This document shows positions 1-61,933 of a stretch of DNA of 61,933 bases, piece after piece. The number at the start of each line of letters is the position of its first letter. The stretch's first letter is position 1. The translations under genes were made by a program, and so were the position numbers. The notes beneath the pieces are model-generated. The model saw only the letters and a program-made list of their open reading frames with translations. It searched no databases and was not told where the DNA came from. This stretch comes from Acidimicrobiales bacterium. GTDB taxonomy: Bacteria > Actinomycetota > Acidimicrobiia > Acidimicrobiales > RAAP-2. The stretch is from assembly GCA_017883065.1 (NCBI GenBank), contig JADGOG010000001.1, forward strand, positions 1 through 61,933. Direction: 5' to 3'.

Positions 1-234
1 GTCGCCCAGCGCCTCGTTGCGGTCGATGCCGGTGCAGAAGGCCCGGTCACCGGCGCCGGTGAGGACCACGACCCGCACGTCGTCGTGACGGCGCAGCGCA
101 CGCCACAGGGTGCGGAGCTCCCGTTGCATGACTGCGTTGAAGGCGTTGTAGACCTCGGGACGGTCGAGCGTGACCCACGCCACGCCGTCGGACTCCTCGT
201 ATCCCAGGGTCGTGAAGGAAGGAATGGTGACCAT
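1..234 (-). CDS. enoyl-CoA hydratase/isomerase family protein (N-terminal part only; gene runs off the left edge)
   Basis: Reverse-strand translation from the ATG at 234-232 gives MVTIPSFTTLGYEESDGVAWVTLDRPEVYNAFNAVMQRELRTLWRALRRHDDVRVVVLTGAGDRAFCTGID..., a canonical crotonase N-terminus (LDRPE.. then VVLTGAG..FC.G.D). It is absent from the ORF track because it is truncated. Confidence 0.75.
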   Translation of the reverse strand, partial: MVTIPSFTTLGYEESDGVAWVTLDRPEVYNAFNAVMQRELRTLWRALRRHDDVRVVVLTGAGDRAFCTGIDRNEALGD

Positions 235-401
235 GATGGGCGTGCTCCGTTCTCGCTCGACGAGGTCCTGACCGACCGGGGCTGTAGGGGCCGGGCCCCT
301 GACCCGGCTCCTCGTCCGCCCGACCGGGGCTTGCGCGCTACGGTGCGCAGCGGGCACCCTAGCGCCCACCCGGAGGCGGCTTCGACTCCCTCCGGAGCAC
401 C

Positions 402-923
402 GTGGACAACGTGGAGGAGACCCAGGTGGCAGACGACATCCTGAGCGAGATCATCGGCAAGCCGACCGGCACCACCGTGGTGACCGTGGAGCGAGGGCAG
501 CTCGCACTGTTCGCCAAGGCGGTGAAGGACGAGAACCCGGTCACCCGGGACCTGTCCGCGGCCTCCGAGGCCGGGCTCCCCGGGATCCCCGCACCGCCCA
601 CCTATCCCTTCGTCATGGGGAACTTCGGGGTCTATCCCGAACTCCAGTCAGAGGACGCACCGTCGGCCAACCCGATGGCCGCGGTCCTCGGTCCGCTGAT
701 GGCCAAGGGCGGGTTGATCCTCCATGGCGAGCAGGAGTTCACCTACCACCGACCGGTGTTTGCCGGCGACGTCCTGGTCGGTGAGGGCAAGGTGGTCGAC
801 GCCTACCAGAAGGAGTCCAAGGGCAAGACCATGACCTTCGTGGTGGTGGAGACCGCGTGGAGCGACCAGTCCAGCGGCGACCCGGTGTGCACGTCGCGCA
901 TGAACATCATCCACCGCGTGTGA
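402..923 (+). CDS. MaoC-like/FAS1-type hot-dog dehydratase, N-terminal-type subunit
   Basis: 173-aa ORF with a GTG start. The ...LILHGEQEFTYHRPVFAGDVLVGEGKVVDAYQKESKGKTMTFVVVET... core looks like a single hot-dog fold. Its stop shares a base with the next start (TGATG at 921-925). Confidence 0.75.
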   Translation: MDNVEETQVADDILSEIIGKPTGTTVVTVERGQLALFAKAVKDENPVTRDLSAASEAGLPGIPAPPTYPFVMGNFGVYPELQSEDAPSANPMAAVLGPLMAKGGLILHGEQEFTYHRPVFAGDVLVGEGKVVDAYQKESKGKTMTFVVVETAWSDQSSGDPVCTSRMNIIHRV

Positions 924-1774
924 TGGCCGGCTCCACCGACACGACGTCACCGGACGTTCCGGCAGCCGACCCCGTCCTCAGAAGGATCGAGCACGGCGTG
1001 GCCTGGATCACCCTCAACCGGCCCGAGGCCGGTAACGCCATCACCGCGGCCATGCGCGACCAGGTGGTGGTCTGGCTGGAGGAGGCCTCCGCCGACCTGG
1101 CGGTCCGGGTGGTGGTGCTGACCGGAGCGGGGGAGAAGGGGTTCTGCACCGGCGCCGACCTCCGGTCCCAGGGATCCGGCCTCCCCCGGCCGCCAGGTGC
1201 CCCCGACCGGGCGGTGGGCGATGCCGCCCGGCTGATCCGCACCGGCTGGCAGCGACTGGTCAGCGCGGTGCTCGACTGCGAGAAGCCGGTGATCGCCGCG
1301 GTCAACGCCACCGCCGCCGGCGGGGGGATGCATCTGGCTCTGGCCTGCGACCTCGTGCTGGCCGCCGAGGAGTCCAAGTTCATCGAGGTGTTCATCCGTC
1401 GGGGCATCGCCCCCGATGCGGGCGGCGCCTATCTGTTGGCCCGGCTCATCGGCCCACAGAAGGCCAAGGAGCTGTTCTTCTTCGGGGACGACGTGCCCGC
1501 GGTGGAGGCCGAGCGTCTCGGACTGGTGAACCGGGTGGTTCCACGCCATCAGCTGATGGCTGAGGCGGGGGCGTGGGCGGACCGGCTGGCCAAAGCCCCC
1601 ACCCGGGCGATCAGCGCAACCAAGTACCTCACCAACCGGGCCCTCGAGTCGGATCGGACCACTGCCCTGTGGGACGAGGCCACGGCCCAGGAACTGGTCA
1701 CCGGCACCGAGGACTGTCGTGAGGGCCTCGCCGCCTTCGCCGAGCGCCGACCCCCCGAGTTCAAGGGCTGGTAG
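923..1774 (+). CDS. enoyl-CoA hydratase/isomerase
   Basis: The track ORF 857-1774 is trimmed to the ATG at 923 (MAGSTDTT...). Crotonase motifs are present: WITLNRPEAGNA, VVVLTGAGEKGFCTGADL, AAVNATAAGGGMHLALACDL, EGLAAFAERRPPEFKG. Confidence 0.85.
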   Translation: MAGSTDTTSPDVPAADPVLRRIEHGVAWITLNRPEAGNAITAAMRDQVVVWLEEASADLAVRVVVLTGAGEKGFCTGADLRSQGSGLPRPPGAPDRAVGDAARLIRTGWQRLVSAVLDCEKPVIAAVNATAAGGGMHLALACDLVLAAEESKFIEVFIRRGIAPDAGGAYLLARLIGPQKAKELFFFGDDVPAVEAERLGLVNRVVPRHQLMAEAGAWADRLAKAPTRAISATKYLTNRALESDRTTALWDEATAQELVTGTEDCREGLAAFAERRPPEFKGW

Positions 1775-1937
1775 GCGCGGCGGCAGGCCCCGTCCCGGCC
1801 GTCGAAGGCCCGGTCATCGGGTAGAACCGGTTCTCGTTCCCGGTATCCGAGATGGTAGAAACTCTCCCGTGCATCCGACCTGGTTGACCACCGTGGCGTC
1901 GCTCGCCCGACGCATCCCACCTTCAGGAGCCTGAGCC

Positions 1938-4259
1938 ATGGCCATCGGGATCCGCGACGAACACGAGGAGCTCCGCCAGTCGGTGCAGGGATGGATCGAC
2001 GCCCGCTGTCCGCCGTCGGTCACCCGGGCGGCCCTCGACGGTGACGAGGACGTCCTCCCACCGTTCTGGGACGATCTCGCCGCCCAAGGCACGCTCGCCA
2101 TCCACCTGCCCGAGGAGTTCGGAGGTCAGGGGGCCGGGATGATCGAGCTGGCCGTCGTGGCCGAGGCACTGGGCCGAGTTGCGGCGCCGGGGCCGTGGGC
2201 CACCACCGCCATGGTCGGGGCGGTGGTGGCGGAGTTGGCCACGCCCACCCAGGCCAAGGATCTGCTGGTCGGCCTGGCCGACGGCTCGACGCCCGCCTCG
2301 CTGGTGATCCCTTCGGGTACTCCCGATGGGCGGTCCACTGTCCGATCGGGCGACTCCCGACGGCTGGCATTGACCGGCCGTGCCCAATTGGACGGCTCGC
2401 TGGTGGTGAGCGGGGTCCTCCGCCCTGTGCTCAGCGGAGCAGTGGCGACCCTGGTGCTGACCCCGGTCGACACCTGGGACCCAGAAGGGGCCGAGACGGA
2501 CCTCGACGCCGAGTCCCGGGTGCGATGGGTCCTGGTCGAACGGGATGCCGGCGTCGCGGTGGAGCCGCTGCCCAGCTTCGACCCGTCCCGACGGTCGGCG
2601 GCCTGGACCCTCGACCAGGTCGTCGTGCCGGCCGAGCGGGTGCTGGCCGGTGCCGACACCGAGCGCATCCGGGACCTGGCCCTGGTGGTGGCATCGGCTG
2701 AGGCGGCCGGCGGCGCGAGGTGGTGTCTGGAGACCGCCTCTGCCCATGCCCGGGACCGGCACCAGTTCGGGCGCCCGATCGGCCAGTTCCAGGGCGTCAA
2801 GCACCGACTGGCCAACATGCTGGTCTCGGTGGAGCAGGCGGTGGCCACCACCTGGGACGCCGCTTCGGTGCTCGACCACGAGGCCGGCGATCGGACGGAG
2901 GAGGGAGCCGGAGAGCCTTCCCAGGGCCGACTGGCCGTCCAGCTGGCCGGTGCCCTGGCCCTGGACGGCTACGTGGAGGCGGCCAAGGGGGCCATCCAGG
3001 TGCTGGGCGGAATGGGCTTCACCTGGGAGCACGACGCGCACGTCCACCTCCGCAGGGCCACCACGCTCCGTCAGCTGTTCGGGGGCTCCGCACCGCTCCG
3101 GGCGGAGGGGGCGAGGCTGGCTCTCGACGGGTGGCGCCGCCGGCTGAGCGTCGAGCTGCCCCCCGAAGCCGAGCACCTGCGCGAAGAGCTCACCCCGGTG
3201 GTCGCCGCCATCGCCGCCGTTGAGGATCCCGCCGAGCAGCGCCGGGAGTTGGCCGATCAGGGGCTGCTGGCCCCCCACTGGCCGTCCCCGTGGGGTCGGG
3301 ACGCCGGAGCGGTGGAGCAGCTGGTCATCGATCAGGTATGTGCCGAGGTCGGCCTGAAGCGCCCCAACCTGGCTGTGGCCGCGTGGGCCCTGCCGACCAT
3401 CATGGCCCACGGCACGCCCGAGCAGACCGAGCGATGGGTGGGGCCGACGTTGCGGGGAGAGCTGGTGTGGTGCCAGCTGTTCAGCGAGCCCGGGGCCGGC
3501 TCCGACCTGGCCGCCCTGTCCACCCGGGCGACCCGGGTCGAGGGCGGGTGGTCACTCGACGGCCAGAAGGTGTGGACCTCGGTGGCGGCCCGGGCGCACA
3601 TGGGGATCTGCCTGGCCCGGACCAATCCGGACGTGCCCAAGCATCAGGGCATCAGCTACTTCCTGGTCGACATGAAATCACCGGGGATCGAGGTGCGCCC
3701 CCTGCGCGAGATCACCGGCGACGAACTGTTCAACGAGGTCTTCTTCGACGGTTGTTTCGTGCCCGACGAGTGCGTGGTGGGTGAGATCGACGGGGGCTGG
3801 AGGCTGGCCCGGACCACCCTGGCCAACGAACGGGTCTCGCTCTCGTCGGACTCGGCGTTCGGCGGCGCCCTCGAGGGCGTGCTCGGCCGCATCGCCGCGC
3901 ACCCCGAGCTCCGCTCCCCGGTGGCTCTCGATCGACTGGGAGCCCTGCTGGCCGAGGCCCAGTCCCTGGCCCAGCTGGGCATGCGGGCCACCCTCCGGTC
4001 GGTCGGCGGCCTGCAGCCCGGATCGGAATCCAGCGTGCGCAAGCTGCTCGGCGCCGAGTTCGAGCAGCGGGTCCACGAGTTCGGGCTGGACCTGTGCGGC
4101 CCGGACGGCGCCGTCCGCGACGGCGAGGCCTCCGCCTCCGCCCACGGGGTCCTCCACAGCAAGTGCCTGACCATCGCCGGGGGCACCAGCGAGGTGCAGC
4201 GAAACGTCATCGGTGAGCGCCTGCTCGGGCTGCCCCGCGATCCAGAGCCGGGCCGGTGA
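1938..4259 (+). CDS. double-length acyl-CoA dehydrogenase (two ACAD-like halves fused)
   Basis: 773 aa. The first half ends in ..QVLGGMGFTWEHDAHVHLRRA... The second half carries VWCQLFSEPGAGSDLAALSTRA, GQKVWTS and ..IAGGTSEVQRNVIGERLLGLP. Both segments are ACAD hallmarks. Confidence 0.85.
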   Translation: MAIGIRDEHEELRQSVQGWIDARCPPSVTRAALDGDEDVLPPFWDDLAAQGTLAIHLPEEFGGQGAGMIELAVVAEALGRVAAPGPWATTAMVGAVVAELATPTQAKDLLVGLADGSTPASLVIPSGTPDGRSTVRSGDSRRLALTGRAQLDGSLVVSGVLRPVLSGAVATLVLTPVDTWDPEGAETDLDAESRVRWVLVERDAGVAVEPLPSFDPSRRSAAWTLDQVVVPAERVLAGADTERIRDLALVVASAEAAGGARWCLETASAHARDRHQFGRPIGQFQGVKHRLANMLVSVEQAVATTWDAASVLDHEAGDRTEEGAGEPSQGRLAVQLAGALALDGYVEAAKGAIQVLGGMGFTWEHDAHVHLRRATTLRQLFGGSAPLRAEGARLALDGWRRRLSVELPPEAEHLREELTPVVAAIAAVEDPAEQRRELADQGLLAPHWPSPWGRDAGAVEQLVIDQVCAEVGLKRPNLAVAAWALPTIMAHGTPEQTERWVGPTLRGELVWCQLFSEPGAGSDLAALSTRATRVEGGWSLDGQKVWTSVAARAHMGICLARTNPDVPKHQGISYFLVDMKSPGIEVRPLREITGDELFNEVFFDGCFVPDECVVGEIDGGWRLARTTLANERVSLSSDSAFGGALEGVLGRIAAHPELRSPVALDRLGALLAEAQSLAQLGMRATLRSVGGLQPGSESSVRKLLGAEFEQRVHEFGLDLCGPDGAVRDGEASASAHGVLHSKCLTIAGGTSEVQRNVIGERLLGLPRDPEPGR

Positions 4260-4336
4260 CCGGCCGGTGGGTGTGACAGAGTCTGAGTCGCCGCCGAGGG
4301 CGGCCGACGTGAGCAAGGTCGAGGGAGGTCCCCGTC

Positions 4337-4768
4337 ATGGGTGAACAGGTGTTGTACTTCGAGGACGTGGCCGACGGTGACGAGGCCCCGGTCCGGTCGC
4401 TGGTGCTGAGCCGTACCGACCTGGTGGTCTACGCCGGGGCGTCGGGGGATTACAACCCGATGCACCATGACGAGGTGAAGGCCAAGGCCGCCGGCCAGCC
4501 GAGCGTGTTCGGACACGGGATGTTCTCGATGGGGTTCCTCGGGTCGGCCATCACCGACTTCGTGGGCGAGGGCAACGTCCGCAGGTTCCAGGTGCGGTTC
4601 GCCCGGCAGACCTGGCCCGACGAGGACCTGAGGACCAGGATCGTGGTCACCGGGAAGCGCGTCGAGGGAGACGACCATCTGGTGGACCTCGACGTCCGGC
4701 TCCACAACGTGGAGGGCGAGGAGAAGGTGGTCGGCGAGGCCACCGCGGTGGTGCCCAGCCGGACCTGA
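4337..4768 (+). CDS. MaoC family (R)-specific enoyl-CoA hydratase/dehydratase
   Basis: 143 aa. The hydratase-2 motif region YAGASGDYNPMHHDEVKAKAAGQPSVFGHGM is followed by a hot-dog fold tail. Confidence 0.85.
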   Translation: MGEQVLYFEDVADGDEAPVRSLVLSRTDLVVYAGASGDYNPMHHDEVKAKAAGQPSVFGHGMFSMGFLGSAITDFVGEGNVRRFQVRFARQTWPDEDLRTRIVVTGKRVEGDDHLVDLDVRLHNVEGEEKVVGEATAVVPSRT

Positions 4769-4878
4769 CCTGCGGCCCGGACGAGGGGTCACCATCGCTC
4801 CGGCTCCGGTATCGGCCCGGTAGTTTCGATGCCGGGGGCGGCGGGGGCCCGCAGAGCGGAACGACCGTAGGAGGACCA

Positions 4879-6207
4879 GTGGACCGACGATCGTGGTGCG
4901 CACTTCGGGCGCCATGGGTCCTCGGGGCCACCGTGGCGGTGGCGCTGGTTCCCTTCCTGGCCGGCTGTGCCAACGTCACCATCGACACCGTCTCGCACGC
5001 GGGCGACACCGACGGGGTGACGGCGACGACGATACGGGTGGGAGGCATGGGGTCGATCAGCGGCTTCGCCAGCTCCGACTTCGCACCGGTCATCACCGGG
5101 GCCCGCATGTACTTCGACCGGCTCAACGCGGCGGGAGGGGTGGACGGCAGGAAGATCGTCTACGCGCCGGTCATCGACGACGGCACGTCACCGTCCGGGG
5201 ACACCTCGGCCGCCCAGCAGCTGGTGCAGGACAAGGTCTTCTCCGTGGTCGGCGTGGGAACTCCCTTCTTCACCGGATCCTCGATCCTGCGGGCCCAGGC
5301 TGTCCCCACCTTCGGACTGCAGGAGAACACCAATTCCCAGTGGGCGGGCCCGACCATGTTCGGATCGGGTGGCTCCTTCGTCGACTCGTCCGCCCCGCAG
5401 CCTCAAGTCGCCTTCGTTGCCCAACGCAACCACGCCCGTCATGCCGCGGTGCTGGCCTACAACGTGGCCCAGTCGTCGGGTGGCTGCGTGAGCATCATCG
5501 CCGCCCTGAAGAAGTTCCACATCGACACTCCGATCGTGGACATCTCCATCCCCTACGGCGCCGCATCGTTGGACGCCGACGTGACCCGCATGCAGCAGAA
5601 CGGCGTCGACTTCGTAGCCACCTGCATGGACGCCACCGGGAACATCAAGCTGTCCCAGACCCTGCAACAACACGGGATGGGCTCGGTGACCCAGTACTGG
5701 CTCGACGGCTACGACCACCAGATCCTCAACAACAACCAGGCGGCCTTGGACGGCGCCTACTTCCTGCTCCAGCAGACGCCGTTTGAGGAGACCGCGCTCC
5801 ACCCGGGGGTCTATCCGGGTATCGACGCCTTCAACGCCGCGCTCCGGCGCTACGCGCCCCGGGGGACCGAGGCGAGTGCACCCCTGTTGTCCGGATGGGT
5901 GAGCGCCGACCTGTTCACCCAGGGCCTGCGGGCCATCGGCCCCAACGTCACCCGCAGCGCCCTGGTGTCGGCCATCAACAAGTTCACCGACTACACCGCC
6001 GACGGTGCACTCCCCCCGATCGACTGGACCACCGCCCACACCTCGATCAACTCCCTCGACTGTTCGACCTTCGTCCAGGCCCGCCGTGACCAGTTCGTCC
6101 CGGTGTACGGCAGCGGCCGGAGCGCCTATGTCTGCTTCAACCAGAGGGGGCCGTCCCAGACCACGGCGACCACGCTGGCCGTCCCGTCGGGAGTGCCCGG
6201 GGCATGA
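4879..6207 (+). CDS. ABC transporter substrate-binding lipoprotein, Liv (branched-chain amino acid)-type
   Basis: GTG start preceded by GGAGGA. Lipobox-like signal ..ALVPFLAGCANV. The segment IRVGGMGSISG...YFDRLNAAGGVDGRKIVY..DDG is typical of periplasmic-binding type I (LivJ-like) proteins. Confidence 0.85.
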   Translation: MDRRSWCALRAPWVLGATVAVALVPFLAGCANVTIDTVSHAGDTDGVTATTIRVGGMGSISGFASSDFAPVITGARMYFDRLNAAGGVDGRKIVYAPVIDDGTSPSGDTSAAQQLVQDKVFSVVGVGTPFFTGSSILRAQAVPTFGLQENTNSQWAGPTMFGSGGSFVDSSAPQPQVAFVAQRNHARHAAVLAYNVAQSSGGCVSIIAALKKFHIDTPIVDISIPYGAASLDADVTRMQQNGVDFVATCMDATGNIKLSQTLQQHGMGSVTQYWLDGYDHQILNNNQAALDGAYFLLQQTPFEETALHPGVYPGIDAFNAALRRYAPRGTEASAPLLSGWVSADLFTQGLRAIGPNVTRSALVSAINKFTDYTADGALPPIDWTTAHTSINSLDCSTFVQARRDQFVPVYGSGRSAYVCFNQRGPSQTTATTLAVPSGVPGA

Positions 6208-8327
6208 CCCAGTTCTTCAACTACGCCGTTCCGGGGATCCCCTTCGGCTGCGTGTTCGCCCTGATGGCCGTCGGACTGGTGCTGACCTACAAGGCCTCCG
6301 GGGTGTTCAACCTGGCCTTCGGCGCCCAGGCCTTCGTCTCGGCCCTGGCCTTCGTCTCCCTGGTCCAGGACGGTTGGCCGAGGTGGGCGGCGGGATTCGT
6401 GTCGGTCTTCGTCCTCGGGCCGGTGGTCGGGATCCTCCTCGACCGGCTCCTCTTCCGGCGGATCCGCACCGCCTCACCCCTCGTCAAGCTGGTGCCGTCG
6501 CTCGGCCTGCTGGTCGCCCTACCGCAGCTGGCCCTGATCATCGCCGGCTCGACCCCGGACATCCCCCCGCCGGCCCTGTTCGTCAACGCCCAGCGGGTCT
6601 ATGCGCACCTGGGATCGGTGCCGCTCAGCGGGCTCGAGCTGTCCATCTTCGGATGCACCCTGGTGGTGGTGGGCGTACTGGTCGCCCTCTTCCGGTTCAC
6701 ACCGGTCGGTCTGGAGATGCGGGCGGTCGTCGAGAGTCCACGCCTCACCGAGCTGGCCGGCGTCAACGCCGGCCGGATCAGCGCCTTCGCCTGGATCCTG
6801 TCCAGTGTGATGGCCGGGCTGGCCGGGGTGCTTTTGTCCCCTCTCTACTCCCAGCTCGACCCTCAGAACTTCACCGTCCTGCTGGTGTGGGGGATCGCCG
6901 GGGCGGTCATCGGGCGGTTCGCCAGCCTGCCGCTTGCCCTGGTCGGTGGGCTGGCCCTCGGTGTCGGCCAACAGGTCCTGGCCGGCTACCTCCCCGCCGG
7001 GATCATCTCGACCGGCCTGCGTCCGTCCCTGCCCTTCATCGTCTTGTTGGTCTTTCTGCCCTTCTCCCGTCAACGGCAGTTCGACGACCCGCTGTCCAGC
7101 TGTGACCCGCCCTCCACCGCCCTCGAGGGCGAGACCCGCGGCTACCAGTCGGCCAGCACCCTGGCCGTGACATCGGGCGACGGCGTTCATGCCGTGGGGC
7201 TGTGGCATCGATCCTTGCATCCCGGCCGGCCCGAGTCGCCGTGGCGCCGGCTGGCCCGCCGGCCCACGACGAACCTGGCCTGGGCGGTGGGGGCGTTGGC
7301 CGTCCTCTCCGCGCTGACCTGGGTGCCGGGAGACTGGCTGTTGACCATGACCCAGGGCATCGCCTTCGGGGTGGTCTTCCTCTCGCTGACCCTGCTGACC
7401 GGAATGAGCGGCCAGATCTCCCTGTGCCAGGCCACGTTCGCCGGACTCGGAGGCTTCGTCGCCGGGCAGCTCGCCGACCACTACGGATTGCCGGTGGTGC
7501 TGGGCATGGTGGCCGGGGGCTTGCTGGCGGCGGTGCTGGGGGTGATCGTGGCCGTTCCCACACTGCGTCTGGCCGGCCTCCCTCTGGCCCTGGCCACGCT
7601 GGCCTTCGCCCTGCTGGCCGACAACGTCCTGTTCCCCAATTCGTGGATCGGGAACGGTGCCGGTGGGGTGACCGTTCCCCGTCCGTCGCTGGGTCCGATC
7701 TCCTTTGTGGCCTCGCGGTCGTTCTTCGTGCTGTCCCTGCTCGTCCTGGCGGTGACCGCCGGCGTGGTGAAGCTGGTGGGCGACGGGACGATGGGGAGAC
7801 TCCTGGCCGCCATGCGGGGAAGCGAGGTGGCCGCCACCTCCGTGGGCATCGACGTCACCCGGCTCCGGATCCTGGTCTTCGCCCTGTCGGCGGGGCTGGC
7901 CGGCGTGGGTGGGGCCCTCTTCGGCTCGCTCGAGGGGTCGCTGTCGCCGAACGACTTCAACTACCAGATCTCGGCGGTCCTGCTGGTGGTGGTGGCCATC
8001 GTCGGTCTCGGCTCCGTCACCGGGGCGGTGGTGGCAGGGCTGGTCTACGAGACCCTGCAGAAGGCGGTGACCACTTTGCCCAGCCGGTATGCCGGCCTGG
8101 TGGCGGTGATCTTCGGACTGGCCACGTTGAGCTACACCCGCCATCCCGAGGGATTCGTCGACTTCCTGGGCAGCAGACTCCTGGCCCTCATCGCACGGAA
8201 CCGGATCGCCTCGCGTCTCCTCGGACGGGGGGAGCGAGGCGAGGGCCCGGTCGAGCCGCCGTCGGGAGTCGGCCGCCGCGACGACGAGGGACTCACCCCG
8301 GTGGGCGCCCCTGGAGGCGGATCCTGA
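6204..8327 (+). CDS. fused LivH-LivM type ABC transporter permease
   Basis: 707 aa. The N-terminal half (MTQFFNYAVPGIPFGCVFALMAVGLVLTYKASGVFNLAFGAQ...) is LivH-like. The C-terminal half (..MSGQISLCQATFAGLGGFVAG...LRLAGLPLALATLAFA..) is LivM-like. A hydrophilic linker of about 90 aa joins them. The start overlaps the SBP stop (ATGA). Confidence 0.85.
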   Translation: MTQFFNYAVPGIPFGCVFALMAVGLVLTYKASGVFNLAFGAQAFVSALAFVSLVQDGWPRWAAGFVSVFVLGPVVGILLDRLLFRRIRTASPLVKLVPSLGLLVALPQLALIIAGSTPDIPPPALFVNAQRVYAHLGSVPLSGLELSIFGCTLVVVGVLVALFRFTPVGLEMRAVVESPRLTELAGVNAGRISAFAWILSSVMAGLAGVLLSPLYSQLDPQNFTVLLVWGIAGAVIGRFASLPLALVGGLALGVGQQVLAGYLPAGIISTGLRPSLPFIVLLVFLPFSRQRQFDDPLSSCDPPSTALEGETRGYQSASTLAVTSGDGVHAVGLWHRSLHPGRPESPWRRLARRPTTNLAWAVGALAVLSALTWVPGDWLLTMTQGIAFGVVFLSLTLLTGMSGQISLCQATFAGLGGFVAGQLADHYGLPVVLGMVAGGLLAAVLGVIVAVPTLRLAGLPLALATLAFALLADNVLFPNSWIGNGAGGVTVPRPSLGPISFVASRSFFVLSLLVLAVTAGVVKLVGDGTMGRLLAAMRGSEVAATSVGIDVTRLRILVFALSAGLAGVGGALFGSLEGSLSPNDFNYQISAVLLVVVAIVGLGSVTGAVVAGLVYETLQKAVTTLPSRYAGLVAVIFGLATLSYTRHPEGFVDFLGSRLLALIARNRIASRLLGRGERGEGPVEPPSGVGRRDDEGLTPVGAPGGGS

Positions 8328-9106
8328 TGGCCGATCCGGTGCGATCCGACCCGCTCCTGGTGGCCACCGGGATCTCCAAGCAGTTCGGCGGCGTCCAGGC
8401 CCTCTTCGAACTGTCCTTCGATGTCGGCCGGGGTGAGGCGGTGGGGATCGTGGGTCCCAACGGTGCCGGAAAGACCACCCTGTTCGACTGCCTACTCGGC
8501 CTGGAGGCCCTCGACACCGGCACGGTGGTGTTCGACGGCGTGCGCATCGACCGGCTCCCGGTGTGGAAGCGGAGCCGGATGGGCATCGGCCGGACCTATC
8601 AGCGCTTGGAGCTGTTCCGGGGGATGACCGTGGCCGACCACCTGCTGGTGGCCGAACAGGCCAAGGCCGGTACGTTTCGGTTGTGGCGCGACCTGCTCCA
8701 CCGGGGTGGACCGACGGCTGCCGAGCTCCGTCACGTCGAAGAAGTGTTGGAGCTGGTGGGACTGGCCGACCTGGCCGACCGCCCGGTGGACGGCCTGGGG
8801 CTGGGTCACGCCCGGCTGGTCGAGCTGGGCCGGGCCATGATGGGAGCACCCCGCCTGCTGATGCTCGACGAGCCCTCGTCGGGACTCGATGTGGCGGAGA
8901 CCGAGCGCCTGGCATCGATCCTGAGGGACATCCGGGCCGCCCAGGGGACGTCGGTGGTCCTGGTCGAGCACGATCTCCGGCTGGTGGAGTCGGTCGTCGA
9001 CCGCCTGTGCGTCCTCAACTTCGGGCGCATGCTGGCCAGCGGCCCGGTGGCCGAGGTGCTGGCCAGCCCCGAGGTCCGACTGGCCTACCTGGGGACGAGC
9101 CGATGA
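8327..9106 (+). CDS. livG: ABC transporter ATP-binding protein, LivG-type
   Basis: The track ORF 7202-9106 is trimmed to the ATG at 8327, which shares one base with the permease stop codon (TGATG at 8325-8329). Walker A GPNGAGKTT, signature LDEPSSGLD and the LivG C-terminal LASPEVRLAYLG are present. Confidence 0.9.
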   Translation: MADPVRSDPLLVATGISKQFGGVQALFELSFDVGRGEAVGIVGPNGAGKTTLFDCLLGLEALDTGTVVFDGVRIDRLPVWKRSRMGIGRTYQRLELFRGMTVADHLLVAEQAKAGTFRLWRDLLHRGGPTAAELRHVEEVLELVGLADLADRPVDGLGLGHARLVELGRAMMGAPRLLMLDEPSSGLDVAETERLASILRDIRAAQGTSVVLVEHDLRLVESVVDRLCVLNFGRMLASGPVAEVLASPEVRLAYLGTSR

Positions 9107-9858
9107 CCGCCCCCGTCGATCCCGTCGATCCGGCCCGGGGGGCCGGGGGCCGGCTCGAACTGGAACGGGTGAGTGCGTCCTATGGCCCCTACCGGGCCCT
9201 GTTCGAGGTCTCCTTCTCCGTCCCCGCCGGCACCGCGCTGGCCGTGGTCGGCGCCAACGGCGCCGGCAAGTCGACTGTGGCCCGGGTGGTGTCCGGACTG
9301 GTGCCGTCGACCTCGGGCACCGTTCGCTTCGACGGCATCGACATCACCCGACGACCTGCCTTCGAGATCGCCCGGATGGGACTGAACCACCTCACCGAGG
9401 GTCGCTCGGTCTTCGCCTCGCTGACCGTCGAGGAGAACCTCGCCCTCCCCTTCCGGCGTGCGCTCGGCCGTCAGGGGGTGGCCGGTGCCCTCGAGCAGGC
9501 CTACGAGGCCTTCCCCAAGCTGGGGGACCGACGTACCCAGTCGGCGGGCACCCTGTCAGGGGGCGAGCAGCGGATGCTGGCCCTGGCCCGGGTGCTCGTC
9601 CTCCACCAGAAGCTCCTGGTGGTCGACGAGCTCTCGTTCGGACTGGCCCCGGTGATCGTGGACGAGGTCTACCAGGCGCTCTCCCGGGTTCTGTCGGGAG
9701 GCACCTCGCTCCTGCTCATCGAGCAGCACGTCCACCGGGCCCTGGAGCTGGCCGACGCGGTGGTCGTGCTCAGCAAGGGCACCGTGGTCTACGACGGCCC
9801 GGTCGAAGGCGTGGAGCACCAGCTGAGCGAGCTGGTGCTCGGCCCGGAAGCGCCCTGA
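9103..9858 (+). CDS. livF: ABC transporter ATP-binding protein, LivF-type
   Basis: The track ORF 8563-9858 is trimmed to the ATG at 9103 (ATGA overlap with livG). Walker A GANGAGKST, signature LSGGEQRMLALARVL, Walker B LLVVDELSFGLAP. Confidence 0.9.
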   Translation: MTAPVDPVDPARGAGGRLELERVSASYGPYRALFEVSFSVPAGTALAVVGANGAGKSTVARVVSGLVPSTSGTVRFDGIDITRRPAFEIARMGLNHLTEGRSVFASLTVEENLALPFRRALGRQGVAGALEQAYEAFPKLGDRRTQSAGTLSGGEQRMLALARVLVLHQKLLVVDELSFGLAPVIVDEVYQALSRVLSGGTSLLLIEQHVHRALELADAVVVLSKGTVVYDGPVEGVEHQLSELVLGPEAP

Positions 9859-9873
9859 GGCGCCCGCCCCCGC

Positions 9874-10776
9874 CTAAAAGAAGCTGAAGGGGGGAATGCC
9901 GGGGGAGGCGTCCTTGAACAGCTCGCTCTTGGCCTCGGCCAGCTCCGTGATCGACCACGCCGAGTCGCGGTGGAGCTCGCCCACCGGATGGAAGCCACCC
10001 ATGGCCCAGATGTCACCGCCGAAGACGACGAAGTTCTGGCCGGAGACGTCGGCGGCCTCATCGGAGGCGAGGAAGGCCACCAGCTGGGCCACGTTGTTGG
10101 GGTCGAACTTGTCGAACCCGGCATCGGACTTGTCCATCTCCGAGAAGAGTCCCTCGGTCATCCGCGTCCGGGCCCGGGGAGAGATCGAGTTCACCGTGAT
10201 GCCGTAGCGTCCGAGCTCACGGGCCAGCACCCAGGTCAGAGAGGCGATGCCCGCCTTGGCCGCCGAGTAGTTGGCCTGGCCGGCGTTGCCGAAGAGCCCG
10301 GCCTCCGACGAGGTGTTGACGATCCGGCCCGACACGTCCTCGCCTGCCTTGGCCCGGCCCCTCCAGTAGACGGCGGCGTGATGGGAGGTGGCGAAGTGCC
10401 CCTTCAAGTGGACCCGGATCACGTCGTCCCAGTCCGACTCCTCCATGTTGAAGCACATCTTGTCCCGCAGGATCCCGGCGTTGTTGACCAGGATGTCGAG
10501 CTGGCCGAAGGTGTCGATGGCCTGGTGGATCAGATCGTGGGCCCCTTGCCATGAGCTGACATCGGACGCATTGACCGCACCGTCGCTGCCGCCGGCCTTG
10601 ATCAGCTCGACGACTTCCTCGGCGGGGTGCTTGTCGTCTCCCATGCCCTGCAGCGAGGCACCGACATCGTTGACGATCACCTTGGCGCCTTCGGATGCCA
10701 GCAGCAGGGCCTCCGAGCGGCCGATACCCCGTCCTGCCCCGGTGACGATCGCCACCTTGCCGTCGAGTGCTCCCAT
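9874..10776 (-). CDS. SDR family oxidoreductase (HSD17B4/3-hydroxyacyl-CoA dehydrogenase-like)
   Basis: 300 aa. TGAGRGIG cofactor motif, NNAG, and the S...YSAAK catalytic motif (NYSAAKAGI). Confidence 0.85.
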   Translation of the reverse strand: MGALDGKVAIVTGAGRGIGRSEALLLASEGAKVIVNDVGASLQGMGDDKHPAEEVVELIKAGGSDGAVNASDVSSWQGAHDLIHQAIDTFGQLDILVNNAGILRDKMCFNMEESDWDDVIRVHLKGHFATSHHAAVYWRGRAKAGEDVSGRIVNTSSEAGLFGNAGQANYSAAKAGIASLTWVLARELGRYGITVNSISPRARTRMTEGLFSEMDKSDAGFDKFDPNNVAQLVAFLASDEAADVSGQNFVVFGGDIWAMGGFHPVGELHRDSAWSITELAEAKSELFKDASPGIPPFSFF

Positions 10777-10948
10777 GATGTCCTCCTGTGTCTGCGTTCG
10801 GGCGGTCCGAAGTGATGAAGTCTCTGCTGACCCGAGTCCGTATCGACCCGGTCCGTGTTGGCTGCGTCTGAACCGTCGTGCGTGTGGCTGGTGCTACCAG
10901 TCTCCCGAGTCCCGGGAGGCATTGACGGTGTGACGGAACCGGGGAAGC

Positions 10949-11785
10949 ATGGCCGAAACCCACCGTTCCCGGCAAGACAGGACCACCATGAGCGTGCAGA
11001 ACCACCCGACGACCGGAGACCTGGACCTCCCCGGAGTATCCAGGCGGGTGGCCTTGGTCACCGGTGGAGGGCGGGGAATCGGGCGTGCCATCGCCCTCGG
11101 CCTGGCGGCCGACGGGTTCGATGTCGCCGTCAACTTCCGACGGGACGAAGCCGCGGCCGCGGCCACCACGTCCGATATCGAGTCGCTGGGAGGTCGGGCC
11201 TTCGCCTATCGGGCATCGGTGGACGACCCCGATGCGGCGCTGGGTCTGGCCGAGGCAGTGGTGGCCGACTTCGGGACCGTGGACACCCTGGTGTGCAATG
11301 CCGGGATCGCCAGCCGGGGGAACACCGTGGTGGACACCGAGCTCGGAGAGGTGGACCGGCTGATGCGGACCCATGTGACCAGTGCCTTCCTCCTGTGCAA
11401 GGCGCTGGTTCCGGCCATGCGCCTGAAGGAGAGGGCCGACGTGGTGTTCATCTCCTCGGTTGCCGCCCGGCTCCAGTCGGCCCGCTCGCTCCCCTACACC
11501 ATGGCCAAGGTGGCACTCGAGGCTCTGGCCATGACCCTGGCCAAGGAGGAGCGGGATGCGCAGATCCATGTGAACGTGGTGGCCCCGGGCCTGGTGGCGA
11601 CCGAGATGGGAAAGCGTCTGGTGAAGGGGGCCATGGGGGTGGAGGACATCGCCACGTTGGATGCCTCGGCGCCGTTCGGTCGGGTCTGCCGCCCCGAGGA
11701 CGTGGCCGACGTGGTCCGCTTCCTGGTCTCTCCGGCGTCGGGCTATCTCACCGGTCAGGTGGTCACCGTCGACGGCGGCGGTTGA
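10949..11785 (+). CDS. SDR family oxidoreductase (FabG-like)
   Basis: 278 aa. VTGGGRGIGRAIA, CNAG, and S..(13)..YTMAKVAL with a PG.V.T tail. The start is uncertain (alternative ATG at 10988). It is divergent from the previous SDR. Confidence 0.85.
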   Translation: MAETHRSRQDRTTMSVQNHPTTGDLDLPGVSRRVALVTGGGRGIGRAIALGLAADGFDVAVNFRRDEAAAAATTSDIESLGGRAFAYRASVDDPDAALGLAEAVVADFGTVDTLVCNAGIASRGNTVVDTELGEVDRLMRTHVTSAFLLCKALVPAMRLKERADVVFISSVAARLQSARSLPYTMAKVALEALAMTLAKEERDAQIHVNVVAPGLVATEMGKRLVKGAMGVEDIATLDASAPFGRVCRPEDVADVVRFLVSPASGYLTGQVVTVDGGG

Positions 11786-11824
11786 CACCCGGTGTCCCCG
11801 ATGTCTCACGACAGCAGAGAATTG

Positions 11825-11906
11825 TGCGGGCGAGAGGACTCGAACCTCCATCCCCGAGGGGACCGGGACCTAAACCCGGCGCGTCTGCCAATTCCGCCAC
11901 ACCCGC
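11825..11906 (-). tRNA. tRNA-Leu (anticodon UAG)
   Basis: The reverse complement reads GCGGGTG-TG-GCGGAATTGGCAGACGC-G-CCGGG-TTTAGGT-CCCGG-TCCCCTCGGGGAT-GGAGG-TTCGAGT-CCTCT-CGCCCGC-A. It has a 7-bp acceptor stem, the D-loop GG, a CCGGG/CCCGG anticodon stem with TAG in the loop, a long class II variable arm and a TTCGAGT T-loop. CCA is not encoded. Confidence 0.85.
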
Positions 11907-12074
11907 GGCACGGCGAGCCTACCAACCGGGCCCGGGGACACCCGGTGGGCCCGGTCACCGGTGCCGGTCGAGGGGCCCGTCCGGGTGGTCCTCGCAACAG
12001 GCGGTCATCCGCCCGACCTCCCGAGAACCACGTGTTCCAGCTGGTAGCGTTCGCGCCGACCAGGGCGCCCGGCC

Positions 12075-14000
12075 GTGTCGTCTCCCGGTGGAGCAACGGT
12101 GCCGGCCATGCCGTGCACCATGCCACTCGAACGCCCGACCGACGGAAGCACGACCATGGACCAACGGCCCGACATCCACGCGCCCGACCAGGCTGAAGTG
12201 CCTGAATCCGGCGAGGTCGACGGCGGGACGGTCGCCACCGAGGTCGCACCGGTCGACGAGACCCCGGATCGGGCCCTTCCCGGCCCGGGCCGGTCGGACC
12301 CACCGGACGTCGAGCGCTCGGTCCGGGCGCTGACCGTCGTCTTGGTGGTTGCCGCTGTCCTGATCGGCGCGTTCATCCGGGCGTGGTTGCTCTTCCACCA
12401 GGCGGTGACCTCCGACGAGGCGGTGGCCGGGCTGATCTCCCATCAGATCCTCCACGGGCACACCTACGCGTTCTTCTGGGGCCAGCCGTTCGGTGGTGTC
12501 GAGCCCTACGTGGTGGCCGCGGTCTTCGCCGTGCTGGGTCAGAGCAGTCTCACGCTGGGCCTGGCCCCGGTCCTCCTCTCCGCCGTCGCCGCCGTGCTGG
12601 TGTGGAGGGTGGCACTCCGTCTGGTGGGAAGTCCTGCGGTGGCGGTCCTGGCCGGTGCCCTGGCTTGGGCGTCCCCCTTCCCGGTGGTCTTCACCTCGAC
12701 CGTCGAAGGCGGGTACCGCGGTGTCACCCTGGCCTGTGGACTGGCCGTCCTCCTGGTCAGCCTCCGTGTCCTCGACGGCAAGTTCCACTACGCGGAGTTC
12801 GTGGCGCTGGGCCTGGTCACCGGTCTGGGATGGTGGTCGTTGCCGGAGATCGCCTACTTCCTGATCCCCGCCGGTCTCGTCCTGGCGGGGGCGATGGTGC
12901 AGTCGTCGAGAGCGGGCGACCTGGCCCGGTGGGCAGGTCGGGCCGGAGTGGCCGTCGTGGCCTTCGTCGTGGGTGCGTTCCCCTGGTGGTGGACGAACCT
13001 CGGGTCCGGGTTCGCCTCGCTCGACACCAGCAAGTTCCCCGGCTCGATCACCCCGCTCAATCCCGGCTACGGAGGCCGGCTACGGATCTTCTTCAAGTTC
13101 ACCCTGCCCATGTATGCGAACCTCCGGAGGCTGAGTACGGGCGGGTGGCTGTTCGGTGGTAGTGGGTCGTCGTTCCACCGGGTCCTGGTGGCCAGTGCCG
13201 TCGCCCTGATCGCCGCCGTCCTGGTCGGCGCGCTGATCCTGTGCTTCCTGCGAGGTGGCAGGTGCATCGCCCTCGGAGTGGCCGCCCTCCTCTACCCGTT
13301 CCTGGTCGCGCTGCAGCCGGGGACCTGGTTCTGGCAGGACGGCAGATACACGGTGTACCTGGGCCCTCTGCTGGCCCTGGTGCTGGCCGTGGCCTGCGTC
13401 GAGCTGGCGGCACGGATCGGTGGCAGCGCCCGGTCGGGTGCGGCCCACGGGCCATCCCGCCGCCGGGTGGCCGGACTGTCCCTGATGAGCGTGGTGGTGG
13501 CCCTCTCGCTGGCGCTGACGATGGTCGACTTCCACCAGTCGTTCTCGGTGACGGCCCGCGGCCTGGTCGCCAAGTGGGGCAATCCCGATGCGGCCGCTGC
13601 CGCCACCGCCGGCGCGCTCGAGGCCAAGGGGATCCGTACCGGCTACGCCGACTACTGGGTCGCCTACAAACTCGACTTCTTGAGTCGCGGCGGCTTGTCG
13701 CTGACCGTGGCCGGCACCGATCCCGACCGGTGGGGGTCCCTGGCCGAGGAGGTGCGGAACTCGAAGGCGCCGGCCTGGCTCTTCGTCCCCCCGGACCGGA
13801 TCCCGGCCGGCCTGCAGCAGTTCGCACAGACCGGGAACATCCAGGGACCGAGCGGTCTGACCGAGGCCCGGTTCCTCGCTGCCCTGCACCGCCTCGGCAT
13901 CCCCCACACGACGGTCGACGCCGGCCCGATCCAGGCGGTGATCCCTGCCCGCCCGGTCCAACTGCACGATGACGGACGAGTGACCGCGGCCGGGGCATGA
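12075..14000 (+). CDS. polytopic membrane glycosyltransferase, GT-C fold (GT39/ArnT/PMT-like)
   Basis: 641 aa with many hydrophobic spans. After the first span, the first loop carries ..LFHQAVTSDEAVAGLISHQILHG.., resembling the acidic DE loop motif of PMT/ArnT-type enzymes. A large soluble C-terminal domain follows. The start is uncertain (ATGs at 12108, 12120, 12156). Confidence 0.65.
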   Translation: MSSPGGATVPAMPCTMPLERPTDGSTTMDQRPDIHAPDQAEVPESGEVDGGTVATEVAPVDETPDRALPGPGRSDPPDVERSVRALTVVLVVAAVLIGAFIRAWLLFHQAVTSDEAVAGLISHQILHGHTYAFFWGQPFGGVEPYVVAAVFAVLGQSSLTLGLAPVLLSAVAAVLVWRVALRLVGSPAVAVLAGALAWASPFPVVFTSTVEGGYRGVTLACGLAVLLVSLRVLDGKFHYAEFVALGLVTGLGWWSLPEIAYFLIPAGLVLAGAMVQSSRAGDLARWAGRAGVAVVAFVVGAFPWWWTNLGSGFASLDTSKFPGSITPLNPGYGGRLRIFFKFTLPMYANLRRLSTGGWLFGGSGSSFHRVLVASAVALIAAVLVGALILCFLRGGRCIALGVAALLYPFLVALQPGTWFWQDGRYTVYLGPLLALVLAVACVELAARIGGSARSGAAHGPSRRRVAGLSLMSVVVALSLALTMVDFHQSFSVTARGLVAKWGNPDAAAAATAGALEAKGIRTGYADYWVAYKLDFLSRGGLSLTVAGTDPDRWGSLAEEVRNSKAPAWLFVPPDRIPAGLQQFAQTGNIQGPSGLTEARFLAALHRLGIPHTTVDAGPIQAVIPARPVQLHDDGRVTAAGA

Positions 14001-14043
14001 TCGAGTCGGCGAGGGCCCGCGAGCCACTGGCTATAGTCACTCC

Positions 14044-15174
14044 GTGCCACCAGCGCAGTCGTCCACACCTCCGGTGGCTCCCGTAGAGCCGGATTCGCCG
14101 TCCTCGGGGGAGGAGCTGGACGCCGCCGGGCGGGCCCGCTACCTCGACGAGGTGATGGCCGACATCGATGCCGAGGTCAAGCGAAGGCGCGCCTCGGGAG
14201 ACCTCCCCGCCGGTCTCGAGCAGGAGCTCGACGAGCTGTTCCTCGAGTTCTCACCTGTGGGGCTCCAGGGCAAGGCCAGGCTGCGCGAGACGCTGGCCCT
14301 GGTCGACAGCTCGGCCTACGTGGACATCGCCGTCCCCGTCGAGTCCCAGAAGGTGGTGGGGACCTACGTCAAACGGCTCATCCGCAAGACGATGGGCTGG
14401 TACCTCGGGTTCATCGTCCACCAGATCGTCAAGTTCGCCTGGTCGGTGTCGCGCATGTTCCACGTGGTGGTGGCGCACGTCGAGGACCTCGAGGCCGAGG
14501 TGGGGACGCTGCGGATCCCGGAGCTCCCCTACAGCGCAGTCCCGGTCGCCGTACCGGGGTCGACCTGGTGGGCGCCTGACGCGGTGGCCGCGCTCACCGG
14601 GGTCCGTGGGCGGGTACTGCACGCCGACTGCGGCGACGGCTCGCTCGTCGACACCCTGATCGCTGCCGGCGTCGACGCCTACGGTGTCGATCCGTCGGAG
14701 GCGGGCATCGAGTCGGCCATCGAGCGGGGCACCGACGTCCGGGCCGAACCGATGCTCGGCCATCTCGAGGTGGTGGGCGACGAGGCGCTGGCCGGCATGG
14801 TGCTGAGCGGATCCGTCCAGTGGCTCCATCCGAACGAGCGTGACCGGCTGGTACGCATGGCCACCACCCGCCTGGCGGTGGAGGGCGTGCTGGTCATCCA
14901 CTCGTCGACGCCCGAGTCCTGGACGGCGGCGACCTCCCCACTGGTCAGCGACCTGGCGCCCGGCCGACCCCTGCATGCAGAGACCTGGACGCACCTCCTG
15001 CACCTCCATGGCCTTCGCACGACCGCGCTGCACACCGGTGGGGACGACCGCCGGATCGATCCGATCCCCTTCTCGAACCCGGACGCCCCGGCGATCAATG
15101 CCGCCATCGTGGCGGTCAACGAGCGCCTGTTGGGCCCGGGTGAGTATCTCCTGGTCGCTGTCCGGGAGCGGTGA
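14044..15174 (+). CDS. class I SAM-dependent methyltransferase with long helical N-terminal region
   Basis: 376 aa with a GTG start. The N-terminus is charged and helical-looking (EELDAAGRARYLDEVMADIDAEVKRRRASGDLPAGLEQELDELFLEF). Motif I-like VLHADCGDGSLV and later VLVIHSSTP are present. It is paralogous to 17517-18500 (shared DLAPGRP.H.ETW tail). Confidence 0.7.
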   Translation: MPPAQSSTPPVAPVEPDSPSSGEELDAAGRARYLDEVMADIDAEVKRRRASGDLPAGLEQELDELFLEFSPVGLQGKARLRETLALVDSSAYVDIAVPVESQKVVGTYVKRLIRKTMGWYLGFIVHQIVKFAWSVSRMFHVVVAHVEDLEAEVGTLRIPELPYSAVPVAVPGSTWWAPDAVAALTGVRGRVLHADCGDGSLVDTLIAAGVDAYGVDPSEAGIESAIERGTDVRAEPMLGHLEVVGDEALAGMVLSGSVQWLHPNERDRLVRMATTRLAVEGVLVIHSSTPESWTAATSPLVSDLAPGRPLHAETWTHLLHLHGLRTTALHTGGDDRRIDPIPFSNPDAPAINAAIVAVNERLLGPGEYLLVAVRER

Positions 15175-16265
15175 CCGCCATCCACCAGTTCGTCCCGGCG
15201 CTGTTGCCGAGGGACGCCACTGGAGATCACACGCTGGCACTCCAATCGGCCCTCCGGCATGCCGGGTTCGAGTCGGACATCTATGTCGAAGCGGCCCATG
15301 ACGACCTGTGGCACCTGGCCACCTACTTCGAGGCCTATGCCGAGCGGGCGAAACCCGACGACCTCCTCGTCTACCAACTGAGCACGGCGTCCCCGCTGGC
15401 CGACTTCCTGCTGGACCGGCCGGAACGTCTGGTGCTCGACTACCACAACATCACCCCGTCGTCGTTCTACGAGTCGTGGGAGGACCACACCGCCGAGAAG
15501 GTGGAGCTGGCCCGGAGTCAGATGGTGGCCCTGGCACCTGCAGCCGTGCTCGGCATCGCCGACTCGGCGTTCAACGCCTCCGAACTGCGCCACTTCGGGT
15601 GCCCGGCCACTGCGGTCATCCCCATCCTGGTGGCCATCGGCGGCGAAGCACGCGTTCCCGATCCGGCCGAGTCGGCCCGCCTCGGCCGCGACCACGGCAG
15701 CGCCACCGTGTTGCTGTTCGTCGGCCGGCTCTCGCCCAACAAGGCCCAACACCACCTGGTCGAGGCGCTGTGGCTCTACCGGCGTTGGTACGACCCGGGG
15801 GCCCGGCTCCACCTGGTCGGCCCGGCCGTCACCCCGGCGTACGCCGAGGCGGTGTTCGCTCTGGCCGCCTCGCTGGGGCTGGGCGACGCCGTGCGACACG
15901 GCGAGGACCTCACCGACGGGCAGTTGGCCGCCTGGTACGCGGACGCCGATGTCTTCGTCTGCCTGTCCGAGCACGAGGGCTTCTGCATCCCCCTGCTGGA
16001 GGCCATGCACGCCGGACTTCCCATCGTCGCCCACGGGGCCGGGGCGGTGCCCGAGACGCTGACGGACGCCGGCATCCTGCTGGAGTCGAACCGACCCGGG
16101 GTGGTGGCCGCGGCCGTGCACCGGGTGGTCACCGACCGCCCGCTTTCCGACCGGATGGTGGCGGCCGGTCACCGACGACTCGACGCCTTCGCCCCGTCGA
16201 CGACCCGCGCCCGGTTCGTGGAGGTGCTCGGTCAGCTGGCCGGACAGAAGGGCCGGGTGGCATGA
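15171..16265 (+). CDS. glycosyltransferase family 4 (GTa paralog 1)
   Basis: 364 aa. The GTG start overlaps the upstream stop (GTGA). GT-B/GT4 signature ..LSEHEGFCIPLLEAMHAGLPIVAHGAGAVPETL.. The N-terminus IHQFVPALLPRDATGDH is shared with 18514 and 22604. Confidence 0.85.
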   Translation: MTAIHQFVPALLPRDATGDHTLALQSALRHAGFESDIYVEAAHDDLWHLATYFEAYAERAKPDDLLVYQLSTASPLADFLLDRPERLVLDYHNITPSSFYESWEDHTAEKVELARSQMVALAPAAVLGIADSAFNASELRHFGCPATAVIPILVAIGGEARVPDPAESARLGRDHGSATVLLFVGRLSPNKAQHHLVEALWLYRRWYDPGARLHLVGPAVTPAYAEAVFALAASLGLGDAVRHGEDLTDGQLAAWYADADVFVCLSEHEGFCIPLLEAMHAGLPIVAHGAGAVPETLTDAGILLESNRPGVVAAAVHRVVTDRPLSDRMVAAGHRRLDAFAPSTTRARFVEVLGQLAGQKGRVA

Positions 16266-17509
16266 AGCTCACCTTCGTCACCCCCCGCTACGGCACGGAG
16301 GTCATCGGCGGTGCCGAGACGGCGGCCCGCATGCTGGCCGAGCGCCTCTGTCGACGCTCCGACTGGGAGGTCGAGGTCCTGACCAGCTGCGCCCTGGACC
16401 ACCTCACCTGGGAGAACTCCGAGGCAGCCGGCACCACCGTGATCAACGGCGTCGAGGTGCACCGGTTCCCGACCGCCAGCCGTCGCCAGCTCGACTACTT
16501 CGAGCTCGACGCCAAACTCAGGGTGTCGCCGACCACCGCACCACTCGAAGAGTCCAGGCGGTGGGTGGCGCTCAACGGTCCGATGTGCCCGGACCTGGTC
16601 GACGCGGTGGCCACCAGTGACGCCGACGTCATCGCCTGCTATCCCTACCTGTTCGCCACCACGGTCGACGCCATCGCCGTGTCGAAGGTTCCGACGATCC
16701 TCCACCCGGCCGCTCACGACGAGCCGGCCCTCTACCTGTCCGCCTTCCGTCAGAGCTTCCGGGACATCGACGGGCTGGTGTACCACACCCAGGCCGAACG
16801 GGACCTGATGGAGTACGCCTTCGGTATCGGGGCCCGGCCACAGATCGTGTTGGGCCTGGGCGTCAACGATCCGGCCGGCGGCGGGCGGAGGGGGAGCGAG
16901 CTGCTCGGGCTGGGCGACCGGCCCTACCTCTGCTACCTGGGCCGGGTGGACGAGCACAAGGGCTGCGGCATGCTGAGCGAGTACTTCCAGCGCTACAAGG
17001 AGCGACACCCCTCGGACCTGGCCCTGGCCTTCGTCGGTCCGGTGTCGGACAAGGCGCCCGACCATCCGGACATCGTGGTGACAGGCACCGTCTCGGAGAC
17101 GGACAAGTGGGACATCCTCGGCGACGCCCAGGTGATGGTGACCCCCTCGGCGTACGAGTCGTTCTCGCTGGTGGTGCTGGAGGCATGGGCCGTCGGGGTG
17201 CCCGTCCTGGTCAATGCGTCGTGTGCGGCAACCATGGAGCACTGCCGCCGTTCGGGCGGCGGACTGTGGTTCGAGTCGTTCCGGTCGTTCGAGGTCACCG
17301 TCGACCGGCTGGTGGCGGACCGGGCCTTCCGGGACCGGCTCGCCGAGGCCGGACTGCAGTACACGTCGCGCTACTACCGGTGGCCGTCGATCATCGACCG
17401 GTACGCCGGCTTCCTCGACTCGGTGGTGGAGCGCGGTCCCCGCCCGACCATCCGGACCGGTCGCCTGCCACTCCCGGCCCGTGGCCCCGAGTACGTTCGG
17501 GAAGGATGA
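16262..17509 (+). CDS. glycosyltransferase family 4 (GTb paralog 1)
   Basis: The track ORF 15308-17509 is trimmed to the ATG at 16262 (ATGA overlap). MKLTFVTPRYGTEVIGGAETAARMLAERL..., then ..PSAYESFSLVVLEAWAVGVPVLVN.. (E-x7-E region). It is highly similar to 23784-24989. Confidence 0.85.
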   Translation: MKLTFVTPRYGTEVIGGAETAARMLAERLCRRSDWEVEVLTSCALDHLTWENSEAAGTTVINGVEVHRFPTASRRQLDYFELDAKLRVSPTTAPLEESRRWVALNGPMCPDLVDAVATSDADVIACYPYLFATTVDAIAVSKVPTILHPAAHDEPALYLSAFRQSFRDIDGLVYHTQAERDLMEYAFGIGARPQIVLGLGVNDPAGGGRRGSELLGLGDRPYLCYLGRVDEHKGCGMLSEYFQRYKERHPSDLALAFVGPVSDKAPDHPDIVVTGTVSETDKWDILGDAQVMVTPSAYESFSLVVLEAWAVGVPVLVNASCAATMEHCRRSGGGLWFESFRSFEVTVDRLVADRAFRDRLAEAGLQYTSRYYRWPSIIDRYAGFLDSVVERGPRPTIRTGRLPLPARGPEYVREG

Positions 17510-17516
17510 GGACTCC

Positions 17517-18500
17517 ATGAGCGCGGACGACCCGACCGATCACGAGGCGGACGACGACGGGACGACCGAGGCCGAGCGCGAGCTGCTCGCCGCCTTCGAC
17601 CGCCTCCGTCCCCAAGGTGGGGTCCGCTGGGCCTTCGACGACGCGCTGCGTCGGGTGGACCAACCCGACCTCGACTCCTCGGCCGGCGCGCACCCCTGGG
17701 CCGGCCTTCCCGACGACCTCTGGGACCGCGGGCGATCGGCCCGGATCGGTGAGCGGTTCGTGGGGGAGGTGGCCCGGGTCATGGCCGACCTGTTGGCGGC
17801 CGACGCCCGGGCGGCCGCCGATGCCGCAGTGTCCGCGGTCAACGGTGACCGGTTCGTGGCCACCTGGGACGCGTTGCAGTATCTGTCGGCCCGAGTCGAG
17901 GCGCTCGAGCGACGGGTCGACCCCCTCGGCCTCGAGGCCGCCGAATGGCCGGTTCCCTCCCCGGATGTGTCCGGGTGGCACGACGCCGTGCGGGGTTGGC
18001 TCGGCGACGACGTCCCGAATGGACCGGTGATCGTGGGTGAGTCCGGGGACGGTGCTCTGGTGGCTGCCCTGCGCCACGACGGCCGGGAGGTGCTCGGCAT
18101 CGAGCCCCGGGGGAGTGCGGTGTGGACCTCGTTCGACGATGAGGTGCCGGGCATCGTCTTCGACCACGTGGACCGCCATCTGCGCTCGGTCGACCGACGC
18201 AGTGCCGCCGGCGTGGTCCTGATCGGCTGCATCGACCGCGCCGATCTGGCCGGCAAGGTGGACCTGCTCGACCAGGCCCTGAGGATCACCAGGCCCGGAG
18301 GGGTCCTGGTGCTGCTGGGCACCGACCCGTCCGCGTGGGACGGCTCGCTCACCGTCCCCGCCCGGGACCTGGCGCCGGGGAGGCCCTTCCATCCGGAGAC
18401 CTGGTGTCTCCTCCTTCGGCGGGCCGGGTTCGTCGACCCGGTGTGGCACCGTTCCGACGGAGGGGTCGCGCAGGCAGTGGTGGCCAGGGTGGAGCGATGA
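17517..18500 (+). CDS. SAM-dependent methyltransferase-like protein (paralog of 14044-15174)
   Basis: The track ORF 17214-18500 is trimmed to the ATG at 17517 (MSADDPTDHEADDDG...). It has a helical N-terminal region ending in LSARVEALERRV, a weaker motif I VIVGESGDGALV, GGVLVLLGTDPSAW, and the tail DLAPGRPFHPETW. Confidence 0.65.
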   Translation: MSADDPTDHEADDDGTTEAERELLAAFDRLRPQGGVRWAFDDALRRVDQPDLDSSAGAHPWAGLPDDLWDRGRSARIGERFVGEVARVMADLLAADARAAADAAVSAVNGDRFVATWDALQYLSARVEALERRVDPLGLEAAEWPVPSPDVSGWHDAVRGWLGDDVPNGPVIVGESGDGALVAALRHDGREVLGIEPRGSAVWTSFDDEVPGIVFDHVDRHLRSVDRRSAAGVVLIGCIDRADLAGKVDLLDQALRITRPGGVLVLLGTDPSAWDGSLTVPARDLAPGRPFHPETWCLLLRRAGFVDPVWHRSDGGVAQAVVARVER

Positions 18501-18513
18501 CCGGGTGGCCCCG

Positions 18514-19608
18514 ATGACCGGGATCCACCAATTCGTCCCCATGCTCCATCGACACGATGCTGTGGGAGTGCACACGCGCACCCTCCGCGACCGGGTAGTG
18601 GCGGCAGGGATGTCCTCGCGCATCTACACGGAGATCCCCGATCCACTCACCCGCGACGAGACACGGCCCTACCTCGACTACGAGTCGGAGTGCGAGCCCG
18701 GTGACGTGCTCGTCTACCAATTCGCCACCCAGTCCGTCGTCGCCGATTGGGTGGCCGACCGTCCCGAGCCGGTGGTCCTCGACTACCACAGCATCACCCC
18801 GCCCGAGTTCTTCGGTCCATGGAACAACGGGATCACCCGTGGCCAGGTCGGAGCCCTGCACCAGCTGGCCCGGATGGCGCCCAAGGCGCGGCTGGGGATC
18901 GCCCACTCGCAATTCATCGCCGACGAGCTGCAGCGGGCCGGATGCGCGCTGACCACGGTCATTCCGGTGGCCGGCGTGCCGGTGCCCCCCACGGAGCCGA
19001 GTGCTGACACGGTGGCGTGGCTGCGGTCCCGTCGGCAGGGTGCAGGTCATCAGTGGCTGTCGGTCGGCCGTCTGGCGCCGAACAAGCGTCACGAGCAGAC
19101 CATCGCCGCCCTCTTCGTCGCCCGGACCTCTTCGGACCCTGGAGCGTGCCTGACCATTGTGGGATCGCCGACCGAGGCCTCCTATGCCCGGGCGCTGCGG
19201 ACGTACGCGGCGGCACTCGGTCTGGCCGACGCCGTCGTCTTCGTGTCAGGTATCAGCGACGAGGACCTGGCCGCGCACTACCGGACCGCCGACGTCCTGG
19301 TGATGCTCTCTGATCACGAGGGGTTCGGGGTGCCCCTGGTCGAGGCGATGGGTCACGGCCTCCCCGTCGTCGCCTATGACGGGGGTGCGGTCGGGGAGAT
19401 CCTCGGTGGGGCGGGGACCCTCCTCGGCACCAAGCATCCACGCCTGGTGGCGGACCAGGTGGCCGGGCTGCTGGCCGATGCGGAAGCGGTAGAGGAGCGG
19501 CGACGGGCGGGCAGGTCGCGCTTCGATGCGTTGGGCCTGGCCGACGTCGGTGATCGCCTGTTCGAGGCGGTCCTGAGCGCCTCTCGACCCGGTCCGAGAG
19601 ATCCCTGA
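18514..19608 (+). CDS. glycosyltransferase family 4 (GTa paralog 2)
   Basis: The start is chosen at the ATG at 18514 (MTGIHQFVPML..) because it aligns with the MTAIHQFVPAL of paralog 1; a GTG at 18505 is also possible. ..LSDHEGFGVPLVEAMGHGLPVVAYDGGAVGEIL.. Confidence 0.85.
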   Translation: MTGIHQFVPMLHRHDAVGVHTRTLRDRVVAAGMSSRIYTEIPDPLTRDETRPYLDYESECEPGDVLVYQFATQSVVADWVADRPEPVVLDYHSITPPEFFGPWNNGITRGQVGALHQLARMAPKARLGIAHSQFIADELQRAGCALTTVIPVAGVPVPPTEPSADTVAWLRSRRQGAGHQWLSVGRLAPNKRHEQTIAALFVARTSSDPGACLTIVGSPTEASYARALRTYAAALGLADAVVFVSGISDEDLAAHYRTADVLVMLSDHEGFGVPLVEAMGHGLPVVAYDGGAVGEILGGAGTLLGTKHPRLVADQVAGLLADAEAVEERRRAGRSRFDALGLADVGDRLFEAVLSASRPGPRDP

Positions 19609-19672
19609 CGGGGACCGGGTCCGGTCCGGGCCTGCGTCCGTGGGCAGACCTGAGCCACTAGGCTCTGGCCGC

Positions 19673-20341
19673 ATGGACGACACCCGCCACTTGGCTCTGC
19701 ACGCCTCCACCCCCCTCAGTGAGGGCCGTTCCCTCGAGATGCAGTCCGGTGCCGAGGTCGGTCCGGGCACCGACATCTTCCAGCGGCTGCTCAAGGAGCG
19801 GATCGTGTTCATCGGCTCGGCCATCGACCAGAACACCGCCAACCTTGTCTGCTCCCAGCTGATCCTGCTCGAGGCCGAGAATCAGGAGCGGGACATCTCG
19901 GTGTACATCAACTCGCCCGGTGGTTCGGTGACCGACGGCCTGGCCATCTACGACACCATGCAGTACGTGCGCTGCGACGTGCGCACCATCTGCGTGGGCC
20001 TGGCTGCGTCGATGGGCCAGTTCCTGCTGTGCGCCGGCACCCCGGGCAAGCGCTTCGCCCTGCCCCACAGCCGCATCCTCATGCACCAGCCCTCGGGCGG
20101 CATGCAGGGCCAGGCCTCCGACATCGCCATCCAGGCCGAGCAGATCATGTACCTGAAGCGGATGATGGCCGAACGCATCGCCTTCCACACCGGCCAGCCG
20201 CTGGAGCGGATCGAGGCGGACTCCGACCGTGACCGTTGGTTCACCGCCGAGGAGGCACAGGAGTACGGCTTCATCGACGAGGTCATCCAGAAGGACGCCA
20301 TGGACGTCCCGACTGCCGGGGCGGGGGCTGCCGGCAAGTGA
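19673..20341 (+). CDS. clpP: ATP-dependent Clp protease proteolytic subunit ClpP (ClpP1-like)
   Basis: [18 protein letters not shown]...[64 protein letters not shown]. The Ser (AASMG), His (MHQP) and Asp (DRD) triad positions are all present. The start is uncertain (GTG 19640, ATG 19673, or the internal ATG giving MQSGAEVG). Confidence 0.9.
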
Positions 20342-21324
20342 GCCTCAGCGTCGACCGGCCCCCAGGGTCGGAGCCCGAGCACGTCGCCACCATCGGGGGC
20401 AGCACCCGGTTCGTCCCCGGGCAGAGCCACGACCGGATCACCGTGGTCAACGGGAAGGTCGAGCTGGGCCGCAGGCTGAAGGATCTCTGGACCAACCGCG
20501 ACCTGCTGATCCTGCTCACCCGTACCGAGCTGAAGGTGAAGTACAAGAACTCGGTGCTCGGCTACGTGTGGTCGATGCTGAATCCGGCTCTGGTGCTGGG
20601 CATCTACTACGTGATCTTCAAGGTCATCGCCAAGACCTACCAGCCCCACTTCGCCATCTGGTTGTTCTGCGGTCTGCTGGTGTGGAACCTGTTCAACAAC
20701 GCGGCCATGGGCTCCACCACGGTGGTGGTGGGCAAGGCCGGGATCATCAAGAAGGTGGCGTTCCCGCGTGAACTCCTGGCCCTCTCGACGGTCGGGGTGG
20801 CCATGGTGCTCTTCGCCATCCAGGTGGTGGTGCTGGCTGTCTTCCTGCTGATCTTCCAACTCGTCCCGGACTGGCAGGCCATGATCCTCCTGCCACTGGC
20901 CCTGGTCACGCTGATCATCTTCACCAGTGCGGTGTCGATCTTCCTGTCGGCCGCCAACGTCTACCTACGTGACACCCAGCACCTCACCGAGGTGCTGTTG
21001 ATGGCGTGGTTCTGGGGAACGCCGATCGTCTATCCGTACGGCCAGGTCCAGAGCCACCTCGCCAACTGGCACCTGACCTGGCTCTACCTGGCCAACCCGA
21101 TCGCTCCGATCGCCATGTCCTTCCAGCGCGCCATCTATGGACAGACCTCTTACATCGCTTCCCAGAACAATCCGACCCACAAGGTCACGCCACTGCTCCC
21201 GAACGTCCCGCTGACCCAGTACGCGGCACTGCTTGGCATCATGTTCGTGGTGAGCATCGGGCTGTTCCTGGCGTCCCTGATCGTCTTCGGTCGGCTCGAG
21301 GGCAACTTCGCCGAGGAGCTCTGA
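20338..21324 (+). CDS. wzm: ABC-2 type polysaccharide/O-antigen export permease (Wzm-like)
   Basis: LWTNRDLLILLTRTELKVKYKNSVLGYVWSMLNPALVLGIYYVIF is the ABC-2 N-terminal signature, followed by about 6 hydrophobic spans. The start must lie upstream of that motif. The GTG at 20338 overlaps the clpP stop (GTGA). The ATG at 20236 would overlap clpP by about 100 nt. The exact start is uncertain. Confidence 0.8.
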   Translation: MSLSVDRPPGSEPEHVATIGGSTRFVPGQSHDRITVVNGKVELGRRLKDLWTNRDLLILLTRTELKVKYKNSVLGYVWSMLNPALVLGIYYVIFKVIAKTYQPHFAIWLFCGLLVWNLFNNAAMGSTTVVVGKAGIIKKVAFPRELLALSTVGVAMVLFAIQVVVLAVFLLIFQLVPDWQAMILLPLALVTLIIFTSAVSIFLSAANVYLRDTQHLTEVLLMAWFWGTPIVYPYGQVQSHLANWHLTWLYLANPIAPIAMSFQRAIYGQTSYIASQNNPTHKVTPLLPNVPLTQYAALLGIMFVVSIGLFLASLIVFGRLEGNFAEEL

Positions 21325-21327
21325 CCG

Positions 21328-22596
21328 GTGAGCGTCGCCATCGAGATCCGTGACATCTCCAAGCAGTTCCGCCTCTACAACGAGAAGCACACCTCGCTGA
21401 AGGAGCGGGTCATCCACGGCGGCAAGATGCCCTTCACCCCGTTCTGGGCACTGAAGAACATCACCGTCGACATCAACCAGGGGGAGACCTTCGGGATCCT
21501 CGGCCGGAACGGCTGCGGCAAGTCGACCCTGCTCAAGTGCGTGGCCGGCATCATCAAGCCGACCTCCGGCGAGATCAGGGTCCGGGGCAGCCTGGCCGCC
21601 ATGCTGGAGCTCGGAGCCGGCTTCCAGCCCGACCTCTCCGGTCGGGACAACATCTACCTCAACGGGTCGTTGCTCGGCCTCTCTCACTCGGAGATCGAGA
21701 AGCGGTTCGACGACATCGTTGCCTTCGCCGAGCTCGAGGAGTTCATCGACAACCAGGTCAAATTCTACTCGTCAGGCATGTACGTCCGACTTGGCTTCGC
21801 GGTGGCCGTCAACGTCGAACCCGATGTGCTGTTGGTCGATGAGGTGCTCGCAGTGGGGGACGCCAACTTCCAGCGCAAGTGCCTCGACCACGTGAAGAAG
21901 TTCCAACGCGAAGGTCGGACCATCGTGGTGGTCAGCCACGGCACCGACACCATTCGTCAGAACTGCAACCGGGTGATGGTGATGAACCATGGCCAGGTCA
22001 TCACCGTGGACGAACCCGGTGAGGGGATCCGGGTGTACATGGCCGACCTGCTCGGCGTGGGTACCCTCGAAGGTTCCGAATCGGGGGGAATCGAGGGGAA
22101 TGTTCTCGCCATCGGCACCGTCCAGGCCGAACACGGCGGCAGCGGAAGTCGGCCCCACATGTACGCCGGTGAGTCGTTGACCGTCACCGCCGATGTGGAC
22201 AGCCTGGCTGCCGTCCCCGACGCCATGGCCACGGTGGCCATCCATGACGACAGGAACGAGCTGGTCTTCGCCTCCGATCCCGATGATCCGGCATGCCAGA
22301 TGGAGATCCCCGAGGGTGGGGGGATCGTCCGGTTCTTCTTCCCGGAGGTGCCGTTGCTCGACGGCACCTACTCGGTCAGCGTGGGAGTCCGCAGCGAGAA
22401 GCAGACGGCCATCTTCGACTGGAAGGACCAGGTCACCCAGTTCGAGGTGGCCAATCCCGGTCGCACCACCGGTCGGGTGCGGCTCCCGCTCGACGTCAGC
22501 TTCCGGCTCCGCTCCAGCGGCCACACAGGAGAGGTTCCCGTGGTGAGTGGCATCCCGTTCGCCCCGTTGGCCGGATGGGAAGAGTCATCCGCGTGA
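21328..22596 (+). CDS. wzt: polysaccharide ABC exporter ATP-binding protein with extended C-terminal domain (Wzt-like)
   Basis: 422 aa with a GTG start 4 nt after the wzm stop. Walker A GRNGCGKSTLLK, signature YSSGMYVRLGFAVA, Walker B LLVDEVLAVGD. About 170 extra C-terminal residues (..LTVTADVDSL..VAIHDDRNELVF..DGTYSVSVGV..FEVANPG) resemble the Wzt carbohydrate-binding beta-sandwich. Confidence 0.9.
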   Translation: MSVAIEIRDISKQFRLYNEKHTSLKERVIHGGKMPFTPFWALKNITVDINQGETFGILGRNGCGKSTLLKCVAGIIKPTSGEIRVRGSLAAMLELGAGFQPDLSGRDNIYLNGSLLGLSHSEIEKRFDDIVAFAELEEFIDNQVKFYSSGMYVRLGFAVAVNVEPDVLLVDEVLAVGDANFQRKCLDHVKKFQREGRTIVVVSHGTDTIRQNCNRVMVMNHGQVITVDEPGEGIRVYMADLLGVGTLEGSESGGIEGNVLAIGTVQAEHGGSGSRPHMYAGESLTVTADVDSLAAVPDAMATVAIHDDRNELVFASDPDDPACQMEIPEGGGIVRFFFPEVPLLDGTYSVSVGVRSEKQTAIFDWKDQVTQFEVANPGRTTGRVRLPLDVSFRLRSSGHTGEVPVVSGIPFAPLAGWEESSA

Positions 22597-22603
22597 ACTG
22601 CCG

Positions 22604-23692
22604 GTGACGGTCAAGCGCATCGACCAGGTGATCCCGACACTGGCCAGTCGTGACGCCATCGGGGGACACGTCGTCCAACTGCGGGACCTGTTGCGCTCGC
22701 GGGGCTACCAGTCGGACATCTTCTACGGCCAAGCCTCGCCGGACCGCCTCGACTTCGGGCTGCCGGTCAGCCGCCTGGGGGACAAGTCGTCGAACGGCCG
22801 GGTCCTCATCTACCAGCTGTCCATCGGAAGCGGCGTCGCCGACATCTTCCGCCAGCGCAGTGAGCGGAAGTTCGTGAATTACCACAACATCACACCGGCC
22901 GACCTCCTCGAGGCGTGGGTACCGGCGGTGGGTGAAGAGGTGCGCTGGGGACGGGCCCAGCTGCGCGACCTCGCCCCGGTCACCGAATTCGCCATCGCCG
23001 ACTCGATGTTCAACGAACGCGAGCTCCAGGTGGCCGGGTACCGGTCGACCACCACGGTGCCCCTGTTGATCGACCTCGACGGCTTTTCCGGGACCCCCGA
23101 CCCGGTGCTCGCAGAGCGCCTCGCCGCGCAGAAGGCGGCCGGCGGGACGGATCTGTTGTTCGTCGGGAAGGTCTCCCCCCACAAGGGCCAGGATGACCTG
23201 GTCAAGGCGCTCGCCACCTACAGGCGCCTGTACGACCCGGACGCCCGCCTCCACCTGGTCGGTGGAGCCATCAGCGAGGAGTACCAGAACGCCCTCGAGC
23301 GGTTCGCCGACGAATTGGGGCTGCTCGACGCGGTGGAGATCGCCGGATCGGTCACCCACGAGGAGCTGATCGCCTACTACACCGGTGCGGACGCCTTCGT
23401 GTGCCTCTCCAATCACGAGGGCTTCTGCGTTCCCCTCCTCGAGGCGATGTACCACCGCCTCCCGATCGTGGCGCACACCACGACTGCAGTCCCCGAGACG
23501 GTGCAGGGTGCGGGGTTGATCCTGCCCAACAAGGAACCAGCCCGGGTGGCCGCGGCCATCAACCGGGTGGTCACCGATGCAACGTTGCGTTCAGCGCTGG
23601 CCCGGGCGGCCTCCGAGCGGGTCGAGACGTTCGCCCTGCCCCGGGTGCAGGACGGGTTCGCCTCGGCCCTCGAGGCTGCCTGCGCCGCGTGA
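22604..23692 (+). CDS. glycosyltransferase family 4 (GTa paralog 3)
   Basis: The track ORF 22547-23692 is trimmed to the GTG at 22604, just after the wzt stop. VTVKRIDQVIPTLASRDAIGGH.. aligns with the other GTa N-termini. ..LSNHEGFCVPLLEAMYHRLPIVAHTTTAVPETV.. Confidence 0.85.
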   Translation: MTVKRIDQVIPTLASRDAIGGHVVQLRDLLRSRGYQSDIFYGQASPDRLDFGLPVSRLGDKSSNGRVLIYQLSIGSGVADIFRQRSERKFVNYHNITPADLLEAWVPAVGEEVRWGRAQLRDLAPVTEFAIADSMFNERELQVAGYRSTTTVPLLIDLDGFSGTPDPVLAERLAAQKAAGGTDLLFVGKVSPHKGQDDLVKALATYRRLYDPDARLHLVGGAISEEYQNALERFADELGLLDAVEIAGSVTHEELIAYYTGADAFVCLSNHEGFCVPLLEAMYHRLPIVAHTTTAVPETVQGAGLILPNKEPARVAAAINRVVTDATLRSALARAASERVETFALPRVQDGFASALEAACAA

Positions 23693-23783
23693 GTGCCCAC
23701 TCGAGTGCGCATCCCGCCCGCCCGTAGCCGCCGTGGCTGCGGCCTACCGACGATGGTGCATGCTCGATGACAGCGGTGCTCCG

Positions 23784-24989
23784 ATGAAGGTGTCGTTCGT
23801 CGTCCCGCGCTACGGGCCGAGCATCATCGGCGGAGCGGAGACGGCGGCGCGCCTGCTGGCCGAGCATCTGGTGGCACAGAAGGGCTGGGAGGTAGAAGTC
23901 CTCACCAGCTGTGCCGAGGACTTCGTCACCTGGGCCGACGCGCTGTCCGAGGGACCCGACGTGATCAACGGGGTCACCGTGCGGAGGTTCCGGTCCGAGT
24001 CCGGTCGACACCCCTCGTTCCATCCGCTCTCCGCCTCGCTCCTGGCCGACCCGGCCAACGCCTCGCTGGACGACGCCCAACGCTGGGTGGACCTGCAGGG
24101 GCCGGTGGTCCCCGGGCTGGTCGACGCCGCCGTTCGGACTGACGCCGACGTGCTGGTGTTCTATCCCTACTTGTACCATCCGACCGTCCGGGTCATCGAC
24201 CGGGTATCGGTCCCGACCATCCTCCATCCGGCGGCCCACGACGAACCCGCCCTCCGGTTGCCGGTCTTCCCGGCGGTGTTCGCCGCCGCGGACGGGCTGG
24301 TGTTCCAGACATCGGCCGAGCGTGCCCTGGTTCAGGAGCTGTTCCCGGTGGCCACCCATCGCCAACTGCTTCTCGGATTGGGCGTGGACGATCCCGATCT
24401 CCTCCCGGACGGCGGTGTCGAGGAGGGGACGGACGTGTCGTCAGGAGGAGGAGCGGTGAGGGCAGATCCCTACGTGCTGTGTCTGGGGAGGATCGATCGG
24501 CACAAGGGCACGTCACTCCTGGCCGATCTGTTCGCCGCCTACGCCGACCGTCACGGGGGAAGCCTCCGACTGGTGCTGGCCGGCCCGGTGATCGACGCCC
24601 CACCTCCCCATCCGCGGATCGATGTCCTGGGTCCGGTCACGGACGTGGAGAAGTGGTCGCTGCTCCGTGGAGCGCAGGCCCTGGTGTCGCCGTCGGCCTG
24701 GGAGGCGTTCTCCTTGGTGGTGGCCGAGGCGTGGAGCGCCCGGACGCCGGTGTTGGTGAACGCCGCATGTGCGGCCACCGTCGAACACTGTCGTCGATCA
24801 GGAGGGGGACTCACGTTCGCCGGGTACGGCGAGTTCGAGGCGGCCATCGACCTGCTGACACTCGATGATCGGGCGAGGGCCTCGTTCGGCCACCGGGGAC
24901 GCCGCTACGTCGACCAGTGGTTCCGTTGGCCCCGGGTGATCGACCGGTACGCCGCGTTCATCGAGTCCGTGGTGGGGACGCCCCGCTGA
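23784..24989 (+). CDS. glycosyltransferase family 4 (GTb paralog 2)
   Basis: The track ORF 23577-24989 is trimmed to the ATG at 23784. MKVSFVVPRYGPSIIGGAETAARLLAEHL.. parallels 16262. ..PSAWEAFSLVVAEAWSARTPVLVNAACAATVEHCRRSGGGL.. An alternative ATG lies at 23760. Confidence 0.85.
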   Translation: MKVSFVVPRYGPSIIGGAETAARLLAEHLVAQKGWEVEVLTSCAEDFVTWADALSEGPDVINGVTVRRFRSESGRHPSFHPLSASLLADPANASLDDAQRWVDLQGPVVPGLVDAAVRTDADVLVFYPYLYHPTVRVIDRVSVPTILHPAAHDEPALRLPVFPAVFAAADGLVFQTSAERALVQELFPVATHRQLLLGLGVDDPDLLPDGGVEEGTDVSSGGGAVRADPYVLCLGRIDRHKGTSLLADLFAAYADRHGGSLRLVLAGPVIDAPPPHPRIDVLGPVTDVEKWSLLRGAQALVSPSAWEAFSLVVAEAWSARTPVLVNAACAATVEHCRRSGGGLTFAGYGEFEAAIDLLTLDDRARASFGHRGRRYVDQWFRWPRVIDRYAAFIESVVGTPR

Positions 24990-26912
24990 TCAGACCCCGT
25001 GGCCCAACGGACGCGGTCCGGAGTTGACCAGGACCGGCACGCCGAGGATGGACACTCCCGGCCGGACACGCCACACCCGATAGCCACCGATGTCGGTGGT
25101 GGCCACCGAGACGGCGTCGCCGTTGGACGTGAGTGCCTCCAGGCCCGGCAGCGCAGGCGAAGCCACCAACAGGACGGAGCCGCCCGGAGCCACGGTGAGT
25201 TGGGAAGGCGGCGTGTAGAACAGGCCACCACCGAGTTCGTTGTACATCACCTGGTTGGTGCCGACGAGTGCGATCCGGGCGCCGGGAAGCTCCCACCCGG
25301 CATTGCGGTAGATGTTCTGGCCCCCGTCGATGGTGTCGAACACCACCACGTCCCGCCCGGTGTGGACCACCGATCCGAGGTCGCCGAGTGCGGCGTCCAT
25401 CGAGTCGGCCAGCCGGATCGATGCCGCAGTGGTGGCGTAGGGCGCCTGATAGCGCGGCTGGTCGAGCCAGAGGGACGAGGAGCCCTGGGTCCACTCCGGC
25501 GGGATGGCGGCGACCGCACTGACGAAACGCTGCGCCCCGACCAGGGCCACCGCACCGACGGTCAGCGAGGTGAGCACCACCCAGGTCGGTGAGAGGCGAC
25601 GCCTGTCTGACGTCCGCCGGTTGAGCGCGCCCAGTGGCAGCAGGAGGGCGATCACGGCAGCAGGTAGATAGGCCAACAAGTAGCCACCCTTGGCGAACTG
25701 GATGACGGTAACGAGCAGCACCGGAGGCACGATGGCCGCACCGAGTACCGCGGTGCGCGACCGGTACCAGGGTCGTCCGGGGCGGGTGCCCGCCGGAGCG
25801 GTCTCCCCGGTATGGGCCGCGGTCGACGAGGCGTCGGGATCGGTCAGCGGTCCACTGCTGTCCATCCCTCGGTGGGCGATGGCCGAGATGGTTCGACGGA
25901 CCAGGAGGAGCAGTCCGGCCAGGAGGGCGAGCGCGGCCAAGGGGGCGAGTGCCAGGGAGGTGTAGGCGGCGAAGGTGCCGAAGTTGGTGGCGGTCCCGGT
26001 GGCATGGTCGAGGACGGAGGTCTGTTGTGCCGCCCCCGACACCTCCAGCCGTGTGGCGTGCAGCCAGGCATGGAATCCCCCCGGTTGACTGGCCAGCATG
26101 GGCACGAACCATGATCCGCTGGCCACGATGCCGACGACCACGGTGATCCCCAGGCGGCTCAGGCGACGGGTCGAGCCGATCACCGCCAGCAGCGCCAGTA
26201 GGGCGAATGCCGTCACGATCGACTGGCGGAAGCCGGCCAGCACGCCGAGGGCGGCTACCGCGTAGACGCCGTGCCAACTGTTCGGGCGCGCCCGCCAGGC
26301 GAAGATCACCAGCAGCGAGCAGGCCACCATGTCGAAGGAGTAGGTGGCCACGATGGACCCGCTGAACCAGGCGAACGGCGACAGCGCCACCACGACGCCC
26401 GCCACCAGTCCGACCCAACCACCTCCGAGATCACGGCCGGCGACCGTGGTCAACCCCACGGCCAGGGCGGAGGCCAGGGCGGACACCAGGACCAGGCCGG
26501 CGATCGTGCCCATGCCGGTGACGGAGTGGAGCAGCCGTCCCGATTCCACGTAGAGCCAGTACCCGGGTGGCTGGGGCTGACCGTGGGTGATGTCAAAATG
26601 CCGCACCGCCGAGGCATACTGGGCCGAGTCCCAGTCGGTCGGGCCGGTCGCTGCCGTGGCCAACCGGAGGGCCAGGGTGCCCAGGGCGAGGAGCCAAGGC
26701 ACCGCCGACCAGCGGTTCCGGCGGCGGTTGCGACGCTGCAGTTGCGCCCTGGTCAGTCGGGGAGCAGGCGCCGGGGACGCCTTCTCGTCGGGTTCGTCCT
26801 GGACGGACGGTGCCGGAAGGGGCGGGAGGGTGTCGGTCGGCCACCACGAGGGCACATCCTCCAGTGGGTCGAGAACCGGTGCTTCCGGGTGCCCGGTGAC
26901 GACGGAGACCAT
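24990..26912 (-). CDS. polytopic membrane protein, GT-C-like (DUF2723/PMT-like glycosyltransferase candidate)
   Basis: 640 aa. A cytoplasmic Arg-rich N-terminus is followed by at least 10 hydrophobic spans. The first loop is ..GPTDWDSAQYASAVRHFDITHGQPQPPGYWLYV.. (acidic loop plus a PPGY motif, as in GT-C mannosyltransferase-like families). A soluble C-terminal domain follows. Its stop abuts the stop of the convergent GT4 gene. Confidence 0.65.
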   Translation of the reverse strand: MVSVVTGHPEAPVLDPLEDVPSWWPTDTLPPLPAPSVQDEPDEKASPAPAPRLTRAQLQRRNRRRNRWSAVPWLLALGTLALRLATAATGPTDWDSAQYASAVRHFDITHGQPQPPGYWLYVESGRLLHSVTGMGTIAGLVLVSALASALAVGLTTVAGRDLGGGWVGLVAGVVVALSPFAWFSGSIVATYSFDMVACSLLVIFAWRARPNSWHGVYAVAALGVLAGFRQSIVTAFALLALLAVIGSTRRLSRLGITVVVGIVASGSWFVPMLASQPGGFHAWLHATRLEVSGAAQQTSVLDHATGTATNFGTFAAYTSLALAPLAALALLAGLLLLVRRTISAIAHRGMDSSGPLTDPDASSTAAHTGETAPAGTRPGRPWYRSRTAVLGAAIVPPVLLVTVIQFAKGGYLLAYLPAAVIALLLPLGALNRRTSDRRRLSPTWVVLTSLTVGAVALVGAQRFVSAVAAIPPEWTQGSSSLWLDQPRYQAPYATTAASIRLADSMDAALGDLGSVVHTGRDVVVFDTIDGGQNIYRNAGWELPGARIALVGTNQVMYNELGGGLFYTPPSQLTVAPGGSVLLVASPALPGLEALTSNGDAVSVATTDIGGYRVWRVRPGVSILGVPVLVNSGPRPLGHGV

Positions 26913-27137
26913 GTCAAAGGGTACCGATTGAGAGCGTCCACGACGGGTATACCCTCGACCGGGCAGGCGTGGGGAAGACGCCGGCCTGCCAATGACCGGT
27001 TCAGTTCCGGTCCCGATCCGCCGACACTTACAGGGTAGGGACGCCCGCGTGACCGGTCAGATCGACAGACGTGCCCATGACCTGCATCGAGGTGCCGACA
27101 CCGGCAGCCCAACCACCAGACTTCGAGGAGCCAACGC

Positions 27138-29417
27138 ATGGAAGCAGTACCGGACATGAGGAATGCAGCCGACGGCCGGAAGGCCGAGAGGAGTTGGTTC
27201 CGCCGGGGCGCCACCGGAGGCATTGCCGTACTCGGAGTGTTCGGATCGATGGCGGGAGCAGGGGCGCTTGCCGGCCCGGCCCAGGCCGCGTCGCCCGCCC
27301 CCCATGCCGGGGTGGCCACCTCCCTCACCTGGCAACAGGTTCTCCCCGACGCCGGCTCGCCCATCGGGCAGAGCTCACCCTCGGAGGCCACCCTCGACGG
27401 CGGGGGTCCCTCGACGGTGGTGGGGGATCGCGCCGGCAACGTCTGGGCCTTCCACCTGGCCAACGGTTCACCGGTCCGGGGATGGCCGGCCCAGGCGGGT
27501 GGACCGGTCGATTCGACCCCGTCCTCCAGCCCGAATGGCACCGGCACCGACACGGTGTTCGTGGGCTCGGGGAACGCGGCGAATCCACGAGTGGGCGGCT
27601 ATCACGCCTTCGCCAACACCGGCGCGTCGTTGTGGAGTCGCAATGCCCAGGACCCCAACGGCCTCTATGGCGTCCAGGCTTCGCTGTCGGTGGGAACACT
27701 CAACGGAGTGAGGGGTGTGGCGGCCCCGTCACTCGGCCAAGAGGCGTACGCCCTCAACGCCGCAAACGGCTCGTCGCTCCCCGGCTGGCCTTTCTTCACC
27801 GCGGACAGCGGCTTCACCACGCCCTCGCTCGCCAACCTCTACGGGAACGGCCAGACCGAGGTGGTCGAGGGCGGGGACTCCTCGGCCGGTATCGCCAATG
27901 GACAGACCTATACGTCGGGCGGGCACCTGCGGATCCTGGACGGGGGCGGGAACCTGATCTGCCACTTCGACACCAACCAGACCGTCGACTCCTCGACGGC
28001 GGTGGGCAACTTCCTGGCCGGTGGCCAGGTGGGAGTTGCCTTCGGCACGGGATCGTTCTTCCGGGGGGCATCCGACTCCAACATGCTGTTCGGCTCCGAC
28101 TCCCACTGCAACATCGTCTGGCGGAGCAACCTCGGTGGCAACACCGTGGGGAGCCCGGCCATCGGGGACATCGTGGGTGACGGGAACGTCGAGGTCATCG
28201 AAGGCGCCGACACCGGCTCCGGCGGCCTGGTGTGGGCGCTCAACGGCGCCAACGGCACGCCGGTGCCCGGATGGCCCCAGCGGACCTCGGGCCGGATCAT
28301 CGGTGGCATCACCACCGCCGACCTCACCGGCGGCGGGTACAACGACGTCCTGGTCCCGACCACCAACGGTCTGGTCATCTACGACGGTCGCAGCGCACAG
28401 GTGGTGGCCACGCTGGGGGCCGGCGTGATGGGCCTGCAGAACTCCGCCATGGTGGCCATCGACCCGAACGGCACCATCGGGATCACCATCGCCGGCTACA
28501 GCTCGCAGAACGCCGGGATCATCCAGCACTACGAGGTCGCCGGCTCGACCGGGCACTCGTTGGGCAAGCGGGCCTGGCCGATGTTCCACCAGAACCCGCA
28601 GTTGACCGGATGGCTGAGCCAGCCGGCCCCCGGGCACCTGAACAGGCCGATCGTGGGCATGGCCGCCACCGGGGACGCCAAGGGGTACTGGAACGTGGCC
28701 ACAGACGGAGGGATCTTCTCCTTCGGGGACGCCTCCTTCCACGGCTCGACCGGGAACCTGCGGCTGAACAGACCGATCGTGGGCATGGCCGCCACTCCCG
28801 ATGGAGGCGGGTACTGGCTGGTGGCCAGTGACGGAGGCATCTTCTCCTTCGGCGACGCCCGCTTCTTCGGCTCCACCGGCAATCTCCACCTGAACAGACC
28901 GGTCGTGGGCATGGCCGCCACTTCCGACGGCAAGGGCTACTGGATGGTGGCCTCGGACGGCGGCATCTTCAGCTTCGGCGACGCCCGCTTCCACGGCTCC
29001 ACCGGCAATCTCCATCTGAACAGACCGGTCGTGGGCATGGCCGCCACTCCCGATGGAGGGGGGTACTGGATGGTGGCCTCGGACGGCGGCATCTTCTCCT
29101 TCGGGTCGGCCCGGTTCTTCGGCTCGACCGGGAACCTGCGCCTCAACCAGCCGGTGGTGGGCATGACGCCCACTCCCGATGGCCACGGGTACTGGTTCGT
29201 GGCCTCGGACGGAGGCATCTTCTCCTTCGGCGACGCCCGCTTCTTCGGCTCGATGGGGGGAAAGCACCTCAATCTGCCCATCGTGGCCATGGCCTCCAAC
29301 CACGGGAACGGCTACTGGTTGGCAGCTGCAGACGGCGGCCTCTTCTCCTTCGGGAGCGCCCCCTTCTACGGCTCGATGCCCCAGGTGTTCGCCTCGCAGG
29401 TCACCGGGGTCGACTGA
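27138..29417 (+). CDS. secreted FG-GAP/VCBS-type beta-propeller protein with C-terminal 6 x 42-aa GYW/SDGG repeat module
   Basis: 759 aa. The signal peptide has RR (..RSWFRRGATGGIAVLGVFGSMAGAGALAGPAQA), possibly Tat. The N-terminal half shows alternating ..NG.P..GWP.. and FG-GAP-like calcium-loop motifs (LYGNGQTEVVEGG, IVGDGNVEVIEGA, LTGGGYNDVLVPT). The C-terminal 250 aa consist of six tandem repeats. Confidence 0.8.
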   Translation: MEAVPDMRNAADGRKAERSWFRRGATGGIAVLGVFGSMAGAGALAGPAQAASPAPHAGVATSLTWQQVLPDAGSPIGQSSPSEATLDGGGPSTVVGDRAGNVWAFHLANGSPVRGWPAQAGGPVDSTPSSSPNGTGTDTVFVGSGNAANPRVGGYHAFANTGASLWSRNAQDPNGLYGVQASLSVGTLNGVRGVAAPSLGQEAYALNAANGSSLPGWPFFTADSGFTTPSLANLYGNGQTEVVEGGDSSAGIANGQTYTSGGHLRILDGGGNLICHFDTNQTVDSSTAVGNFLAGGQVGVAFGTGSFFRGASDSNMLFGSDSHCNIVWRSNLGGNTVGSPAIGDIVGDGNVEVIEGADTGSGGLVWALNGANGTPVPGWPQRTSGRIIGGITTADLTGGGYNDVLVPTTNGLVIYDGRSAQVVATLGAGVMGLQNSAMVAIDPNGTIGITIAGYSSQNAGIIQHYEVAGSTGHSLGKRAWPMFHQNPQLTGWLSQPAPGHLNRPIVGMAATGDAKGYWNVATDGGIFSFGDASFHGSTGNLRLNRPIVGMAATPDGGGYWLVASDGGIFSFGDARFFGSTGNLHLNRPVVGMAATSDGKGYWMVASDGGIFSFGDARFHGSTGNLHLNRPVVGMAATPDGGGYWMVASDGGIFSFGSARFFGSTGNLRLNQPVVGMTPTPDGHGYWFVASDGGIFSFGDARFFGSMGGKHLNLPIVAMASNHGNGYWLAAADGGLFSFGSAPFYGSMPQVFASQVTGVD
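28638..29393 (+). repeat. six in-frame tandem repeats, period 126 nt (42 aa): LN.P.VGMA.TPDG.GYW.VASDGGIFSFGDA.F.GSTGNL
   Basis: Direct reading shows six units: LNRPIVGMAATGDAKGYWNVATDGGIFSFGDASFHGSTGNLR, LNRPIVGMAATPDGGGYWLVASDGGIFSFGDARFFGSTGNLH, LNRPVVGMAATSDGKGYWMVASDGGIFSFGDARFHGSTGNLH, LNRPVVGMAATPDGGGYWMVASDGGIFSFGSARFFGSTGNLR, LNQPVVGMTPTPDGHGYWFVASDGGIFSFGDARFFGSMGGKH, LNLPIVAMASNHGNGYWLAAADGGLFSFGSAPFYGSM. Confidence 0.9.
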
Positions 29418-29473
29418 GCCGCAGCCGTGGGCGGGCGTGCAGCTGCGTCGCAGCCGTCGGTGGGCGGGGATCG

Positions 29474-29496
29474 CTCATGGGCACAAGGCCCATGAG
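29474..29496 (+). terminator. perfect 9-bp stem / 5-nt loop hairpin downstream of the FG-GAP gene
   Basis: CTCATGGGC-ACAAG-GCCCATGAG lies 57 nt after the stop at 29417. There is no U-tract, so its terminator function is inferred only. Confidence 0.4.
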
Positions 29497-29570
29497 GACT
29501 AGTCAGAGTGCCGACACCGACCATGCGGCCATCACGGAGAGTTGAGAAGTCAGTGGGACGGGAAAGGACG

Positions 29571-31538
29571 ATGGCGACCACGGTGCGAACCCGCAAGCGG
29601 TCGTGGGTGGCGCGGTTCGTGGCCGCTGCGGTCATCGGATCCGGACTGGGCGTGGCTGTGACTTCGCTGCCGGCCTCGGCCTATCCGTCGTCGACGGTCT
29701 CCTTCGTGGGCCACGGCTACGGACATGGCCACGGCATGGGCCAGTGGGGTGCCCTCGGCTACGCCCTGTCCCAGACCGGTTACCAGTCGATCCTCGGGCA
29801 CTACTACGGAGGAACGTCGCTGGTCGGTGGCGTGTCCGACCAGCCGATCCGGGTGGCCCTGACCGAGAACAACGACAACACGGTGATCGTGACGTCGGGC
29901 TCGGGCCTCACCGTGCCAGGAACGCCGGTCGCCGCGGCAGCCGTGGAGATGGTCCCGACCGGGTCGAACCAGTGGACCGTCTATCAGGGGCCGGGGTGCG
30001 GGGGGCCATGGACGCAGGTGGCGACGACAGCCGACCCGACGGCGGTGCCCAACGGCCCGCAGCTGCTCCAACTCTGTCAGGGTGGTGGCAATCTGACAGT
30101 CCACGGCAACATCCAGGCCACCTACAACTCGGCCGGTGCGGCACGCACGGTCAACAGCCTGCCCCTGGAGCAGTACGTGGCCGACGTGGTGCCCAACGAG
30201 TCACCTGCAGGGTGGGGGACGTTCGGAGGTGCGGGACCCCAGGGCCAGGCCTGGGGATTCCAGGAGCTGGAAGCCCAGGCGGTGGCCGTGCGCTCCTACG
30301 CCATGGCCGGCATCGGGTCCTACGGGGGGTACGCCGACATGTGTGACCTGAGTTGCCAGACCTACCGGGGAACCCTCCACGAGAGTGCCATCACCAACCT
30401 GGCCGCCAGTGTCACTGCCGGTCAGGTGATGAGGTTCGCATCGGGAGCGGTGGCCGCCACCCAGTACTCGGCCTCGACCGGTGGCTACACGGCACCAGGT
30501 GCGTTTCCGGCGGCCCCTGATGCGGGGGACGCGGTGTGCGTGCAGGGTTGGTGCAACACCAGCCACACCTGGACGGCGTCGATCCCCGTGTCGACGATCG
30601 ACGCCACTTGGCCCCAGCTCGGGTCACTCCAGTCGATCAGCATCACCGCCCGCAACGGGTTCGGCGACTGGGGTGGGCGGGTCAACTCGATGGCCCTGAT
30701 CGGGTCCAGCCAGACTGTCGTGCTCTCCGGGGACGCCTTTGCCGGTGCCCTGGGACTGAAGTCGGACTGGTTCACCACCTCCACCTCGCTGGGCAGCCCG
30801 GCGGTGGGCATGGCCTCGACCCCGGACGGTGGCGGCTACTGGATTGCCGGCGCCAATGGCGCAGTCGGAGCCTTCGGTGACGCCGGCTTCCACGGATCGG
30901 CCAGCGACCTCACCCTGACCCGTCCGGTCGTGGGCACTGCGGCAACCCCCGATGGAAGTGGCTACTGGCAGGTGGCGTCCGACGGAGGCGTCTTCAGCTT
31001 CGGTGCCGCCCGCTTCCACGGATCGACCGGCAATCTCCGCCTCAACCAACCCATCGTGGGCATGGCGTCCACCGCCGACGGCGGCGGCTACTGGATGGTC
31101 GCCTCCGACGGCGGCATCTTCTCCTTCGGCGACGCCCACTTCTACGGCTCGACCGGCAATCTCCGCCTCAACCGACCGGTGGTGGGCATGGCGACCACCT
31201 CGGACGGGATGGGGTACTGGCTGGTGGCGTCCGACGGCGGAGTCTTCTCCTTCGGCGACGCCCGGTTCTACGGCTCGACCGGGAACCTGCGCCTGAACCG
31301 ACCGGTGGTGGGCATGGCGACGGCGCCCGGCGGCGGCTACTGGATGGTCGCCTCCGACGGCGGCATCTTCTCCTTCGGCAGTGCACGGTTCCGCGGGTCG
31401 ACCGGAAACCTTGCCCTGGTGAAGCCGGTGGTGGGCATGGCGTCCACCTCCGACGGCGGCGGCTACTGGATGGTCGCCTCCGACGGCGGCATCTTCTCCT
31501 TCGGCGACGCCGCCTTCCACGGGTCCGCCGCCGGATAA
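29571..31538 (+). CDS. secreted SpoIID/LytB-domain protein with C-terminal 6 x ~42-aa GYW/SDGG repeat module
   Basis: The track ORF 29508-31538 is trimmed to the ATG at 29571 (GGAAAGGA upstream). Signal peptide ..VAAAVIGSGLGVAVTSLPASA. SpoIID hallmarks VSFVGHGYGHGHGMGQWGALGYA, LEQYVADVVPNESPAGWG and ELEAQAVAVRSYA are present. The C-terminal 249 aa form six repeats of the same family as in the upstream gene. Confidence 0.85.
   Translation: MATTVRTRKRSWVARFVAAAVIGSGLGVAVTSLPASAYPSSTVSFVGHGYGHGHGMGQWGALGYALSQTGYQSILGHYYGGTSLVGGVSDQPIRVALTENNDNTVIVTSGSGLTVPGTPVAAAAVEMVPTGSNQWTVYQGPGCGGPWTQVATTADPTAVPNGPQLLQLCQGGGNLTVHGNIQATYNSAGAARTVNSLPLEQYVADVVPNESPAGWGTFGGAGPQGQAWGFQELEAQAVAVRSYAMAGIGSYGGYADMCDLSCQTYRGTLHESAITNLAASVTAGQVMRFASGAVAATQYSASTGGYTAPGAFPAAPDAGDAVCVQGWCNTSHTWTASIPVSTIDATWPQLGSLQSISITARNGFGDWGGRVNSMALIGSSQTVVLSGDAFAGALGLKSDWFTTSTSLGSPAVGMASTPDGGGYWIAGANGAVGAFGDAGFHGSASDLTLTRPVVGTAATPDGSGYWQVASDGGVFSFGAARFHGSTGNLRLNQPIVGMASTADGGGYWMVASDGGIFSFGDAHFYGSTGNLRLNRPVVGMATTSDGMGYWLVASDGGVFSFGDARFYGSTGNLRLNRPVVGMATAPGGGYWMVASDGGIFSFGSARFRGSTGNLALVKPVVGMASTSDGGGYWMVASDGGIFSFGDAAFHGSAAG
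30789..31535 (+). repeat. six in-frame tandem repeats (123-126 nt) of the same GYW..SDGG.FSFGDA family
   Basis: The units begin LGSPAVGMASTPDGGGYWIAGANGAVGAFGDAGFHGSASDLT, LTRPVVGTAATPDGSGYWQVASDGGVFSFGAARFHGSTGNLR, LNQPIVGMASTADGGGYWMVASDGGIFSFGDAHFYGSTGNLR, LNRPVVGMATTSDGMGYWLVASDGGVFSFGDARFYGSTGNLR, LNRPVVGMATAPGGGYWMVASDGGIFSFGSARFRGSTGNLA, LVKPVVGMASTSDGGGYWMVASDGGIFSFGDAAFHGSAAG. A 52-nt string (CGGCGGCGGCTACTGGATGGTCGCCTCCGACGGCGGCATCTTCTCCTTCGGC) occurs exactly three times, at 31079, 31328 and 31454. Confidence 0.9.
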
Positions 31539-31569
31539 CCGACCGGCCGATGGGACCGAGAGCAGCCCA

Positions 31570-34269
31570 GTGCCACGTCCTAAGGTGCTGCGTGCGATGA
31601 CCGAACGCACGAACCATGGCAGTCCCGGCCCCGAACTGCAGGCACCGGCAGCCTCCTCTGAGGCGGCCCGTCCGGCCGCCGGCGCGCCTCCGGCGGCTGA
31701 CGATGGGTCCGCCGCCTCCGTCGCAGTCCCGACATCCACGGCCAGGCTCGGCCGGTGGCGTCAGGGAGCAGGGACGTGGCAGGCGATCCTCTTCGCCCCG
31801 ATAGGAGACGGGCAGACCCGGCGCAGGGGATCGGATGCCTTCCGGCTCGGGACCGCCCTGGTAGTCGTCTTCCTGTGTTGGCTCTTCACCCACGCCAACT
31901 CGAATGCCGAGCACGGGATCGCCACCACGCTCGCCTCCCCGCCGAACGGGCTCCGCTGGCTCGTGTCGGCCATCTGGTGGATCACGTCGTTCGGCGTGAT
32001 CGTGGTGATCGCCGCTCTGGCCCTGATCCACCGGAAATGGACAGCGGTCCGTGACATTGCCATCTCGGGGACCGGCGCCTGGCTGCTCTGTGTGCTCTCG
32101 GCGCTCCTCTTCGGCTCCACCGGCGGGCGGCCCCCCACCACGTCCCTGGTTCACTTCGACCTGTCGTTCCCCGTGGCGAGGGTGGCGGCCACCGTGGGCG
32201 TGGCCACGGCGGCGCTGCCCTACCTGAGCCGGTTGCTGCAGCGCTGCATCGAGGTGGGGATCGTGCTGCTGGCGGTGGCGTCGGTGGTCAACGGCTCCGG
32301 ACTGCCGGTCGCCGTCCTGGCCAGCCTGGCGGTCGGCTGGGGAGTCACCGCTGTGGTCCATCTGATCTTCGGATCACCCCTGGGCCTGCCCTCGTCCGCC
32401 GAGGTGACCGTGCTCCTGGACGATCTGCAGATCGCCGCCGAGGGGATCACCCCGGTGGCCCGCCAGGCATGGGGTGTGGGACGGTTCACCGGTCGGGTGG
32501 GCAGCGCTCCGGTCGACGTCTCGGTATACGGACGGGATGCCTCTGACGCACAGCTCCTGGCCAAGACCGGGCGGTTCCTCTTCTACCGGTCGTCGGGCCC
32601 CACGCTCGCTTTCACCCGCCGCCAACAGGTCGAGCACGAGGCGTACCTGACCCTGATGGCGGCGCGTGCCGGGGCCCGGGTTCCGGTGGTCCTGGCCGCC
32701 GGTCCGGCCGGTCCGGCGCGAGACGCTCTTCTGGTGACCCAGCCCCCCGCCGGGGACCGGCTGTCGTCGTTCGCCGCCTACGTCCCGCCCCCGGCATCGG
32801 AGGACTCCGGAGCCGACGCCTCCGGCGACCGGGCATCGGAGGACACCGGGTCGTCCGCACCGCCCCCGGCCGCTCCCGATGACGCAGTCGACGGTGCGCC
32901 GGTCGTCGACGACGCGGCCATCGACGACGTCTTCACCCAGGTGCTCCGCCTTCGCAACGCCGGGATCGCCCATGGCGCCCTCTCCACCGAAACGGTCGTG
33001 GTGGACGGTGAGGGCCGGGCCGGCCTCATCGACTTCAGATCGGCACTGACCGTCGCTCCGCCCGACGACCTCAACCGGGACACCGCCGCCGTCCTGGCTG
33101 CCGCCTCGGTGACGGTGGGGCCGGACCGGGCCGTCGCCTCGGCGGCCCGGGTCCTGCCCTCCGATGTGCTGGTGCAGGCCCTGCCCTTCCTGCAGCGGGC
33201 GGCACTCGACCCGGTGGCCTCCCGCACCTTGCGGGGCAAGAAGTCCATGCTCACCTCGGCCAGGGCGCAGGGGGCGGCGACGGCCGGCGTGGAGACACCC
33301 AAGCTCATCGAACCCCGACGGGTCAGCTGGGTCAACCTCGTGCTCGTCGTCGGCACGCTGATCGGCGGGTGGGCCCTGATCGGCGTCCTGGTCAACGTGG
33401 GCAAGTCGTGGAGCACCATCACCGGGGCCAAGTGGGGATGGGTGGCCGCCACGTTCGTCCTGGCCCAGGCCGCCTACCCGGCCATCGCCGCCACCACCGT
33501 GGGCTCGGTGACCAGCACCCTGCCCTACGGCCGCACGGTCGCCCTCGAGGTGGCCGATACCTTCGTGGCCCTGGCCGGCGGCTCGATGGCCACGCTGGCC
33601 ACCCGGGTCCGCTTCTTCCAGCAGGAGGGCCTCAGTCCCACCGTGGCGGTGAGTTCGGGCGTGCTGGTCAGCACCGCAAGTTGGATCGTCAAGGGCGCAC
33701 TGTTCCTGATCGCCCTTCCGCTCGCCATCGGCCAGCTGCACTTCCACGCGGAGTCGGACACCCCGAGCAACGGGAACGCCCACCTGGTGTGGCTGATCGT
33801 GATCGTGGTGCTGGTGGTGGGGGTGGCCGTCGGTCTCCTCTTCGCCGTCCCCCGCTGGCGGCGCATGGCCACCGAGAAGGTGCGGCCCAAGGCATCCGAG
33901 GTGTGGGCCCACCTCAAGGTGCTGGCCTCCCGGCCGCGCAATCTGATCGAGATCTTCGGGGGAAGCGCCCTGGCCCAGATCTTCGTGGCCCTGGCCCTCG
34001 GCGCCGCCCTCCACGCCTTCGGTGACCGCCTCGGCCTGGCCACCCTGCTGGTGGTGCTGACCATGGCCTCGATGCTCGGGGGCATCTCGCCGGTTCCCGG
34101 CGGGATGGGGGTGGTCGAGGCCGGCATGATCCTCGGGCTGACCGCCGCCGGGATCAGTCAGCCCGACGCGGTGGCGGCCACCTTCGTCCAGAGGCTGTTC
34201 ACCGCCTACCTGCCGCCGATCTGGGGTTGGTTCGTCCTGGTGTGGCTGCGCAGGCGCGAGTACCTGTGA
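31570..34269 (+). CDS. large integral membrane protein: N-terminal TM bundle + degenerate protein-kinase-like domain + C-terminal flippase-like (LPG synthase TM/UPF0104-type) domain
   Basis: 899 aa (GTG 31570, or ATG 31597). About 6 hydrophobic spans are followed by a soluble region with kinase-like landmarks (VDVSVYGRD.., EHEAYLTLMAARAGARVP, AGIAHGALSTETVVVD, GLIDFRSA). A second bundle of about 8 spans ends in MLGGISPVPGGMGVVEAGMILGL, the P.PGG.G..E signature of the MprF-flippase/UPF0104 family. Confidence 0.7.
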   Translation: MPRPKVLRAMTERTNHGSPGPELQAPAASSEAARPAAGAPPAADDGSAASVAVPTSTARLGRWRQGAGTWQAILFAPIGDGQTRRRGSDAFRLGTALVVVFLCWLFTHANSNAEHGIATTLASPPNGLRWLVSAIWWITSFGVIVVIAALALIHRKWTAVRDIAISGTGAWLLCVLSALLFGSTGGRPPTTSLVHFDLSFPVARVAATVGVATAALPYLSRLLQRCIEVGIVLLAVASVVNGSGLPVAVLASLAVGWGVTAVVHLIFGSPLGLPSSAEVTVLLDDLQIAAEGITPVARQAWGVGRFTGRVGSAPVDVSVYGRDASDAQLLAKTGRFLFYRSSGPTLAFTRRQQVEHEAYLTLMAARAGARVPVVLAAGPAGPARDALLVTQPPAGDRLSSFAAYVPPPASEDSGADASGDRASEDTGSSAPPPAAPDDAVDGAPVVDDAAIDDVFTQVLRLRNAGIAHGALSTETVVVDGEGRAGLIDFRSALTVAPPDDLNRDTAAVLAAASVTVGPDRAVASAARVLPSDVLVQALPFLQRAALDPVASRTLRGKKSMLTSARAQGAATAGVETPKLIEPRRVSWVNLVLVVGTLIGGWALIGVLVNVGKSWSTITGAKWGWVAATFVLAQAAYPAIAATTVGSVTSTLPYGRTVALEVADTFVALAGGSMATLATRVRFFQQEGLSPTVAVSSGVLVSTASWIVKGALFLIALPLAIGQLHFHAESDTPSNGNAHLVWLIVIVVLVVGVAVGLLFAVPRWRRMATEKVRPKASEVWAHLKVLASRPRNLIEIFGGSALAQIFVALALGAALHAFGDRLGLATLLVVLTMASMLGGISPVPGGMGVVEAGMILGLTAAGISQPDAVAATFVQRLFTAYLPPIWGWFVLVWLRRREYL

Positions 34270-34281
34270 GCACCGACGCCC

Positions 34282-35073
34282 TCAGAGCCTGCTCGGTGCG
34301 GCGCCAGTGCCGGGTCCGGTGTCCCCCAACCTGGCGAAGCCGCGGAGCTTCCCGAAGCGGCCCAGTCGGCCCACGTTGACCCCGACGTCGGCCGCGCCCA
34401 GCATCCGCAGGTCGCCGCGGCTGTCGCCGTAGGCCCACAGGACACCCCCGCCAGCGCTGCCTCCCGCACCGCCGGCGTCGTCGATCCACTCCCGCAGGCG
34501 CCGGAGCTTCTCCTCTCCCCGGCAGTTCGCACCGTCGTAGCGACCGGTCAGCGTGCCCTGCGCATCGACGGCGAGCCGGGTGGCGATGACCTCGTCGGCA
34601 CCGAGGAACCCGCCCACCTCGCGGACGTAGAGCTCGGGCGAGGCCGAGACGATGACCACCCGGTCGCCGCGGTGACGGTGCCAGTCGAACCGGGACCGCA
34701 CGTCGCTGCGCAGGTGCCGGTCCAGGTGCTCGCGTGCGAAGCGCACCGCCACTTGTCCGACCCGCTCGGCGTCGGCGCCGGCCAGCACCCGCTCGAACAG
34801 TCGCTCCTTGGTGCGGTCGGCCACCGTTCCGCTCACGAGGGCGGCATGGGCCAACCGGGGGGAGAGGGCGACCGCGGCCGTTGCCACCGCCCGACGACCC
34901 ACCACGGCCGAGAGGAACTTGAACACGCTCCCTCCGTCGGTGAGGGTCCCGTCGAAGTCGAACGCTGCGATGTCAGGCACGGTGTTCTGACGGAGGACCG
35001 GCAGTTGGCGTGCCCAGGCTGCCACCACCGCGGCCGGCTCCGGAGGCGAAGGCGGCGGCACCGGTGCTGGCAT
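34282..35073 (-). CDS. HAD-IB family hydrolase/phosphatase (SerB-like)
   Basis: 263 aa. Motif I AAFDFDGTLT; motif IV region AYGDSRGDLRMLGAAD. The annotated start overlaps the upstream crotonase gene by about 100 nt, so the true start may be an internal GTG (e.g. near 35028 or 34998). Confidence 0.75.
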   Translation of the reverse strand: MPAPVPPPSPPEPAAVVAAWARQLPVLRQNTVPDIAAFDFDGTLTDGGSVFKFLSAVVGRRAVATAAVALSPRLAHAALVSGTVADRTKERLFERVLAGADAERVGQVAVRFAREHLDRHLRSDVRSRFDWHRHRGDRVVIVSASPELYVREVGGFLGADEVIATRLAVDAQGTLTGRYDGANCRGEEKLRRLREWIDDAGGAGGSAGGGVLWAYGDSRGDLRMLGAADVGVNVGRLGRFGKLRGFARLGDTGPGTGAAPSRL

Positions 35074-35782
35074 CCGACGATGCCAGGCTGTCCACCCCGT
35101 GGCGGTACTCGACCCGCAGGGCGTCCGAGTCGGGCAGCCCCCACTGGGCGATTGCCGACAGGCGGTCGTTGCGCATGCAGGCCTGGGGCAGCGATGCCAG
35201 GTCGTGCCCCCAGGCCACCGCCTCGGCCCGGGCGGCGCCCGGGTCGACCACCCGGCTGACCAACCCCATGGCCAGGGCCTCCTCGGCCCCCACCTCCCGT
35301 CCGGTCAGGATCAGGTCGAGCGCCCGCCCGTGGCCGATCAGACGGGGAAGTCGGACGGTCCCGCCGTCGATGAGCGGCACCCCGAACCGGCGGCAGAAGA
35401 CGCCGAAGGACGCATCGGAGGCCACCACCCGGAGGTCGCACCAGATGGCCAACTCCAGCCCCCCGGCCACCGCGTAGCCCTCCACGGCGGCGATCACCGG
35501 CTTGGAGAGAGCCAACCGGCTCGGACCCATCGGCCCCGGTCCGTCCTCGGTGACCCGGTGGCGGTCTCCTCCGGCCACCGCCTTCAGGTCGGCGCCGGCG
35601 CAGAAGGTGCCGCCCGAGCCGGTGAGCACGGCCACCGCCGACGTGTCGTCGCCGTCGAAGGCGGTGAAGGCGTCGAGCAGGGCGCTGGCGGTGGCGGGAT
35701 CGACGGCGTTGCGTCGTTCGGGACGGTCGATGGTGACCACGGTGACCGGCCCGTCATGCTCCACGAGAATGGTCGCTGCCAT
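34973..35782 (-). CDS. enoyl-CoA hydratase/isomerase (crotonase family)
   Basis: The track ORF 34973-35833 is trimmed to the ATG giving MAATILVEHDGPVTVVTIDRPERRNAVD.. VLTGSGGTFCAGADL, AAVEGYAVAGGLELAIWCDLR. Confidence 0.85.
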   Translation of the reverse strand: MAATILVEHDGPVTVVTIDRPERRNAVDPATASALLDAFTAFDGDDTSAVAVLTGSGGTFCAGADLKAVAGGDRHRVTEDGPGPMGPSRLALSKPVIAAVEGYAVAGGLELAIWCDLRVVASDASFGVFCRRFGVPLIDGGTVRLPRLIGHGRALDLILTGREVGAEEALAMGLVSRVVDPGAARAEAVAWGHDLASLPQACMRNDRLSAIAQWGLPDSDALRVEYRHGVDSLASSDASTGAAAFASGAGRGGGSLGTPTAGPPSEHRA

Positions 35783-35973
35783 GCCCACAGCATGGTGGAT
35801 CGGGGCGACGACATCCAGACGGACGCTCCACACGGGACCGTAGCCGAAATCTCGACCATGTCGGTCGACAATTGGGTCGCGGTCGACTACCCTGATCCGG
35901 CGAGTCGATCACGGCGAAGGCCCGGTGCGGCTCGCCTCATCGACTCACTGCACACAACAAGAAGGAGCATCCC

Positions 35974-36609
35974 ATGGCCATCCGACTGGGCGACGAAGCC
36001 CCGGACTTCACTGCTGAGACCACCGAAGGCACCATCAACTTCCACGAATACCTCGGGGACAGCTGGGGCGTGCTCTTCTCCCACCCCAAGGATTTCACCC
36101 CGATCTGCACCACCGAGCTCGGGGCCTTCTCGGCGGCCAAAGCCGAGTTCGACAAGCGGGACACCAAGCTGATCGGCCTGTCGGTCGACGACGTCACCTC
36201 GCACGGCAAGTGGGCCAGCGACATCGAGGAGACCCAGGGCACCGCCCTCAACTTCCCGCTCATCGGTGACGAGGATCGCAAGGTCGCCGACCTCTACGAC
36301 ATGATCCACCCGAACGCCAACGACACCCTGACGGTGCGTTCGGTGTTCATCATCGGCCCGGACAAGAAGGTCAAGCTGACCCTCACCTACCCGGCCTCCA
36401 CCGGCCGCAACGTCCAAGAGGTGCTCCGGGTGCTCGACTCGCTGCAGCTGACCGCCGACTACAAGGTGGCCACGCCGGTCAACTGGAAGGACGGCGAAGA
36501 CGTGGTGATCGTCCCCGCTGTCTCCGACGAGGAGGCCAAGGAGCGGTTCCCGAAGGGCTTCACCGCCCTCAAGCCGTACCTGCGGCTCACCCCGCAGCCC
36601 AACAAGTAG
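35974..36609 (+). CDS. 1-Cys peroxiredoxin (Prx6 subfamily)
   Basis: MAIRLGDEAPDFTAETTEGTINFHEYLGDSWGVLFSHPKDFTPICTTELG carries the peroxidatic Cys motif PKDFTPVCTTE-like segment. Length is 211 aa. Confidence 0.9.
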   Translation: MAIRLGDEAPDFTAETTEGTINFHEYLGDSWGVLFSHPKDFTPICTTELGAFSAAKAEFDKRDTKLIGLSVDDVTSHGKWASDIEETQGTALNFPLIGDEDRKVADLYDMIHPNANDTLTVRSVFIIGPDKKVKLTLTYPASTGRNVQEVLRVLDSLQLTADYKVATPVNWKDGEDVVIVPAVSDEEAKERFPKGFTALKPYLRLTPQPNK

Positions 36610-36630
36610 CCACTCCAGACGCCACGCCAC

Positions 36631-36667
36631 GCAGCCGGATACGGGCCTTCGTGCCGGATCCGGCTGC
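36631..36667 (+). terminator. inverted repeat (10-bp arms) after the peroxiredoxin gene
   Basis: GCAGCCGGAT-(17 nt)-ATCCGGCTGC lies 22 nt downstream of the stop. The long loop and lack of a U-tract make it a weak terminator call. Confidence 0.35.
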
Positions 36668-36787
36668 CGGCGGGCGATTGCCCCGGGCGGGGGATGATGG
36701 CCGCGCGCCTGCGAGGCTGCTACCATTGACGTGCTGGCGTGTTCCGTCCGTCGGCTATCACGAACTCCGTAGAGGTCACTTCCCCAC

Positions 36788-37045
36788 ATGCCAGACAAGC
36801 AGTCCACCATCGCCGACTACCGTCTCCACGAGACGGATACCGGTTCTCCCGAAGTGCAGATCGCCATTCTGAGCGAGCGCATCGTCCACCTGACCGAGCA
36901 CCTGAGGGTGCACAAAGGGGACCACCACACTCGACGAGGCCTCCTCATGCTGATCGGCCGTCGCCGTCGTCTGCTGGACTACGTCCGCAACAACGACGTC
37001 GAACGGTACCGATCCATCATCGGTCGCCTCGGCCTCCGCCGTTAG
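36788..37045 (+). CDS. rpsO: 30S ribosomal protein S15
   Basis: 85 aa. ..[52 protein letters not shown]...[12 protein letters not shown] is unmistakably S15. Confidence 0.95.
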
Positions 37046-37061
37046 GAGGCACCCGTTCGCT

Positions 37062-37083
37062 CCGCCCGGCTTCGGCCGGGCGG
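37062..37083 (+). terminator. rpsO terminator / pnp leader hairpin
   Basis: CCGCCCGGC-TTCG-GCCGGGCGG (perfect 9-bp GC stem with a TTCG tetraloop) lies 17 nt after the rpsO stop and is followed by TCGCAATTTCT. It sits in the 265-nt rpsO-pnp spacer, where pnp leaders are processed in other bacteria. Confidence 0.6.
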
Positions 37084-37310
37084 TCGCAATTTCTCCACCG
37101 GCCAACTGCCGGGGGACCGCAGTTCGGCACGAAGCCGGTCTGTAGCAGCAAGGGTCAACCGGCCTCATCCTGAGGCGGCGGACCGGACACACACCATCAA
37201 ACTGGGCTCCCACCGAGGTCAGTCACCAGTTGCCGATCACTCCGCCGAGGCGTGGCGTGGTCGACAACTGGGAACTGGCTCGGGGAGTCCCCGAGCAATC
37301 AAGGAGCGTC

Positions 37311-39773
37311 ATGTCAGACGCCATTTCCGTTTCGACGCCCATCAGCGGCACCGACCGCACACTCACCTTCGAGACCGGCAAGCTGGCCCAGTTGGCCGAC
37401 GGCGCCGTCGTGGCCAGGATCGGTGACACCGTGCTTCTGGCCACGGCCACCGCATCTCGGTCCGTACGGGAAGGGGCGGACTTCTTCCCGCTGACCGTGG
37501 ACATCGAGGAGCGCACCTACGCCGCAGGGAAGATCCCCGGATCCTTCTTCCGCCGGGAGGGCAAGTCGTCGGACCAGGCCATCTTGACCTGTCGACTGAT
37601 CGACCGGCCCCTTCGTCCCTCCTTCCCCAAGGGCTTCCGCAACGAAGTGCACATCGTGGGCACCATCTTCGGTGCCGACCAGGTCAACCCACACGACGTC
37701 CTGGCCATCAACGCCGCCTCAGCTGCGCTGATGATCTCGGGCATCCCCTTCGAGGGCCCGATCGGCGCCGTCCGCGTCGCCTACTCGACCGACGGCCAGT
37801 GGATCCCGCACCCCAGCTTCGAAGAGGGCGACGACTCCACGTTCGAGCTGGTCGTGGCCGGCCGTGCCCTGAGCGACGCCGACGATGCCGACATCGCCAT
37901 CATGATGGTCGAGGCCGGTGGGTCCGAGCGCTCGTTCCAGTACTACGACGAGGGCGCACCCCAGGTCACCGAAGAGGTGCTGGCCGACGGCCTCGAGGCG
38001 GCCAAGACGTGGATCCGCGAGTCGATCGTGCTCCAGCGCCAGATGGTCGAGGCATACGTCGCTGCACGTGGCCCGGTCGAGATCATCGACTACTCGACGT
38101 TCTCCGACTACGAGGACGACGTGTTCGAGAGGGTCCAGGCCGTGGGTTCGGACGCGGTGGCTTCGGCCAACGCCATCGTGGCCAAGGCCGATCGCAACGC
38201 CGCCATCGCCGATGCCACCGCCACCATCATCTCGACACTGGCCGACGAGTTCCCCGAGCGTGGTGGTGAGATCAAGGCCGCCGTGCGGGGCCTGACCAAG
38301 AAGCTGGTCCGCAAGCGCATCGTGGAGGAGGGTCTCCGCATCGACGGGCGCACCACCACCGACATCCGGCCGCTCTCCGCCGAGGTCGACCTGTTCCCGA
38401 CGGCGCACGGATCGGCGCTCTTCCAGCGGGGCGAGACCCAGGTGCTCAACGTGACCACCCTGGGCATGCCCCGGATGAACCAGCTGCTCGACACCATCAC
38501 CCCCGACGACCACAAGCGCTACATGCACCACTACAACTTCCCGCCCTTCTCCACCGGCGAGACCGGGTTCATGCGCGGACCCAAGCGCCGGGAGATCGGG
38601 CACGGCCTGCTGGCCGAGCGGGCCCTGTTGCCGGTGGTCCCCTACGAGGAGGACTTCCCCTACACCCTCCGCCTGGTCTCCGACGTCCTGGCCTCCAACG
38701 GCTCGACCTCGATGGCCTCGGTGTGCGGCTCGACCCTGTCGATGATGGCGGCCGGCGTGCCGCTGAAGGCACCGGTGGCCGGTATCGCCATGGGCCTGGT
38801 CTACGACGGTGGCACCTACGTGACGCTCACCGACATCCTCGGCGCCGAGGACGCCTTCGGCGACATGGACTTCAAGGTGGCCGGGACCAAGGACGTGGTG
38901 ACCGCCCTCCAGTTGGACACCAAGATCGACGGCCTTCCCCTGGACGTGCTGACCAAGGCGCTCCTGCAGGCCAAGGATGCCCGTCTGGCCATCCTCGACG
39001 TGATGGCCGGCGCCATCGCCGAGCCTCGTGGTGAAGTCGCCGAGTCGGCACCGAAGATCATCTCCTTCGAGATCCCGATGGACAAGATCGGTGAGGTGAT
39101 CGGGCCCAAGGGCAAGGTGATCAACGCCCTTCAGCAGGAGACCGGCGCCGACATCGCCGTCGATGACGATGGCATGGTGGGAACGGTCACCATCGGGGCC
39201 AAGGACGGCACCGCGGTCGAAGAGGCCCGCCGTCGGATCTCCACCATCCTCGACCCGCCGCTGGCCGAGGTGGGGGCCACCTACCCGGGCAAGGTGGTGA
39301 ACATCACCAAGTTCGGTGCGTTCGTCAACATCCTCCCGGGCAGGGACGGCCTGCTGCACATCTCGAAGATCGGCCAGGGCAAGCGGGTCGAGCGTGTGGA
39401 GGACGTGCTCGAGCTCGGCCAGCCGGTCGAGGTGAAGGTGGACGACATCGATCCCCAGGGCAAAGTCTCCCTCTCCCTGGCCGGCGAGGCTCCTGCCGCA
39501 TCCGGGCCCAGCCGCGAGGGCGGCGGTCGCGGTGACCGCGGAGGCAGCAGCCGCCCGCCTCGTGGCGACCACGCCGATCCGGGTGACGCCCCGGACCGCA
39601 CCCGGCGCCAGACGGAGACGGTGAGCGCCCCCACAGGTGCAGCGTCGTTCGAAGAGGCCTTCGAGGTCGAACTGGTCCAGGAGTTCGGTGACCTGGGTCC
39701 CGCAGCCGCGGAGTCGTCCGATCGCCCCAGCGGGGGAGGCGGGGGCGGCCGTGGTGGTCGCCGACGCCGTTGA
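37311..39773 (+). CDS. pnp: polyribonucleotide nucleotidyltransferase (PNPase) with Arg/Gly-rich C-terminal extension
   Basis: The track ORF 37230-39773 is trimmed to the ATG at 37311 (AAGGAG 7 nt upstream). FETGKLAQLADGAVV, FPLTVDIEERTYAAGKIPGSFFRREG, GSTSMASVCGSTLSMMAAGVP, a KH region (IGEVIGPKGKVINA) and an S1 region (GKVVNITKFGAFVNILPGRDGLLHISK) are present. About 95 low-complexity residues follow, ending GGGGGGRGGRRRR. Confidence 0.95.
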   Translation: MSDAISVSTPISGTDRTLTFETGKLAQLADGAVVARIGDTVLLATATASRSVREGADFFPLTVDIEERTYAAGKIPGSFFRREGKSSDQAILTCRLIDRPLRPSFPKGFRNEVHIVGTIFGADQVNPHDVLAINAASAALMISGIPFEGPIGAVRVAYSTDGQWIPHPSFEEGDDSTFELVVAGRALSDADDADIAIMMVEAGGSERSFQYYDEGAPQVTEEVLADGLEAAKTWIRESIVLQRQMVEAYVAARGPVEIIDYSTFSDYEDDVFERVQAVGSDAVASANAIVAKADRNAAIADATATIISTLADEFPERGGEIKAAVRGLTKKLVRKRIVEEGLRIDGRTTTDIRPLSAEVDLFPTAHGSALFQRGETQVLNVTTLGMPRMNQLLDTITPDDHKRYMHHYNFPPFSTGETGFMRGPKRREIGHGLLAERALLPVVPYEEDFPYTLRLVSDVLASNGSTSMASVCGSTLSMMAAGVPLKAPVAGIAMGLVYDGGTYVTLTDILGAEDAFGDMDFKVAGTKDVVTALQLDTKIDGLPLDVLTKALLQAKDARLAILDVMAGAIAEPRGEVAESAPKIISFEIPMDKIGEVIGPKGKVINALQQETGADIAVDDDGMVGTVTIGAKDGTAVEEARRRISTILDPPLAEVGATYPGKVVNITKFGAFVNILPGRDGLLHISKIGQGKRVERVEDVLELGQPVEVKVDDIDPQGKVSLSLAGEAPAASGPSREGGGRGDRGGSSRPPRGDHADPGDAPDRTRRQTETVSAPTGAASFEEAFEVELVQEFGDLGPAAAESSDRPSGGGGGGRGGRRRR

Positions 39774-39860
39774 GCACGCACCGTGCCCGGGTGGTCGTCC
39801 TTCGGGGGGCCACCCGGCGCCACGGGCACCGATGACCGAGCTGAGCACGGGCGTCCAGGG

Positions 39861-41117
39861 ATGATCCGGACCCAGACCCTTCCCTCCGGCCTCTCCCTGG
39901 CCACCGAGCGGATGGAGGAGGCCCGATCGGTCTGTATCGGATTCTGGGTGGGCACCGGCTCGCGCGACGAGGACCTCATCCGGTCCGGGGCGTCGCACTT
40001 CCTCGAGCATCTGCTGTTCAAGGGCACCGACGACCGCTCCCCGTCGGCCATCGCCGAGGCGGTGGACGAGGTGGGTGGCGACTTCAACGCCTTCACCACC
40101 AAGGAGTACACGTCGTTCTACATCCGGCTGTTGGCCGAGCATGTGACCCTGGGACTCGACATCCTCTCGGACATCATGTGGCGGCCGGCTCTGCGCCCTT
40201 CGGACCTCGAGGCCGAACGCCAGGTGATCCTCGACGAGATCCTGATGCACGCCGACGAGCCGTCCGACGAGGCGGCCGAGCAGAGCTCCGCCCTCCTGTT
40301 CCCCGGCCACACCCTGGGTCGCGAGGTGCTGGGCAGCCAGAAGTCCGTCACGGCCATGACCGCGGAGCGGATCCGGGAGTTCTTCGCCCTCCACTACCGC
40401 CCGGGAAACATGGTTGTGGCAGTGGCCGGCGACTTCGACCATGACGAGGTGGCCGACGGCGTCGAGGCGCGATTCACCGGTCAGACGGGTGGCGCCGTGC
40501 CGGACCGCAAGGCTCCGGGCGACGCGGTGGAGCCGCTCCGGGTGATCCGCCGGAGCACCGAGCAGGCCCACCTGGTGCTGGCCATGCGGTCGGTCGACCG
40601 GTTCGACCACCAACGGTACGCCTTGGCCGTGCTCAATCACGTCCTGGGCGGGGGACTCTCCAGCCGGCTGTTCCAGGAGATCCGCGAGCGCCGCGGACTT
40701 GCCTACTCGGTATGGTCGGAGCGGGTGGCCTACCACGACGCCGGATCGATCAGCGTGGGGATGGGAACGGCACCCGAACACGTGGCCGAGGTGCTGGACA
40801 TCGTCTGCTCCGAGTTGGACCTCCTCGGACGGGAGGGGATCACCGAGCGGGAGCTGGCCATCGCCAAGGGCAACCTGCGGGCCGAGACCCTCCTGGCCTG
40901 CGAGGACTCGGGAGCGCGGATGAGTCGGATCGGGGCCGGCCTCCTGCTGCACGGCGAGATCCTCACGGTCGACGAGGTGCTGGCCCGGGTCGAGGCGGTG
41001 ACCCTCGAGGAGGTCCGGACCGCCGCCGCCGAGCTGCTGGCGTCACCGCGGACCCTGTCGGTGGTCGGCCCGTTCGACGAGTCCGACTTCGACATCCACG
41101 CCCTCGGCCTCGGCTGA
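39861..41117 (+). CDS. M16 family zinc peptidase (PepR/insulinase-like)
   Basis: The track ORF 39783-41117 is trimmed to the ATG at 39861 (MIRTQTLPSGL..). Inverted zinc motif HFLEHLLFKGT. It occupies the conserved position immediately after pnp. Confidence 0.9.
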   Translation: MIRTQTLPSGLSLATERMEEARSVCIGFWVGTGSRDEDLIRSGASHFLEHLLFKGTDDRSPSAIAEAVDEVGGDFNAFTTKEYTSFYIRLLAEHVTLGLDILSDIMWRPALRPSDLEAERQVILDEILMHADEPSDEAAEQSSALLFPGHTLGREVLGSQKSVTAMTAERIREFFALHYRPGNMVVAVAGDFDHDEVADGVEARFTGQTGGAVPDRKAPGDAVEPLRVIRRSTEQAHLVLAMRSVDRFDHQRYALAVLNHVLGGGLSSRLFQEIRERRGLAYSVWSERVAYHDAGSISVGMGTAPEHVAEVLDIVCSELDLLGREGITERELAIAKGNLRAETLLACEDSGARMSRIGAGLLLHGEILTVDEVLARVEAVTLEEVRTAAAELLASPRTLSVVGPFDESDFDIHALGLG

Positions 41118-41219
41118 TCGCCGGCCCGGGCAGGTCGTCCCGGGAGCGAGGGACCCCGAGGCGCGGGCGGCGGCGACCAGTGACGGGTCGGCCCGGCGGG
41201 CGCCAGTAGGGTGGCCGCC

Positions 41220-42035
41220 ATGCGAGTCGGGGTGGTGGGAGCAGCGGGCAAGATGGGCATCGAAGTGTGCCGGGCCGTGGCCGGCCGGCCCGATCTCGAT
41301 CTGGTCGCAGCCGTCGACGCGCTCCACACCGGGCGTGCCCTGACCGAGGTGGCCGGCACCACTGTGCCCGATCTGACCGTCTCCGACCGGCTCGACGTGC
41401 TCACCGACACCGCCACCGAGGTGGTGGTCGACTTCACGCGGGTGGACGCCGCTCGGGAGACGCTGGCGTTCTGTGCCGCTTCCGGCATCCACACCGTGGT
41501 GGGCACCACCGGGTTCTCCCAGAGCGACCTCGAGGTGCTGGCCGAGGGCTTCGCCGGTCCGGATGCCGGTCGTCCCAACTGCATCGTGGCCGCCAACTTC
41601 GCCATCGGGGCGGTGCTGATGATGCGCTTCGCCGAGCTGGCTGCGCCCTGGTTCGAGGGCGCCGAGATCGTGGAACTGCATCACCAGGAGAAGCTCGACG
41701 CCCCGTCGGGGACCTCCATGGCCACCGCCGAGCGCATGGCCATGGCCCGCCAGACCTCGGGAGCCGGCGACTTCCCCGCAGACCGCACGGCCACCACCGT
41801 GGTGGACGCGGCGCGTGGGGGAGCGGGACCCGGAGGGGTCCGGCTCCATTCGATCCGGCTTCCCGGCCTGGTCGCTCACCAAGAGGTCATCCTCGGAGCA
41901 GTCGGTCAGAGCCTGACCATCCGCCACGACTCGTCGGACCGGGTGTCGTTCATGGACGGCGTGGTCTTGGCCGTCCGGTCGGTCCCCGATCGGCCCGGGC
42001 TCACCATCGGACTCGAGTCCTTGTTGGGCCTCTGA
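41220..42035 (+). CDS. dapB: 4-hydroxy-tetrahydrodipicolinate reductase
   Basis: MRVGVVGAAGKMGIEVCRAV (NAD(P)-binding GxxGxxG), ..ELHHQEKLDAPSGTSMATAE.. (the E.HH..K.DAPSGTA DapB signature). Confidence 0.9.
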   Translation: MRVGVVGAAGKMGIEVCRAVAGRPDLDLVAAVDALHTGRALTEVAGTTVPDLTVSDRLDVLTDTATEVVVDFTRVDAARETLAFCAASGIHTVVGTTGFSQSDLEVLAEGFAGPDAGRPNCIVAANFAIGAVLMMRFAELAAPWFEGAEIVELHHQEKLDAPSGTSMATAERMAMARQTSGAGDFPADRTATTVVDAARGGAGPGGVRLHSIRLPGLVAHQEVILGAVGQSLTIRHDSSDRVSFMDGVVLAVRSVPDRPGLTIGLESLLGL

Positions 42036-42051
42036 GGGTCCGAACCGGCGG

Positions 42052-42639
42052 ATGGACGACACTCGCCAGCGGATCCTCGAGGCCACCTACGCCTGTGTCG
42101 CCCGATGGGGTCTGGCCAAGACCACCGTCGAGGATGCCGCACGCGAGGCGAAGGTCTCCCGGGCCACCGTCTATCGCGCCTTCCCCGGGGGACGCGACGA
42201 ACTGATCACCGCGGTCGTGGCCTGGGCCACCCTGGTGTTCTTCGCCAAGCTCCGCGAGCAGGTGGAGGGCGCCACCAGCCTCGAAGAGGTGATGGAGCGG
42301 GGGCTCACCTTCGCCCACCGGTCGATCGTCGAACACGAGGTCCTCCAGCGGGTGATGCAGACCGAGCCGGAGAAACTGCTCCCCGCCCTGACGTTCGAGA
42401 GCACCCGGATCCGACAGGGAATCGCCGGGTTCCTCTCCCCCTACCTGGAGCAGCGGGGATTGGCCGACGGGGTGGACCTCGCCGAGGCTGCTGACTTCCT
42501 GGCTCGCATGGTGCTCTCCTACATCGCCGCCCCCGGTCGCTGGGACCTCGACGACCCCGTCCAGGTGGCCCAACTGGTGCGGGCTGAACTGCTGGCCGGC
42601 GTGGTCACCGCCCGCCCCGGCGAGGTGGACCCGAGCTGA
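42052..42639 (+). CDS. TetR family transcriptional regulator
   Basis: The N-terminal HTH TVEDAAREAKVSRATVYRAFPGGRDELI is followed by a helical ligand-binding domain. 195 aa. Confidence 0.85.
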   Translation: MDDTRQRILEATYACVARWGLAKTTVEDAAREAKVSRATVYRAFPGGRDELITAVVAWATLVFFAKLREQVEGATSLEEVMERGLTFAHRSIVEHEVLQRVMQTEPEKLLPALTFESTRIRQGIAGFLSPYLEQRGLADGVDLAEAADFLARMVLSYIAAPGRWDLDDPVQVAQLVRAELLAGVVTARPGEVDPS

Positions 42640-42696
42640 CCTGGGATCGGATCCGCGCGTTGACAATGAGACAAATCACGACCTAGCGTTCCAAGT

Positions 42697-43458
42697 GTGC
42701 CAATCCAGGGGGCCGCACTTCGTGTGGTGGATGACGAGAATGCCGCGGCCGCCGGAGACGCCGGTCCCGACGCCGCCTCGTCCGTCGCCCCGGTCACCGG
42801 CCGGCGCTCGGCCTCTCCCTACCGGGAGAGGATCATCGATGCGACCCTCGCCTGCCTGGCCCGGCACGGCACCCTCAAGACAACGGTGGACGACATCGCC
42901 CGGGGGGCGGGAGTGTCGCGGGCCACCGTCTATCGGGTGTTCCCCGGCGGTCGCGACGAGATCCTCGGTGCGGTGGTCGACACCGAGATGGCCCGGCTCT
43001 TCTCCGCCCTCGGGGTGAAGCTGGGTGAAGCCGACGATCTGGAAGATGCCCTGGTCAGCGGCATCGTAGAGGCGTCGAGCCGCCTTCGTAACCACCAGGC
43101 GCTGGCCTATCTGGTCGAGCACGAGCCCGAGATGGTCCTCGGCCACCTCGCCTTCGACGAGTCCGACCGGTTGCTGGGAGCTGCCTCGCGCTTCACCGCA
43201 CCGTTCCTGGCCCGGTGGATGAGCCCGATGGAGGCCGGCCGGGTGGCGGAGTGGGCCACGCGCATCGTCCTTTCCTTTGCGGTGTCGCCGTCGGCGGAGA
43301 CCGACCTGACCGACCCGGTCACCACCGCCCACCTGGTCGAGACCTTCGTCCTGCCGGGGATCGCGGCCCTCCACACGGCGGTGGCCGCGCCGTCCATCGA
43401 CATCACGCCATTCGCCGATCGATCCTCCGGCACCGAACGACTCTCTGACACCGACTGA
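42697..43458 (+). CDS. TetR family transcriptional regulator
   Basis: The HTH TVDDIARGAGVSRATVYRVFPGGRDEIL is almost identical to that of the preceding gene. The start is uncertain (the N-terminal ~40 aa are low complexity). Confidence 0.8.
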   Translation: MPIQGAALRVVDDENAAAAGDAGPDAASSVAPVTGRRSASPYRERIIDATLACLARHGTLKTTVDDIARGAGVSRATVYRVFPGGRDEILGAVVDTEMARLFSALGVKLGEADDLEDALVSGIVEASSRLRNHQALAYLVEHEPEMVLGHLAFDESDRLLGAASRFTAPFLARWMSPMEAGRVAEWATRIVLSFAVSPSAETDLTDPVTTAHLVETFVLPGIAALHTAVAAPSIDITPFADRSSGTERLSDTD

Positions 43459-43518
43459 CCGCCGCCCCGACCCATCTCATCGACCGCCCCACTTTGACTA
43501 CGCCAAGGGAGACACCAC

Positions 43519-44652
43519 ATGACCACGGAAATGAGCAGCACCGAGGAGATCATCGGCAGAGCCGAGATCGACGACTTCGAGGCGATTCTCTCGATCGTGG
43601 GTGTCGAGGAGCCCGACGGCCTCCACGTGGTCCACTCTGACTACGACTCCAACTTCACCTGGGACTACGAGAAGGGTGCCCGTCCCAAGCTCAACAAGCT
43701 CTACGAGAAGGCCAAGGGCGCCCAGTGGAACGGGGAGACCGACCTTCCCTGGGAGATCGAGGTCGATCAGGAGAAGCTGGTGAAGGACCAGGCCGAAGCG
43801 GCCGGCGGCTTCGGTGCCGGCTTCGACCTGACCGGCACGCCGGTCGAGAAGTGGGGCGACAAGGAGTGGGTGGAGTTCGGCGTGGAGAGCCAGAACTGGA
43901 CGCTGTCCCAGTTCCTCCACGGTGAGCAGGGTGCGCTGATCTGCACGGCCAAGATCGTGGAGTCGGTCCCGTGGATCGACGCCAAGTACTACGCCGCCAC
44001 CCAGGTAATGGACGAGGCCCGCCATGTCGAGGTGTTCGCCAAGTACCTCGACGAGAAGCTGTCCGGCCACTATCCGGTGAACGCCCACCTGCGGATGCTC
44101 CTCGACGACATCATCGCCGATTCCCGCTGGGACCTCACCTACCTGGGCATGCAGATCATGGTGGAGGGCCTGGCCCTGGCCGCCTTCGGCTTCATGCACC
44201 AGCTGACCGGCGACCCTTTGCTCAAGAAGCTGCTCCGCTACGTGATGGCCGACGAGGCCCGCCACGTGGCCTTCGGTGTGCTGAGCCTGCAGGAGTACTA
44301 CGAGGGGCTGGGCGCGGCCGAGCTGCGCGAGCGCCAGGAGTTCGCCTTCGAGGCCGCGGTGAGGATGCGCGACCGGTTCCTCCAACAAGAGGTCTGGGAC
44401 CGGATGGGCGTCGACCCCAAGGCCATCGTGCCCGTGGTCCAGCAGGCACCCGAGCGGGCCGAGTTCCAGGCACTGCTGTTCTCCAAGATCGTCCCCAACT
44501 GCAAGAAGCTCGGCCTGCTGGACGCCGCCGACGGATGGCTGCGGACCAAGTTCACCGAGCTCGGCGTCATCGAGTTCGAGTCCTGGGTGGACACCACCCA
44601 GGAGGTCGACGCCATGGCCTCGGGTCCGCCCATGGACCGGGTCGACTCCTAG
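43519..44652 (+). CDS. ferritin-like diiron-carboxylate protein (AurF/R2-like oxygenase superfamily)
   Basis: 377 aa; ATG with AAGGGAGA upstream. Two E-x(n)-DE.RH motifs (..QVMDEARHVEVFAKYL.. and ..YVMADEARHVAFGVL..) plus upstream Glu-containing helices (LHGEQGAL, IMVEGLAL) fit a four-helix diiron site. Confidence 0.75.
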   Translation: MTTEMSSTEEIIGRAEIDDFEAILSIVGVEEPDGLHVVHSDYDSNFTWDYEKGARPKLNKLYEKAKGAQWNGETDLPWEIEVDQEKLVKDQAEAAGGFGAGFDLTGTPVEKWGDKEWVEFGVESQNWTLSQFLHGEQGALICTAKIVESVPWIDAKYYAATQVMDEARHVEVFAKYLDEKLSGHYPVNAHLRMLLDDIIADSRWDLTYLGMQIMVEGLALAAFGFMHQLTGDPLLKKLLRYVMADEARHVAFGVLSLQEYYEGLGAAELRERQEFAFEAAVRMRDRFLQQEVWDRMGVDPKAIVPVVQQAPERAEFQALLFSKIVPNCKKLGLLDAADGWLRTKFTELGVIEFESWVDTTQEVDAMASGPPMDRVDS

Positions 44653-44831
44653 GGGCGAACCCCCGGGGGAGGGCCGGGAACCGTGATGCGGTGCGGTGGC
44701 GGTGAGCCCGCTCCGCCCGACACGCTGAGGGACCGCGGGTACCTGCTGGTAGCCTGCGACATCGTGACCGCCTCCACCTGCCCATCGACGACGCCGGTTC
44801 CGGCGCCGTCCTCATCGAGAGCCTGAACGAC

Positions 44832-45740
44832 GTGCCCCGATTCGGATCCGTGGTCACCGCCATGGTCACCCCGTTCGGCCCGGACGGGTCGCTCGACCTC
44901 GATGCTGCGGTCACCGTAGCCAGGCACCTGGCGTCGACGGGCAGCGATGCCCTGGTGGTGGCGGGAACCACCGGCGAGGGACCGGTCCTGACCGACGCCG
45001 AGCGGATCGAGCTCTTCCGGGCGGTGGTGGGGGCGGTGACCATCCCGGTGGTGGCCTCGACCGGCACCAACGACACCGCCCACTCGATCATGCTGACCAA
45101 GGAGGCCAAGGCCAGCGGCGCCGACGGCATCCTGGTGGTGACGCCGTACTACAACCGGCCCTCGGCGGCCGGGCTGTCGGCCCACTTCCGGGCGGTGGCG
45201 GCGGCCAGCGATCTTCCCGTCGTGCTCTACGACATCCCCGTCCGCTCGGGACGACGGATCGGTCCGGGGCTGACCCTCGAACTGGCGCGCGACGTCCCGT
45301 CCATCGTGGCGGTCAAGGATGCCACCGGGGACGTGGCCTCAGCGGCGACCGTGGTGGCCGGCAGCCCGGCCGGGTTCGAGGTCTACTGCGGTGACGACTC
45401 ACTGACCCTTCCGTTCGTGGCGGTCGGTGGCGTGGGCGTGATCAGCGTGGCCGCCCATTGGGCCGGTCCGCAGTTCGCCGAGATGATCACTGCCCACCGC
45501 GCCGGCGAGGTCGAACGGGCGATGCTGATCAACCAGCGACTGGTCGGGTCCTACCGGTTCCAGTCGACCGAGGACTACCCCAATCCGGTGCCGGCCAAGG
45601 CGGCATGCCGGGTGCTCGGACTGCCGGTGGGGCAGTGCCGTCTCCCCAATGCGGTCGCTCCTGGGTCCCTCGACGAACAGGCCCGGGCCGTCCTGTCCGA
45701 GCTGGGCCGCCTCGATGCTGCCCATCAGACCGTTGCCTGA
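44832..45740 (+). CDS. dapA: 4-hydroxy-tetrahydrodipicolinate synthase
   Basis: FGSVVTAMVTPFGPDGSLDLDA...VVAGTTGEGPVLT...TPYYNRPS...VLYDIPVRSG..VAVKDATGD (Schiff-base Lys context). Confidence 0.9.
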   Translation: MPRFGSVVTAMVTPFGPDGSLDLDAAVTVARHLASTGSDALVVAGTTGEGPVLTDAERIELFRAVVGAVTIPVVASTGTNDTAHSIMLTKEAKASGADGILVVTPYYNRPSAAGLSAHFRAVAAASDLPVVLYDIPVRSGRRIGPGLTLELARDVPSIVAVKDATGDVASAATVVAGSPAGFEVYCGDDSLTLPFVAVGGVGVISVAAHWAGPQFAEMITAHRAGEVERAMLINQRLVGSYRFQSTEDYPNPVPAKAACRVLGLPVGQCRLPNAVAPGSLDEQARAVLSELGRLDAAHQTVA

Positions 45741-45789
45741 GGCCGGCGGTTCCGGTCGCACGGACCGGTCGACAGGACGACGCGGCACG

Positions 45790-47700
45790 GTGGGCGACAC
45801 GAGCGGTTCGGGCGCCGGTGGAAGTGCTCCGGTGAAGCGCAAGCAGAGCGGCGGCGGGGCAGCCAAGGCCGGCGGAGCCGGCAAAGCACAACGATCACGC
45901 AAGCAGAGCGGCGGTGGCGGGCAGACCACGGCCGGAGCGAACCGGTCGTCAGGTGGGGCAGCCGCGGCTCCCACCAAGCGGGCGGCCCGCAAGAAGGAGC
46001 CGGCTCGCGCCACACCGCGGACGCAGCCCGCAGCCGGGGCCGGAGCGGTGCGGGTGGTCTTCCTCGGCGGACTCGGCGAGATCGGACGCAACTGCGCATG
46101 CATCGAGGTCGACGGCCGCATCCTGGTGCTCGACGTCGGCATCATGTTCCCCGACCCGGACATGCCCGGGGTCGACCTGGTCCTGCCGGACTTCACCTAC
46201 CTGCGCGAGAACGCCGATCGAGTCGATGGCGTCATCCTGACCCACGGGCACGAGGATCACACCGGCGGTCTGGCATACCTGCTGCGGGACTTCCCGGTGT
46301 CCGTCTACGGTTCGGAGCTGACGCTGGCCCTGGCTCGCAACCGGGTCGACGAAGCCGGCATGGCCTCACAGGCGCAGTTCATCCCGGTCCGTGACGGCGA
46401 ACGCCGTCGGATCGGCCCCTGCGATGTGGAGTTCATCCCGGTCACCCACTCGGTGCCGCACGCCTTCGCCACCGCATTCCACACGCCCCAGGGGGTCATC
46501 CTCCACTCCGGCGACTTCAAGATCGACCTCCACCCGGTGGACGGACGGCGTACCGATCTGGCCCGCATGGGTGCCCTCGGGTCCGACCCCGGGGTCCGGA
46601 TGCTGCTGATCGACTCGACCAACGCCGAGGAGCCCGGGTTCACGCCCTCGGAGTCGACGGTGGGGGCCACGCTCCGCAAGGTCTTCCTGGCCCGCCCGGA
46701 CCGCCGATTCATCGTCACCTGCTTCGCCAGCCACATCCACCGGGTCCAGCAGGTGGCCGACGCAGCCATCGCCGGTGGCCGCCGGGTGGCCACCCTCGGC
46801 CGGTCCATGCAGAAGAACGTGGCCCTGGCCCGCAAGCTCGGACTCTTGGACATCCCCGAGCAGTCCCTCATCGACATCGAGGACGTCGACCAGCTCGACC
46901 CCGGCCAGGTGTGTGTGATCTCGACCGGCTCCCAGGGTGAGCCGATGTCGGCCCTGACCAAACTGGCCACCGGGGAGAACCGGTTCTTCAAGCTGCGTGA
47001 GAACGACGTGGTCGTGATCAGTGCGCATCCCATACCCGGCAACGAGTGGTCGGTGGGCCGGGTCATCGACAGCCTGCACCGACGCAATGTCGAGGTCATC
47101 CACTCCGGCGTGGACTCGGTGCACGTCAGCGGTCACGCACGTCAGGGGGAGCTGGCCACGCTGATGTCGGTGACCGATCCCGAGTTCTTGATCCCGGTGC
47201 ACGGCGAGTACCGCCACATGGCCAATCAGGTGCGGGTGGCCGAGTCCATGGGCATCGCCGGCGACCGAGTCCTCCTCTGCGAGGACGGCGATGCGGTACG
47301 CCTGGACGCATCCGGCATCCACCGGGACGGCACGGTGCCGGGAGGCTACCTGTTCGTGGACGGGAGCTCGGTGGGCGACATCGGTCACGGTGTGCTCCGC
47401 GACCGGATGGTCCTGGCCGAGGAGGGTGTGGTGATGGCCGTGGCCACCGTCGACCTGAAGCGCGGCGAGGTGGTCGGCGTGCCCCAGATCGTGACCAGGG
47501 GCTGGGCCTACGACCACGACACCGAGGCACTCCTCGACGAGGCCCGTGTCCAGGTGACCAAGGCGCTGGTGCAGGCGCTGGCCTCAGGGAGCAGCGACCA
47601 CGAGAACCTCAATCGGGTGGCGCGCAAGGCACTTGGCCGGTTGGTGGGCGACCGGACCCGTCAGCGTCCGATGATCGTCCCGGTGATCGTTACCGTCTGA
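45790..47700 (+). CDS. rnj: ribonuclease J with basic low-complexity N-terminal extension
   Basis: The metallo-beta-lactamase/beta-CASP core runs from VRVVFLGGLGEIGRNCACIEVDGRILVLDVGIMFPD, with HGHEDHTGG and ..HVSGHARQGEL.. The start is uncertain: the GTG at 45790 is the first start after the dapA stop, while the ATGs at 45649 and 45715 would overlap dapA. Confidence 0.85.
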   Translation: MGDTSGSGAGGSAPVKRKQSGGGAAKAGGAGKAQRSRKQSGGGGQTTAGANRSSGGAAAAPTKRAARKKEPARATPRTQPAAGAGAVRVVFLGGLGEIGRNCACIEVDGRILVLDVGIMFPDPDMPGVDLVLPDFTYLRENADRVDGVILTHGHEDHTGGLAYLLRDFPVSVYGSELTLALARNRVDEAGMASQAQFIPVRDGERRRIGPCDVEFIPVTHSVPHAFATAFHTPQGVILHSGDFKIDLHPVDGRRTDLARMGALGSDPGVRMLLIDSTNAEEPGFTPSESTVGATLRKVFLARPDRRFIVTCFASHIHRVQQVADAAIAGGRRVATLGRSMQKNVALARKLGLLDIPEQSLIDIEDVDQLDPGQVCVISTGSQGEPMSALTKLATGENRFFKLRENDVVVISAHPIPGNEWSVGRVIDSLHRRNVEVIHSGVDSVHVSGHARQGELATLMSVTDPEFLIPVHGEYRHMANQVRVAESMGIAGDRVLLCEDGDAVRLDASGIHRDGTVPGGYLFVDGSSVGDIGHGVLRDRMVLAEEGVVMAVATVDLKRGEVVGVPQIVTRGWAYDHDTEALLDEARVQVTKALVQALASGSSDHENLNRVARKALGRLVGDRTRQRPMIVPVIVTV

Positions 47701-47737
47701 GCTGGGTCTTCGTGTTCATTTCGCCGTGATGTAGGGG

Positions 47738-50260
47738 GTGGTGTCCCCAACTCGGGGACGCAGCGGGACTACTCTGATACGCACTGTGACCACCGCCACG
47801 AAGCGATCGGCGGGTCGATCTGGGGCTTCGCGGTCGAAGGGCAGGTCCGCAGCCTCTTCTCGATCTCGACCGAAGCACACCACGACCTCCCGCAGGAAGA
47901 CCGCCCAGGGCCGGGGGTCGGGCCGGGGAAGGGCCGCCCAGGCACCGCCCAGCCTGATGGCGTCGATGTGGGCGGTGATCGCCGGCCACGCCACCGATCT
48001 CTGGGGCATCGTCCTGATCACGGTGGGCGTGCTGACCGGGATCGCCTTCTACGCCGACTCGCTGGATCCGGCCGGCCACGTGGCACGGATCGGGGTCGGC
48101 GACCTCCTCGGCTGGGGCCGGTTCCTGGTGCCGCCGGTGGCCATCGCAGTCGGGATCCTCCTGCTGGTCAACCGGACCGGTGACGAACAGGAGCGGACTG
48201 CTCCGGAGCCGGCCCGTGCCGTCATCGGCGCCACGCTCACCCTGCTGGCCGTGGCCGGACTGGCCTCCCTGGCCGGCGGCTCACCGGCCCTGCGCTCGTC
48301 CACCGCCGGTCTGTCGGCCGCCGGTGGATGGGTGGGGGCGGTGATCGGCAATCCCCTTCGGAGCGCTCTGGGAGGATTCGGCGCCGCCACCGTGCTGGTG
48401 GCCTTGTTGGCGGTGGCCATGGTGCTGTTCACCGGTGTCTCCGTCCACTCGGCCTCCCGGGCGTGCGTGGGTGCGGTCCGCTGGCTGGTGACCACGGCCC
48501 GAGGTGGATCGGAGCGGGAGGGCGAGGGCGAGCTGGCCGAGTCCGACCCTCCGACCGATCCGTTCGGACGGGCGGTCAGCTCCACGGCCCAGACCGCGGC
48601 TCCGCCCTTCGACCAGGGGTCGTCGCAGCTCGACGATCCGCTCGCCGACGTCGTCCCCGCGCCCGATCCGGCGTCGGCGCCGGCCGCTCCCTCCGAGCCC
48701 GAGTCGGTCCCGGCAGCGCCGAGCGCCACCCAGCTGGAGATGAAGACGAGCCCGACGGTGGGGGACTGGCGCCTGCCCCCGCCCAACCTGTTGAAGCGGG
48801 CCAAGCGCCACACCGTGGACGAGCGGGAGGTCGACGCCAGCGGTGCCGCACTGGTGGCGGCGCTCTCCACCCACGGGGTCGAGACCCGCCTGGTCGGGCG
48901 GGCGGTCGGCCCGTCGGTGACCCGCTACGAGTTGGAGCTCGGGCCCGGGGTCAAGGTGGCACGGGTGACCTCGTTGTCGAAGGACATCGCCTACGCCATG
49001 GCCTCACCCGACGTGCGGATCCTGGCGCCCATCCCGGGCAAGTCGGCCATCGGCGTCGAGGTGCCCAACCGCCGTCGGGAGCTGGTGGCACTGGGCGACA
49101 TCCTGGCTTCGCCGGAGGCAGCCGGGGCCCACCATCCCCTCGAGGTGGCCCTCGGTCGGGACATCGCCGGACGGGCGGTGATGGTCAATCTGGCCGCGAT
49201 GCCCCACGTGCTGGTGTCCGGGGCCACCGGCTCGGGCAAGTCGTCCTGCATCAACTCCATCCTGACCTCGATCCTCACCCGGGCCACACCCGACCAGGTG
49301 CGGCTGATCCTGGTCGACCCCAAGCGGGTGGAGCTGGGCCAGTACAACGACCTGCCCCATCTGCTGACCCAGGTTGTGGTCGATCCGAAGAAGGCGGCCA
49401 ATGCGCTCAGCTGGGCGGTCACCGAGATGGAGCGCCGCTACGACCTCTTGGCCGAGGTCGGGATGCGGGACATCACCGGCTACAACGACGGCTTCGACAG
49501 CGGGGAGCTGGCCGAGTTCGAGGAGGCACACCAGCTCCGGATGCGTGGCACCGGATCGGACGACGAGGAGGCCGACGGCGAGGCCGAGGCCCACTACCAG
49601 CGCCTGCCCTTCATCCTCATCGTGGTGGACGAATTGAACGACCTGATGATGGTGGCGGCGCGCGACGTGGAGGAGTCGGTCTGCCGGATCGCCCAGATGG
49701 CCCGAGCCGTGGGGATCCACCTGGTGTTGGCCACCCAGCGTCCATCGGTCGACGTGATCACCGGCGTGATCAAGGCGAATATTCCGTCGCGGATGGCCTT
49801 TTCCGTATCCACCCAGGCCGACAGTCGGGTCATCCTCGACCAGGGTGGGGCCGAGCGACTGATCGGCAAGGGTGACATGCTCCTCTTGTCGGCGTCGTCG
49901 TCGAACCCCCAACGGCTCCAGGGCCCCTGGGTCAGCGAGGACGAGGTCAGAGCAGTGGCCGCCCACTGGCGCCGTCAGCGGCCGATGGAGGTCGTGGCGG
50001 CCATCGAAGAGGTGGTGAGCACCGAGGGCCGGAGGTCCGATGCCGAGGACGGCGATGACGACCTGCTCGACCAGGCCATGGAGCTGGTGGTGCGGTCGCA
50101 GCTGGGCTCCACCTCGATGCTGCAGCGGAAGCTGCGGGTCGGATTCGCCCGTGCCGGTCGTCTGATGGACCTGATGGAGCGTCGCGGGATTGTCGGGCCG
50201 TCCGAAGGTTCCAAGGCCCGCGCCGTCCTGATGACCCCTGAAGAACTGGACGCCCCCTGA
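47738..50260 (+). CDS. ftsK: DNA translocase FtsK
   Basis: A basic Ser/Arg-rich N-terminus is followed by 4 TM spans, a Pro-rich linker and the motor domain (VSGATGSGKSSCINSIL, LPFILIVVDELNDLMM, HLVLATQRPSVDVITG). The winged-helix gamma domain (..STSMLQRKLRVGFARAGRLMDLMERRGIVGP) follows. Confidence 0.9.
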   Translation: MVSPTRGRSGTTLIRTVTTATKRSAGRSGASRSKGRSAASSRSRPKHTTTSRRKTAQGRGSGRGRAAQAPPSLMASMWAVIAGHATDLWGIVLITVGVLTGIAFYADSLDPAGHVARIGVGDLLGWGRFLVPPVAIAVGILLLVNRTGDEQERTAPEPARAVIGATLTLLAVAGLASLAGGSPALRSSTAGLSAAGGWVGAVIGNPLRSALGGFGAATVLVALLAVAMVLFTGVSVHSASRACVGAVRWLVTTARGGSEREGEGELAESDPPTDPFGRAVSSTAQTAAPPFDQGSSQLDDPLADVVPAPDPASAPAAPSEPESVPAAPSATQLEMKTSPTVGDWRLPPPNLLKRAKRHTVDEREVDASGAALVAALSTHGVETRLVGRAVGPSVTRYELELGPGVKVARVTSLSKDIAYAMASPDVRILAPIPGKSAIGVEVPNRRRELVALGDILASPEAAGAHHPLEVALGRDIAGRAVMVNLAAMPHVLVSGATGSGKSSCINSILTSILTRATPDQVRLILVDPKRVELGQYNDLPHLLTQVVVDPKKAANALSWAVTEMERRYDLLAEVGMRDITGYNDGFDSGELAEFEEAHQLRMRGTGSDDEEADGEAEAHYQRLPFILIVVDELNDLMMVAARDVEESVCRIAQMARAVGIHLVLATQRPSVDVITGVIKANIPSRMAFSVSTQADSRVILDQGGAERLIGKGDMLLLSASSSNPQRLQGPWVSEDEVRAVAAHWRRQRPMEVVAAIEEVVSTEGRRSDAEDGDDDLLDQAMELVVRSQLGSTSMLQRKLRVGFARAGRLMDLMERRGIVGPSEGSKARAVLMTPEELDAP

Positions 50261-50328
50261 ACCAGGGCTATTCCGACCAGCCCGGCGAACGCACCGAGCC
50301 CGACGGCGTCGCCGAACCCGACCCCTCG

Positions 50329-52197
50329 GTGTCGATACCGAGCGATCCGGGGGCCGAAGGAGCGGACGTCCCCCTATCGCCGTCCGACGGCGTCGTAGCG
50401 GCACCTGCAGCGGACGACCGGGCAGGTGACGGCATCGGCGGCGGGTCGGAGCTCGCCGACGGGGGAGTCGCCGATGGGGCCGGAGCCGGTGCGGCCCCGG
50501 GTGCGATCCCGCTTCCGGCGCCGGCCACCTCCGACATCACCGTGGCAGAGGCCTCGTTCGTCGAATTCCCCTTGACCTTCGTCGGCGCCAGCCTGGCAAC
50601 CGAAACGGACGAGACGGGCATGACGGTCACAACCAGCGTGACGGTGGTGGCCGGTGTTGCGGTACTGGTGGAGCCCGAACCGTCGGGCCCCATGCCCGTC
50701 ATCGCGCCACAGGAGGGTCCGACCCCCGGCCAATCCGACGGGGAAGGTGGCGGTCGTGCCGGCCGGCGGGTCCGCCGGTCGAGGCGGCGAAGGTGGTGGC
50801 TGTGGGGATCGGTCACCGCGGTGGTGGCCGTGGCCCTGGTGGCCGCCGGCTTGGTCTCGGCCCAGCGCATCAATCGCCCGCTGCACGCGCCGGCCTCGGC
50901 CTCGGCCCTGCCCGCCTCGCTGGTGGTGTCCGGAACGGGCCCGGCACTGCCCTGGCCGACCAAGGGGCAAGGGGCGGTGGCGGTTCCCTCCCTGGGCTTC
51001 GCCTCCCAATCGGGAGCGGAGACGCCGGTCCCCATCGCTTCGTTGACCAAGATGACCACCGCGTTGGTGGTGCTGACCGATCACCCGGTGCCTGCGGGGG
51101 AGAGCGGGCCTCCGATCACCGTCATTGCGCCGGACATCGCCGAGTACCAGATCGAGGTGCACAACGACCAGTCGACGGTCCCGATCCGACTGGGCGAGGT
51201 CCTGACCGAGCGTCAGATGCTCGAGGCCATGCTCACCCAGTCGGCCAACGACATCGCCTTCACCTTGGCGGTGTGGGATGCCGGGAGCACCGAGGCCTTC
51301 GTGGCCAAGATGAACGCCATCGCCCTCGAGATCGGCGCCACCAACACCCACTACGTCGACGTGAGCGGCTACAACCCGGGCTCGGTCTCCTCCGCCTCCG
51401 ACTGCATCCGCGTGGCCGCCGCCGGCATGGCCATCCCCACCTTCGCCGAGGTGGTGGGCATGAACTCGGTCACCCTGCCCCTGGAGGGCACCGTGCCCAA
51501 CGTCGTGTCGGAAGTGGGGAGCACGATCGGAGGGTACAAGGTGGTCGGCGTCAAGTCGGGCTACACCTCCGAGGCCAAGGGCTGCCTGGTGTTGGCGGCC
51601 GACCGGGTGATCTCCGGTCGGTCGGTCCTGGTGCTCACCGCGGTGCTCACACAGCCGGTCCCTCCACCGATCATTCCCACCACCACCACGACCCGGCCCA
51701 AGCCGGCTCCGACCACCACCAAGGCTCCGCCGCCGGTCCCCGGGTCCCCCCCGACCACGACTCCGCCCACCACCGCGCCTCCGGCGACGGCACCGCCGAC
51801 CACCACCACGACCATTCCGTTGAACGACCTCCAGGTGCCCGACCCGCTCCGCTACACCCGGCCGGTGACCGAGGCGCTGCTCACCGCCACGGCGGCTGCG
51901 GTCGTCCCGGTCGTCACGGCCACCGCCGGTCAGCCGGCGGGGACGGTCACCGCCCAGTGGGGCGGGGTGTCCCACCGGGTGGGGGTGGTCGCCGCACGCG
52001 GTGCCTGGTTGGCTGCGTGGCCGGGTCAGCAGGTGCATATCACCACCACCCTGTCGCCGGTCCCACCCGGAGGCCGGACCGGCCGGAAGGTGGGGAGCGC
52101 GTCCTACGCTCTCGGGACTCAGGTCGAGGTGGTGCCGCTCAGGCTGGCGGCCACCGTGCCCGAGCCGACCTGGTGGTGGAGGCTGGTCCACAACTAG
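50329..52197 (+). CDS. D-alanyl-D-alanine carboxypeptidase (S11 PBP) with Pro/Thr-rich linker
   Basis: SxxK (IASLTKMTT), SxN (QSANDIA) and K(T/S)G (VKSGYT) motifs appear in the correct order. A single TM span (WWLWGSVTAVVAVALVAAGLV) follows a low-complexity cytoplasmic N-terminus. A PT-rich linker precedes a C-terminal beta domain. The start is uncertain. Confidence 0.8.
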   Translation: MSIPSDPGAEGADVPLSPSDGVVAAPAADDRAGDGIGGGSELADGGVADGAGAGAAPGAIPLPAPATSDITVAEASFVEFPLTFVGASLATETDETGMTVTTSVTVVAGVAVLVEPEPSGPMPVIAPQEGPTPGQSDGEGGGRAGRRVRRSRRRRWWLWGSVTAVVAVALVAAGLVSAQRINRPLHAPASASALPASLVVSGTGPALPWPTKGQGAVAVPSLGFASQSGAETPVPIASLTKMTTALVVLTDHPVPAGESGPPITVIAPDIAEYQIEVHNDQSTVPIRLGEVLTERQMLEAMLTQSANDIAFTLAVWDAGSTEAFVAKMNAIALEIGATNTHYVDVSGYNPGSVSSASDCIRVAAAGMAIPTFAEVVGMNSVTLPLEGTVPNVVSEVGSTIGGYKVVGVKSGYTSEAKGCLVLAADRVISGRSVLVLTAVLTQPVPPPIIPTTTTTRPKPAPTTTKAPPPVPGSPPTTTPPTTAPPATAPPTTTTTIPLNDLQVPDPLRYTRPVTEALLTATAAAVVPVVTATAGQPAGTVTAQWGGVSHRVGVVAARGAWLAAWPGQQVHITTTLSPVPPGGRTGRKVGSASYALGTQVEVVPLRLAATVPEPTWWWRLVHN

Positions 52198-52272
52198 CCT
52201 CTTGCCGCTCGGGGGGCCGGGGACGGGCTTCGGATCCCGACGGCCCCACACCGCTGCGGCTACCGTGGCGGT

Positions 52273-53208
52273 GTGCGCGCCCGAGCCCCAGCATCGTCGG
52301 CCAACCTCGGACCCGGGTTCGACACGCTGGCCGTGGCCCTCGACCGGTATGTCGAGGTGGAGGTGGAATCCGCCTCCCGGCTCATCGTCCGTTCCGAAGG
52401 TGAGGGCGCCGGCCTGTCCGACGACCCGTCCCATCTGGCCGCCCGGGTGGCCATCGACGTCGCCGGCACCGACCGGTTGGCCATCACCGTCCGCTCGCAG
52501 ATCCCCATCGCCCGGGGCCTGGGGTCGTCAGCCGCCCTCGCGGTGGCCGCAGCCGCGGCGGCCGGTGCCAAGGATCCTCTGGCCGTCGCCGCCCACATGG
52601 ACGGCCACCCCGACAACGCGGCCGCCTCGATGGTCGGTGGCCTGGTGGCCGCGGCCCGGGTCAAGGGTGGGATTCAGGCGGTCCGCCTGGCGCTCGATGT
52701 CAGCCTGGCCTTCGTGGTGATCGTCCCCGACCTCACGCTTTCGACGGCCAAGGCCCGTCAGGCCCTTCCCAACGAGGTGAGCCGCGAGAGTGCCGCCTTC
52801 AACTTGTCACGGATGGCACTCCTGATCGCCGGCCTGGCCGACAGCAGGGTGCTCATCAGCGAGGCGACCGAGGACCGCCTCCATCAGGACTACCGGAGCC
52901 CGCTCTTCCCGGCGGCCCCCAAGCTGCTGGCCAGCCTTTCCGCCGGCGGAGCCCTGGCCGTGTGCTGGTCGGGTGCCGGACCCTCGCTGCTCGGCATCTG
53001 CAAGGGCACCGAATCCCACCGGGTGCAGCAGGCGGCCGAGTCGGCGATGGCCGACGCCGGCATCCCCGGCCAGGTCCTGGTCCTCCGAGCCGACCTCCAC
53101 GGCCTCATCCTCAATCCCGAGGGGGCGTGGGACGAGGCGTCTGAGGTCTCGTCGACGGGTCCGTCGGTGGGCCGGTCGGAGGTCTACGACTTCAACGCCG
53201 GTCGGTAG
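52273..53208 (+). CDS. thrB: homoserine kinase
   Basis: APASSANLGPGFDTLAVAL and the GHMP motif PIARGLGSSAALAVAAAAA. 311 aa. Confidence 0.9.
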   Translation: MRARAPASSANLGPGFDTLAVALDRYVEVEVESASRLIVRSEGEGAGLSDDPSHLAARVAIDVAGTDRLAITVRSQIPIARGLGSSAALAVAAAAAAGAKDPLAVAAHMDGHPDNAAASMVGGLVAAARVKGGIQAVRLALDVSLAFVVIVPDLTLSTAKARQALPNEVSRESAAFNLSRMALLIAGLADSRVLISEATEDRLHQDYRSPLFPAAPKLLASLSAGGALAVCWSGAGPSLLGICKGTESHRVQQAAESAMADAGIPGQVLVLRADLHGLILNPEGAWDEASEVSSTGPSVGRSEVYDFNAGR

Positions 53209-53220
53209 CCGGAGCCCCTC

Positions 53221-53571
53221 GTGCCCACCGAACCCTCCAAGGATCTGCTGGCCGTCGTCAATCCCCACCCGGGTCGCGACTACGAGGTCCGGTGCGACAC
53301 GCCGGAGTTCACCTGCCTGTGCCCGCTGACCGGCCAGCCGGACTTCGCCACGGTGACCATCTGCTATGTCCCTGACCAGTCGCTGGTCGAGCTGAAGTCG
53401 CTCAAGCTCTACCTGTGGAGCTACCGCAACGAAGGCGGCTTCCACGAGGACATGACCAACCGGATCCTGGACGATCTGGTCTTCGCCATCGCTCCCCGGC
53501 GGATGACCGTCACCACGGACTGGCTGGTCCGGGGCGGGATCCACACCGTGGTCGAGGCCTCGCATCCGTAG
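53221..53571 (+). CDS. queF: NADPH-dependent 7-cyano-7-deazaguanine (preQ0) reductase, type I
   Basis: PEFTCLCPLTGQPDFATVTICYVPD..VELKSLKLYLWSYRNEGGFHE is the QueF motif with the catalytic Cys. 116 aa. Confidence 0.9.
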   Translation: MPTEPSKDLLAVVNPHPGRDYEVRCDTPEFTCLCPLTGQPDFATVTICYVPDQSLVELKSLKLYLWSYRNEGGFHEDMTNRILDDLVFAIAPRRMTVTTDWLVRGGIHTVVEASHP

Positions 53572-53633
53572 CCGCCGAGGTCGGCGCTGACCGTCCGTCC
53601 TGCTCTCCCCGGCCAGGGCCGTATCCTGGGGTG

Positions 53634-55061
53634 GTGACCATCGAGGAGCAGGCGGCCGAGCCCCGCACCTTCCACATCCGCACCTTCGGGTGCCAGATGA
53701 ACGACCATGACTCGGAGCGCCTGGCCGGGGCGTTGCTGGCCGATGGGCTGGTGGCCACGACGGACATCGAGGCGGCCGACGTCGTGGTGTTCAACACGTG
53801 CTGTATTCGCGAGAACGCCGACAACAAGTTCTACGGGCACCTGGGCAACCTGAAGGCGCTGCGGGAGAGCCGACCGGGGATGCAGATCGCCGTCGGAGGG
53901 TGCCTGGCTCAGATGGAAAAGGAGCGGGTTCGCGAGCGGGCCTCCCACGTCGACGTGGTGTTCGGCACCCACAACCTCACCAGGGCCCCCGAGCTGCTGC
54001 GGCAGGCGGCCAGGTCGGGACCGGTGGTGGAGATCCTCGACGGACCCCCTCCGGGGGCCGACCCGACCGGAGCAGACCAGCAGGTCGCCGCCCTCAACGC
54101 CGCCCGGGACCTGCCCTATGCCGCGTGGGTCACCATCCAGATGGGGTGCGACAACTCGTGTGCCTTCTGCATCGTGCCCTCGGTGCGCGGCGGAGAGGTG
54201 TCGCGGCCGTTCGACGAGCTGGTGGACGAGGTCCGGACACTGGCCGGACGCGGGGTGACCGAGGTGAGCCTGCTCGGACAGAACGTCAACTCGTACGGCC
54301 GGGACCTCACCCGCCGCCGGCCGCTCTTCGCCGAGCTGCTTCGGGCGGTGGGCGCTGTCGAGGGCATCCGGAGGGTGCGCTACACGAGCCCTCACCCGAA
54401 GGACCTCCGCCCCGAGACGGTCGCCGCCATGGCCGAGACGGACGAGGTGTGCAACCACCTCCACCTGCCCCTGCAGTCCGGCAGCGATGCCGTCCTGAGC
54501 GCCATGCGGCGGGGCTATACGGCCGACAGGTACCTGGCCCGACTGGCTGCGGCCCGGGCGGCCATCCCCGATCTGGCGGTGACCACCGACATCATCGTGG
54601 GGTTCCCGGGGGAGACCGAGGACGACTTCGAACGGACGCTGGCGGTGGCCGCCGAGGCCTCCTACGACAGCGCCTACACCTTCATCTTTTCGCCCCGCCC
54701 CGGCACCCGGGCCGCGGCGATGACCGAACGGTTCGTGCCGGCCGAGATGGTGGCCGATCGTTTCGAGCGCCTGCGCACGGTGGTGGAGCGGTCGGCGCTG
54801 CTGCGGCACCGTGACCGCATCGGCCGGGTCGAGGAGGTGCTGGTGGAGGGTCCCTCCAAGCGGAACTCGTCGGTGCTCACCGGGCGCACCGGTCAGAACA
54901 AGCTGGTGCACTTCGAACGGGTGGAGGGACTGCCGGTGGGCGAGGGGGCCTATGCCACCGTCGAAGTCGTCGACGCCGCCCGCCACCATCTGTCCGGTCT
55001 GTTGCGCGAGGTGACGGCCCGCCCCTCGCACCGAACGCGTATCCCGGTTGCTGCGGGCTGA
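53634..55061 (+). CDS. miaB: tRNA (N6-isopentenyl-A37) methylthiotransferase
   Basis: The track ORF 53415-55061 is trimmed to the GTG at 53634 (or 53631). FHIRTFGCQMNDHDSERLAG (UPF0004 Cys cluster), radical-SAM CDNSCAFCIVP, and a TRAM-like C-terminus. Confidence 0.9.
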   Translation: MTIEEQAAEPRTFHIRTFGCQMNDHDSERLAGALLADGLVATTDIEAADVVVFNTCCIRENADNKFYGHLGNLKALRESRPGMQIAVGGCLAQMEKERVRERASHVDVVFGTHNLTRAPELLRQAARSGPVVEILDGPPPGADPTGADQQVAALNAARDLPYAAWVTIQMGCDNSCAFCIVPSVRGGEVSRPFDELVDEVRTLAGRGVTEVSLLGQNVNSYGRDLTRRRPLFAELLRAVGAVEGIRRVRYTSPHPKDLRPETVAAMAETDEVCNHLHLPLQSGSDAVLSAMRRGYTADRYLARLAAARAAIPDLAVTTDIIVGFPGETEDDFERTLAVAAEASYDSAYTFIFSPRPGTRAAAMTERFVPAEMVADRFERLRTVVERSALLRHRDRIGRVEEVLVEGPSKRNSSVLTGRTGQNKLVHFERVEGLPVGEGAYATVEVVDAARHHLSGLLREVTARPSHRTRIPVAAG

Positions 55062-56094
55062 GCCGCCCGTGGTGGCCCTGGTCGGGCCCACCGCATCAGG
55101 CAAGTCCCAGATCGCCCTGGCCGCGGCCATCCGACTGGCCGACGGAGCTTCCTCTGATGGGGCCGATGGGGTCGGTAGGGCCGGCACTGCGGCGATGGTC
55201 GAACTGGTCTCGATCGACTCGATGGCCGTCTACCGGGGGATGGACATCGGGACGGCCAAGCCCACCCCCGAGGTGCGTGCCCGCGTGCCCTACCACCTGG
55301 TGGACCTGGTCGACCCCTCAGACGAGTTCACCGTGCAGCAGTTCCAACAGGCCGCCCGCCGGGCCCTGGCCGGCATCGCCCGACGGGGACATCCCGCCCT
55401 CCTGGTCGGGGGAACGGGTCTGTACCTGCGCTCGGTGGTCGACGACCTCTCGTTCCCCGGCCGCTTTCCCGAGGTCGCCGCCGAGCTGTCCGACCGGGTC
55501 GACCGGGCCGGACCCGAGGGGAGCCCCGACCAGCGCGTGACGCTCGACGAGCTCCACTGCCGGCTCACCGAGCTCGACCCGGTGGCCGCCAGCCGGATCG
55601 AGCCGACCAATCGGCGACGCCTGGTGCGGGCGCTCGAGGTGACCCTGGGCTCGGGGCGACCGTTCTCCGAGTACGGACCCGGGCTCGAGCAGTACCCGCC
55701 GAGCGGGGTCACCCTGGTCGGCATCGACCGCGAGCCCGACGATCTCGACCGGCGGATCGCCGATCGATTCGAAGGGCTGATGGAGCTCGGGCTGCTGGAG
55801 GAGGTCCGTTCGTTGGTCGCTCGTCCTGGCGGGATCTCCCGCACCGCCAGACAGGCCCTGGGCTATCGCGAGCTCCTCGCCCATCTCGAGGAGGCGATGC
55901 CCGTGGCCGAGGCGGTGGACCTGGCCATCCAACGGACCCGGACGTTGGCCCGGCGCCAGCGAGCCTGGTTCCGACGCGATCCCCGTATCGTGTGGTTGGA
56001 TCCGTCCGACGACGCGGTGGGTGCGATCGTGACCATTGTCGGGAACGTCCCCGAGGTCGCAGAAGGGGTGGGAGAATGGACCAGCACGAGATGA
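55048..56094 (+). CDS. miaA: tRNA dimethylallyltransferase
   Basis: P-loop VALVGPTASGKSQIAL, ..DSMAVYRGMDIGTAKPT.., VPYHLVDL, LLVGGTGLYLRS. The exact start is uncertain; it overlaps the miaB end. Confidence 0.9.
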   Translation: MLRAEPPVVALVGPTASGKSQIALAAAIRLADGASSDGADGVGRAGTAAMVELVSIDSMAVYRGMDIGTAKPTPEVRARVPYHLVDLVDPSDEFTVQQFQQAARRALAGIARRGHPALLVGGTGLYLRSVVDDLSFPGRFPEVAAELSDRVDRAGPEGSPDQRVTLDELHCRLTELDPVAASRIEPTNRRRLVRALEVTLGSGRPFSEYGPGLEQYPPSGVTLVGIDREPDDLDRRIADRFEGLMELGLLEEVRSLVARPGGISRTARQALGYRELLAHLEEAMPVAEAVDLAIQRTRTLARRQRAWFRRDPRIVWLDPSDDAVGAIVTIVGNVPEVAEGVGEWTSTR

Positions 56095-56933
56095 ACCCCT
56101 CCGACCCAACCACCCGATCGCTCCGCCTGGCCAAGTACCAGGGCGCCGGCAACGACTTCCTGGTCCTGGTGGACCTGGACGACCGGACTTCGCTCGACCC
56201 CCCCGTGGTTCGGGCACTGTGCGACCGACGGTTCGGGGTCGGCGCCGACGGAGTGATCAGGATCCTCGCCGGTGACGGTGGGGCCGATCTGACCATGGAC
56301 CTGACCAACGCCGACGGCGGCACCGCCGAGATGAGCGGCAACGGAATTCGCTGCCTTGCCCAGGCAGCGGTGGCCGCCGGTCTCGTCCAGCCTCCGACCT
56401 TCGCCGTCCGGACTCTGGGCGGCGTGCGCACCGTCGCCTACCGGGAGGGAATCGGCGAGGGTCCCGCCTGGGCCTCGGTGGACATGGGTCCCGCCCGCCT
56501 CGGTCCGGAGCGGACGCCCGCTTACGCCGAGCGGCGGGCGCGTCTGGTCGACATGGGCAATCCCCATCTGGTACTCCTGGGCGAGGATCCCTCAGGGATC
56601 GAGGTGACCGAGCTGGGAACGAAGCTCCAGGCGGAATTCCCGGAAGGGGTCAACGTCGAGTTCATCGCCCTCGGCCCGGAACCCGATGCCCTGACATTGC
56701 GGGTGTGGGAGCGGGGTGTCGGCGAGACCCTGGCCTGTGGCACCGGCACTGCCGCCTCGGCCGCCGCCGCCCACGACTGGGGTCTGGTGGGGTCCACGGT
56801 GGACGTCCACAACCCGGGGGGCACACTTCGGGTCGAGCTGGGCGACGAGACGGTCGTGTTGAGCGGACCGGTGGCGTTCGTGGCCGACATCCAGGTCGAT
56901 CCGGCGGCGCTGTTGGCCGGTCGCCGGTCGTGA
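56076..56933 (+). CDS. dapF: diaminopimelate epimerase
   Basis: The track ORF 55992-56933 is trimmed to the ATG at 56076. YQGAGNDFLVL; the two catalytic Cys contexts are SGNGIRCLA and ETLACGTGTAA. Confidence 0.9.
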   Translation: MDQHEMNPSDPTTRSLRLAKYQGAGNDFLVLVDLDDRTSLDPPVVRALCDRRFGVGADGVIRILAGDGGADLTMDLTNADGGTAEMSGNGIRCLAQAAVAAGLVQPPTFAVRTLGGVRTVAYREGIGEGPAWASVDMGPARLGPERTPAYAERRARLVDMGNPHLVLLGEDPSGIEVTELGTKLQAEFPEGVNVEFIALGPEPDALTLRVWERGVGETLACGTGTAASAAAAHDWGLVGSTVDVHNPGGTLRVELGDETVVLSGPVAFVADIQVDPAALLAGRRS

Positions 56934-58270
56934 CACCGAACGATTCGGCGTTCACCGACACCCTGATCTCCCGGACGGTCCGGGAGCGTATCGTGCTGGT
57001 CGGGGTGACCTTCCCCCACTCGACACTGGCCGTGACCGAAGCCGGCCTCGACGAGCTTGCCCTACTGGTGGGTACGGCCGGCGCGGACGTGATGGAGCGG
57101 ATCATCCAACGTCGGTCCACTCCGGATCCGGCCACCTACCTGGGTCGGGGCAAGGCCGAGGAGCTCCTGGCGGTGTGCCTTGCCGTCGACGCCGACACCG
57201 TGGTCTTCGACGCCGACCTCTCGCCAGCCCAGCAGCGCAACCTGGAGAAGATCCTCGGCCGCACCGCCATCGACCGTACCGCGGTGATACTCGACATCTT
57301 CGCCCAGAACGCCCGGACCCCCGAAGGCCGTGCCCAGGTCGAGCTGGCGCTCCTGCGCTACCGCCTGCCGAGGCTGCGCGGGCGGGGACGGTCGTTCAGC
57401 CAGCAGGCCGGTGGGATCGGCACCCGGGGCCCCGGCGAGACCGCCCTCGAGGTCGACCGACGGCGCCTGGTGCGCCGCATGACCCGGCTCGAGTCGGACC
57501 TGCGCCGGCTGGACCAGACCCGGCGCACCCAGCGCAAGGGCCGGGCCCGATCGCGGCAACGGACCGTCTCCCTGGTGGGATACACCAACGCCGGGAAGTC
57601 GACGCTGCTCAACCGGATGTGCGGTTCCGACGTACTGGTCCAGAACCGGCTCTTCTCGACACTCGACCCCCGGACCCGGCAGCTCGACCTCCCCGGTGGC
57701 GAGACAGTGTTGGTCACCGACACCGTCGGATTCGTCCGCAAGCTGCCCCACCAGGTGGTCGAGGCCTTCCGGTCCACCCTCGAAGTGGTGGGGGAGTCCG
57801 ACCTGATCATCCACGTGGTGGACGGTTCTGCCCCCGACTTCGAGGGACAGGTCGACGCGGTGCGCACCGTGCTGGCCGAGATCGGCGCCGATGGACTACC
57901 GGAACTCCTGGTGGTCAACAAGGCCGACGCCATCTTGGCCCAGGACCGAGCCGGCGCCGAGGGCGACGGCGAGGGTCGCGGGGCCGGCGAGGAAGCCCGT
58001 CGACTGATGGCCGCCCACGAGGGGTCGGTGATGGTCTCCGCCCGCACCGGCCAAGGAATCGACAACCTCCTGGTGGCGATGGGGGACCGGCTCCGGGTCG
58101 GAGACCGAGTGGTGGAGCTGGACATCCCCTGGGCGCGTGGCGACGTGCTGGCCGCCGTGCACCGTGAGGGGGAGATCGTGGGCGAGGTTGCCGGCGAGCA
58201 GTCCACCCGGATCCAGGTGGTCCTCGATGACGTGGGCAAGTCGCGGTTCGCCGAATTCCTGGCCTCGTGA
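56930..58270 (+). CDS. hflX: GTPase HflX
   Basis: The track ORF 56705-58270 is trimmed to the GTG at 56930 (GTGA overlap with dapF). DADLSPAQQRNLE, LDIFAQNARTPEGRAQVELA, G1 GYTNAGKSTLLN, G3 DTVGF, G4 NKAD. Confidence 0.9.
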   Translation: MTPNDSAFTDTLISRTVRERIVLVGVTFPHSTLAVTEAGLDELALLVGTAGADVMERIIQRRSTPDPATYLGRGKAEELLAVCLAVDADTVVFDADLSPAQQRNLEKILGRTAIDRTAVILDIFAQNARTPEGRAQVELALLRYRLPRLRGRGRSFSQQAGGIGTRGPGETALEVDRRRLVRRMTRLESDLRRLDQTRRTQRKGRARSRQRTVSLVGYTNAGKSTLLNRMCGSDVLVQNRLFSTLDPRTRQLDLPGGETVLVTDTVGFVRKLPHQVVEAFRSTLEVVGESDLIIHVVDGSAPDFEGQVDAVRTVLAEIGADGLPELLVVNKADAILAQDRAGAEGDGEGRGAGEEARRLMAAHEGSVMVSARTGQGIDNLLVAMGDRLRVGDRVVELDIPWARGDVLAAVHREGEIVGEVAGEQSTRIQVVLDDVGKSRFAEFLAS

Positions 58271-59517
58271 GCCGGCACCCGGACCAGCCGGCGCCGGTCG
58301 CCGCCACCGGTTTCGAGCCGCCTCCATATCCCTACGACCGGCTCAATGCGCTCAAGGCCCGTGCCGAGGTCCGGTTCGCCTCCGCCGCGGTGAACGACCA
58401 CCGACTCGACGGGCTGGGCCTGGTCGACTGTTCGATCGGCACGCCGTGCGATCCACCGCCGGACTCGGTACTGTCGGCCATGTCCTCCTCCGGGAGCGAA
58501 CGTGGTTACCCCACCTCTCCGGGTTCGCCGGCCTACCGGCGCGCCGCGGCCGACTGGCTGGCCCGACGCTTCGGGGTCTCGGTCGACCCCGACACCGAGG
58601 TGGCCGCCTGCGTCGGCACCAAGGAGTTCGTGGCCTCGACCGCCCAGTACCTGCGGCTACGCATGCCCGACCGGGACACCGTCCTCTTCCCGGCGGTCTC
58701 CTACCCCACCTACGCCATGGGTGCCCTGCTCGGCGGATGTCGGCCGGTGGCGGTGGCCGAACTCGCCGGCGGCGGCCTCGACCTCTCTTCTGTGCACCAG
58801 GACGACATCGATCGATCCCTCCTCCTGTGGGCCAACACCCCCTCGAATCCCTCCGGAGCGTTGACCGACATGGATGTGGTGGCCCGGTGGGGCCGCCGCC
58901 ACCGGATCCCGGTCTTCTCCGACGAGTGCTACGCCGAATTCACCTGGGATGGGCCCCCGGCCACCGTGCTCTCCTCGGGCGTGGAGGGAGTGGTCGCCGT
59001 CCACTCCCTGTCCAAGCGGTCCAATCTGGCCGGGGTCCGGGCCGGCTTCTACGCCGGCGATCCCGACCTGGTCGGCTTCCTGCTCGACATCCGCCGGCAC
59101 GCCGGACTGATGGTCCCGGGCCCGGTGCAGGCGGGCGCGGTGGCCGCCTTCGCCGATGACGAGCATGTGGTCGAGCAACGGCGTCGTTACGAGGAGCGAC
59201 TGGAGTTCCTCGGAGCAGTGCTGAGCGACGCCGGCGTCCCGACCACGATGCCGGCGGGCGGGTTCTACCTGTGGGTTCCGGCGCCCGACATGTTCTCCGG
59301 CGGTGCCGTGGGATCCGGCGGTGCCGTGGGATCCGGCGGGTGGGCGCTGGCCGAGGCGTTGGCAATGGAGGGCGGGCTGTTGTGCAGCCCCGGGGATCTC
59401 TACGGTCCCGACGGTGCCGGCCACGTCCGGGTGGCGGTGGTCCAACCCATGGAGCGGCTCGAGGTGGTGGCCCGGCGACTGGGCGGTCGGGCGCTGGCCC
59501 CTCGACCGACGGCGTGA
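58267..59517 (+). CDS. dapC: succinyldiaminopimelate aminotransferase (class I PLP aminotransferase)
   Basis: The GTG start overlaps the hflX stop. ..YPTSPGSPAYR.., NTPSNPSG, SLSKRSNLAGVRAGF (PLP Lys context). It lies directly upstream of dapD/dapE. Confidence 0.8.
   Translation: MSRHPDQPAPVAATGFEPPPYPYDRLNALKARAEVRFASAAVNDHRLDGLGLVDCSIGTPCDPPPDSVLSAMSSSGSERGYPTSPGSPAYRRAAADWLARRFGVSVDPDTEVAACVGTKEFVASTAQYLRLRMPDRDTVLFPAVSYPTYAMGALLGGCRPVAVAELAGGGLDLSSVHQDDIDRSLLLWANTPSNPSGALTDMDVVARWGRRHRIPVFSDECYAEFTWDGPPATVLSSGVEGVVAVHSLSKRSNLAGVRAGFYAGDPDLVGFLLDIRRHAGLMVPGPVQAGAVAAFADDEHVVEQRRRYEERLEFLGAVLSDAGVPTTMPAGGFYLWVPAPDMFSGGAVGSGGAVGSGGWALAEALAMEGGLLCSPGDLYGPDGAGHVRVAVVQPMERLEVVARRLGGRALAPRPTA
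59296..59339 (+). repeat. 18-bp in-frame tandem repeat (2.4 copies) inside dapC
   Basis: TCCGGCGGTGCCGTGGGA x2 followed by TCCGGCGG, encoding SGGAVG-SGGAVG-SGG. Confidence 0.9.
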
Positions 59518-59603
59518 TCGGCCGGCAAGGCGGCGCTGACGGCGACCTCGGATACCGGCTGGTGCGGATCGGGGCAGGCAGGCCCCAGGACTAACGTCTG
59601 GCC

Positions 59604-60431
59604 ATGGCAGATCTCCCGTCCCAGATCGAAGCGTTGTGGTCCCGAGCATCGGAGCTGGGGCCCGGTGACGCCGATGCACTGGCAGTGGTGACCGAGGCCG
59701 TCGACCTGCTCGACAGAGGTGAAGCCCGGGTGGCCGAGGTCGACACGGTCACCGACGAGGTGGTCGTCCATCAGTGGCTGAAGCAGGCCATCCTCCTGCT
59801 GTTCCGCCTGCGTTCGATGGAGACCACCGAGTTGGGCCCCTTCGAGTTCGCAGACAAGCTCCCGTTGAAGAGCGGGTACGCCGCGTCGGGCGTGCGGGTG
59901 GTGCCCGGGGCCTCGGCCCGCTGGGGGTCCTTCCTCGGCAACGGGGTGATCTGCATGCCCAGCTACGTCAACATCGGGGCACGGGTGGGCGCGGGGACGA
60001 TGGTCGACACCTGGGCCACCGTCGGTTCGTGTGCGCAGATCGGCGAGCAGGTCCACCTGTCGGGGGGCGTGGGAATCGGTGGCGTGCTGGAACCGGCCCA
60101 GGCCGCGCCGGTGATCATCGAGGACGAGGTGATGATCGGCAGCCGGTGCATGATCACCCAGGGTGCTCGGGTGGGCCGTGGCTCGGTGGTGGGTGAAGGC
60201 ACCATCTTGAACCCGTCGATCCCGGTGATCGACGCCGAGACGGGCGACGAGATCAGCCGCGGCCACGTTCCGGCATGGAGCGTCGCTGTCCAGGCCTCGC
60301 GCCGGCGTGAGTTCGCCGGCGGCGAGTTCTTCCTTCCATGCGTGCTGGTGATCAAGCGGCTTACCGAGGGAGAGCGTCACGACAAGGCGAAGCTGAACGA
60401 CATCCTCCGCCACCACGGCGTTTCCGCGTGA
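59604..60431 (+). CDS. dapD: 2,3,4,5-tetrahydropyridine-2,6-dicarboxylate N-succinyltransferase
   Basis: 275 aa with left-handed beta-helix hexapeptide repeats (..YVNIGARVGAGTMVDTWATVGSCAQIGEQVHLSGGVGIGGVLEP..IIEDEVMIGSRCMI..). It lies next to dapE. Confidence 0.9.
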   Translation: MADLPSQIEALWSRASELGPGDADALAVVTEAVDLLDRGEARVAEVDTVTDEVVVHQWLKQAILLLFRLRSMETTELGPFEFADKLPLKSGYAASGVRVVPGASARWGSFLGNGVICMPSYVNIGARVGAGTMVDTWATVGSCAQIGEQVHLSGGVGIGGVLEPAQAAPVIIEDEVMIGSRCMITQGARVGRGSVVGEGTILNPSIPVIDAETGDEISRGHVPAWSVAVQASRRREFAGGEFFLPCVLVIKRLTEGERHDKAKLNDILRHHGVSA

Positions 60432-61564
60432 CCGCTGTACCCCCGAGTGGGCCGACGACGGTGGACGGAGTGCCGGACGGGCCGCCCGACGGGCTGCTCG
60501 GGATGGCCACCGCGCTGGTGGCCATCCCTTCGGTCAGCCACCACGAGGGCCCGATGGCCGATGCGGTGGAGGCGGCCCTTGCCCTGTGCCCCTGGCTCAC
60601 GATCGACCGGGTGGGGGACAACGTGGTGGCGCGCACCGACCTGGATCGCCGACAACGGCTGCTTCTGGGTGGTCACCTCGACACCGTCCCTCCTGTCGGG
60701 GGAAACGAGGAACCCCGGATCGAAGGACGGACCCTCTACGGCGTGGGGGCCGCCGACATGAAGGGGGGGCTGGCCGTCCTGCTCCAGGTGGCCGGCACCG
60801 TGCCTCAGCCTGAGGTCGACGTCACCTGGTGCTTCTACGTAGGTGAAGAGGTCGCCCAGGAGTTCAACGGCCTGCGCCACCTGTGGAAGGACCGCCCGGA
60901 CCTGCTCGACGCCGACGCCGCCATCCTCTGTGAACCCACCGGCGGCGTGGTCGAGGCGGGGTGCCAGGGAACCATGCGGGTGCGGGTCACCCTGGCCGGG
61001 TCCCGGGCCCACACCGCCCGCCCTCATACCGGCCGGAATGCCATCCACCGGCTGGCACCGCTGCTGACCGCAGTGGCCGGGTACGAAAGTCGTCGTGCCG
61101 TGCTCGACGGCTGTGAGTACGTCGAACAGCTCCAGGTGGTCGCCGTCGACGGTGGCGTGGCCGGCAACGTGGTGCCCGACACCTCATCGGTGCTGATCAA
61201 CCACCGTTTCGCTCCCGACCGCACCATCGCCCAGGCCGAGGCTTCGATCCGGGCCAACCTTGCTCCCCATCTCGAGCCGGGCGACGTCTGGGAGCTGATC
61301 GAGGCGGCCCCGGGAGCGCCTCCCGCCCTGGACCACCCCCTCCTGGCCGAGTTGGTGGGCGCCACTGGGAGCGCACCCGTGGCCAAGCAAGGGTGGACCG
61401 ATGTCTCGTCGTTCTGGGAACACGGGATCCCGGCGGCCAACTTCGGACCCGGTGACCCGTTGCTGGCCCACACTCCCGGCGAGTTCGTCCGGGCCGGCGA
61501 GCTCGACCAGGTCGCCTCGGTCCTCGGCGCGATGCTCCGCTCCGTGGACGACTCGGCGTCGTAG
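60428..61564 (+). CDS. dapE: succinyl-diaminopimelate desuccinylase (M20 peptidase)
   Basis: The track ORF 60338-61564 is trimmed to the GTG at 60428 (GTGA overlap with dapD). LLLGGHLDTVPP, GAADMKGGLA, EE in YVGEEV, and RAHTARPHTGRNA in the dimerisation domain. Confidence 0.85.
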   Translation: MTAVPPSGPTTVDGVPDGPPDGLLGMATALVAIPSVSHHEGPMADAVEAALALCPWLTIDRVGDNVVARTDLDRRQRLLLGGHLDTVPPVGGNEEPRIEGRTLYGVGAADMKGGLAVLLQVAGTVPQPEVDVTWCFYVGEEVAQEFNGLRHLWKDRPDLLDADAAILCEPTGGVVEAGCQGTMRVRVTLAGSRAHTARPHTGRNAIHRLAPLLTAVAGYESRRAVLDGCEYVEQLQVVAVDGGVAGNVVPDTSSVLINHRFAPDRTIAQAEASIRANLAPHLEPGDVWELIEAAPGAPPALDHPLLAELVGATGSAPVAKQGWTDVSSFWEHGIPAANFGPGDPLLAHTPGEFVRAGELDQVASVLGAMLRSVDDSAS

Positions 61565-61630
61565 TGGGGCCGCACCGGTAGGGCTCGATTGCTGGGATCG
61601 ATCCTGTCGAGCGGCAGATAGGGTCGGGCA

Positions 61631-61933
61631 ATGCCACGATCGCCCCGCACTCTCGGAACCAACGGACTCATCGTGTCGGCCCAGGGCCTCGGCTGCATGG
61701 GAATGAGCGAGTTCTACGGCCAGGGAGACGACGACGAGTCGATCGCCACCGTCCACCGTGCCCTCGAGCTCGGCGTGAACTTCCTCGACACCTCGGACAT
61801 GTACGGCCCGTACCTCAACGAGGAGTTGGTGGGCCGGGCCATCGCCGGGCGTCGCGACGAGGTGGTGCTCGCCACCAAGTTCGGGATCGTACGGGGCGAC
61901 AGTCCGGCCGAGCGCACCATTCGAGGTGACGGC
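61631..61933 (+). CDS. aldo/keto reductase (N-terminal part; runs off the right edge)
   Basis: [30 protein letters not shown]...[28 protein letters not shown] is the AKR N-terminal pattern (D..Y catalytic residues). Confidence 0.8.

Follow-up and report, generated by a model that had tools for sequence, protein, structure and literature searches.

The repeat module shared by two adjacent secreted proteins of an Acidimicrobiales bacterium is most likely a general, non-covalent cell-wall-binding domain of the Acidimicrobiia, judging from the protein architectures in which it occurs. The two proteins are encoded in a block at positions 12075 to 34269 of the window, the 61,933-nt stretch of contig JADGOG010000001.1 (assembly GCA_017883065.1, from a soil lineage of the order) that was analyzed as a whole. 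The best overall explanation, which we hold to be probable, is that the block represents a conserved cell-envelope neighborhood of this lineage, in which a glycan assembly line is combined with the two secreted proteins. A first-pass annotation had proposed that the module is a wall anchor whose ligand is the polymer made by the neighboring operon. Taken as a whole, this hypothesis is partly supported: anchoring is well supported by the evidence described below, and for the link to the operon the support is genuine but indirect.

All 15 genes of the block were found at or near the positions in Table 1, with high third-position GC. Gene order is preserved across the 80 Acidimicrobiales species genomes that match best (out of 390 Wzt relatives in species genomes; Wzt is 75–90% identical in these 80), which refutes the earlier view that the block lies outside the conserved core order. 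The same synteny rules out a variable island beside the tRNA gene. In these relatives, the upstream flanking gene is syntenic too, as are the downstream ones where the flank reaches; therefore, conservation within the clade may largely be inertia. In one locus (L057), the GT-C and repeat genes seemed to be lost, an interpretation that was rejected because a 9-kb insertion had displaced them beyond the fetched flank.

Table 1. Coordinates of the block genes, the repeat modules and the left boundary (window positions)
Feature	Position	Strand	Basis or remark
tRNA-Leu	11824..11906	-	ARAGORN; marks left boundary, outside the system
GT-C-like membrane protein (PMT_2)	12075..14000	+	PMT_2 27.5 bits vs cutoff 26.1
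Methyltransferase 1	14044..15174	+	MetW 28.9 bits vs cutoff 21; Methyltransf_23
GT4 glycosyltransferase a	15171..16265	+	Glycos_transf_1, 97 bits
GT4 glycosyltransferase b	16262..17509	+	Glycos_transf_1 61 bits, Glyco_trans_4_4
Methyltransferase 2	17517..18500	+	divergent paralog of methyltransferase 1
GT4 glycosyltransferase c	18505..19608	+	Glycos_transf_1, 91 bits
ClpP protease subunit	19640..20341	+	CLP_protease 270 bits; PRK00277 296 bits
Wzm, ABC-2 permease	20443..21324	+	ABC2_membrane 55 bits
Wzt, ABC ATPase with C-terminal glycan-terminus-binding domain	21328..22596	+	ABC_tran 79.7 bits; Wzt_C 46 vs cutoff 30.4
GT4 glycosyltransferase d	22547..23692	+	Glycos_transf_1, 110 bits
GT4 glycosyltransferase e	23784..24989	+	Glycos_transf_1 52 bits; start 23760 or 23784
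GT-C-fold membrane glycosyltransferase	24990..26912	-	TMEM260-like 17 bits, sub-threshold
Secreted propeller protein with C-terminal six-blade module	27138..29417	+	signal peptide with RR motif
Repeat module of the propeller protein	28638..29375	+	6 x 42 aa, GYW...DGG.FSFGDA.F.GS; tblastn with single repeat
Secreted SpoIID/LytB peptidoglycan-remodelling protein, same C-terminal module	29508..31538	+	SpoIID domain
Repeat module of the SpoIID protein	30789..31526	+	six blades, blade 1 divergent
Membrane protein with C-terminal MprF-type flippase-like domain	31570..34269	+	LPG_synthase_TM 79 bits vs cutoff 33

The gene content proposed earlier for an 11-gene operon was confirmed. However, the conserved operon comprises 10 genes, because none of the 80 related loci has the first GT-C-like gene (PMT_2) in this place; a 35% homolog occurs elsewhere in one of them only (L039). 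The PMT_2 gene has been added ahead of the conserved operon specifically in this lineage, and it alone among the block genes fits the idea of a variable island.

The five GT4s, ClpP, Wzm, Wzt, SpoIID/LytB and LPG_synthase_TM assignments all score above Pfam or NCBIfam cutoffs. GT4a is paralogous to GT4c and GT4d (cross-matches of 41–46%) and GT4b to GT4e (about 50% identity), and the ATG of GT4b overlaps the stop codon of GT4a. Methyltransferase 1, which is found at 58–77% identity in most related loci, consists of an N-terminal extension of about 180 aa followed by a MetW-like class I SAM methyltransferase domain. Methyltransferase 2 gave no match in the Pfam scan and was recognized by its similarity to methyltransferase 1 (29% identity over 196 aa, E 1e-14, BLASTP). 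Wherever a locus of the window's clade covers the position, ClpP is kept there, at 78–95% identity; none was seen in the loci checked of a second clade, described below. The start of Wzm is uncertain, with a candidate GTG at 20443 in an ORF that opens at 20236. Wzm and Wzt are encoded side by side, and the Wzt_C domain, which recognizes the glycan terminus in characterized systems, is also present in Wzt proteins of the second clade.

These genes suggest a pathway in which the five GT4s would assemble a lipid-linked glycan in the cytoplasm, the two paralogous methyltransferases would probably modify or cap it, and Wzm/Wzt would export it by the ABC-transporter-dependent route. A GT-C-fold enzyme would then act on the exported glycan outside the membrane. 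A scan of the 15 block genes and 10 other window genes revealed no initiating phosphoglycosyl transferase (WecA-type), LCP protein or WaaL-type ligase; the initiating sugar transferase and the ligase may be encoded elsewhere.

The second GT-C-like protein had been predicted by the first-pass annotation, and its structural model agrees. The gene runs toward the operon and away from the genes of the two repeat proteins, and 50 of 58 loci contain it. The AlphaFold model (pLDDT 73.5, pTM 0.77) retrieved GT-C enzymes as all of its top 19 Foldseek matches in the PDB (TM 0.28–0.41, probability 0.95–1.0), including ArnT, ALG9, STT3, AglB, AftA and Pmt4. Two first-loop aspartates, D93 and D95, show no variation among 39 homologs. 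Of its 278 homologs at E<=1e-10, those matches listed with an organism name are all from Acidimicrobiales. No significant similarity was found between the two GT-C-like proteins of the block.

The protein that closes the block had been described as flippase-like and as a pseudokinase. The first part of this description holds by the LPG_synthase_TM match, and the second fared less well, as the middle region is only weakly kinase-like (Bud32-like, E 1e-3; a PDB kinase, E 0.1), which leaves a pseudokinase-coupled flippase like mycobacterial MviN as a tentative comparison. A lysyl-phosphatidylglycerol synthase domain was not found in it, and it reaches 56 bits against the bifunc_MprF cutoff of 600; by these profiles the protein is flippase-like and not an MprF. 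In relatives whose flank extends far enough, its gene again follows that of the SpoIID protein.

The two adjacent repeat proteins were confirmed by tblastn and profile searches to have unrelated N-termini and a common repeat of six 42-aa units, as had been claimed. Both carry signal peptides. In orthologs of the first, Beta-prop_ACSF4 was detected in 24 of 25 and FG-GAP_3 in 17 of 25, and the profile of its N-terminal domain matched a designed 8-bladed propeller in the PDB (E 9e-26); this domain is a propeller, of about eight blades. The second matches PF08486 (SpoIID; 50 bits, cutoff 23) and TIGR02669 (95 bits, cutoff 83). The two modules are 70% identical to each other, blade-to-blade identity is mostly 64–90% (lower for the least regular blades, A6 and B1), and there are no further copies of the repeat in the window.

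A six-bladed propeller fold had been proposed for the module, and it is now predicted with high confidence: the AlphaFold model of the module of the first protein (pLDDT 92.7, pTM 0.88) has six blades, each built from three DSSP strands and corresponding to one 42-aa repeat. Foldseek searches of the PDB and of viral models returned generic propellers only, of the WD40 and RCC1 types (TM 0.55–0.64), with no known lectin among the matches. The best PDB sequence match was a weak one to a YVTN propeller (E 0.012). On the two window proteins, all Pfam and NCBIfam matches lie outside the module; on homologs, those that fall on the repeat itself are all spurious (Ribosomal_L24e, RNR_Alpha, CSD), and family members are sometimes misnamed "ribosomal protein L24E". 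The repeat proteins gave no Pfam match to Tachylectin or another lectin, and SLH, CWB2, choline-binding, LysM, SH3b, PG_binding, LGFP and SPOR profiles matched neither the module nor the 63 + 68 family members scanned.

Contrary to the first-pass annotation, the module is not private. Clustering of the family at 90% identity gives a minimum of 7,996 clusters, and at 50% identity there are 19,847 with E<=1e-3 (9,826 with E<=1e-30). Acidimicrobiia is the only organism label returned among the cluster names, the other named entries being generic, and a genome may carry tens of copies. The family has no curated Pfam or NCBIfam entry and no solved structure. Searches of the literature on Acidimicrobiia or Acidimicrobiales propellers, their cell wall, or beta-propeller endolysins found no description of it, nor is it mentioned in a study of propeller amplification (PMC9218822); as far as the literature was searched, it is previously undescribed. 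The module is fused to either the N- or the C-terminal end of its partners, for the most part enzymes that act on the wall or are otherwise secreted. The partner domains include NlpC/P60, YkuD, CHAP, M23, VanY, Amidase_2, Amidase_3, SpoIID, CAP, S8, A4, GH5, GH43, GH114, polysaccharide deacetylase, TIG and further propellers.

Relatives of the module were also found in viral contigs, 91 in number. An N-terminal Amidase_2 domain is present in 50 of 68 complete viral ORFs, which end in a tail of two to three C-terminal blades, and up to 43 of the viral ORFs match PHROGs endolysin families; PHROGs gave no informative assignment for the large viral repeat proteins (769–1304 aa). In one such ORF (L176) and in the alignment consensus, the amidase begins about 20 residues in, which leaves no room for a signal peptide. 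One of these contigs (L213) is identified as a genuine phage by its genes for head, tail and tape-measure proteins. The two to three blades occupy the position of the wall-binding domain in signal-peptide-less endolysins. Phages would thus have borrowed the module as the wall-binding tail of their endolysins, and such short tails would have to oligomerize into a full propeller.

Collectively, the fusions to hydrolases, proteases and glycosidases and the endolysin tails point to a general wall anchor, which would most likely tether exoproteins multivalently to a wall carbohydrate of repeating structure. The anchoring role that the first-pass annotation had assigned to the module is well supported by these partners, by the viral amidases and by the propeller prediction. 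A propeller could instead serve as a scaffold for protein–protein interaction or oligomerization, or as a catalytic domain, with no role in wall binding. The nearest structural matches are indeed interaction propellers of the WD40 type, and blades that resemble each other as closely as these can in general result from recent amplification without a specific ligand (PMC9218822). We consider this very improbable, given the C-terminal placement in phage amidases that lack signal peptides, the promiscuous fusion to unrelated secreted enzymes at either terminus and the strong sequence conservation over some 20,000 clusters.

What the anchor binds was approached through gene neighborhood. Of 58 informative loci in the window's clade, 54 have at least one module in the 10 kb that follow Wzt, and 46 have at least two; the loci within each clade come from related species, and such counts are not independent events. 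In a second clade, with Wzt 45–49% identical, modules lie beside the operon in all six loci selected by Wzt and in one more (L107), even though gene order is rearranged and the N-termini of the repeat proteins are Amidase_2, Peptidase_S8 and SpoIID. Orthologs of the SpoIID protein flank Wzm/Wzt there as well, and the GT-C enzymes belong to other families (AftB_C, Mannosyl_trans2). Between the clades, the module is 58–63% identical, GT4s 33–46% and the SpoIID domain 40–42%. Only four of 92 sampled repeat genes (about 4%) lie at a Wzm/Wzt locus, and two other repeat paralogs are located among housekeeping genes.

These observations can be read in two main ways. One is that the module is a lectin for the glycan of the adjacent GT4/methyltransferase/Wzm–Wzt/GT-C operon, a counterpart of the SLH–SCWP and CWB2–PSII pairs. 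We regard this as a possible reading that ranks second. It accounts for a neighborhood kept in two clades despite inversion, rearrangement and different N-terminal enzymes, for extra repeat genes on the opposite side of the operon in three loci (L009, L012, L042) and for a linkage that survives the 9-kb insertion in L057 and L170. A multivalent propeller would also suit a repeating glycan, and precedents exist in the CWB2/PSII gene layout (PMC10100865) and the phi11 propeller (PMC6115969). However, the binder outconserves Wzt and the GT4s, the GT-C families differ, and the module is found on phage and cellular contigs of 38–46% GC. The claim that the ligand is the polymer of the adjacent operon therefore has the gene neighborhood in its favor and the small share of repeat genes at such loci, together with the conservation of the module, against it. 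The other reading, favored tentatively, is that the module binds peptidoglycan or a universally conserved wall motif and that adjacency reflects clustering of envelope genes and inherited order. Since the module outconserves every polymer-specific gene between the clades, a conserved ligand such as peptidoglycan fits at least as well, and the hosts span 38–73% GC. Peptidoglycan hydrolases, including phage amidases, are among the commonest partners, and about 96% of sampled copies lie away from the glycan locus. Were most exoproteins anchored by this module as a default, exoenzyme genes at any envelope locus would carry it, and little could be read from adjacency about the ligand. Syntenic flanks likewise allow much of the within-clade conservation to be inertia. 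Against this reading, the linkage outlasts rearrangement between two distant clades, the cellulase, GH43, protease and CAP/TIG partners resemble the display repertoire of the polymer-binding SLH and CWB2 modules, and the module has no similarity to known peptidoglycan-binding domains such as LysM, SH3b, PG_binding or SPOR. Another wall polymer or some other ligand takes the share of belief that is left.

A different relationship between operon and repeat proteins would be protein glycosylation of the kind seen in Geobacillus S-layers, with the GT-C enzyme transferring the glycan onto the neighboring repeat proteins. The S-layer glycan cluster of Geobacillus is ABC-transporter-dependent, makes a methyl-capped glycan and lies beside its target gene, and Wzt_C and the methyltransferases of the present operon fit capped glycans. 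The GT-C model shows similarity to ArnT, oligosaccharyltransferases and protein O-mannosyltransferases, alongside a weak TMEM260-like match. Its gene is divergent from the repeat genes, and four loci lack all of them together in the 10 kb that follow Wzt. At a TM of about 0.4, however, the structural match is a generic GT-C one, other GT-C families accompany the same repeat proteins in the second clade, three loci (L001, L020, L079) retain the repeat proteins without this GT-C gene, and the endolysin tails are left unexplained. We therefore regard glycosylation of the repeat proteins as improbable.

Acidimicrobiia are abundant in soils and waters, and their cell envelope is, to our knowledge, almost unstudied. 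A family of about 20,000 clusters outside the curated databases gains a concrete and testable role as a class-wide wall anchor and in endolysin targeting, and naming a candidate ligand locus makes the composition of the Acidimicrobiia wall directly testable. A GFP-fused module could probe wall polymers, and the module could serve as a host-range marker for uncultured phages. The most far-reaching possibility, which we consider less likely than not, is a display system of the Acidimicrobiia's own, in which a lectin-type propeller binds the glycan exported from the locus, probably methyl-capped, and tethers tens of exoenzymes per cell, while phage tails of two to three blades assemble and exploit the same lock. 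If true, a propeller-type wall-binding domain put together from such fragments would add a new kind of structure to those known for endolysin binding domains.

Compared to known wall-display systems, the present one shares features with several and coincides with none. SLH domains bind a pyruvylated secondary cell-wall polymer in Bacillus, Paenibacillus and Thermoanaerobacter. As in the SLH system, the module is common to unrelated exoproteins (hydrolases, glycosidases, proteases and surface proteins), some of whose genes lie beside polymer genes, and display on the wall is non-covalent, putatively so for the present module. There is, however, no sequence relationship or SLH Pfam match, a six-bladed propeller replaces the three-helix SLH trimer mimic, and the block showed no pyruvyl transferase of the csaB type. 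Choline-binding repeats, which recognize teichoic acid in pneumococcus and in phage lysins such as Cpl-1, are likewise short, aromatic-rich, multivalent tandem repeats common to host autolysins and phage endolysins, but they form a solenoid of 20-aa units, whereas the 42-aa blades here are predicted to close into a propeller. In Corynebacteriales, LGFP repeats at the C-terminus of mycoloyltransferases are likewise actinobacterial tandem repeats, with a proposed role in keeping envelope enzymes attached to the wall; they have another motif and repeat length, and the proteins scanned gave no LGFP Pfam match.

The operon itself resembles the Wzt_C-type ABC pathways of the E. coli O9a antigen (Wzm/Wzt/WbdD), the Pseudomonas common polysaccharide antigen and the Geobacillus S-layer glycan, in that Wzm, a Wzt with C-terminal binding domain, several GT4s and methyltransferases are encoded in one operon. 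It differs in its presumably monoderm host, in its additional GT-C enzymes, embedded ClpP and MprF-type flippase-like protein, and in the absence of a WecA-type initiator or ligase from the block genes; capping by the methyltransferases is putative here. Among propellers, Ralstonia RSL and Aleuria AAL are six-bladed lectins, tachylectin-2 is a propeller carbohydrate binder, and RSL builds its six-blade ring from two-blade subunits, the kind of assembly that the short phage tails would need. The receptor-binding protein of phage phi11 contains a five-bladed propeller with a putative GlcNAc-binding cavity for wall teichoic acid (PMC6115969). All of these use the propeller fold for multivalent sugar binding, but none has a specific structural or sequence match to the present module.

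In C. difficile, many CWB2 genes adjoin the locus for PSII, the polymer on which their products are anchored, and others are scattered (PMC10100865), and phage endolysins reuse the host CWB2 module as a wall-binding domain (PMC9045149). The present module follows the same pattern, with several module genes beside the polymer locus, most paralogs scattered and endolysins that reuse the host module, in another fold and another phylum. The PSII locus follows the logic of an LCP ligase and an MviN-type flippase, unlike the present locus with its Wzm/Wzt, Wzt_C and GT-C. Wall-binding repeats that lie beside polymer loci and are shared with phage lysins are a kind of system already known, and what is new here is most likely the propeller family in the Acidimicrobiia.

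Six 42-aa units were located by single-repeat tblastn at the C-terminus of each of the two secreted proteins in the block, and no further repeat copies were found by this search in the rest of the window. The blades were mostly 64–90% identical, and the two modules share 70% identity. Each protein begins with a signal peptide, which contains an RR motif in the first. This first protein has an N-terminal propeller domain with about eight blades, and the second contains a SpoIID/LytB domain exceeding curated cutoffs. An AlphaFold model of the module, based on a 34-sequence alignment, contained six equivalent blades (pLDDT 92.7, pTM 0.88), and Foldseek identified it as a propeller, with matches limited to generic WD40-type and RCC1-type propellers. 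The first-pass annotation was thus correct in its anatomy (six repeats in both proteins behind propeller and SpoIID N-termini) and in proposing a six-bladed propeller. It had also called the module private, which does not hold. When 1.84 billion representatives were searched exhaustively with HMMER, 19,847 clusters matched at E ≤ 1e-3, of which 9,826 remained at E ≤ 1e-30; at 90% identity, at least 7,996 module clusters were counted. Every organism name among the repeat-family matches listed was Acidimicrobiia or Acidimicrobiales. Contigs of 38–46% GC also carry the module (homologous loci L162, L176, L180–L182, and L213), which points to hosts far outside the soil clade of 70% GC.

Pfam and NCBIfam matches on the two window proteins all fall outside the module, and in homologs the repeat itself gave only artefactual Pfam matches (Ribosomal_L24e, RNR_Alpha, and CSD). 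The first of these explains public JGI names such as "ribosomal protein L24E"; in the homologous proteins P0001, P0051, P0049, and P0117, a short repeat stretch lies behind the spurious matches. No description of the module in the literature was found by text searches. The module would represent a very large, undescribed family of propellers, its wall binding being suggested by architecture, and the polymer locus beside it is plausibly cognate. Repeat-bearing genes are often adjacent pairs (L081, L107, L108, L112, L117, L134, L157, and L163), and some are very large, with ORFs of 1,950 and 3,530 aa in those loci and a maximum of 3,029 aa for the cluster representatives.

The partners of the module, surveyed in the top family matches and 63 complete metagenome proteins, provide a first indication of its function. 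The module can occupy either terminus of its host protein. Its partners include peptidoglycan enzymes (NlpC/P60, YkuD, CHAP, M23, VanY, Amidase_3, and SpoIID, with Amidase_2 in a second clade of loci), other secreted enzymes (polysaccharide deacetylase, GH114, GH5, GH43, Peptidase_S8, and A4), CAP and TIG domains, and several other propellers. Surface anchors such as SLH and CWB2 have a partner spectrum of this type.

The decisive observation for a wall-binding role came from viral contigs, which contained 91 relatives. Most of these ORFs encode 220–390 aa, with a catalytic domain at the N-terminus and two or three repeats at the C-terminus. An Amidase_2 domain was present in 50 of 68 viral ORFs, and PHROGs endolysin families matched up to 43 of the 68. 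As the amidase domain begins about 20 residues into the viral alignment consensus, these proteins appear to be without a signal peptide. Head, tail, and tape-measure genes on L213 indicate that at least this contig is a true phage. Because phages place the repeat in the wall-binding position of endolysins, the repeat is very probably a wall-binding domain, with its activity predicted from the architecture of the viral ORFs, and a general wall-anchor function of the module is likely. Blade counts in the phage endolysins (L171–L250, e.g., L176:724-1632) were two in 35 ORFs and three in 15, so that the phage tails would need to form trimers or dimers for a closed six-blade ring. Some viral repeat proteins are not ordinary endolysins. 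L213:5560-6237 is a repeat ORF flanked by a tail-fibre-like gene and the tape-measure gene, and in GenBank phage MK557849.1 from mangrove soil (L251:1639-5553) a 1,304-aa "GH25" protein contains repeat-like units, its gene directly following that of a minor tail protein. Such proteins could act as virion-associated lysins or in receptor binding.

The block comprises 15 genes, strongly GC-biased at third codon positions, between tRNA-Leu and the AhpC/PNPase genes, in a window of about 70% GC; over ClpP-Wzm-Wzt (20001–22000), GC falls to 0.63, compared to about 0.70 in the rest of the window.

Features of the block, with the basis of each assignment
Feature	Coordinates	Basis or remark
tRNA-Leu	11824-11906	
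GT-C-like membrane protein, PMT_2-type	12075-14000	Pfam/NCBIfam, 27.5 bits, barely over cutoff
Methyltransferase 1, MetW-like	14044-15174	Pfam/NCBIfam
GT4	from 15171	Pfam/NCBIfam
GT4	from 16262	Pfam/NCBIfam
Methyltransferase 2	17517-18500	paralog of methyltransferase 1 (29% identity, E 1e-14); no Pfam match
GT4	from 18505	Pfam/NCBIfam
ClpP	19640-20341	Pfam/NCBIfam
Wzm (ABC2_membrane) and Wzt (ABC_tran plus Wzt_C)	20443-22596	Pfam/NCBIfam
GT4	from 22547	Pfam/NCBIfam
GT4	from ~23784	Pfam/NCBIfam
Membrane protein, convergent	24990-26912	sub-threshold TMEM260-like match
Secreted propeller-repeat protein	27138-29417	
Its six repeats	28638-29375	single-repeat tblastn
Secreted SpoIID-repeat protein	29508-31538	
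Its six repeats	30789-31526	single-repeat tblastn
LPG_synthase_TM-domain protein	31570-34269	

The AlphaFold model of the convergent membrane protein (pLDDT 73.5, pTM 0.77) had GT-C enzymes as all of its best 19 PDB matches, at TM-scores of 0.28–0.41 (ArnT, ALG9, STT3, AglB, AftA, Pmt4, DPY19, and ALG3), and its first loop contains a pair of aspartates that is invariant across 39 homologs. Within 14044–24989, GT4a, GT4c, and GT4d are mutual paralogs (41–46% identity) and GT4b and GT4e are about 50% identical. With the related methyltransferases, this internal duplication of the operon suggests that repeated two-enzyme modules may build the glycan. The combination of GT4s, methyltransferases, Wzm, and a Wzt with Wzt_C would specify an ABC-transporter-dependent glycan, its terminus recognized by Wzt. 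Examples of such glycans are E. coli O9a and the Geobacillus S-layer glycan. The presence of GT-C enzymes and of an MprF-type flippase-like protein hints at additional steps on the outer side of the membrane. Neither an initiating transferase nor an LCP or ligase turned up in the block genes or in ten further window genes scanned. Elsewhere in the window, a 622-aa envelope enzyme (50329-52197) combines a Peptidase_S11 (D-Ala-D-Ala carboxypeptidase) domain with long flanking regions and carries no repeat.

A genome-collection scan with Wzt yielded 390 relatives, the best 80 of which, one per species, were 75–90% identical and all labelled Acidimicrobiales, Acidimicrobiaceae, or unclassified actinobacterial MAGs. 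These 80 loci share the order methyltransferase-GT4-GT4-methyltransferase-GT4-ClpP-Wzm-Wzt-GT4-GT4, followed by the convergent GT-C gene, the propeller-repeat gene, and the SpoIID-repeat gene. The block had been described as lying outside the conserved core order, a view that this synteny contradicts. Among the 58 loci with at least 9.5 kb beyond Wzt, the GT-C gene was downstream in 50, at least one repeat module in 54, and at least two in 46. Gene loss was rejected for L057, an apparent exception accounted for by a 9-kb insertion. The first GT-C-like gene, adjoining tRNA-Leu, was missing at that position in all 80 related loci, its sole homolog among them (L039, 35%) being located elsewhere; the gene seems to have joined the operon in this lineage. 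A full-length ClpP gene is kept between a GT4 gene and Wzm in every window-clade locus spanning the position (78–95% identity), but the second-clade loci examined showed no ClpP. An extra repeat-bearing gene lies upstream of the operon at L009:19-672, L012:2-634, and L042:206-2335, the last a paralog of the propeller-repeat protein, so that the operon is bracketed on both sides there.

What the module binds is a separate question, for which the adjacent glycan and peptidoglycan are the principal candidates. The best support for the adjacent polymer, as predicted from gene neighbourhoods, is that the linkage recurs in a second Acidimicrobiia clade, with Wzt 45–49% identical. Amidase_2-, SpoIID-, and S8-repeat genes directly adjoin a divergent Wzm-Wzt in L165, L166, and L167, and repeat genes lie 1–8 kb away in L164, L168, and L169, an arrangement shared by L107. 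GT4s, methyltransferases, and GT-C enzymes are present in these loci, the families differing (AftB_C, Mannosyl_trans2). Linkage that outlasts rearrangement and a change of partner domain goes beyond inertia within one clade, and it also speaks against peptidoglycan. However, comparison of the two clades gives 58–63% identity for the repeat domain of the SpoIID protein and 40–42% for its catalytic domain, compared to 45–49% for Wzt, 41–51% for Wzm, and 33–46% for the GT4s. For a binder more conserved than the polymer-defining enzymes, peptidoglycan or a conserved motif would be at least as good a match, and the low-GC contigs favour peptidoglycan too.

Furthermore, among 83 loci (776 kb), nearly all unselected metagenome loci, 4 of 92 repeat genes were near a Wzm/Wzt pair (L100 and L107), and two paralogs on 5-Mb contigs had a housekeeping-gene neighbourhood. 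Assuming one such locus with two or three repeat genes per genome, this share would imply tens of copies per genome. If the module is a default exoprotein anchor, any exoenzyme gene by an envelope locus would carry it. Peptidoglycan is accordingly a serious possibility as the ligand, though short of probable, and the glycan of the adjacent operon is a tentative one; a protein-glycosylation role for the operon is conceivable and very improbable. The interpretation that the module anchors exoproteins to the neighbouring polymer is partly supported, the wall anchor being retained as likely and the choice of ligand as doubtful.

The closest functional systems to a wall-anchoring module of this kind are SLH domains with SCWP, CWB2 with PSII, and choline-binding repeats with teichoic acid. 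In profile tests the module matched none of the SLH, CWB2, and choline-binding families and thus belongs to none of them, and their folds differ from its propeller. The CWB2 and PSII system has been described (PMC10100865, PMC9045149). Among propellers, the receptor-binding protein of phage phi11 has a putative GlcNAc-binding cavity for wall teichoic acid (PMC6115969).

Follow-up and report, generated by a model that had tools for sequence, protein, structure and literature searches.

Related propellers and wall-binding domains

The described wall-binding domains (CBDs) of endolysins and autolysins (SH3b, LysM, PG_binding_1, choline-binding repeats, CWB2, SLH and LGFP) lie C-terminal to Amidase_2 or GH25 domains, occur on many unrelated exported host enzymes, and are repeat-based and multivalent. 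The repeat module analyzed here shares these traits, but it is a predicted beta-propeller without sequence kinship to these domains in our searches, and we came across no propeller-type CBD of endolysins in the searchable literature.

The RCC1/BLIP-II propellers (PF00415, PF13540; 1JTD) resemble the module in their short blades (39 aa for BLIP-II against 42 aa) and in the order of their elements: a hydrophobic strand with a small-residue end, an aromatic-x-hydrophobic strand, a DG turn, a V/I-x-x-W/F-G strand and a Gly-rich connector. BLIP-II has been reported with three strands per blade, as in our model of the module. These propellers have seven blades, unlike the six found here, and the module has an inserted PDG.G and its own signatures, GYW and F.GS. 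BLIP-II is also a secreted actinobacterial protein with a proposed role in wall remodeling (PMC9146315).

Streptomyces umbrella toxins carry six-bladed propeller lectins that bind wall teichuronic acid (bioRxiv 10.1101/2025.04.24.650519). Likened to the module by description, these UmbA propellers are six-bladed and actinobacterial and recognize surface glycopolymers through sugar sites between blades (bioRxiv 10.1101/2025.04.24.650519), but their blades diverge at pocket positions, giving strain-specific targeting, whereas the module keeps one consensus in every blade. Six blades of 42 residues are also found in the NHL sensor propeller of PknD (1RWI) and in designed Pizza2, Pizza3 and Pizza6; the 2-, 3- and 6-blade designs (3WW7, 3WW8, 3WW9) give the same ring, which parallels the natural series of 2, 3, 6 and 12 units described below. 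The likeness to PknD and Pizza is one of geometry only, as neither has sequence similarity to the module.

Soil, peat, water and wastewater all harbor abundant Acidimicrobiia, but these bacteria are seldom cultured, and to our knowledge the ways in which they retain proteins at their surface are poorly understood. We analyzed a 61,933-nt stretch of DNA from an uncultured soil member of the Acidimicrobiales (hereafter the window), in which two adjacent proteins end in a 42-residue blade family that is distinct and very widespread.

Locus and encoded proteins

We refer to the two proteins as pA and pB. The features used in the text are as follows, with positions in the window:

12075-24989, + strand: adjoining surface-glycopolymer cluster, from family matches (context only)
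24990-26912, - strand: divergent conserved neighbor, a 640-aa multi-pass membrane protein without a family match
27138-29417, + strand: pA, a 759-aa predicted secreted two-propeller protein, from the open reading frame (GC3 of 0.88, typical of real genes here)
27138-27290, + strand: putative export signal of pA (RR motif, hydrophobic stretch, AQA-AS), read directly from the translation
27291-28619, + strand: head of pA, a PQQ-like/FG-GAP-like beta-propeller, from Pfam searches on orthologues and PDB profile matches
28638-29390, + strand: repeat module of pA, six units of 41-42 aa (residues 501-751), from the GYW units and an AF2 six-bladed propeller model
29571-31538, + strand: pB, a predicted secreted SpoIID-domain protein, of 655 aa with the ATG at 29571 as start or 676 aa with the GTG at 29508
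30138-30494, + strand: core of the SpoIID/LytB catalytic domain of pB, a family cleaving peptidoglycan glycan strands (PF08486, TIGR02669)
30789-31535, + strand: repeat module of pB, six units (residues 428-676), from the GYW units, with a divergent first blade
31570-34269, + strand: conserved downstream neighbor with a C-terminal MprF-like flippase domain (LPG_synthase_TM; PF03706, E = 4e-22)

Both proteins have signal-peptide-like N-termini and are thus predicted to be exported. In pA, the N-terminal consensus of its orthologues retains the pattern ...LG...AL....PA.AA.P; in pB, the signal-like sequence MATTVRTRKRSWVARFVAAAVIGSGLGVAVTSLPASA-YP starts at M22 of the long form (GTG 29508). The pA head had been labeled FG-GAP in a first-pass annotation made from the sequence, a label that is weak for pA alone (FG-GAP_3, E = 0.0096, every head match of the lone protein being under the cut-off) but that gains ground from the heads of 29 orthologues, of which 14 matched Beta-prop_ACSF4 (best 7e-7) and 11 FG-GAP_3 (best 3.4e-5), and from PDB profile matches to designed "Bagel" propellers (6e-19) and integrin alpha-L (0.0048). 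The SpoIID label given to pB was borne out by PF08486 (residues 211-309, E = 4.6e-13) and by TIGR02669 (residues 214-329, E = 6.1e-27), which clears its cut-off. We found nothing relevant on SpoIID in Acidimicrobiia in the searchable literature, and records of the repeat proteins in the sources are named "hypothetical protein".

To describe the conservation of the locus, we used 80 Acidimicrobiales genomes. The pA and pB orthologues adjoin each other in 62 of them, an orthologue of the membrane protein (no match in Pfam or NCBIfam) lies upstream of the pair in 47 of the 80 loci, and an orthologue of the flippase-domain protein, which also has partial NF033480/TIGR00374 matches, lies downstream in 49. 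The adjoining cluster encodes a PMT_2-type GT-C, a methyltransferase-like protein, four GT4 glycosyltransferases, a Wzm permease and a Wzt ATPase with a Wzt_C domain.

Repeat units

Tandem units of 41-42 residues, six per protein, close the C-termini of both translations, in agreement with the six-fold repeat of about 42 residues that the first-pass annotation had reported as shared by two adjacent secreted proteins. The six GYW motifs are spaced by 42, 42, 42, 42 and 41 residues in pA and by 42, 42, 42, 41 and 42 in pB, and the units themselves occupy residues 501-750 of pA (nt 28638-29387) and 428-675 of pB (nt 30789-31532). Among the other open reading frames of the window, none carries the motif. 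At the DNA level the units form a single direct-repeat family with a period of 126 nt, whose copies are 62-83% identical to the reference copy.

We then computed column frequencies over 492 orthologous units. Three glycines (G16, G24 and G36) are present in about 100% of units, followed by Y17 (99%), A32 (98%), S37 (97%), W18 (95%) and D23 (93%), which matches the consensus initially read from the window, with GYW and DGG in the blades. This conservation exceeds chance by a wide margin. Each blade runs from a VGMA strand through a PDG.G turn, a GYWLVA strand, a DGG turn and an IFSFG strand to a GDA.F.GS..G...LN.P connector. Across 41 species, blades at the same position (A3/A3, 79% identity) are barely more similar than blades at different positions or in different proteins (A3/B3, 77%; A3/A2, 76%), and the most divergent blade is the first of pB (B1).

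Relation to known repeat families

We searched the repeat module against Pfam-A, NCBIfam and PHROGs and found no model for it and no significant match, so that the initial description of the repeat as unrecognized stands for these collections; module-only segments likewise matched no PHROGs family, and the searchable literature yielded no description of the repeat. The HMMs for WD40, Kelch, PQQ, FG-GAP and SBBP did not match either module at E <= 1. We also rejected a sequence kinship with NHL, PknD and Pizza: the NHL model of Pfam had no match on the module, and the z values from permutations lay between -0.4 and -0.7. The best phmmer match in the PDB was the YVTN propeller 1L0Q (E = 0.011), with non-significant individual domains and no Pfam match.

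The earlier list of families from which the repeat was said to differ holds for WD40, Kelch, NHL, PQQ and FG-GAP, but its flat dismissal of RCC1 went too far. The best PDB match of the unit profile was the RCC1-like domain of HERC2 (E = 0.048), and BLASTP aligned the module with BLIP-II in register over 141 residues at 25% identity (E = 2e-7 in a single comparison). In a repeat-preserving permutation control, only 6-17 of 1000 shuffles did better than the true sequence (z of 3.1-4.1). About 20 of the best 50 structural matches in BFVD were RCC1 proteins. Profile comparisons with hhalign gave a probability of 16% and E = 0.0016 for two-unit profiles against RCC1_2, which we did not count as evidence since the own-reverse control reached E = 0.004, and a probability of 3.6% for the A1 alignment against the lone BLIP-II sequence. 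The Pfam models RCC1 and RCC1_2 had no match on the module even at E <= 1, whereas 120 of 120 BLIP-II relatives carry PF13540, PF00415 or PF25390. RCC1/BLIP-II is the only remote affinity that the repeat sequence suggests, a weak but specific one that may reflect homology.

Fold and blade number

We predicted the structure of the module with AF2. With an 82-sequence alignment, the model was confident (pLDDT 93, pTM 0.88) and showed a regular strand triplet in each of the six units, with three clear strands per blade and not four; a single-sequence run was poor (pLDDT 56), and our reading of the fold is taken from the alignment-based run. Using Foldseek against the PDB, we obtained 1604 matches at E <= 1e-3, and all matches listed were propellers that aligned along their full length, over about 265 columns, none of them close (TMq of 0.5-0.63), the likeness to WD40 proteins being generic (10-15% identity). 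The matches listed from the viral library (BFVD) were propellers as well.

Module spans were then converted into blade counts. Cellular modules most often had 6 blades (223), followed by 5 (36), 12 (6) and 18 (1), with a few of 7-8; the counts of 5 probably reflect an overlooked divergent first blade. Viral modules had 2 units (36), 3 (38), 6 (5) or 12 (2). These copy numbers (6, 12 and 18 in cells; 2, 3, 6 and 12 in viruses) fit a closed six-blade ring. Together with the AF2 model and the Foldseek matches, they agree with the six-bladed beta-propeller proposed in the first-pass annotation, in which we infer that the ring is closed. Judging from the copy-number pattern, the two- and three-blade phage versions would probably rebuild the six-blade ring as oligomers (trimers and dimers, respectively), and the natural series of 2, 3 and 6 blades offers a test case for the evolution and assembly of propellers.

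Distribution and partner domains

The family comprises 19,847 clusters at 50% identity (E <= 1e-3). Named members are all Acidimicrobiia; the member names of 10 diverse matching clusters included only "Acidimicrobiia bacterium" and generic names, and a search of a plasmid collection with the repeat gave no match. With some 20,000 clusters carrying a module that is absent from Pfam, NCBIfam and PHROGs, thousands of proteins are left as "hypothetical", and defining the module would improve their annotation and mark exported wall-associated proteins.

The module is C-terminal in 166 of 267 proteins. Surveying the domains to which it is fused, we found that its extracytoplasmic heads are unrelated to one another and number in the dozens. 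Many are peptidoglycan enzymes: SpoIID, YkuD, NlpC/P60, CHAP, VanY, M23 and an Rpf-type transglycosylase. Further partners were PG_binding_1, CWB2 and Beta-lactamase2, and partners that are not wall enzymes included glycosidases (GH26/43/99) and Ig-like, fn3, PKD, TIG, Big, cadherin-like and Calx-beta domains, as well as Laminin_G_3 and CHB_HEX_C. As many partners fall outside the wall enzymes, the module could be a general unit for surface display or carbohydrate binding and not a peptidoglycan binder.

Phage carriers

We identified 74 viral carriers on IMG/VR contigs; these contigs are computational virus calls and may include prophages or pieces of host DNA. Pfam detected an endolysin catalytic domain in 48 of the 74 (Amidase_2 in 45, GH25 in 3), and PHROG matches were overwhelmingly to endolysin families. 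The repeat forms the extreme C-terminus of the viral carriers, after the catalytic domain, in the usual wall-binding position. In one carrier (L088), the N-terminal ~200 residues are similar to proteins annotated as endolysins in phage isolates of Geobacillus, Clostridium and Arthrobacter, where the repeat part has no counterpart, and a tblastn search of isolated phages with a 2-unit viral lysin gave no match. The median GC content of the viral contigs (66%) is the sole hint to the identity of their hosts.

Phage GX15bay encodes a 1304-aa protein with two six-unit modules that adjoins a minor tail protein. At E <= 1e-5, Pfam did not recover the annotated "glycoside hydrolase family 25", and we treated the protein as a tail-region protein and not as an endolysin. 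Defining the module would help to find, for Acidimicrobiia, the endolysins and receptor-binding proteins of phages and through them the links between phages and hosts, and engineered lysins would gain a new domain for wall targeting.

Proposed function and alternatives

We consider it fairly probable that the module binds the cell wall or an envelope glycan non-covalently, as its fusion to dozens of unrelated exported heads and its place in the wall-binding slot of phage endolysins suggest; the same two observations favor the targeting or anchoring role that had been put forward from pA and pB. The propeller would hold exported Acidimicrobiia proteins at the wall, in this window pB, as a SpoIID-type enzyme cleaving peptidoglycan glycan strands, and pA, as a second propeller protein, and phages of the same hosts would direct their endolysins, and probably their tail proteins, to the wall through it. 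Because all six blades are kept to one consensus, a repeating polymer would probably find a number of equivalent sites on the propeller.

More tentatively, the module may represent an undescribed class of wall-binding domain that serves as the main non-covalent anchor of Acidimicrobiia and is used in phage endolysins and tail proteins, with a natural series of 2, 3, 6, 12 and 18 blades whose short forms trimerize or dimerize into six-blade rings, and with, as its ligand, a conserved polymer of the wall that the neighboring Wzm/Wzt cluster may produce. If so, the designed Pizza proteins would have a counterpart in nature, and propeller evolution from blade fragments could be followed in a living example.

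Instead of anchoring proteins to the wall of the producing cell, the module could be a general lectin or carbohydrate-binding module that targets enzymes to external polysaccharides or mediates adhesion to surfaces. Propeller lectins that carry the same site several times over are familiar (RSL, AAL and tachylectin, besides UmbA), and secreted polysaccharide-degrading enzymes and adhesins typically contain domains such as the partners GH26, GH43, GH99, Laminin_G_3, CHB_HEX_C, cadherin-like, PKD and fn3. We nonetheless hold this to be unlikely. It accounts neither for the systematic placement of the module at the C-terminus of endolysins in phages (48 of the 74 carriers) nor for the enrichment of peptidoglycan-active partners, and a sequence that varies so little between blades and between species is more in keeping with a conserved structure of the cell itself than with external glycans, which are diverse.

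Less probable still is a protein-binding propeller of the BLIP-II kind, which would dock on penicillin-binding proteins, beta-lactamase-fold proteins or other wall-synthesis proteins and regulate or localize wall remodeling. The RCC1/BLIP-II signal described above (HERC2, the BLASTP alignment, the permutation control and the BFVD matches) is the only specific remote one, and the three strands per blade, the presence of Beta-lactamase2 among the partners and the remodeling role proposed for secreted BLIP-II fit this idea. The Pfam models that match every BLIP-II relative nevertheless miss the module, the hhalign score was no better than its control, and protein binding would leave both the endolysin CBD position and the equivalence of the six blades unexplained. 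BLIP-II binds through one face, without repeated sites, and we know of no BLIP-II relative that acts as an endolysin wall-binding domain.

A mainly structural role, as a rigid spacer or multimerization domain without a specific ligand, is very unlikely. In its favor, self-assembly is implied by the viral forms of 2 and 3 units, and symmetric propellers are very stable (as in the PDB structures of Pizza2, Pizza3 and Pizza6). A spacer, however, would need no surface-exposed aromatic and acidic positions conserved at 93-100% in every blade across thousands of clusters, nor would one expect to find it terminally on so wide a range of unrelated enzymes or where endolysins carry their CBD.

A six-unit repeat shared by two adjacent genes

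The repeat occupies the C-terminus of two neighbouring secreted proteins, pA and pB, encoded in a window of about 70% G+C by co-directional ORFs whose codon-position G+C (GC3 0.86-0.88) marks them as real genes:

27138-29417, + strand: pA, ORF of 759 aa
29508-31538, + strand: pB, ORF of 676 aa from GTG, or 655 aa from ATG at 29571

Both proteins end in six units (blades; A1-A6 and B1-B6) of 41-42 residues, together forming the module. The first-pass annotation had reported this six-fold repeat of about 42 residues, and we confirmed both the repeat and its coordinates, since GYW motifs are spaced by 42, 42, 42, 42 and 41 residues in pA and by 42, 42, 42, 41 and 42 in pB, the DNA forms one direct-repeat family (126-nt period, 62-83% identity to the reference copy), and the motif was found in no other ORF of the window. 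Two starts are possible for pB: its reading frame is open from GTG 29508, and the first-pass annotation used ATG 29571, which is directly followed by a signal-peptide-like sequence. Long antisense ORFs over the repeat regions (27729-29303, 30624-31739 and 28529-29311, all on the - strand), some with high GC3, follow the periodicity of the repeat; high G+C and tandem repetition account for them best, and we do not regard them as genes.

The N-terminal head of pB is a SpoIID/LytB domain, as originally labelled (PF08486, E=4.6e-13; TIGR02669, E=6e-27, above cut-off). The FG-GAP label of the pA head held in part: propeller and FG-GAP matches are sub-threshold for pA alone, but over 29 orthologues the head behaves as a PQQ-like/FG-GAP-like propeller. 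The repeat itself, which had not been matched to any named family, gave no significant match for either module in Pfam-A or NCBIfam and nothing for module-only segments in PHROGs. Searches of PDB sequences yielded marginal matches to the YVTN propeller 1L0Q (whole module, E=0.011) and the HERC2 RCC1-like domain (60-sequence single-blade profile, E=0.048). Source annotations of repeat proteins read "hypothetical protein" or are spurious, e.g. "ribosomal protein L24E".

Predicted fold and blade conservation

AlphaFold (AF2) modelling of the module was poor from a single sequence (pLDDT 56) and confident from an 82-sequence alignment (pLDDT 93, pTM 0.88, all five models at least 92). In the model, every one of the six units consists of three regular strands and then a connector of about 16 residues. 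Using Foldseek against the PDB, we obtained 1604 matches at E<=1e-3; those listed are all beta-propellers aligned over the whole query, none of them close (TM 0.5-0.63, 10-15% identity), and a search of a viral structure library likewise returned beta-propellers. From the model, these matches and the copy numbers described below, we infer a closed six-blade ring, in agreement with the six-bladed propeller first proposed.

We then compared the twelve blade positions across 41 species in which pA and pB both have complete orthologues. Same-position identity between species (e.g. A3/A3, 79%) barely exceeds that between different positions or proteins (A3/A2, 76%; A3/B3, 77%), the closing blades A6 and B1 alone being distinctive, and residues G16, Y17, W18, D23, G24, G25, F27, G30, A32, F34, G36 and S37 are 93-100% conserved over 492 blades. 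A single consensus therefore constrains every blade, as would be expected if each carried an equivalent functional site. Within one species, adjacent internal blades are slightly closer to each other (82-85%), a hint that some concerted evolution occurs.

Family alignments show that blade register varies (window 28638-29390 and 30789-31535). In the majority consensus the module begins at the GYW strand and closes "velcro"-like with an extra LN.P.VGMA strand; 150 of the 267 members lack strand 1 in their first unit. In most viral versions, as in pA and pB, the first unit is complete and the module ends at F.GS, and pA orthologues keep a conserved tail (MP.VFA…G.D) instead.

Remote affinity to RCC1/BLIP-II

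BLIP-II, whose sequence we recovered from PDB alignment output, is the nearest putative sequence relative; it is reported to have three strands per blade, as does the AF2 model. Aligned by BLASTP, the pA module matches it in register over several blades (25% identity across 141 residues; E=2e-7 in a single comparison). Because repeats and composition can inflate BLASTP scores, we applied a strict control imposing the same random permutation on every BLIP-II repeat: the real score was attained in 6, 17 and 7 of 1000 trials for pA, pB and the family consensus respectively, and the same test against a validated NHL-type Pizza blade gave no signal (z below 0). RCC1-type proteins make up about 20 of the top 50 viral-library structural matches and include the highest identities. 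Pfam RCC1 models match 120/120 BLIP-II relatives and do not match the module, and a comparison of two-unit profiles gave Prob 16% and E=0.0016, which does not improve on a reversed-self control (E=0.004). We regard a remote kinship with RCC1/BLIP-II repeats as plausible, though unproven, and the module falls outside the Pfam RCC1 families.

Family size and partner domains

A word-indexed search reached saturation (7999 of its 8000 candidates were significant); an exhaustive search of 1.84 billion representatives yielded 19,847 clusters at E<=1e-3, of which 9,826 reach E<=1e-30. All 80 genome loci kept are from uncultured MAGs, mostly Acidimicrobiales or Acidimicrobiaceae (five labelled just Actinomycetes or Actinomycetota), and the few named cluster members are Acidimicrobiia as well.

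Blade numbers, taken from the module span in 267 cellular members, are 6 (223 cases), 5 (36 cases, in which a divergent first blade was probably missed), 12 (six cases) and 18 (one case), with outliers of 7-8 in six proteins and 1 in two. Of the 267 proteins, 166 carry the module at the C-terminus. The survey of fused heads that the first-pass annotation had proposed returned very diverse domains, all extracytoplasmic. They include peptidoglycan-active or wall-binding ones (SpoIID, YkuD, NlpC/P60, CHAP, VanY, M23, Rpf-type transglycosylase, PG_binding_1, CWB2 and Beta-lactamase2), as well as CAP, GH26, GH43, GH99, fn3, PKD, TIG, Big, cadherin-like, Calx-beta and other propellers.

Phage carriers and a proposed role of the module

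The most informative result comes from phages. Searching deposited phage genomes by tblastn, we detected the module in Caudovirales GX15bay:

MK557849.1 4639-8553 (locus L161): 1304-aa protein, just after the minor tail protein

Two six-unit modules, both divergent, lie in this protein (residues 447-705 and about 981-1231), which resembles a tail or receptor-binding protein more than an endolysin. Its deposited label, "glycoside hydrolase family 25", has no Pfam match at E<=1e-5.

Scanning IMG/VR, we found 95 relatives and kept 80 loci, with modules of 2 (36), 3 (38), 6 (5) or 12 (2) units plus two single-unit fragments. The 2- and 3-unit versions are proteins of 220-400 aa whose repeat ends 0-5 residues from the stop codon. 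Among 74 viral carriers we detected Amidase_2 in 45, GH25 in 3 and PG_binding_1 in 1, and PHROG matches are overwhelmingly to endolysin or amidase families. One three-unit carrier (L088) matches annotated endolysins of isolated Geobacillus, Clostridium and Arthrobacter phages over its first ~200 residues; its repeat units have no counterpart in them. Given its place C-terminal to Amidase_2 or GH25, the endolysin PHROGs and the homology of the L088 catalytic part, the repeat occupies the exact position of the cell-wall-binding domain in endolysins of Gram-positive hosts. The median G+C of the viral loci, 66%, is compatible with high-G+C hosts. Two further proteins (L083 and L084, ~1025-1067 aa) have twelve consecutive units, i.e. 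two propellers, mid-protein, followed by ~270 further residues.

The restriction to 2, 3, 6 and 12 units suggests six-blade rings formed by trimers, dimers or single chains. It parallels the designed Pizza2, Pizza3 and Pizza6 (PDB), which show that ring assembly from fewer-blade chains is physically possible.

A targeting or anchoring function, as initially suggested, is supported by the varied extracytoplasmic partners, peptidoglycan-active ones among them, and by the endolysin position. The best-supported reading is a wall-binding ring: six blades would form a rigid ring of equivalent sites that may bind a repetitive constituent of the wall, either the glycan strands of peptidoglycan or some conserved secondary polymer, and thereby keep or target the fused enzyme or binding head, and phages would have acquired the same blades for lysins and probably for tail proteins. 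Six-bladed UmbA propeller lectins, which bind wall teichuronic acid, are an actinobacterial precedent (bioRxiv 10.1101/2025.04.24.650519). A lectin for external glycans would explain part of these data and leaves unexplained the endolysin position together with six-blade equivalence. The same combination is unaccounted for by a BLIP-II-like protein binder, which also explains part; BLIP-II is secreted, with a proposed role in wall remodelling (PMC9146315). An inert scaffold, again a partial explanation, fails on the same two points.

Searchable literature and the three profile libraries hold no description of the 42-residue repeat or of a propeller-type endolysin wall-binding domain. Propeller folds and wall-targeting modules are both of known kinds; what seems new is the repeat family, the combination of fold and role, and a naturally occurring series of 2, 3, 6 and 12 blades.

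Genomic neighbourhood of pA and pB

Orthologues of pA and pB adjoin each other in 62 of 80 species-level genomes, and the pair is usually flanked by a divergent membrane protein and a downstream flippase-domain protein:

12075-24989, upstream of pA/pB: surface-glycopolymer cluster
24990-26912, - strand: 640-aa multi-pass membrane protein, divergent from pA, same position in 47/80 Acidimicrobiales loci
31570-34269, + strand: 899-aa protein with C-terminal MprF-like flippase (LPG_synthase_TM), downstream of pB in 49/80 loci

The cluster encodes a PMT_2-type GT-C, a methyltransferase-like protein, four GT4 glycosyltransferases, a Wzm permease (ABC2_membrane) and a Wzt ATPase with a Wzt_C carbohydrate-binding domain. 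The genomic setting is one of cell-envelope biogenesis. On the wall-binding reading, a SpoIID-type glycan-strand-cleaving enzyme and a second propeller protein would be held at the wall, beside genes for making and exporting a surface polymer.

The 640-aa protein has no Pfam or NCBIfam match; by eye, the sequence near its N-terminus (…WDSAQYASAVRHFDITHGQPQPPGYWLY…) resembles a GT-C-type glycosyltransferase. The long N-terminal part of the 899-aa protein gave just faint Bud32-kinase-like matches (E ~1e-3). A ClpP protease gene (19577-20341) is embedded in the cluster, between a GT4 gene and wzm.

Follow-up and report, generated by a model that had tools for sequence, protein, structure and literature searches.

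The gene at 31570–34269 on the forward strand encodes a 14-TM inner-membrane protein composed of three modules, namely a PAP2 fold, a kinase fold and a PplT flippase domain. Alignments with its relatives place it in a putatively dead lineage that is sister to the canonical PAP2-kinase-PplT proteins, and the presence of a pseudo-phosphatase together with a pseudokinase in one polypeptide is in itself unusual. The earlier note on this DNA had described a two-domain architecture of flippase and pseudokinase; both of these modules were confirmed, but a third, the N-terminal PAP2 phosphatase module, had been missed. The whole stretch of DNA that was analysed, 61,933 nucleotides in length, is referred to below as the window.

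To our knowledge, bacterial lipid flippases are poorly understood, and MprF was until recently the sole characterised PplT protein. How a PplT domain gains substrate preference or direction is a general question in the field. The protein described here delimits a family, very large and unannotated, whose PplT domain is permanently attached to a pair of pseudoenzymes (the dead family). Its analysis also reveals an apparently catalytically intact sister family (the live family), in which a lipid phosphatase facing outward and a small kinase facing inward are combined with a flippase. The dead/live pair constitutes a natural experiment on which parts of the tri-domain protein are needed once catalysis has been lost, and a starting point for asking how the phosphorylation of lipids might be coupled to their transport in bacteria. 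The hypotheses raised concern phosphorylation-coupled lipid translocation and pseudoenzyme scaffolds in the membrane homeostasis of Actinomycetota. The Actinomycetota concerned include cultured Actinomadura and Actinomarinicola strains, in which experiments are feasible.

Gene and overall architecture

The source organism is an uncultured soil actinobacterium of the order Acidimicrobiales. The 899-aa open reading frame reported earlier was borne out, with a coding-type GC3 of 0.89; in the public gene call on the same contig (P0001) the protein starts at the alternative ATG at 31597 and comprises 890 aa. The choice between the GTG and ATG starts touches only the disordered, unconserved N-terminal tail, which ends in an Arg-rich stretch (TRRRGSDAFR) directly ahead of TM1.

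31570–34269, forward strand: whole gene, pseudo-PAP2 / pseudokinase / PplT flippase protein (GTG start, 899 aa)
31570–31824, forward strand: N-terminal tail, residues 1–85, disordered and poorly conserved (pLDDT 30–41), predicted cytoplasmic
31825–32385, forward strand: 6-TM pseudo-PAP2 module, residues 86–272 (hhalign)
32392–33294, forward strand: cytoplasmic protein-kinase-like pseudokinase domain, residues 275–575 (AlphaFold2, Foldseek, profile against the PDB, motif tables)
33325–34266, forward strand: 8-TM PplT / MprF-flippase subdomain-1 domain, residues 586–899 (Pfam, NF033480, profile)

According to the positive-inside rule, the N terminus lies inside and is followed by six TM segments and then by the kinase domain; the side of the membrane that this domain faces, which had been left to topology prediction, is predicted to be the cytoplasmic one. 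The same rule places the remnants of the PAP2 motifs in loops on the outer side, where canonical PAP2 enzymes carry them.

The PplT domain

The assignment of the C-terminal bundle to the UPF0104/LPG-synthase TM family was corroborated. Pfam PF03706 (LPG_synthase_TM) matches residues 593–886 over model positions 2–302 of 302 with 79.4 bits against a cut-off of 33.4, and TIGR00374 matches the domain too, while the MprF model NF033480 is matched only over positions 25–296 of 841 (56 bits against a cut-off of 600). A phmmer search with the PplT domain of the query alone found no match among PDB sequences, so that a family profile (A4) was required, which matched the solved MprF chains with an E-value of 2.4e-5.

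34090–34125, forward strand: PVPGGMGVVEAG motif, residues 841–852, invariant; Glu850 corresponds in the alignment to the MprF gate Glu
34192–34194, forward strand: Arg875, invariant; aligns with the gate Arg of MprF (Y-R-L)

Glu850 and Arg875 are 25 residues apart, compared with 24 in MprF (the gate pair of RtMprF is E280-R304; PMC8131360), and the PxPGGxGxxE motif (P841–E850) is present in 100 % of the 119-member query clade. In the alignments the core of PplT is thus invariant, down to the Glu-Arg gate pair of MprF, and the domain is predicted to be intact.

As in MprF and the stand-alone PplT/YbhN proteins (PF03706, COG0392), the C-terminal 8-TM domain is a full-length member of PF03706, and the conserved Glu-Arg gate pair, the PGGxGxxE motif and the total of 14 TM (8 + 6) are common to MprF and the query. 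Unlike MprF, however, the query has no aaPG-synthase domain, and the search for this domain (DUF2156/PF09924) gave no Pfam match at E ≤ 1. Its soluble domain is kinase-like and stands ahead of PplT, whereas that of MprF comes after it, and its 6-TM bundle, being PAP2-derived and N-terminal, differs from MprF subdomain 2.

The kinase-fold domain

The kinase fold proposed for the central region is supported by the agreement of AlphaFold2, Foldseek against the PDB and sequence-profile comparison. The domain was modelled with pLDDT 85–97 in the full-length AlphaFold2 model and with pLDDT 83.5 and pTM 0.78 in isolation. At E ≤ 1e-3, Foldseek returned 1292 matches in the PDB, of which the 50 listed are without exception kinase or kinase-domain structures; the sequence profile matched 1270 PDB sequences at E ≤ 1, the best being Rio2 (8e-7), WbdD (4e-6) and Bud32 (1e-4). 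RIO2, Bud32, Kdo (WaaP) and WbdD, which provide the best profile matches and several of the best fold matches, share with the query the short DFG-to-alphaF spacing and the lack of an activation loop and APE motif that mark a small kinase type of RIO/Bud32/Kdo size.

32512–32532, forward strand: beta3 strand VDVSVYG, residues 315–321; Ser318 replaces the ATP-binding Lys
32617–32646, forward strand: alphaC helix signature RRQQVEHEAY, residues 350–359; Glu355 retained, family EHE motif
32776–32907, forward strand: hinge insert between the two lobes, residues 403–446, disordered (pLDDT 35–40)
32971–32994, forward strand: degenerate catalytic loop HGALSTET, residues 468–475; Asp to Ala470, Asn to Thr475
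33031–33039, forward strand: D488-F489-R490 replacing DFG; metal-binding Asp retained, Gly to Arg

The motif readings of the earlier note proved accurate: Ser takes the place of the beta3 Lys, HGALS (residues 468–472) lies exactly at 32971–32985 with both the Asp and the Asn lost, and the metal-binding Asp of LIDFRSA (residues 486–492, 33025–33045) is retained. Among 120 close homologues, position 318 is Ser in 112 and Ala in six, position 470 is Ala in 62, Ser in 51 and Arg in six, position 475 is Thr in 114, and D488 is kept in all 120. In a joint alignment, the kinase Lys, Asp and Asn and the Gly of DFG were found in none of the 119 members of the query clade (0 %), while the alphaC Glu, the HxD His, the DFG Asp and the alphaF Asp (E355, D488 and D504 among them) stand at 100 %. 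The catalytic Asp and Asn occur together in 0 of 70 aligned sequences, comprising the query and 69 divergent representatives. Since Lys, Asp and Asn are absent, the domain is a pseudokinase by sequence definition, and their loss is a fixed trait of the close clade. The motif pattern lies far beyond chance, because homologues of the protein numbered 1335 in one search and 2048 representative clusters (50 % identity) in another.

Directly after beta3 the family carries the signature G321-R322-D323. The hinge insert is variable, low in complexity and rich in Pro, Ala, Ser and Asp, and is mostly missing from relatives of about 800 aa. The catalytic loop varies by clade (HGALSTET, HGxLDxxR or HGALNxxN), and a sister branch with a conserved HGxLDxxR loop keeps Lys at 99 %, Glu at 100 % and the DF-Asp at 94 %. 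K332 was considered as a relocated catalytic lysine (WNK-style) and rejected, as K/R332 is common whatever the state of beta3 (32 of 36 sequences without beta3 K/R and 18 of 25 with beta3 K).

Bud32 models score 10–18 bits on the query against cut-offs of 125–246 (18 against 188), and Rio1 12.5 against 480. Unlike RIO and Bud32 kinases, the query lacks Lys, Asp and Asn, reads HGALSTET instead of HGDLSxxN or HGDLTxxN, has neither a RIO winged helix nor a KEOPS context, and carries the domain between two TM modules. The RIO-type HGDLSxxN loop, used earlier as the standard of comparison, had to be replaced by the HRDLRxxN loop of the live relatives.

The PAP2-fold module

The family alignment of the N-terminal module matched the PAP2 domains of long relatives (the Pfam-verified PAP2 units of P0142, P0169 and P0202) with an hhalign probability of 99.7 % and an E-value of 2.4e-25 over 187 columns. 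PF01569 was undetected in the query by direct Pfam search, and the PAP2 link goes through intermediate sequences. As a negative control, the N-terminal module was compared with PplT, which gave a probability of 0.3 %; duplication of PplT as the origin of the module was thereby ruled out.

32128–32133, forward strand: remnant of PAP2 motif C1 (KxxxxxxRP); R187-P188 retained, Lys gone
32167–32181, forward strand: remnant of PAP2 motif C2; FPVAR where F-x-S-G-H is expected
32278–32316, forward strand: remnant of PAP2 motif C3; ASVVNGSGLPVAV where GRVYVGAHFPLDV is expected

None of the canonical motifs tested (C1 KxxxxxxRP, C2 PSGH and C3 SRxxxxxHxxxD) is complete in the query. The residues at seven of the nine catalytic-motif positions, which are extracytoplasmic, are replaced, with K, S, G, H, R, H and D reading A, V, A, R, S, G and A; the catalytic His of C2 has become Arg204, and in C3 Arg, His and Asp have become Ser238, Gly244 and Ala248. 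All seven canonical residues stand at 0 % among the 119 members of the query clade in the joint alignment. The Ser, Gly and His of C2 are each at 0 % there compared with 96–100 % in the live family, and C1 retains Arg at 100 % and Pro at 97 % with Lys at 0 %. Compared with PAP2 phosphatases of the PgpB, BcrC and LpxE type, the module has the same 6-TM core with motif positions in extracytoplasmic loops, but the catalytic His, Arg, Asp, Lys and Ser are all replaced and only the C1 Arg-Pro is left. The N-terminal bundle is predicted on these grounds to be a catalytically dead PAP2 lipid-phosphate phosphatase.

Dead and live families

The distribution of the architecture across Actinomycetota, suggested earlier as a check, revealed a large dead family in Acidimicrobiales and a live PAP2-kinase-PplT family in Actinomycetota. 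The query belongs to the former; at 50 % identity this family falls into more than 2,000 clusters, and its gene occurs in no fewer than 429 species representatives of GTDB. Mean pairwise identity is 0.64 in the pseudo-PAP2 module, 0.70 in the pseudokinase core, 0.85 in PplT, the best-conserved part of the protein, and 0.28 in the hinge insert. On these identities, purifying selection acts on both of the putatively dead domains. Databases name dead-family members merely 'flippase-like' or 'YbhN'.

In the live family (112 members, joint alignment), conservation is 96–100 % at every catalytic position of both PAP2 and kinase, the PAP2 motifs reading K-x6-RP, SGH and R-x5-H-x3-D and the kinase residues K, E, HRDLRxxN and DFG. 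Examples are the proteins of Actinomadura citrea (820 aa, P0413), Actinomadura madurae (P0411) and Actinomarinicola tropica (783 aa, P0421), the last of which places live members within the class Acidimicrobiia as well. P0413 is labelled 'lysylphosphatidylglycerol synthase domain-containing protein' and P0411 'phosphatase PAP2 family protein'. The live proteins and the query have the same three modules in the same order, are collinear at 25–34 % identity and have in common GRD after beta3, [LV]EHE in alphaC and PxPGGxGxxE; the query aligns with the A. citrea member over 665 collinear aa (BLASTP E 4e-34). In contrast to the live proteins, the query has lost nearly all PAP2 and kinase catalytic residues and has an extra disordered hinge insert of about 45 aa and a longer N-terminal tail. 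In a neighbour-joining tree, 35 of 35 live members, sampled from a single search and hence with bias, form a clade apart from all degenerate members. The central domain had been viewed in the earlier note as an independent, MviN-like regulatory pseudokinase; its collinear homology to a live catalytic family identifies it instead as a decayed enzyme domain.

Natural tandem two-unit fusions also occur (P0142, P0169 and P0202). The kinase of their first unit is often degenerate (HRQLRPDH without DFG, or DFG with Asp to Gly) and that of the second canonical, while both units have intact PAP2 motifs, unlike the query. Fusions of a protein kinase to PplT had been catalogued for Actinobacteria before, in a preprint of 2022 (10.1101/2022.03.11.483950).

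Functional interpretation

The reading that we favour, with a probability of roughly 0.55, is that the protein is a lipid translocator or scramblase in which the dead domains serve as structural, binding or pairing modules. The PplT domain would still move lipid between the leaflets, be it a phospholipid or a lipid phosphate of the polyprenyl-phosphate type, and transport would probably be passive, by analogy with PaMprF, whose PplT domain scrambles lipids promiscuously and independently of energy (PMC11980842). Neither dead domain would catalyse anything; they may be kept under selection as a partner TM bundle (6 + 8 TM, like MprF subdomains 2 + 1), or alternatively to bind headgroups, to gate the translocator or to provide a surface for dimerisation. 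The strict retention of the DF-Asp, the alphaC Glu, GRD, EHE and the C1 Arg-Pro could point beyond a purely structural role, to ligand binding that persists or to unusual chemistry.

It is also conceivable, if rather unlikely, that the dead protein is a pseudo-subunit, the obligate heterodimer partner of a live paralogue encoded elsewhere in the genome, which it would regulate or position. RtMprF is homodimeric and PaMprF has a dimeric population (PMC8131360, PMC11980842), live members do occur in Acidimicrobiia, and the tandem fusions often pair a degenerate-kinase unit with a canonical one; however, the PAP2 motifs of the tandem proteins are intact in both units, and a live paralogue turned up neither in the window nor, for 85 related loci, at a distance of up to 10 kb. 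Somewhat more speculative is the proposal that the live proteins are ATP-driven vectorial lipid transporters and the dead family their decoupled descendant, either a passive scramblase or the regulatory half of a live/dead heterodimer. In such a transporter, the small lipid kinase would phosphorylate an inner-leaflet lipid, PplT would flip the phosphorylated lipid and the outward-facing PAP2 domain would then take the phosphate off, so that the transport or recycling of phospholipid or polyprenyl phosphate would become directional. The natural two-unit fusions may be seen as foreshadowing a live/dead heterodimer.

Regulation of the kind suggested for MviN, in which an STPK would phosphorylate the pseudokinase and an FHA protein would bind it and switch the flippase on or off, is considered improbable. 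M. tuberculosis MviN/MurJ (Rv3910, ActPs3) is a flippase with a pseudokinase attached on the intracellular side (PMC12599244), and thus, like the query, unites a lipid-flipping membrane protein with an intracellular kinase fold incapable of phosphotransfer. The flippase of MviN, however, belongs to the MOP/MurJ superfamily and that of the query to PplT, with no Pfam match to MurJ/MVIN in the query; the MviN pseudokinase is C-terminal and Hanks-type (VALT/Lsidhpsr motifs), whereas that of the query precedes the flippase and descends from a small, activation-loop-less kinase fused to lipid enzymes, not from a Hanks-type signalling kinase. The disordered, Ser/Thr/Asp-rich insert (residues 403–446) could carry phosphosites, but it is unconserved (28 % identity) and largely missing in most of the family. 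MviN is regulated by PknB/FhaA, and in the proposed search for such partners, a Pfam scan of 44 window ORFs revealed neither an STPK nor an FHA gene. The resemblance to MviN is one of analogy, not of architectural homology. An equally doubtful reading assumes a non-canonical enzyme, whose rearranged kinase-fold site (as in SelO/SidJ) would modify a lipid headgroup before PplT flips the product. The clade shows no variation at G321-R322-D323, E355-H356-E357, H468-G469, D488 and D504, the sister branch retains the residues listed above, and PplT is typically fused to lipid-modifying enzymes, following the logic of MprF. Nevertheless, the residues conserved family-wide form the structural kinase core or are conserved in the live family too, K332 is unsupported as a relocated lysine, and the catalytic-loop positions differ among clades, so that there is no common alternative catalytic set. 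Finally, loss of the catalytic residues from two of the three modules might suggest a decaying, functionless relic; this is very improbable and appears effectively refuted already by the conservation data, given an intact ORF in hundreds of genomes (the species representatives and clusters counted above), strong purifying selection on all three modules and motif replacements that are fixed, not random.

Gene neighbourhood

The description of the gene as adjoining a glycopolymer locus stands only in part: glycan genes are nearby, but about 6.6 kb off with three other genes between, and this synteny holds only inside the close Acidimicrobiales clade, being absent in five divergent members. SpoIID-like, HAD-IB, ECH, Prx and PNPase neighbours are kept in 62–73 of 80 loci (the best 80 of the pattern-matching relatives, all of them closely related Acidimicrobiales), and the five divergent members have none of these. 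Synteny is unusable as functional evidence because the 80 genomes are all close relatives and the divergent members share none of it.

A role as a WbdD-like glycan chain terminator with the nearby Wzm/Wzt(+Wzt_C) locus was considered, WbdD being a good profile and fold match to the central domain, and was rejected in view of the missing catalytic residues, the 6.6 kb that separate the gene from the locus and the clade-specific nature of the link. An association with YihY/BrkB, seen in three of five divergent loci but neither in the window nor in any of the 80 close loci, was likewise discarded as not family-wide. Two minus-strand ORFs (16232–17518 and 17540–18646), both among the 44 scanned, are probably high-GC shadow ORFs.

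Domain composition of the 899-aa protein

The protein encoded at 31570-34269 on the plus strand is a fusion of a pseudo-PAP2 module, a pseudokinase and an intact PplT translocator domain (PF03706, corresponding to MprF-flippase subdomain 1). The 899-aa reading frame proposed in the earlier note starts with GTG and is borne out by its coding-typical GC3 of 0.89 on a contig of 70 % GC, and by a public gene call on the same 61,933-bp contig, which begins nine codons further in, at ATG 31597, and yields 890 aa. The choice between the two starts matters little, since residues 1-85 form a disordered stretch without conservation. The motifs quoted in that note were all found where it had placed them, HGALS corresponding exactly to nt 32971-32985. 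Pfam recognizes a single domain, PF03706 (LPG_synthase_TM), at residues 593-886, with the whole model covered (79.4 bits versus 33.4), in agreement with the UPF0104/LPG-synthase TM identity previously given to the C-terminal bundle. Searches against NCBIfam and PDB sequences returned weak Bud32/RIO matches centred on the catalytic loop.

The degenerate kinase domain

The kinase fold suspected in the central region was recovered both by structure prediction and at the sequence level. The full-length AlphaFold2 model shows a confident, bilobal central domain (pLDDT 85-97), and the domain modelled alone from a diverse alignment reached a pLDDT of 83.5 and a pTM of 0.78. Foldseek against the PDB returned solely kinase-type structures, including CurKC, PknA/B, WbdD and Rio2; the domain-only model had 1292 matches (E<=1e-3), of which the 50 listed were without exception kinases or kinase-domain structures. 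A profile built from divergent members matched Rio2 (8e-7), WbdD (4e-6) and Bud32 (1e-4). The DF(R) motif and the alphaF Asp are separated by only 16 residues, and the domain therefore lacks an activation loop and APE motif, as do RIO/Bud32/Kdo/APH-type kinases.

Among 120 close homologues (63-80 % identity), the beta3 Lys position is occupied by Ser or Ala, the HxD position by Ala, Ser or Arg, and the catalytic-loop Asn position by Thr, the canonical residue being present in none, while D488, E355, H468 and D504 are invariant. The loss of catalytic Lys, Asp and Asn and the retention of the DF- metal Asp (D488), both read originally from one sequence, thus hold throughout this set. Mean pairwise identity is 70 % in the domain core versus 28 % in a disordered hinge insert (residues 403-446), a pattern indicating that the core is under strong constraint. 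This clade-specific, Pro/Ala/Ser/Asp-rich insert (32776-32907) lies within the kinase hinge, varies strongly in length and sequence among close relatives and is nearly missing from relatives of ~800 aa. DFG is replaced by DFR, with Arg at position 490 (33037-33039) in 119/120 homologues, a substitution fixed solely in this clade.

Catalytically intact relatives and the hidden PAP2 module

Three long relatives, P0142 (1978 aa), P0169 (1923 aa) and P0202 (1586 aa), carry PAP2, kinase and PF03706 domains in tandem units, with kinase matches (Pkinase/APH/Kdo/RIO1) that are all above the gathering threshold, canonical HRDLRxxN and DFG motifs, and the family signatures GRD and [LV]EHE. These proteins are natural fusions of two PAP2-kinase-PplT units. 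The kinase of unit 1 is often degenerate (HRQLRPDH without DFG in P0142; DFG Asp to Gly in P0169), unit 2 is fully canonical and the PAP2 domains of both are intact, which hints at units working as live-kinase/dead-kinase dimers.

The previously unclassified N-terminal 6-TM module of the 899-aa protein is collinear with the PAP2 domains of these relatives. In hhalign, the 6-TM module of its family matched PAP2 with 99.7 % probability (E 2.4e-25, 187 columns); a control comparison with the PplT domain gave 0.3 %, so the match is not accounted for by TM composition.

A search with one canonical unit recovered 833 proteins, mostly single-unit and 780-825 aa long, with Pfam PAP2, Pkinase/APH and PF03706 domains, including members from Actinomadura madurae, A. 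citrea, Actinomarinicola tropica and one Egibacteraceae MAG; some are automatically annotated as 'undecaprenyl-diphosphatase' or 'membrane-associated phospholipid phosphatase/YbhN'. The A. citrea protein aligns with the 899-aa protein over 665 collinear residues (E 4e-34). In a joint alignment, conservation in the 112 live members is 96-100 % at each of the nine PAP2 motif positions and at every kinase catalytic position. In the close relatives of the 899-aa protein (119 sequences), it is 0 % at PAP2 K/S/G/H/R/H/D and kinase K/D/N/DFG-Gly, and 100 % at the PplT motif and structural kinase residues. The live motifs also characterize the PAP2 and kinase superfamilies at large, from which it follows that degeneration is the derived condition. 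A neighbour-joining tree groups 35/35 sampled live proteins into a single clade, separate from all degenerate ones; this live sample was drawn from a single search and is therefore biased.

The PAP2 C1 Arg-Pro pair (R187-P188, 32128-32133) is kept at 97-100 % in the clade of the 899-aa protein and lost in sister branches. Together with the fixed DFR, it could reflect residual binding of phosphate or another ligand.

Extent of the degenerate family

The family is very large, belongs to the Acidimicrobiales and is sister to the intact tri-domain family. The central-domain profile retrieved 2048 clusters (50 % identity), 1295 of them with E<=1e-10, mostly of 790-820 aa and of the same layout. At least 429 loci were confirmed among GTDB species representatives, and the best 80 of the 429 all lie in Acidimicrobiales or Acidimicrobiaceae MAGs; in one divergent branch, the only member with an organism name likewise comes from an Acidimicrobiales MAG. 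In an alignment of 70 sequences (the 899-aa protein and 69 divergent representatives sharing 28-63 % identity with it), the catalytic loop shows free variation (HGALS, HGRLD, HGALN, rarely HGDL), and catalytic Asp and Asn occur together in 0/70. Judged by these motifs, the family is degenerate throughout. In a sister branch (119 sequences), Lys is still present in 99 %, Glu is kept and DF-Asp reaches 94 %, and the loop follows a conserved H-G-x-L-D-x-x-R pattern; the extent of decay is therefore unequal between branches, and the clade of the 899-aa protein is the most eroded.

Topology and the translocator domain

Hydropathy, AlphaFold2 helices and the positive-inside rule place the Arg-rich N-terminus and, after six TM helices, the kinase-like domain in the cytoplasm, ahead of the PplT helices, with the PAP2 motif remnants in the three predicted outside loops. 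This is the expected placing, as the active sites of PAP2 enzymes (PgpB-type) face outward. PplT is the best-conserved module of the family (85 % pairwise identity). A PplT profile of degenerate and live members matched MprF chains of solved structure along the full length of the 8-TM subdomain 1 (E 2.4e-5); in MprF, the gate residues occupy the aligned positions of E850 and R875, both of which are invariant. In RtMprF, Glu280-Arg304 forms the gate between the two lipid cavities (PMC8131360). The membrane part of MprF comprises 8 + 6 TM helices, and PaMprF scrambles lipids promiscuously and independently of energy; its substrate preference was proposed to derive, through proximity, from the enzyme fused to it (PMC11980842).

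Gene neighbourhood

The following features were considered, the first five in the window and the others in loci of divergent family members:

29508-31538, plus strand: SpoIID/LytB-domain protein (TIGR02669, 95 bits), ending 32 bp upstream of the 899-aa protein gene
27138-29417, plus strand: unannotated 759-aa upstream neighbour, secreted, with repeats
24990-26912, minus strand: 640-aa protein with ~10 TM helices, syntenic in 52/80 loci
~12075-24989: ABC-transporter-dependent glycan locus, further upstream
34282-35073, minus strand: HAD-IB hydrolase (TIGR01490, 130 bits), convergent, 12 bp away
L081 7098-7994, L082 12909-13844 and L083 11233-12228: YihY/BrkB genes (PF03631)

The upstream neighbours are cell-envelope genes. 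The two nearest each encode a single N-terminal hydrophobic helix and C-terminal tandem repeats of ~40 aa ('GGGYW.VASDGGIFSFGDA.F.GS'), which are probably beta-propeller-like and wall-associated, and are syntenic in 62-66 of the best 80 Acidimicrobiales loci. The 640-aa protein has no Pfam or NCBIfam match; on visual inspection, its N-terminal part resembles a GT-C/PMT-type glycosyltransferase. The glycan locus encodes a PMT_2 GT-C enzyme, a MetW-like methyltransferase, four GT4s, Wzm, and Wzt with a carbohydrate-binding Wzt_C domain. It also contains a ClpP ORF (19640-20341) whose end runs into the start of the listed Wzm ORF. Two long, Arg-rich minus-strand ORFs without family matches (16232-17518 and 17540-18646) are most likely shadow ORFs of plus-strand genes on this high-GC contig.

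Downstream lie the HAD-IB hydrolase gene, convergent in 73/80 close loci, and genes for ECH, peroxiredoxin and PNPase. HAD-PplT fusions are among the rarer architectures in a 2022 PplT preprint (10.1101/2022.03.11.483950), and a functional link between the hydrolase and the 899-aa protein is therefore conceivable. Gene order is kept in 62-73 of the best 80 close loci; the neighbourhoods of five divergent members are unrelated, so that context offers no family-wide functional clue. The suggested link to a glycopolymer locus holds within the close clade and does not extend to these five. In three of them a YihY/BrkB-family membrane protein gene lies <3 kb from the family gene; none occurs in the window or the 80 close loci.

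Possible function

On the favoured reading (probability about 0.55), a lipid would still be translocated or scrambled via PplT, and the dead PAP2 and kinase modules may be retained to provide a partner bundle of TM helices, to bind headgroups or act in gating, or to form the interface of a dimer. The protein might instead be an obligate pseudo-subunit of a live paralogue, a reading for which two-unit fusions with one degenerate kinase provide a natural precedent, but which is considered unlikely. Little credence is given to a model that extends the MviN parallel of the earlier note, in which the pseudokinase would be a phospho-regulated docking platform; Ser/Thr kinase and FHA-domain genes were absent among the window genes scanned. 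Non-canonical catalysis is similarly improbable, and an evolutionary relic is scarcely credible.

Literature searches on the combination of PAP2, flippase and kinase returned nothing relevant. MviN is treated in a 2025 review on bacterial pseudokinases, which includes no flippase fusion of this kind (PMC12599244). The 2022 preprint counts actinobacterial fusions of a protein kinase with PplT among the most common architectures; it mentions neither PAP2 nor pseudokinases, and no experiment (10.1101/2022.03.11.483950). PplT fusion proteins were already known; the reading of this one as a double pseudoenzyme is new.
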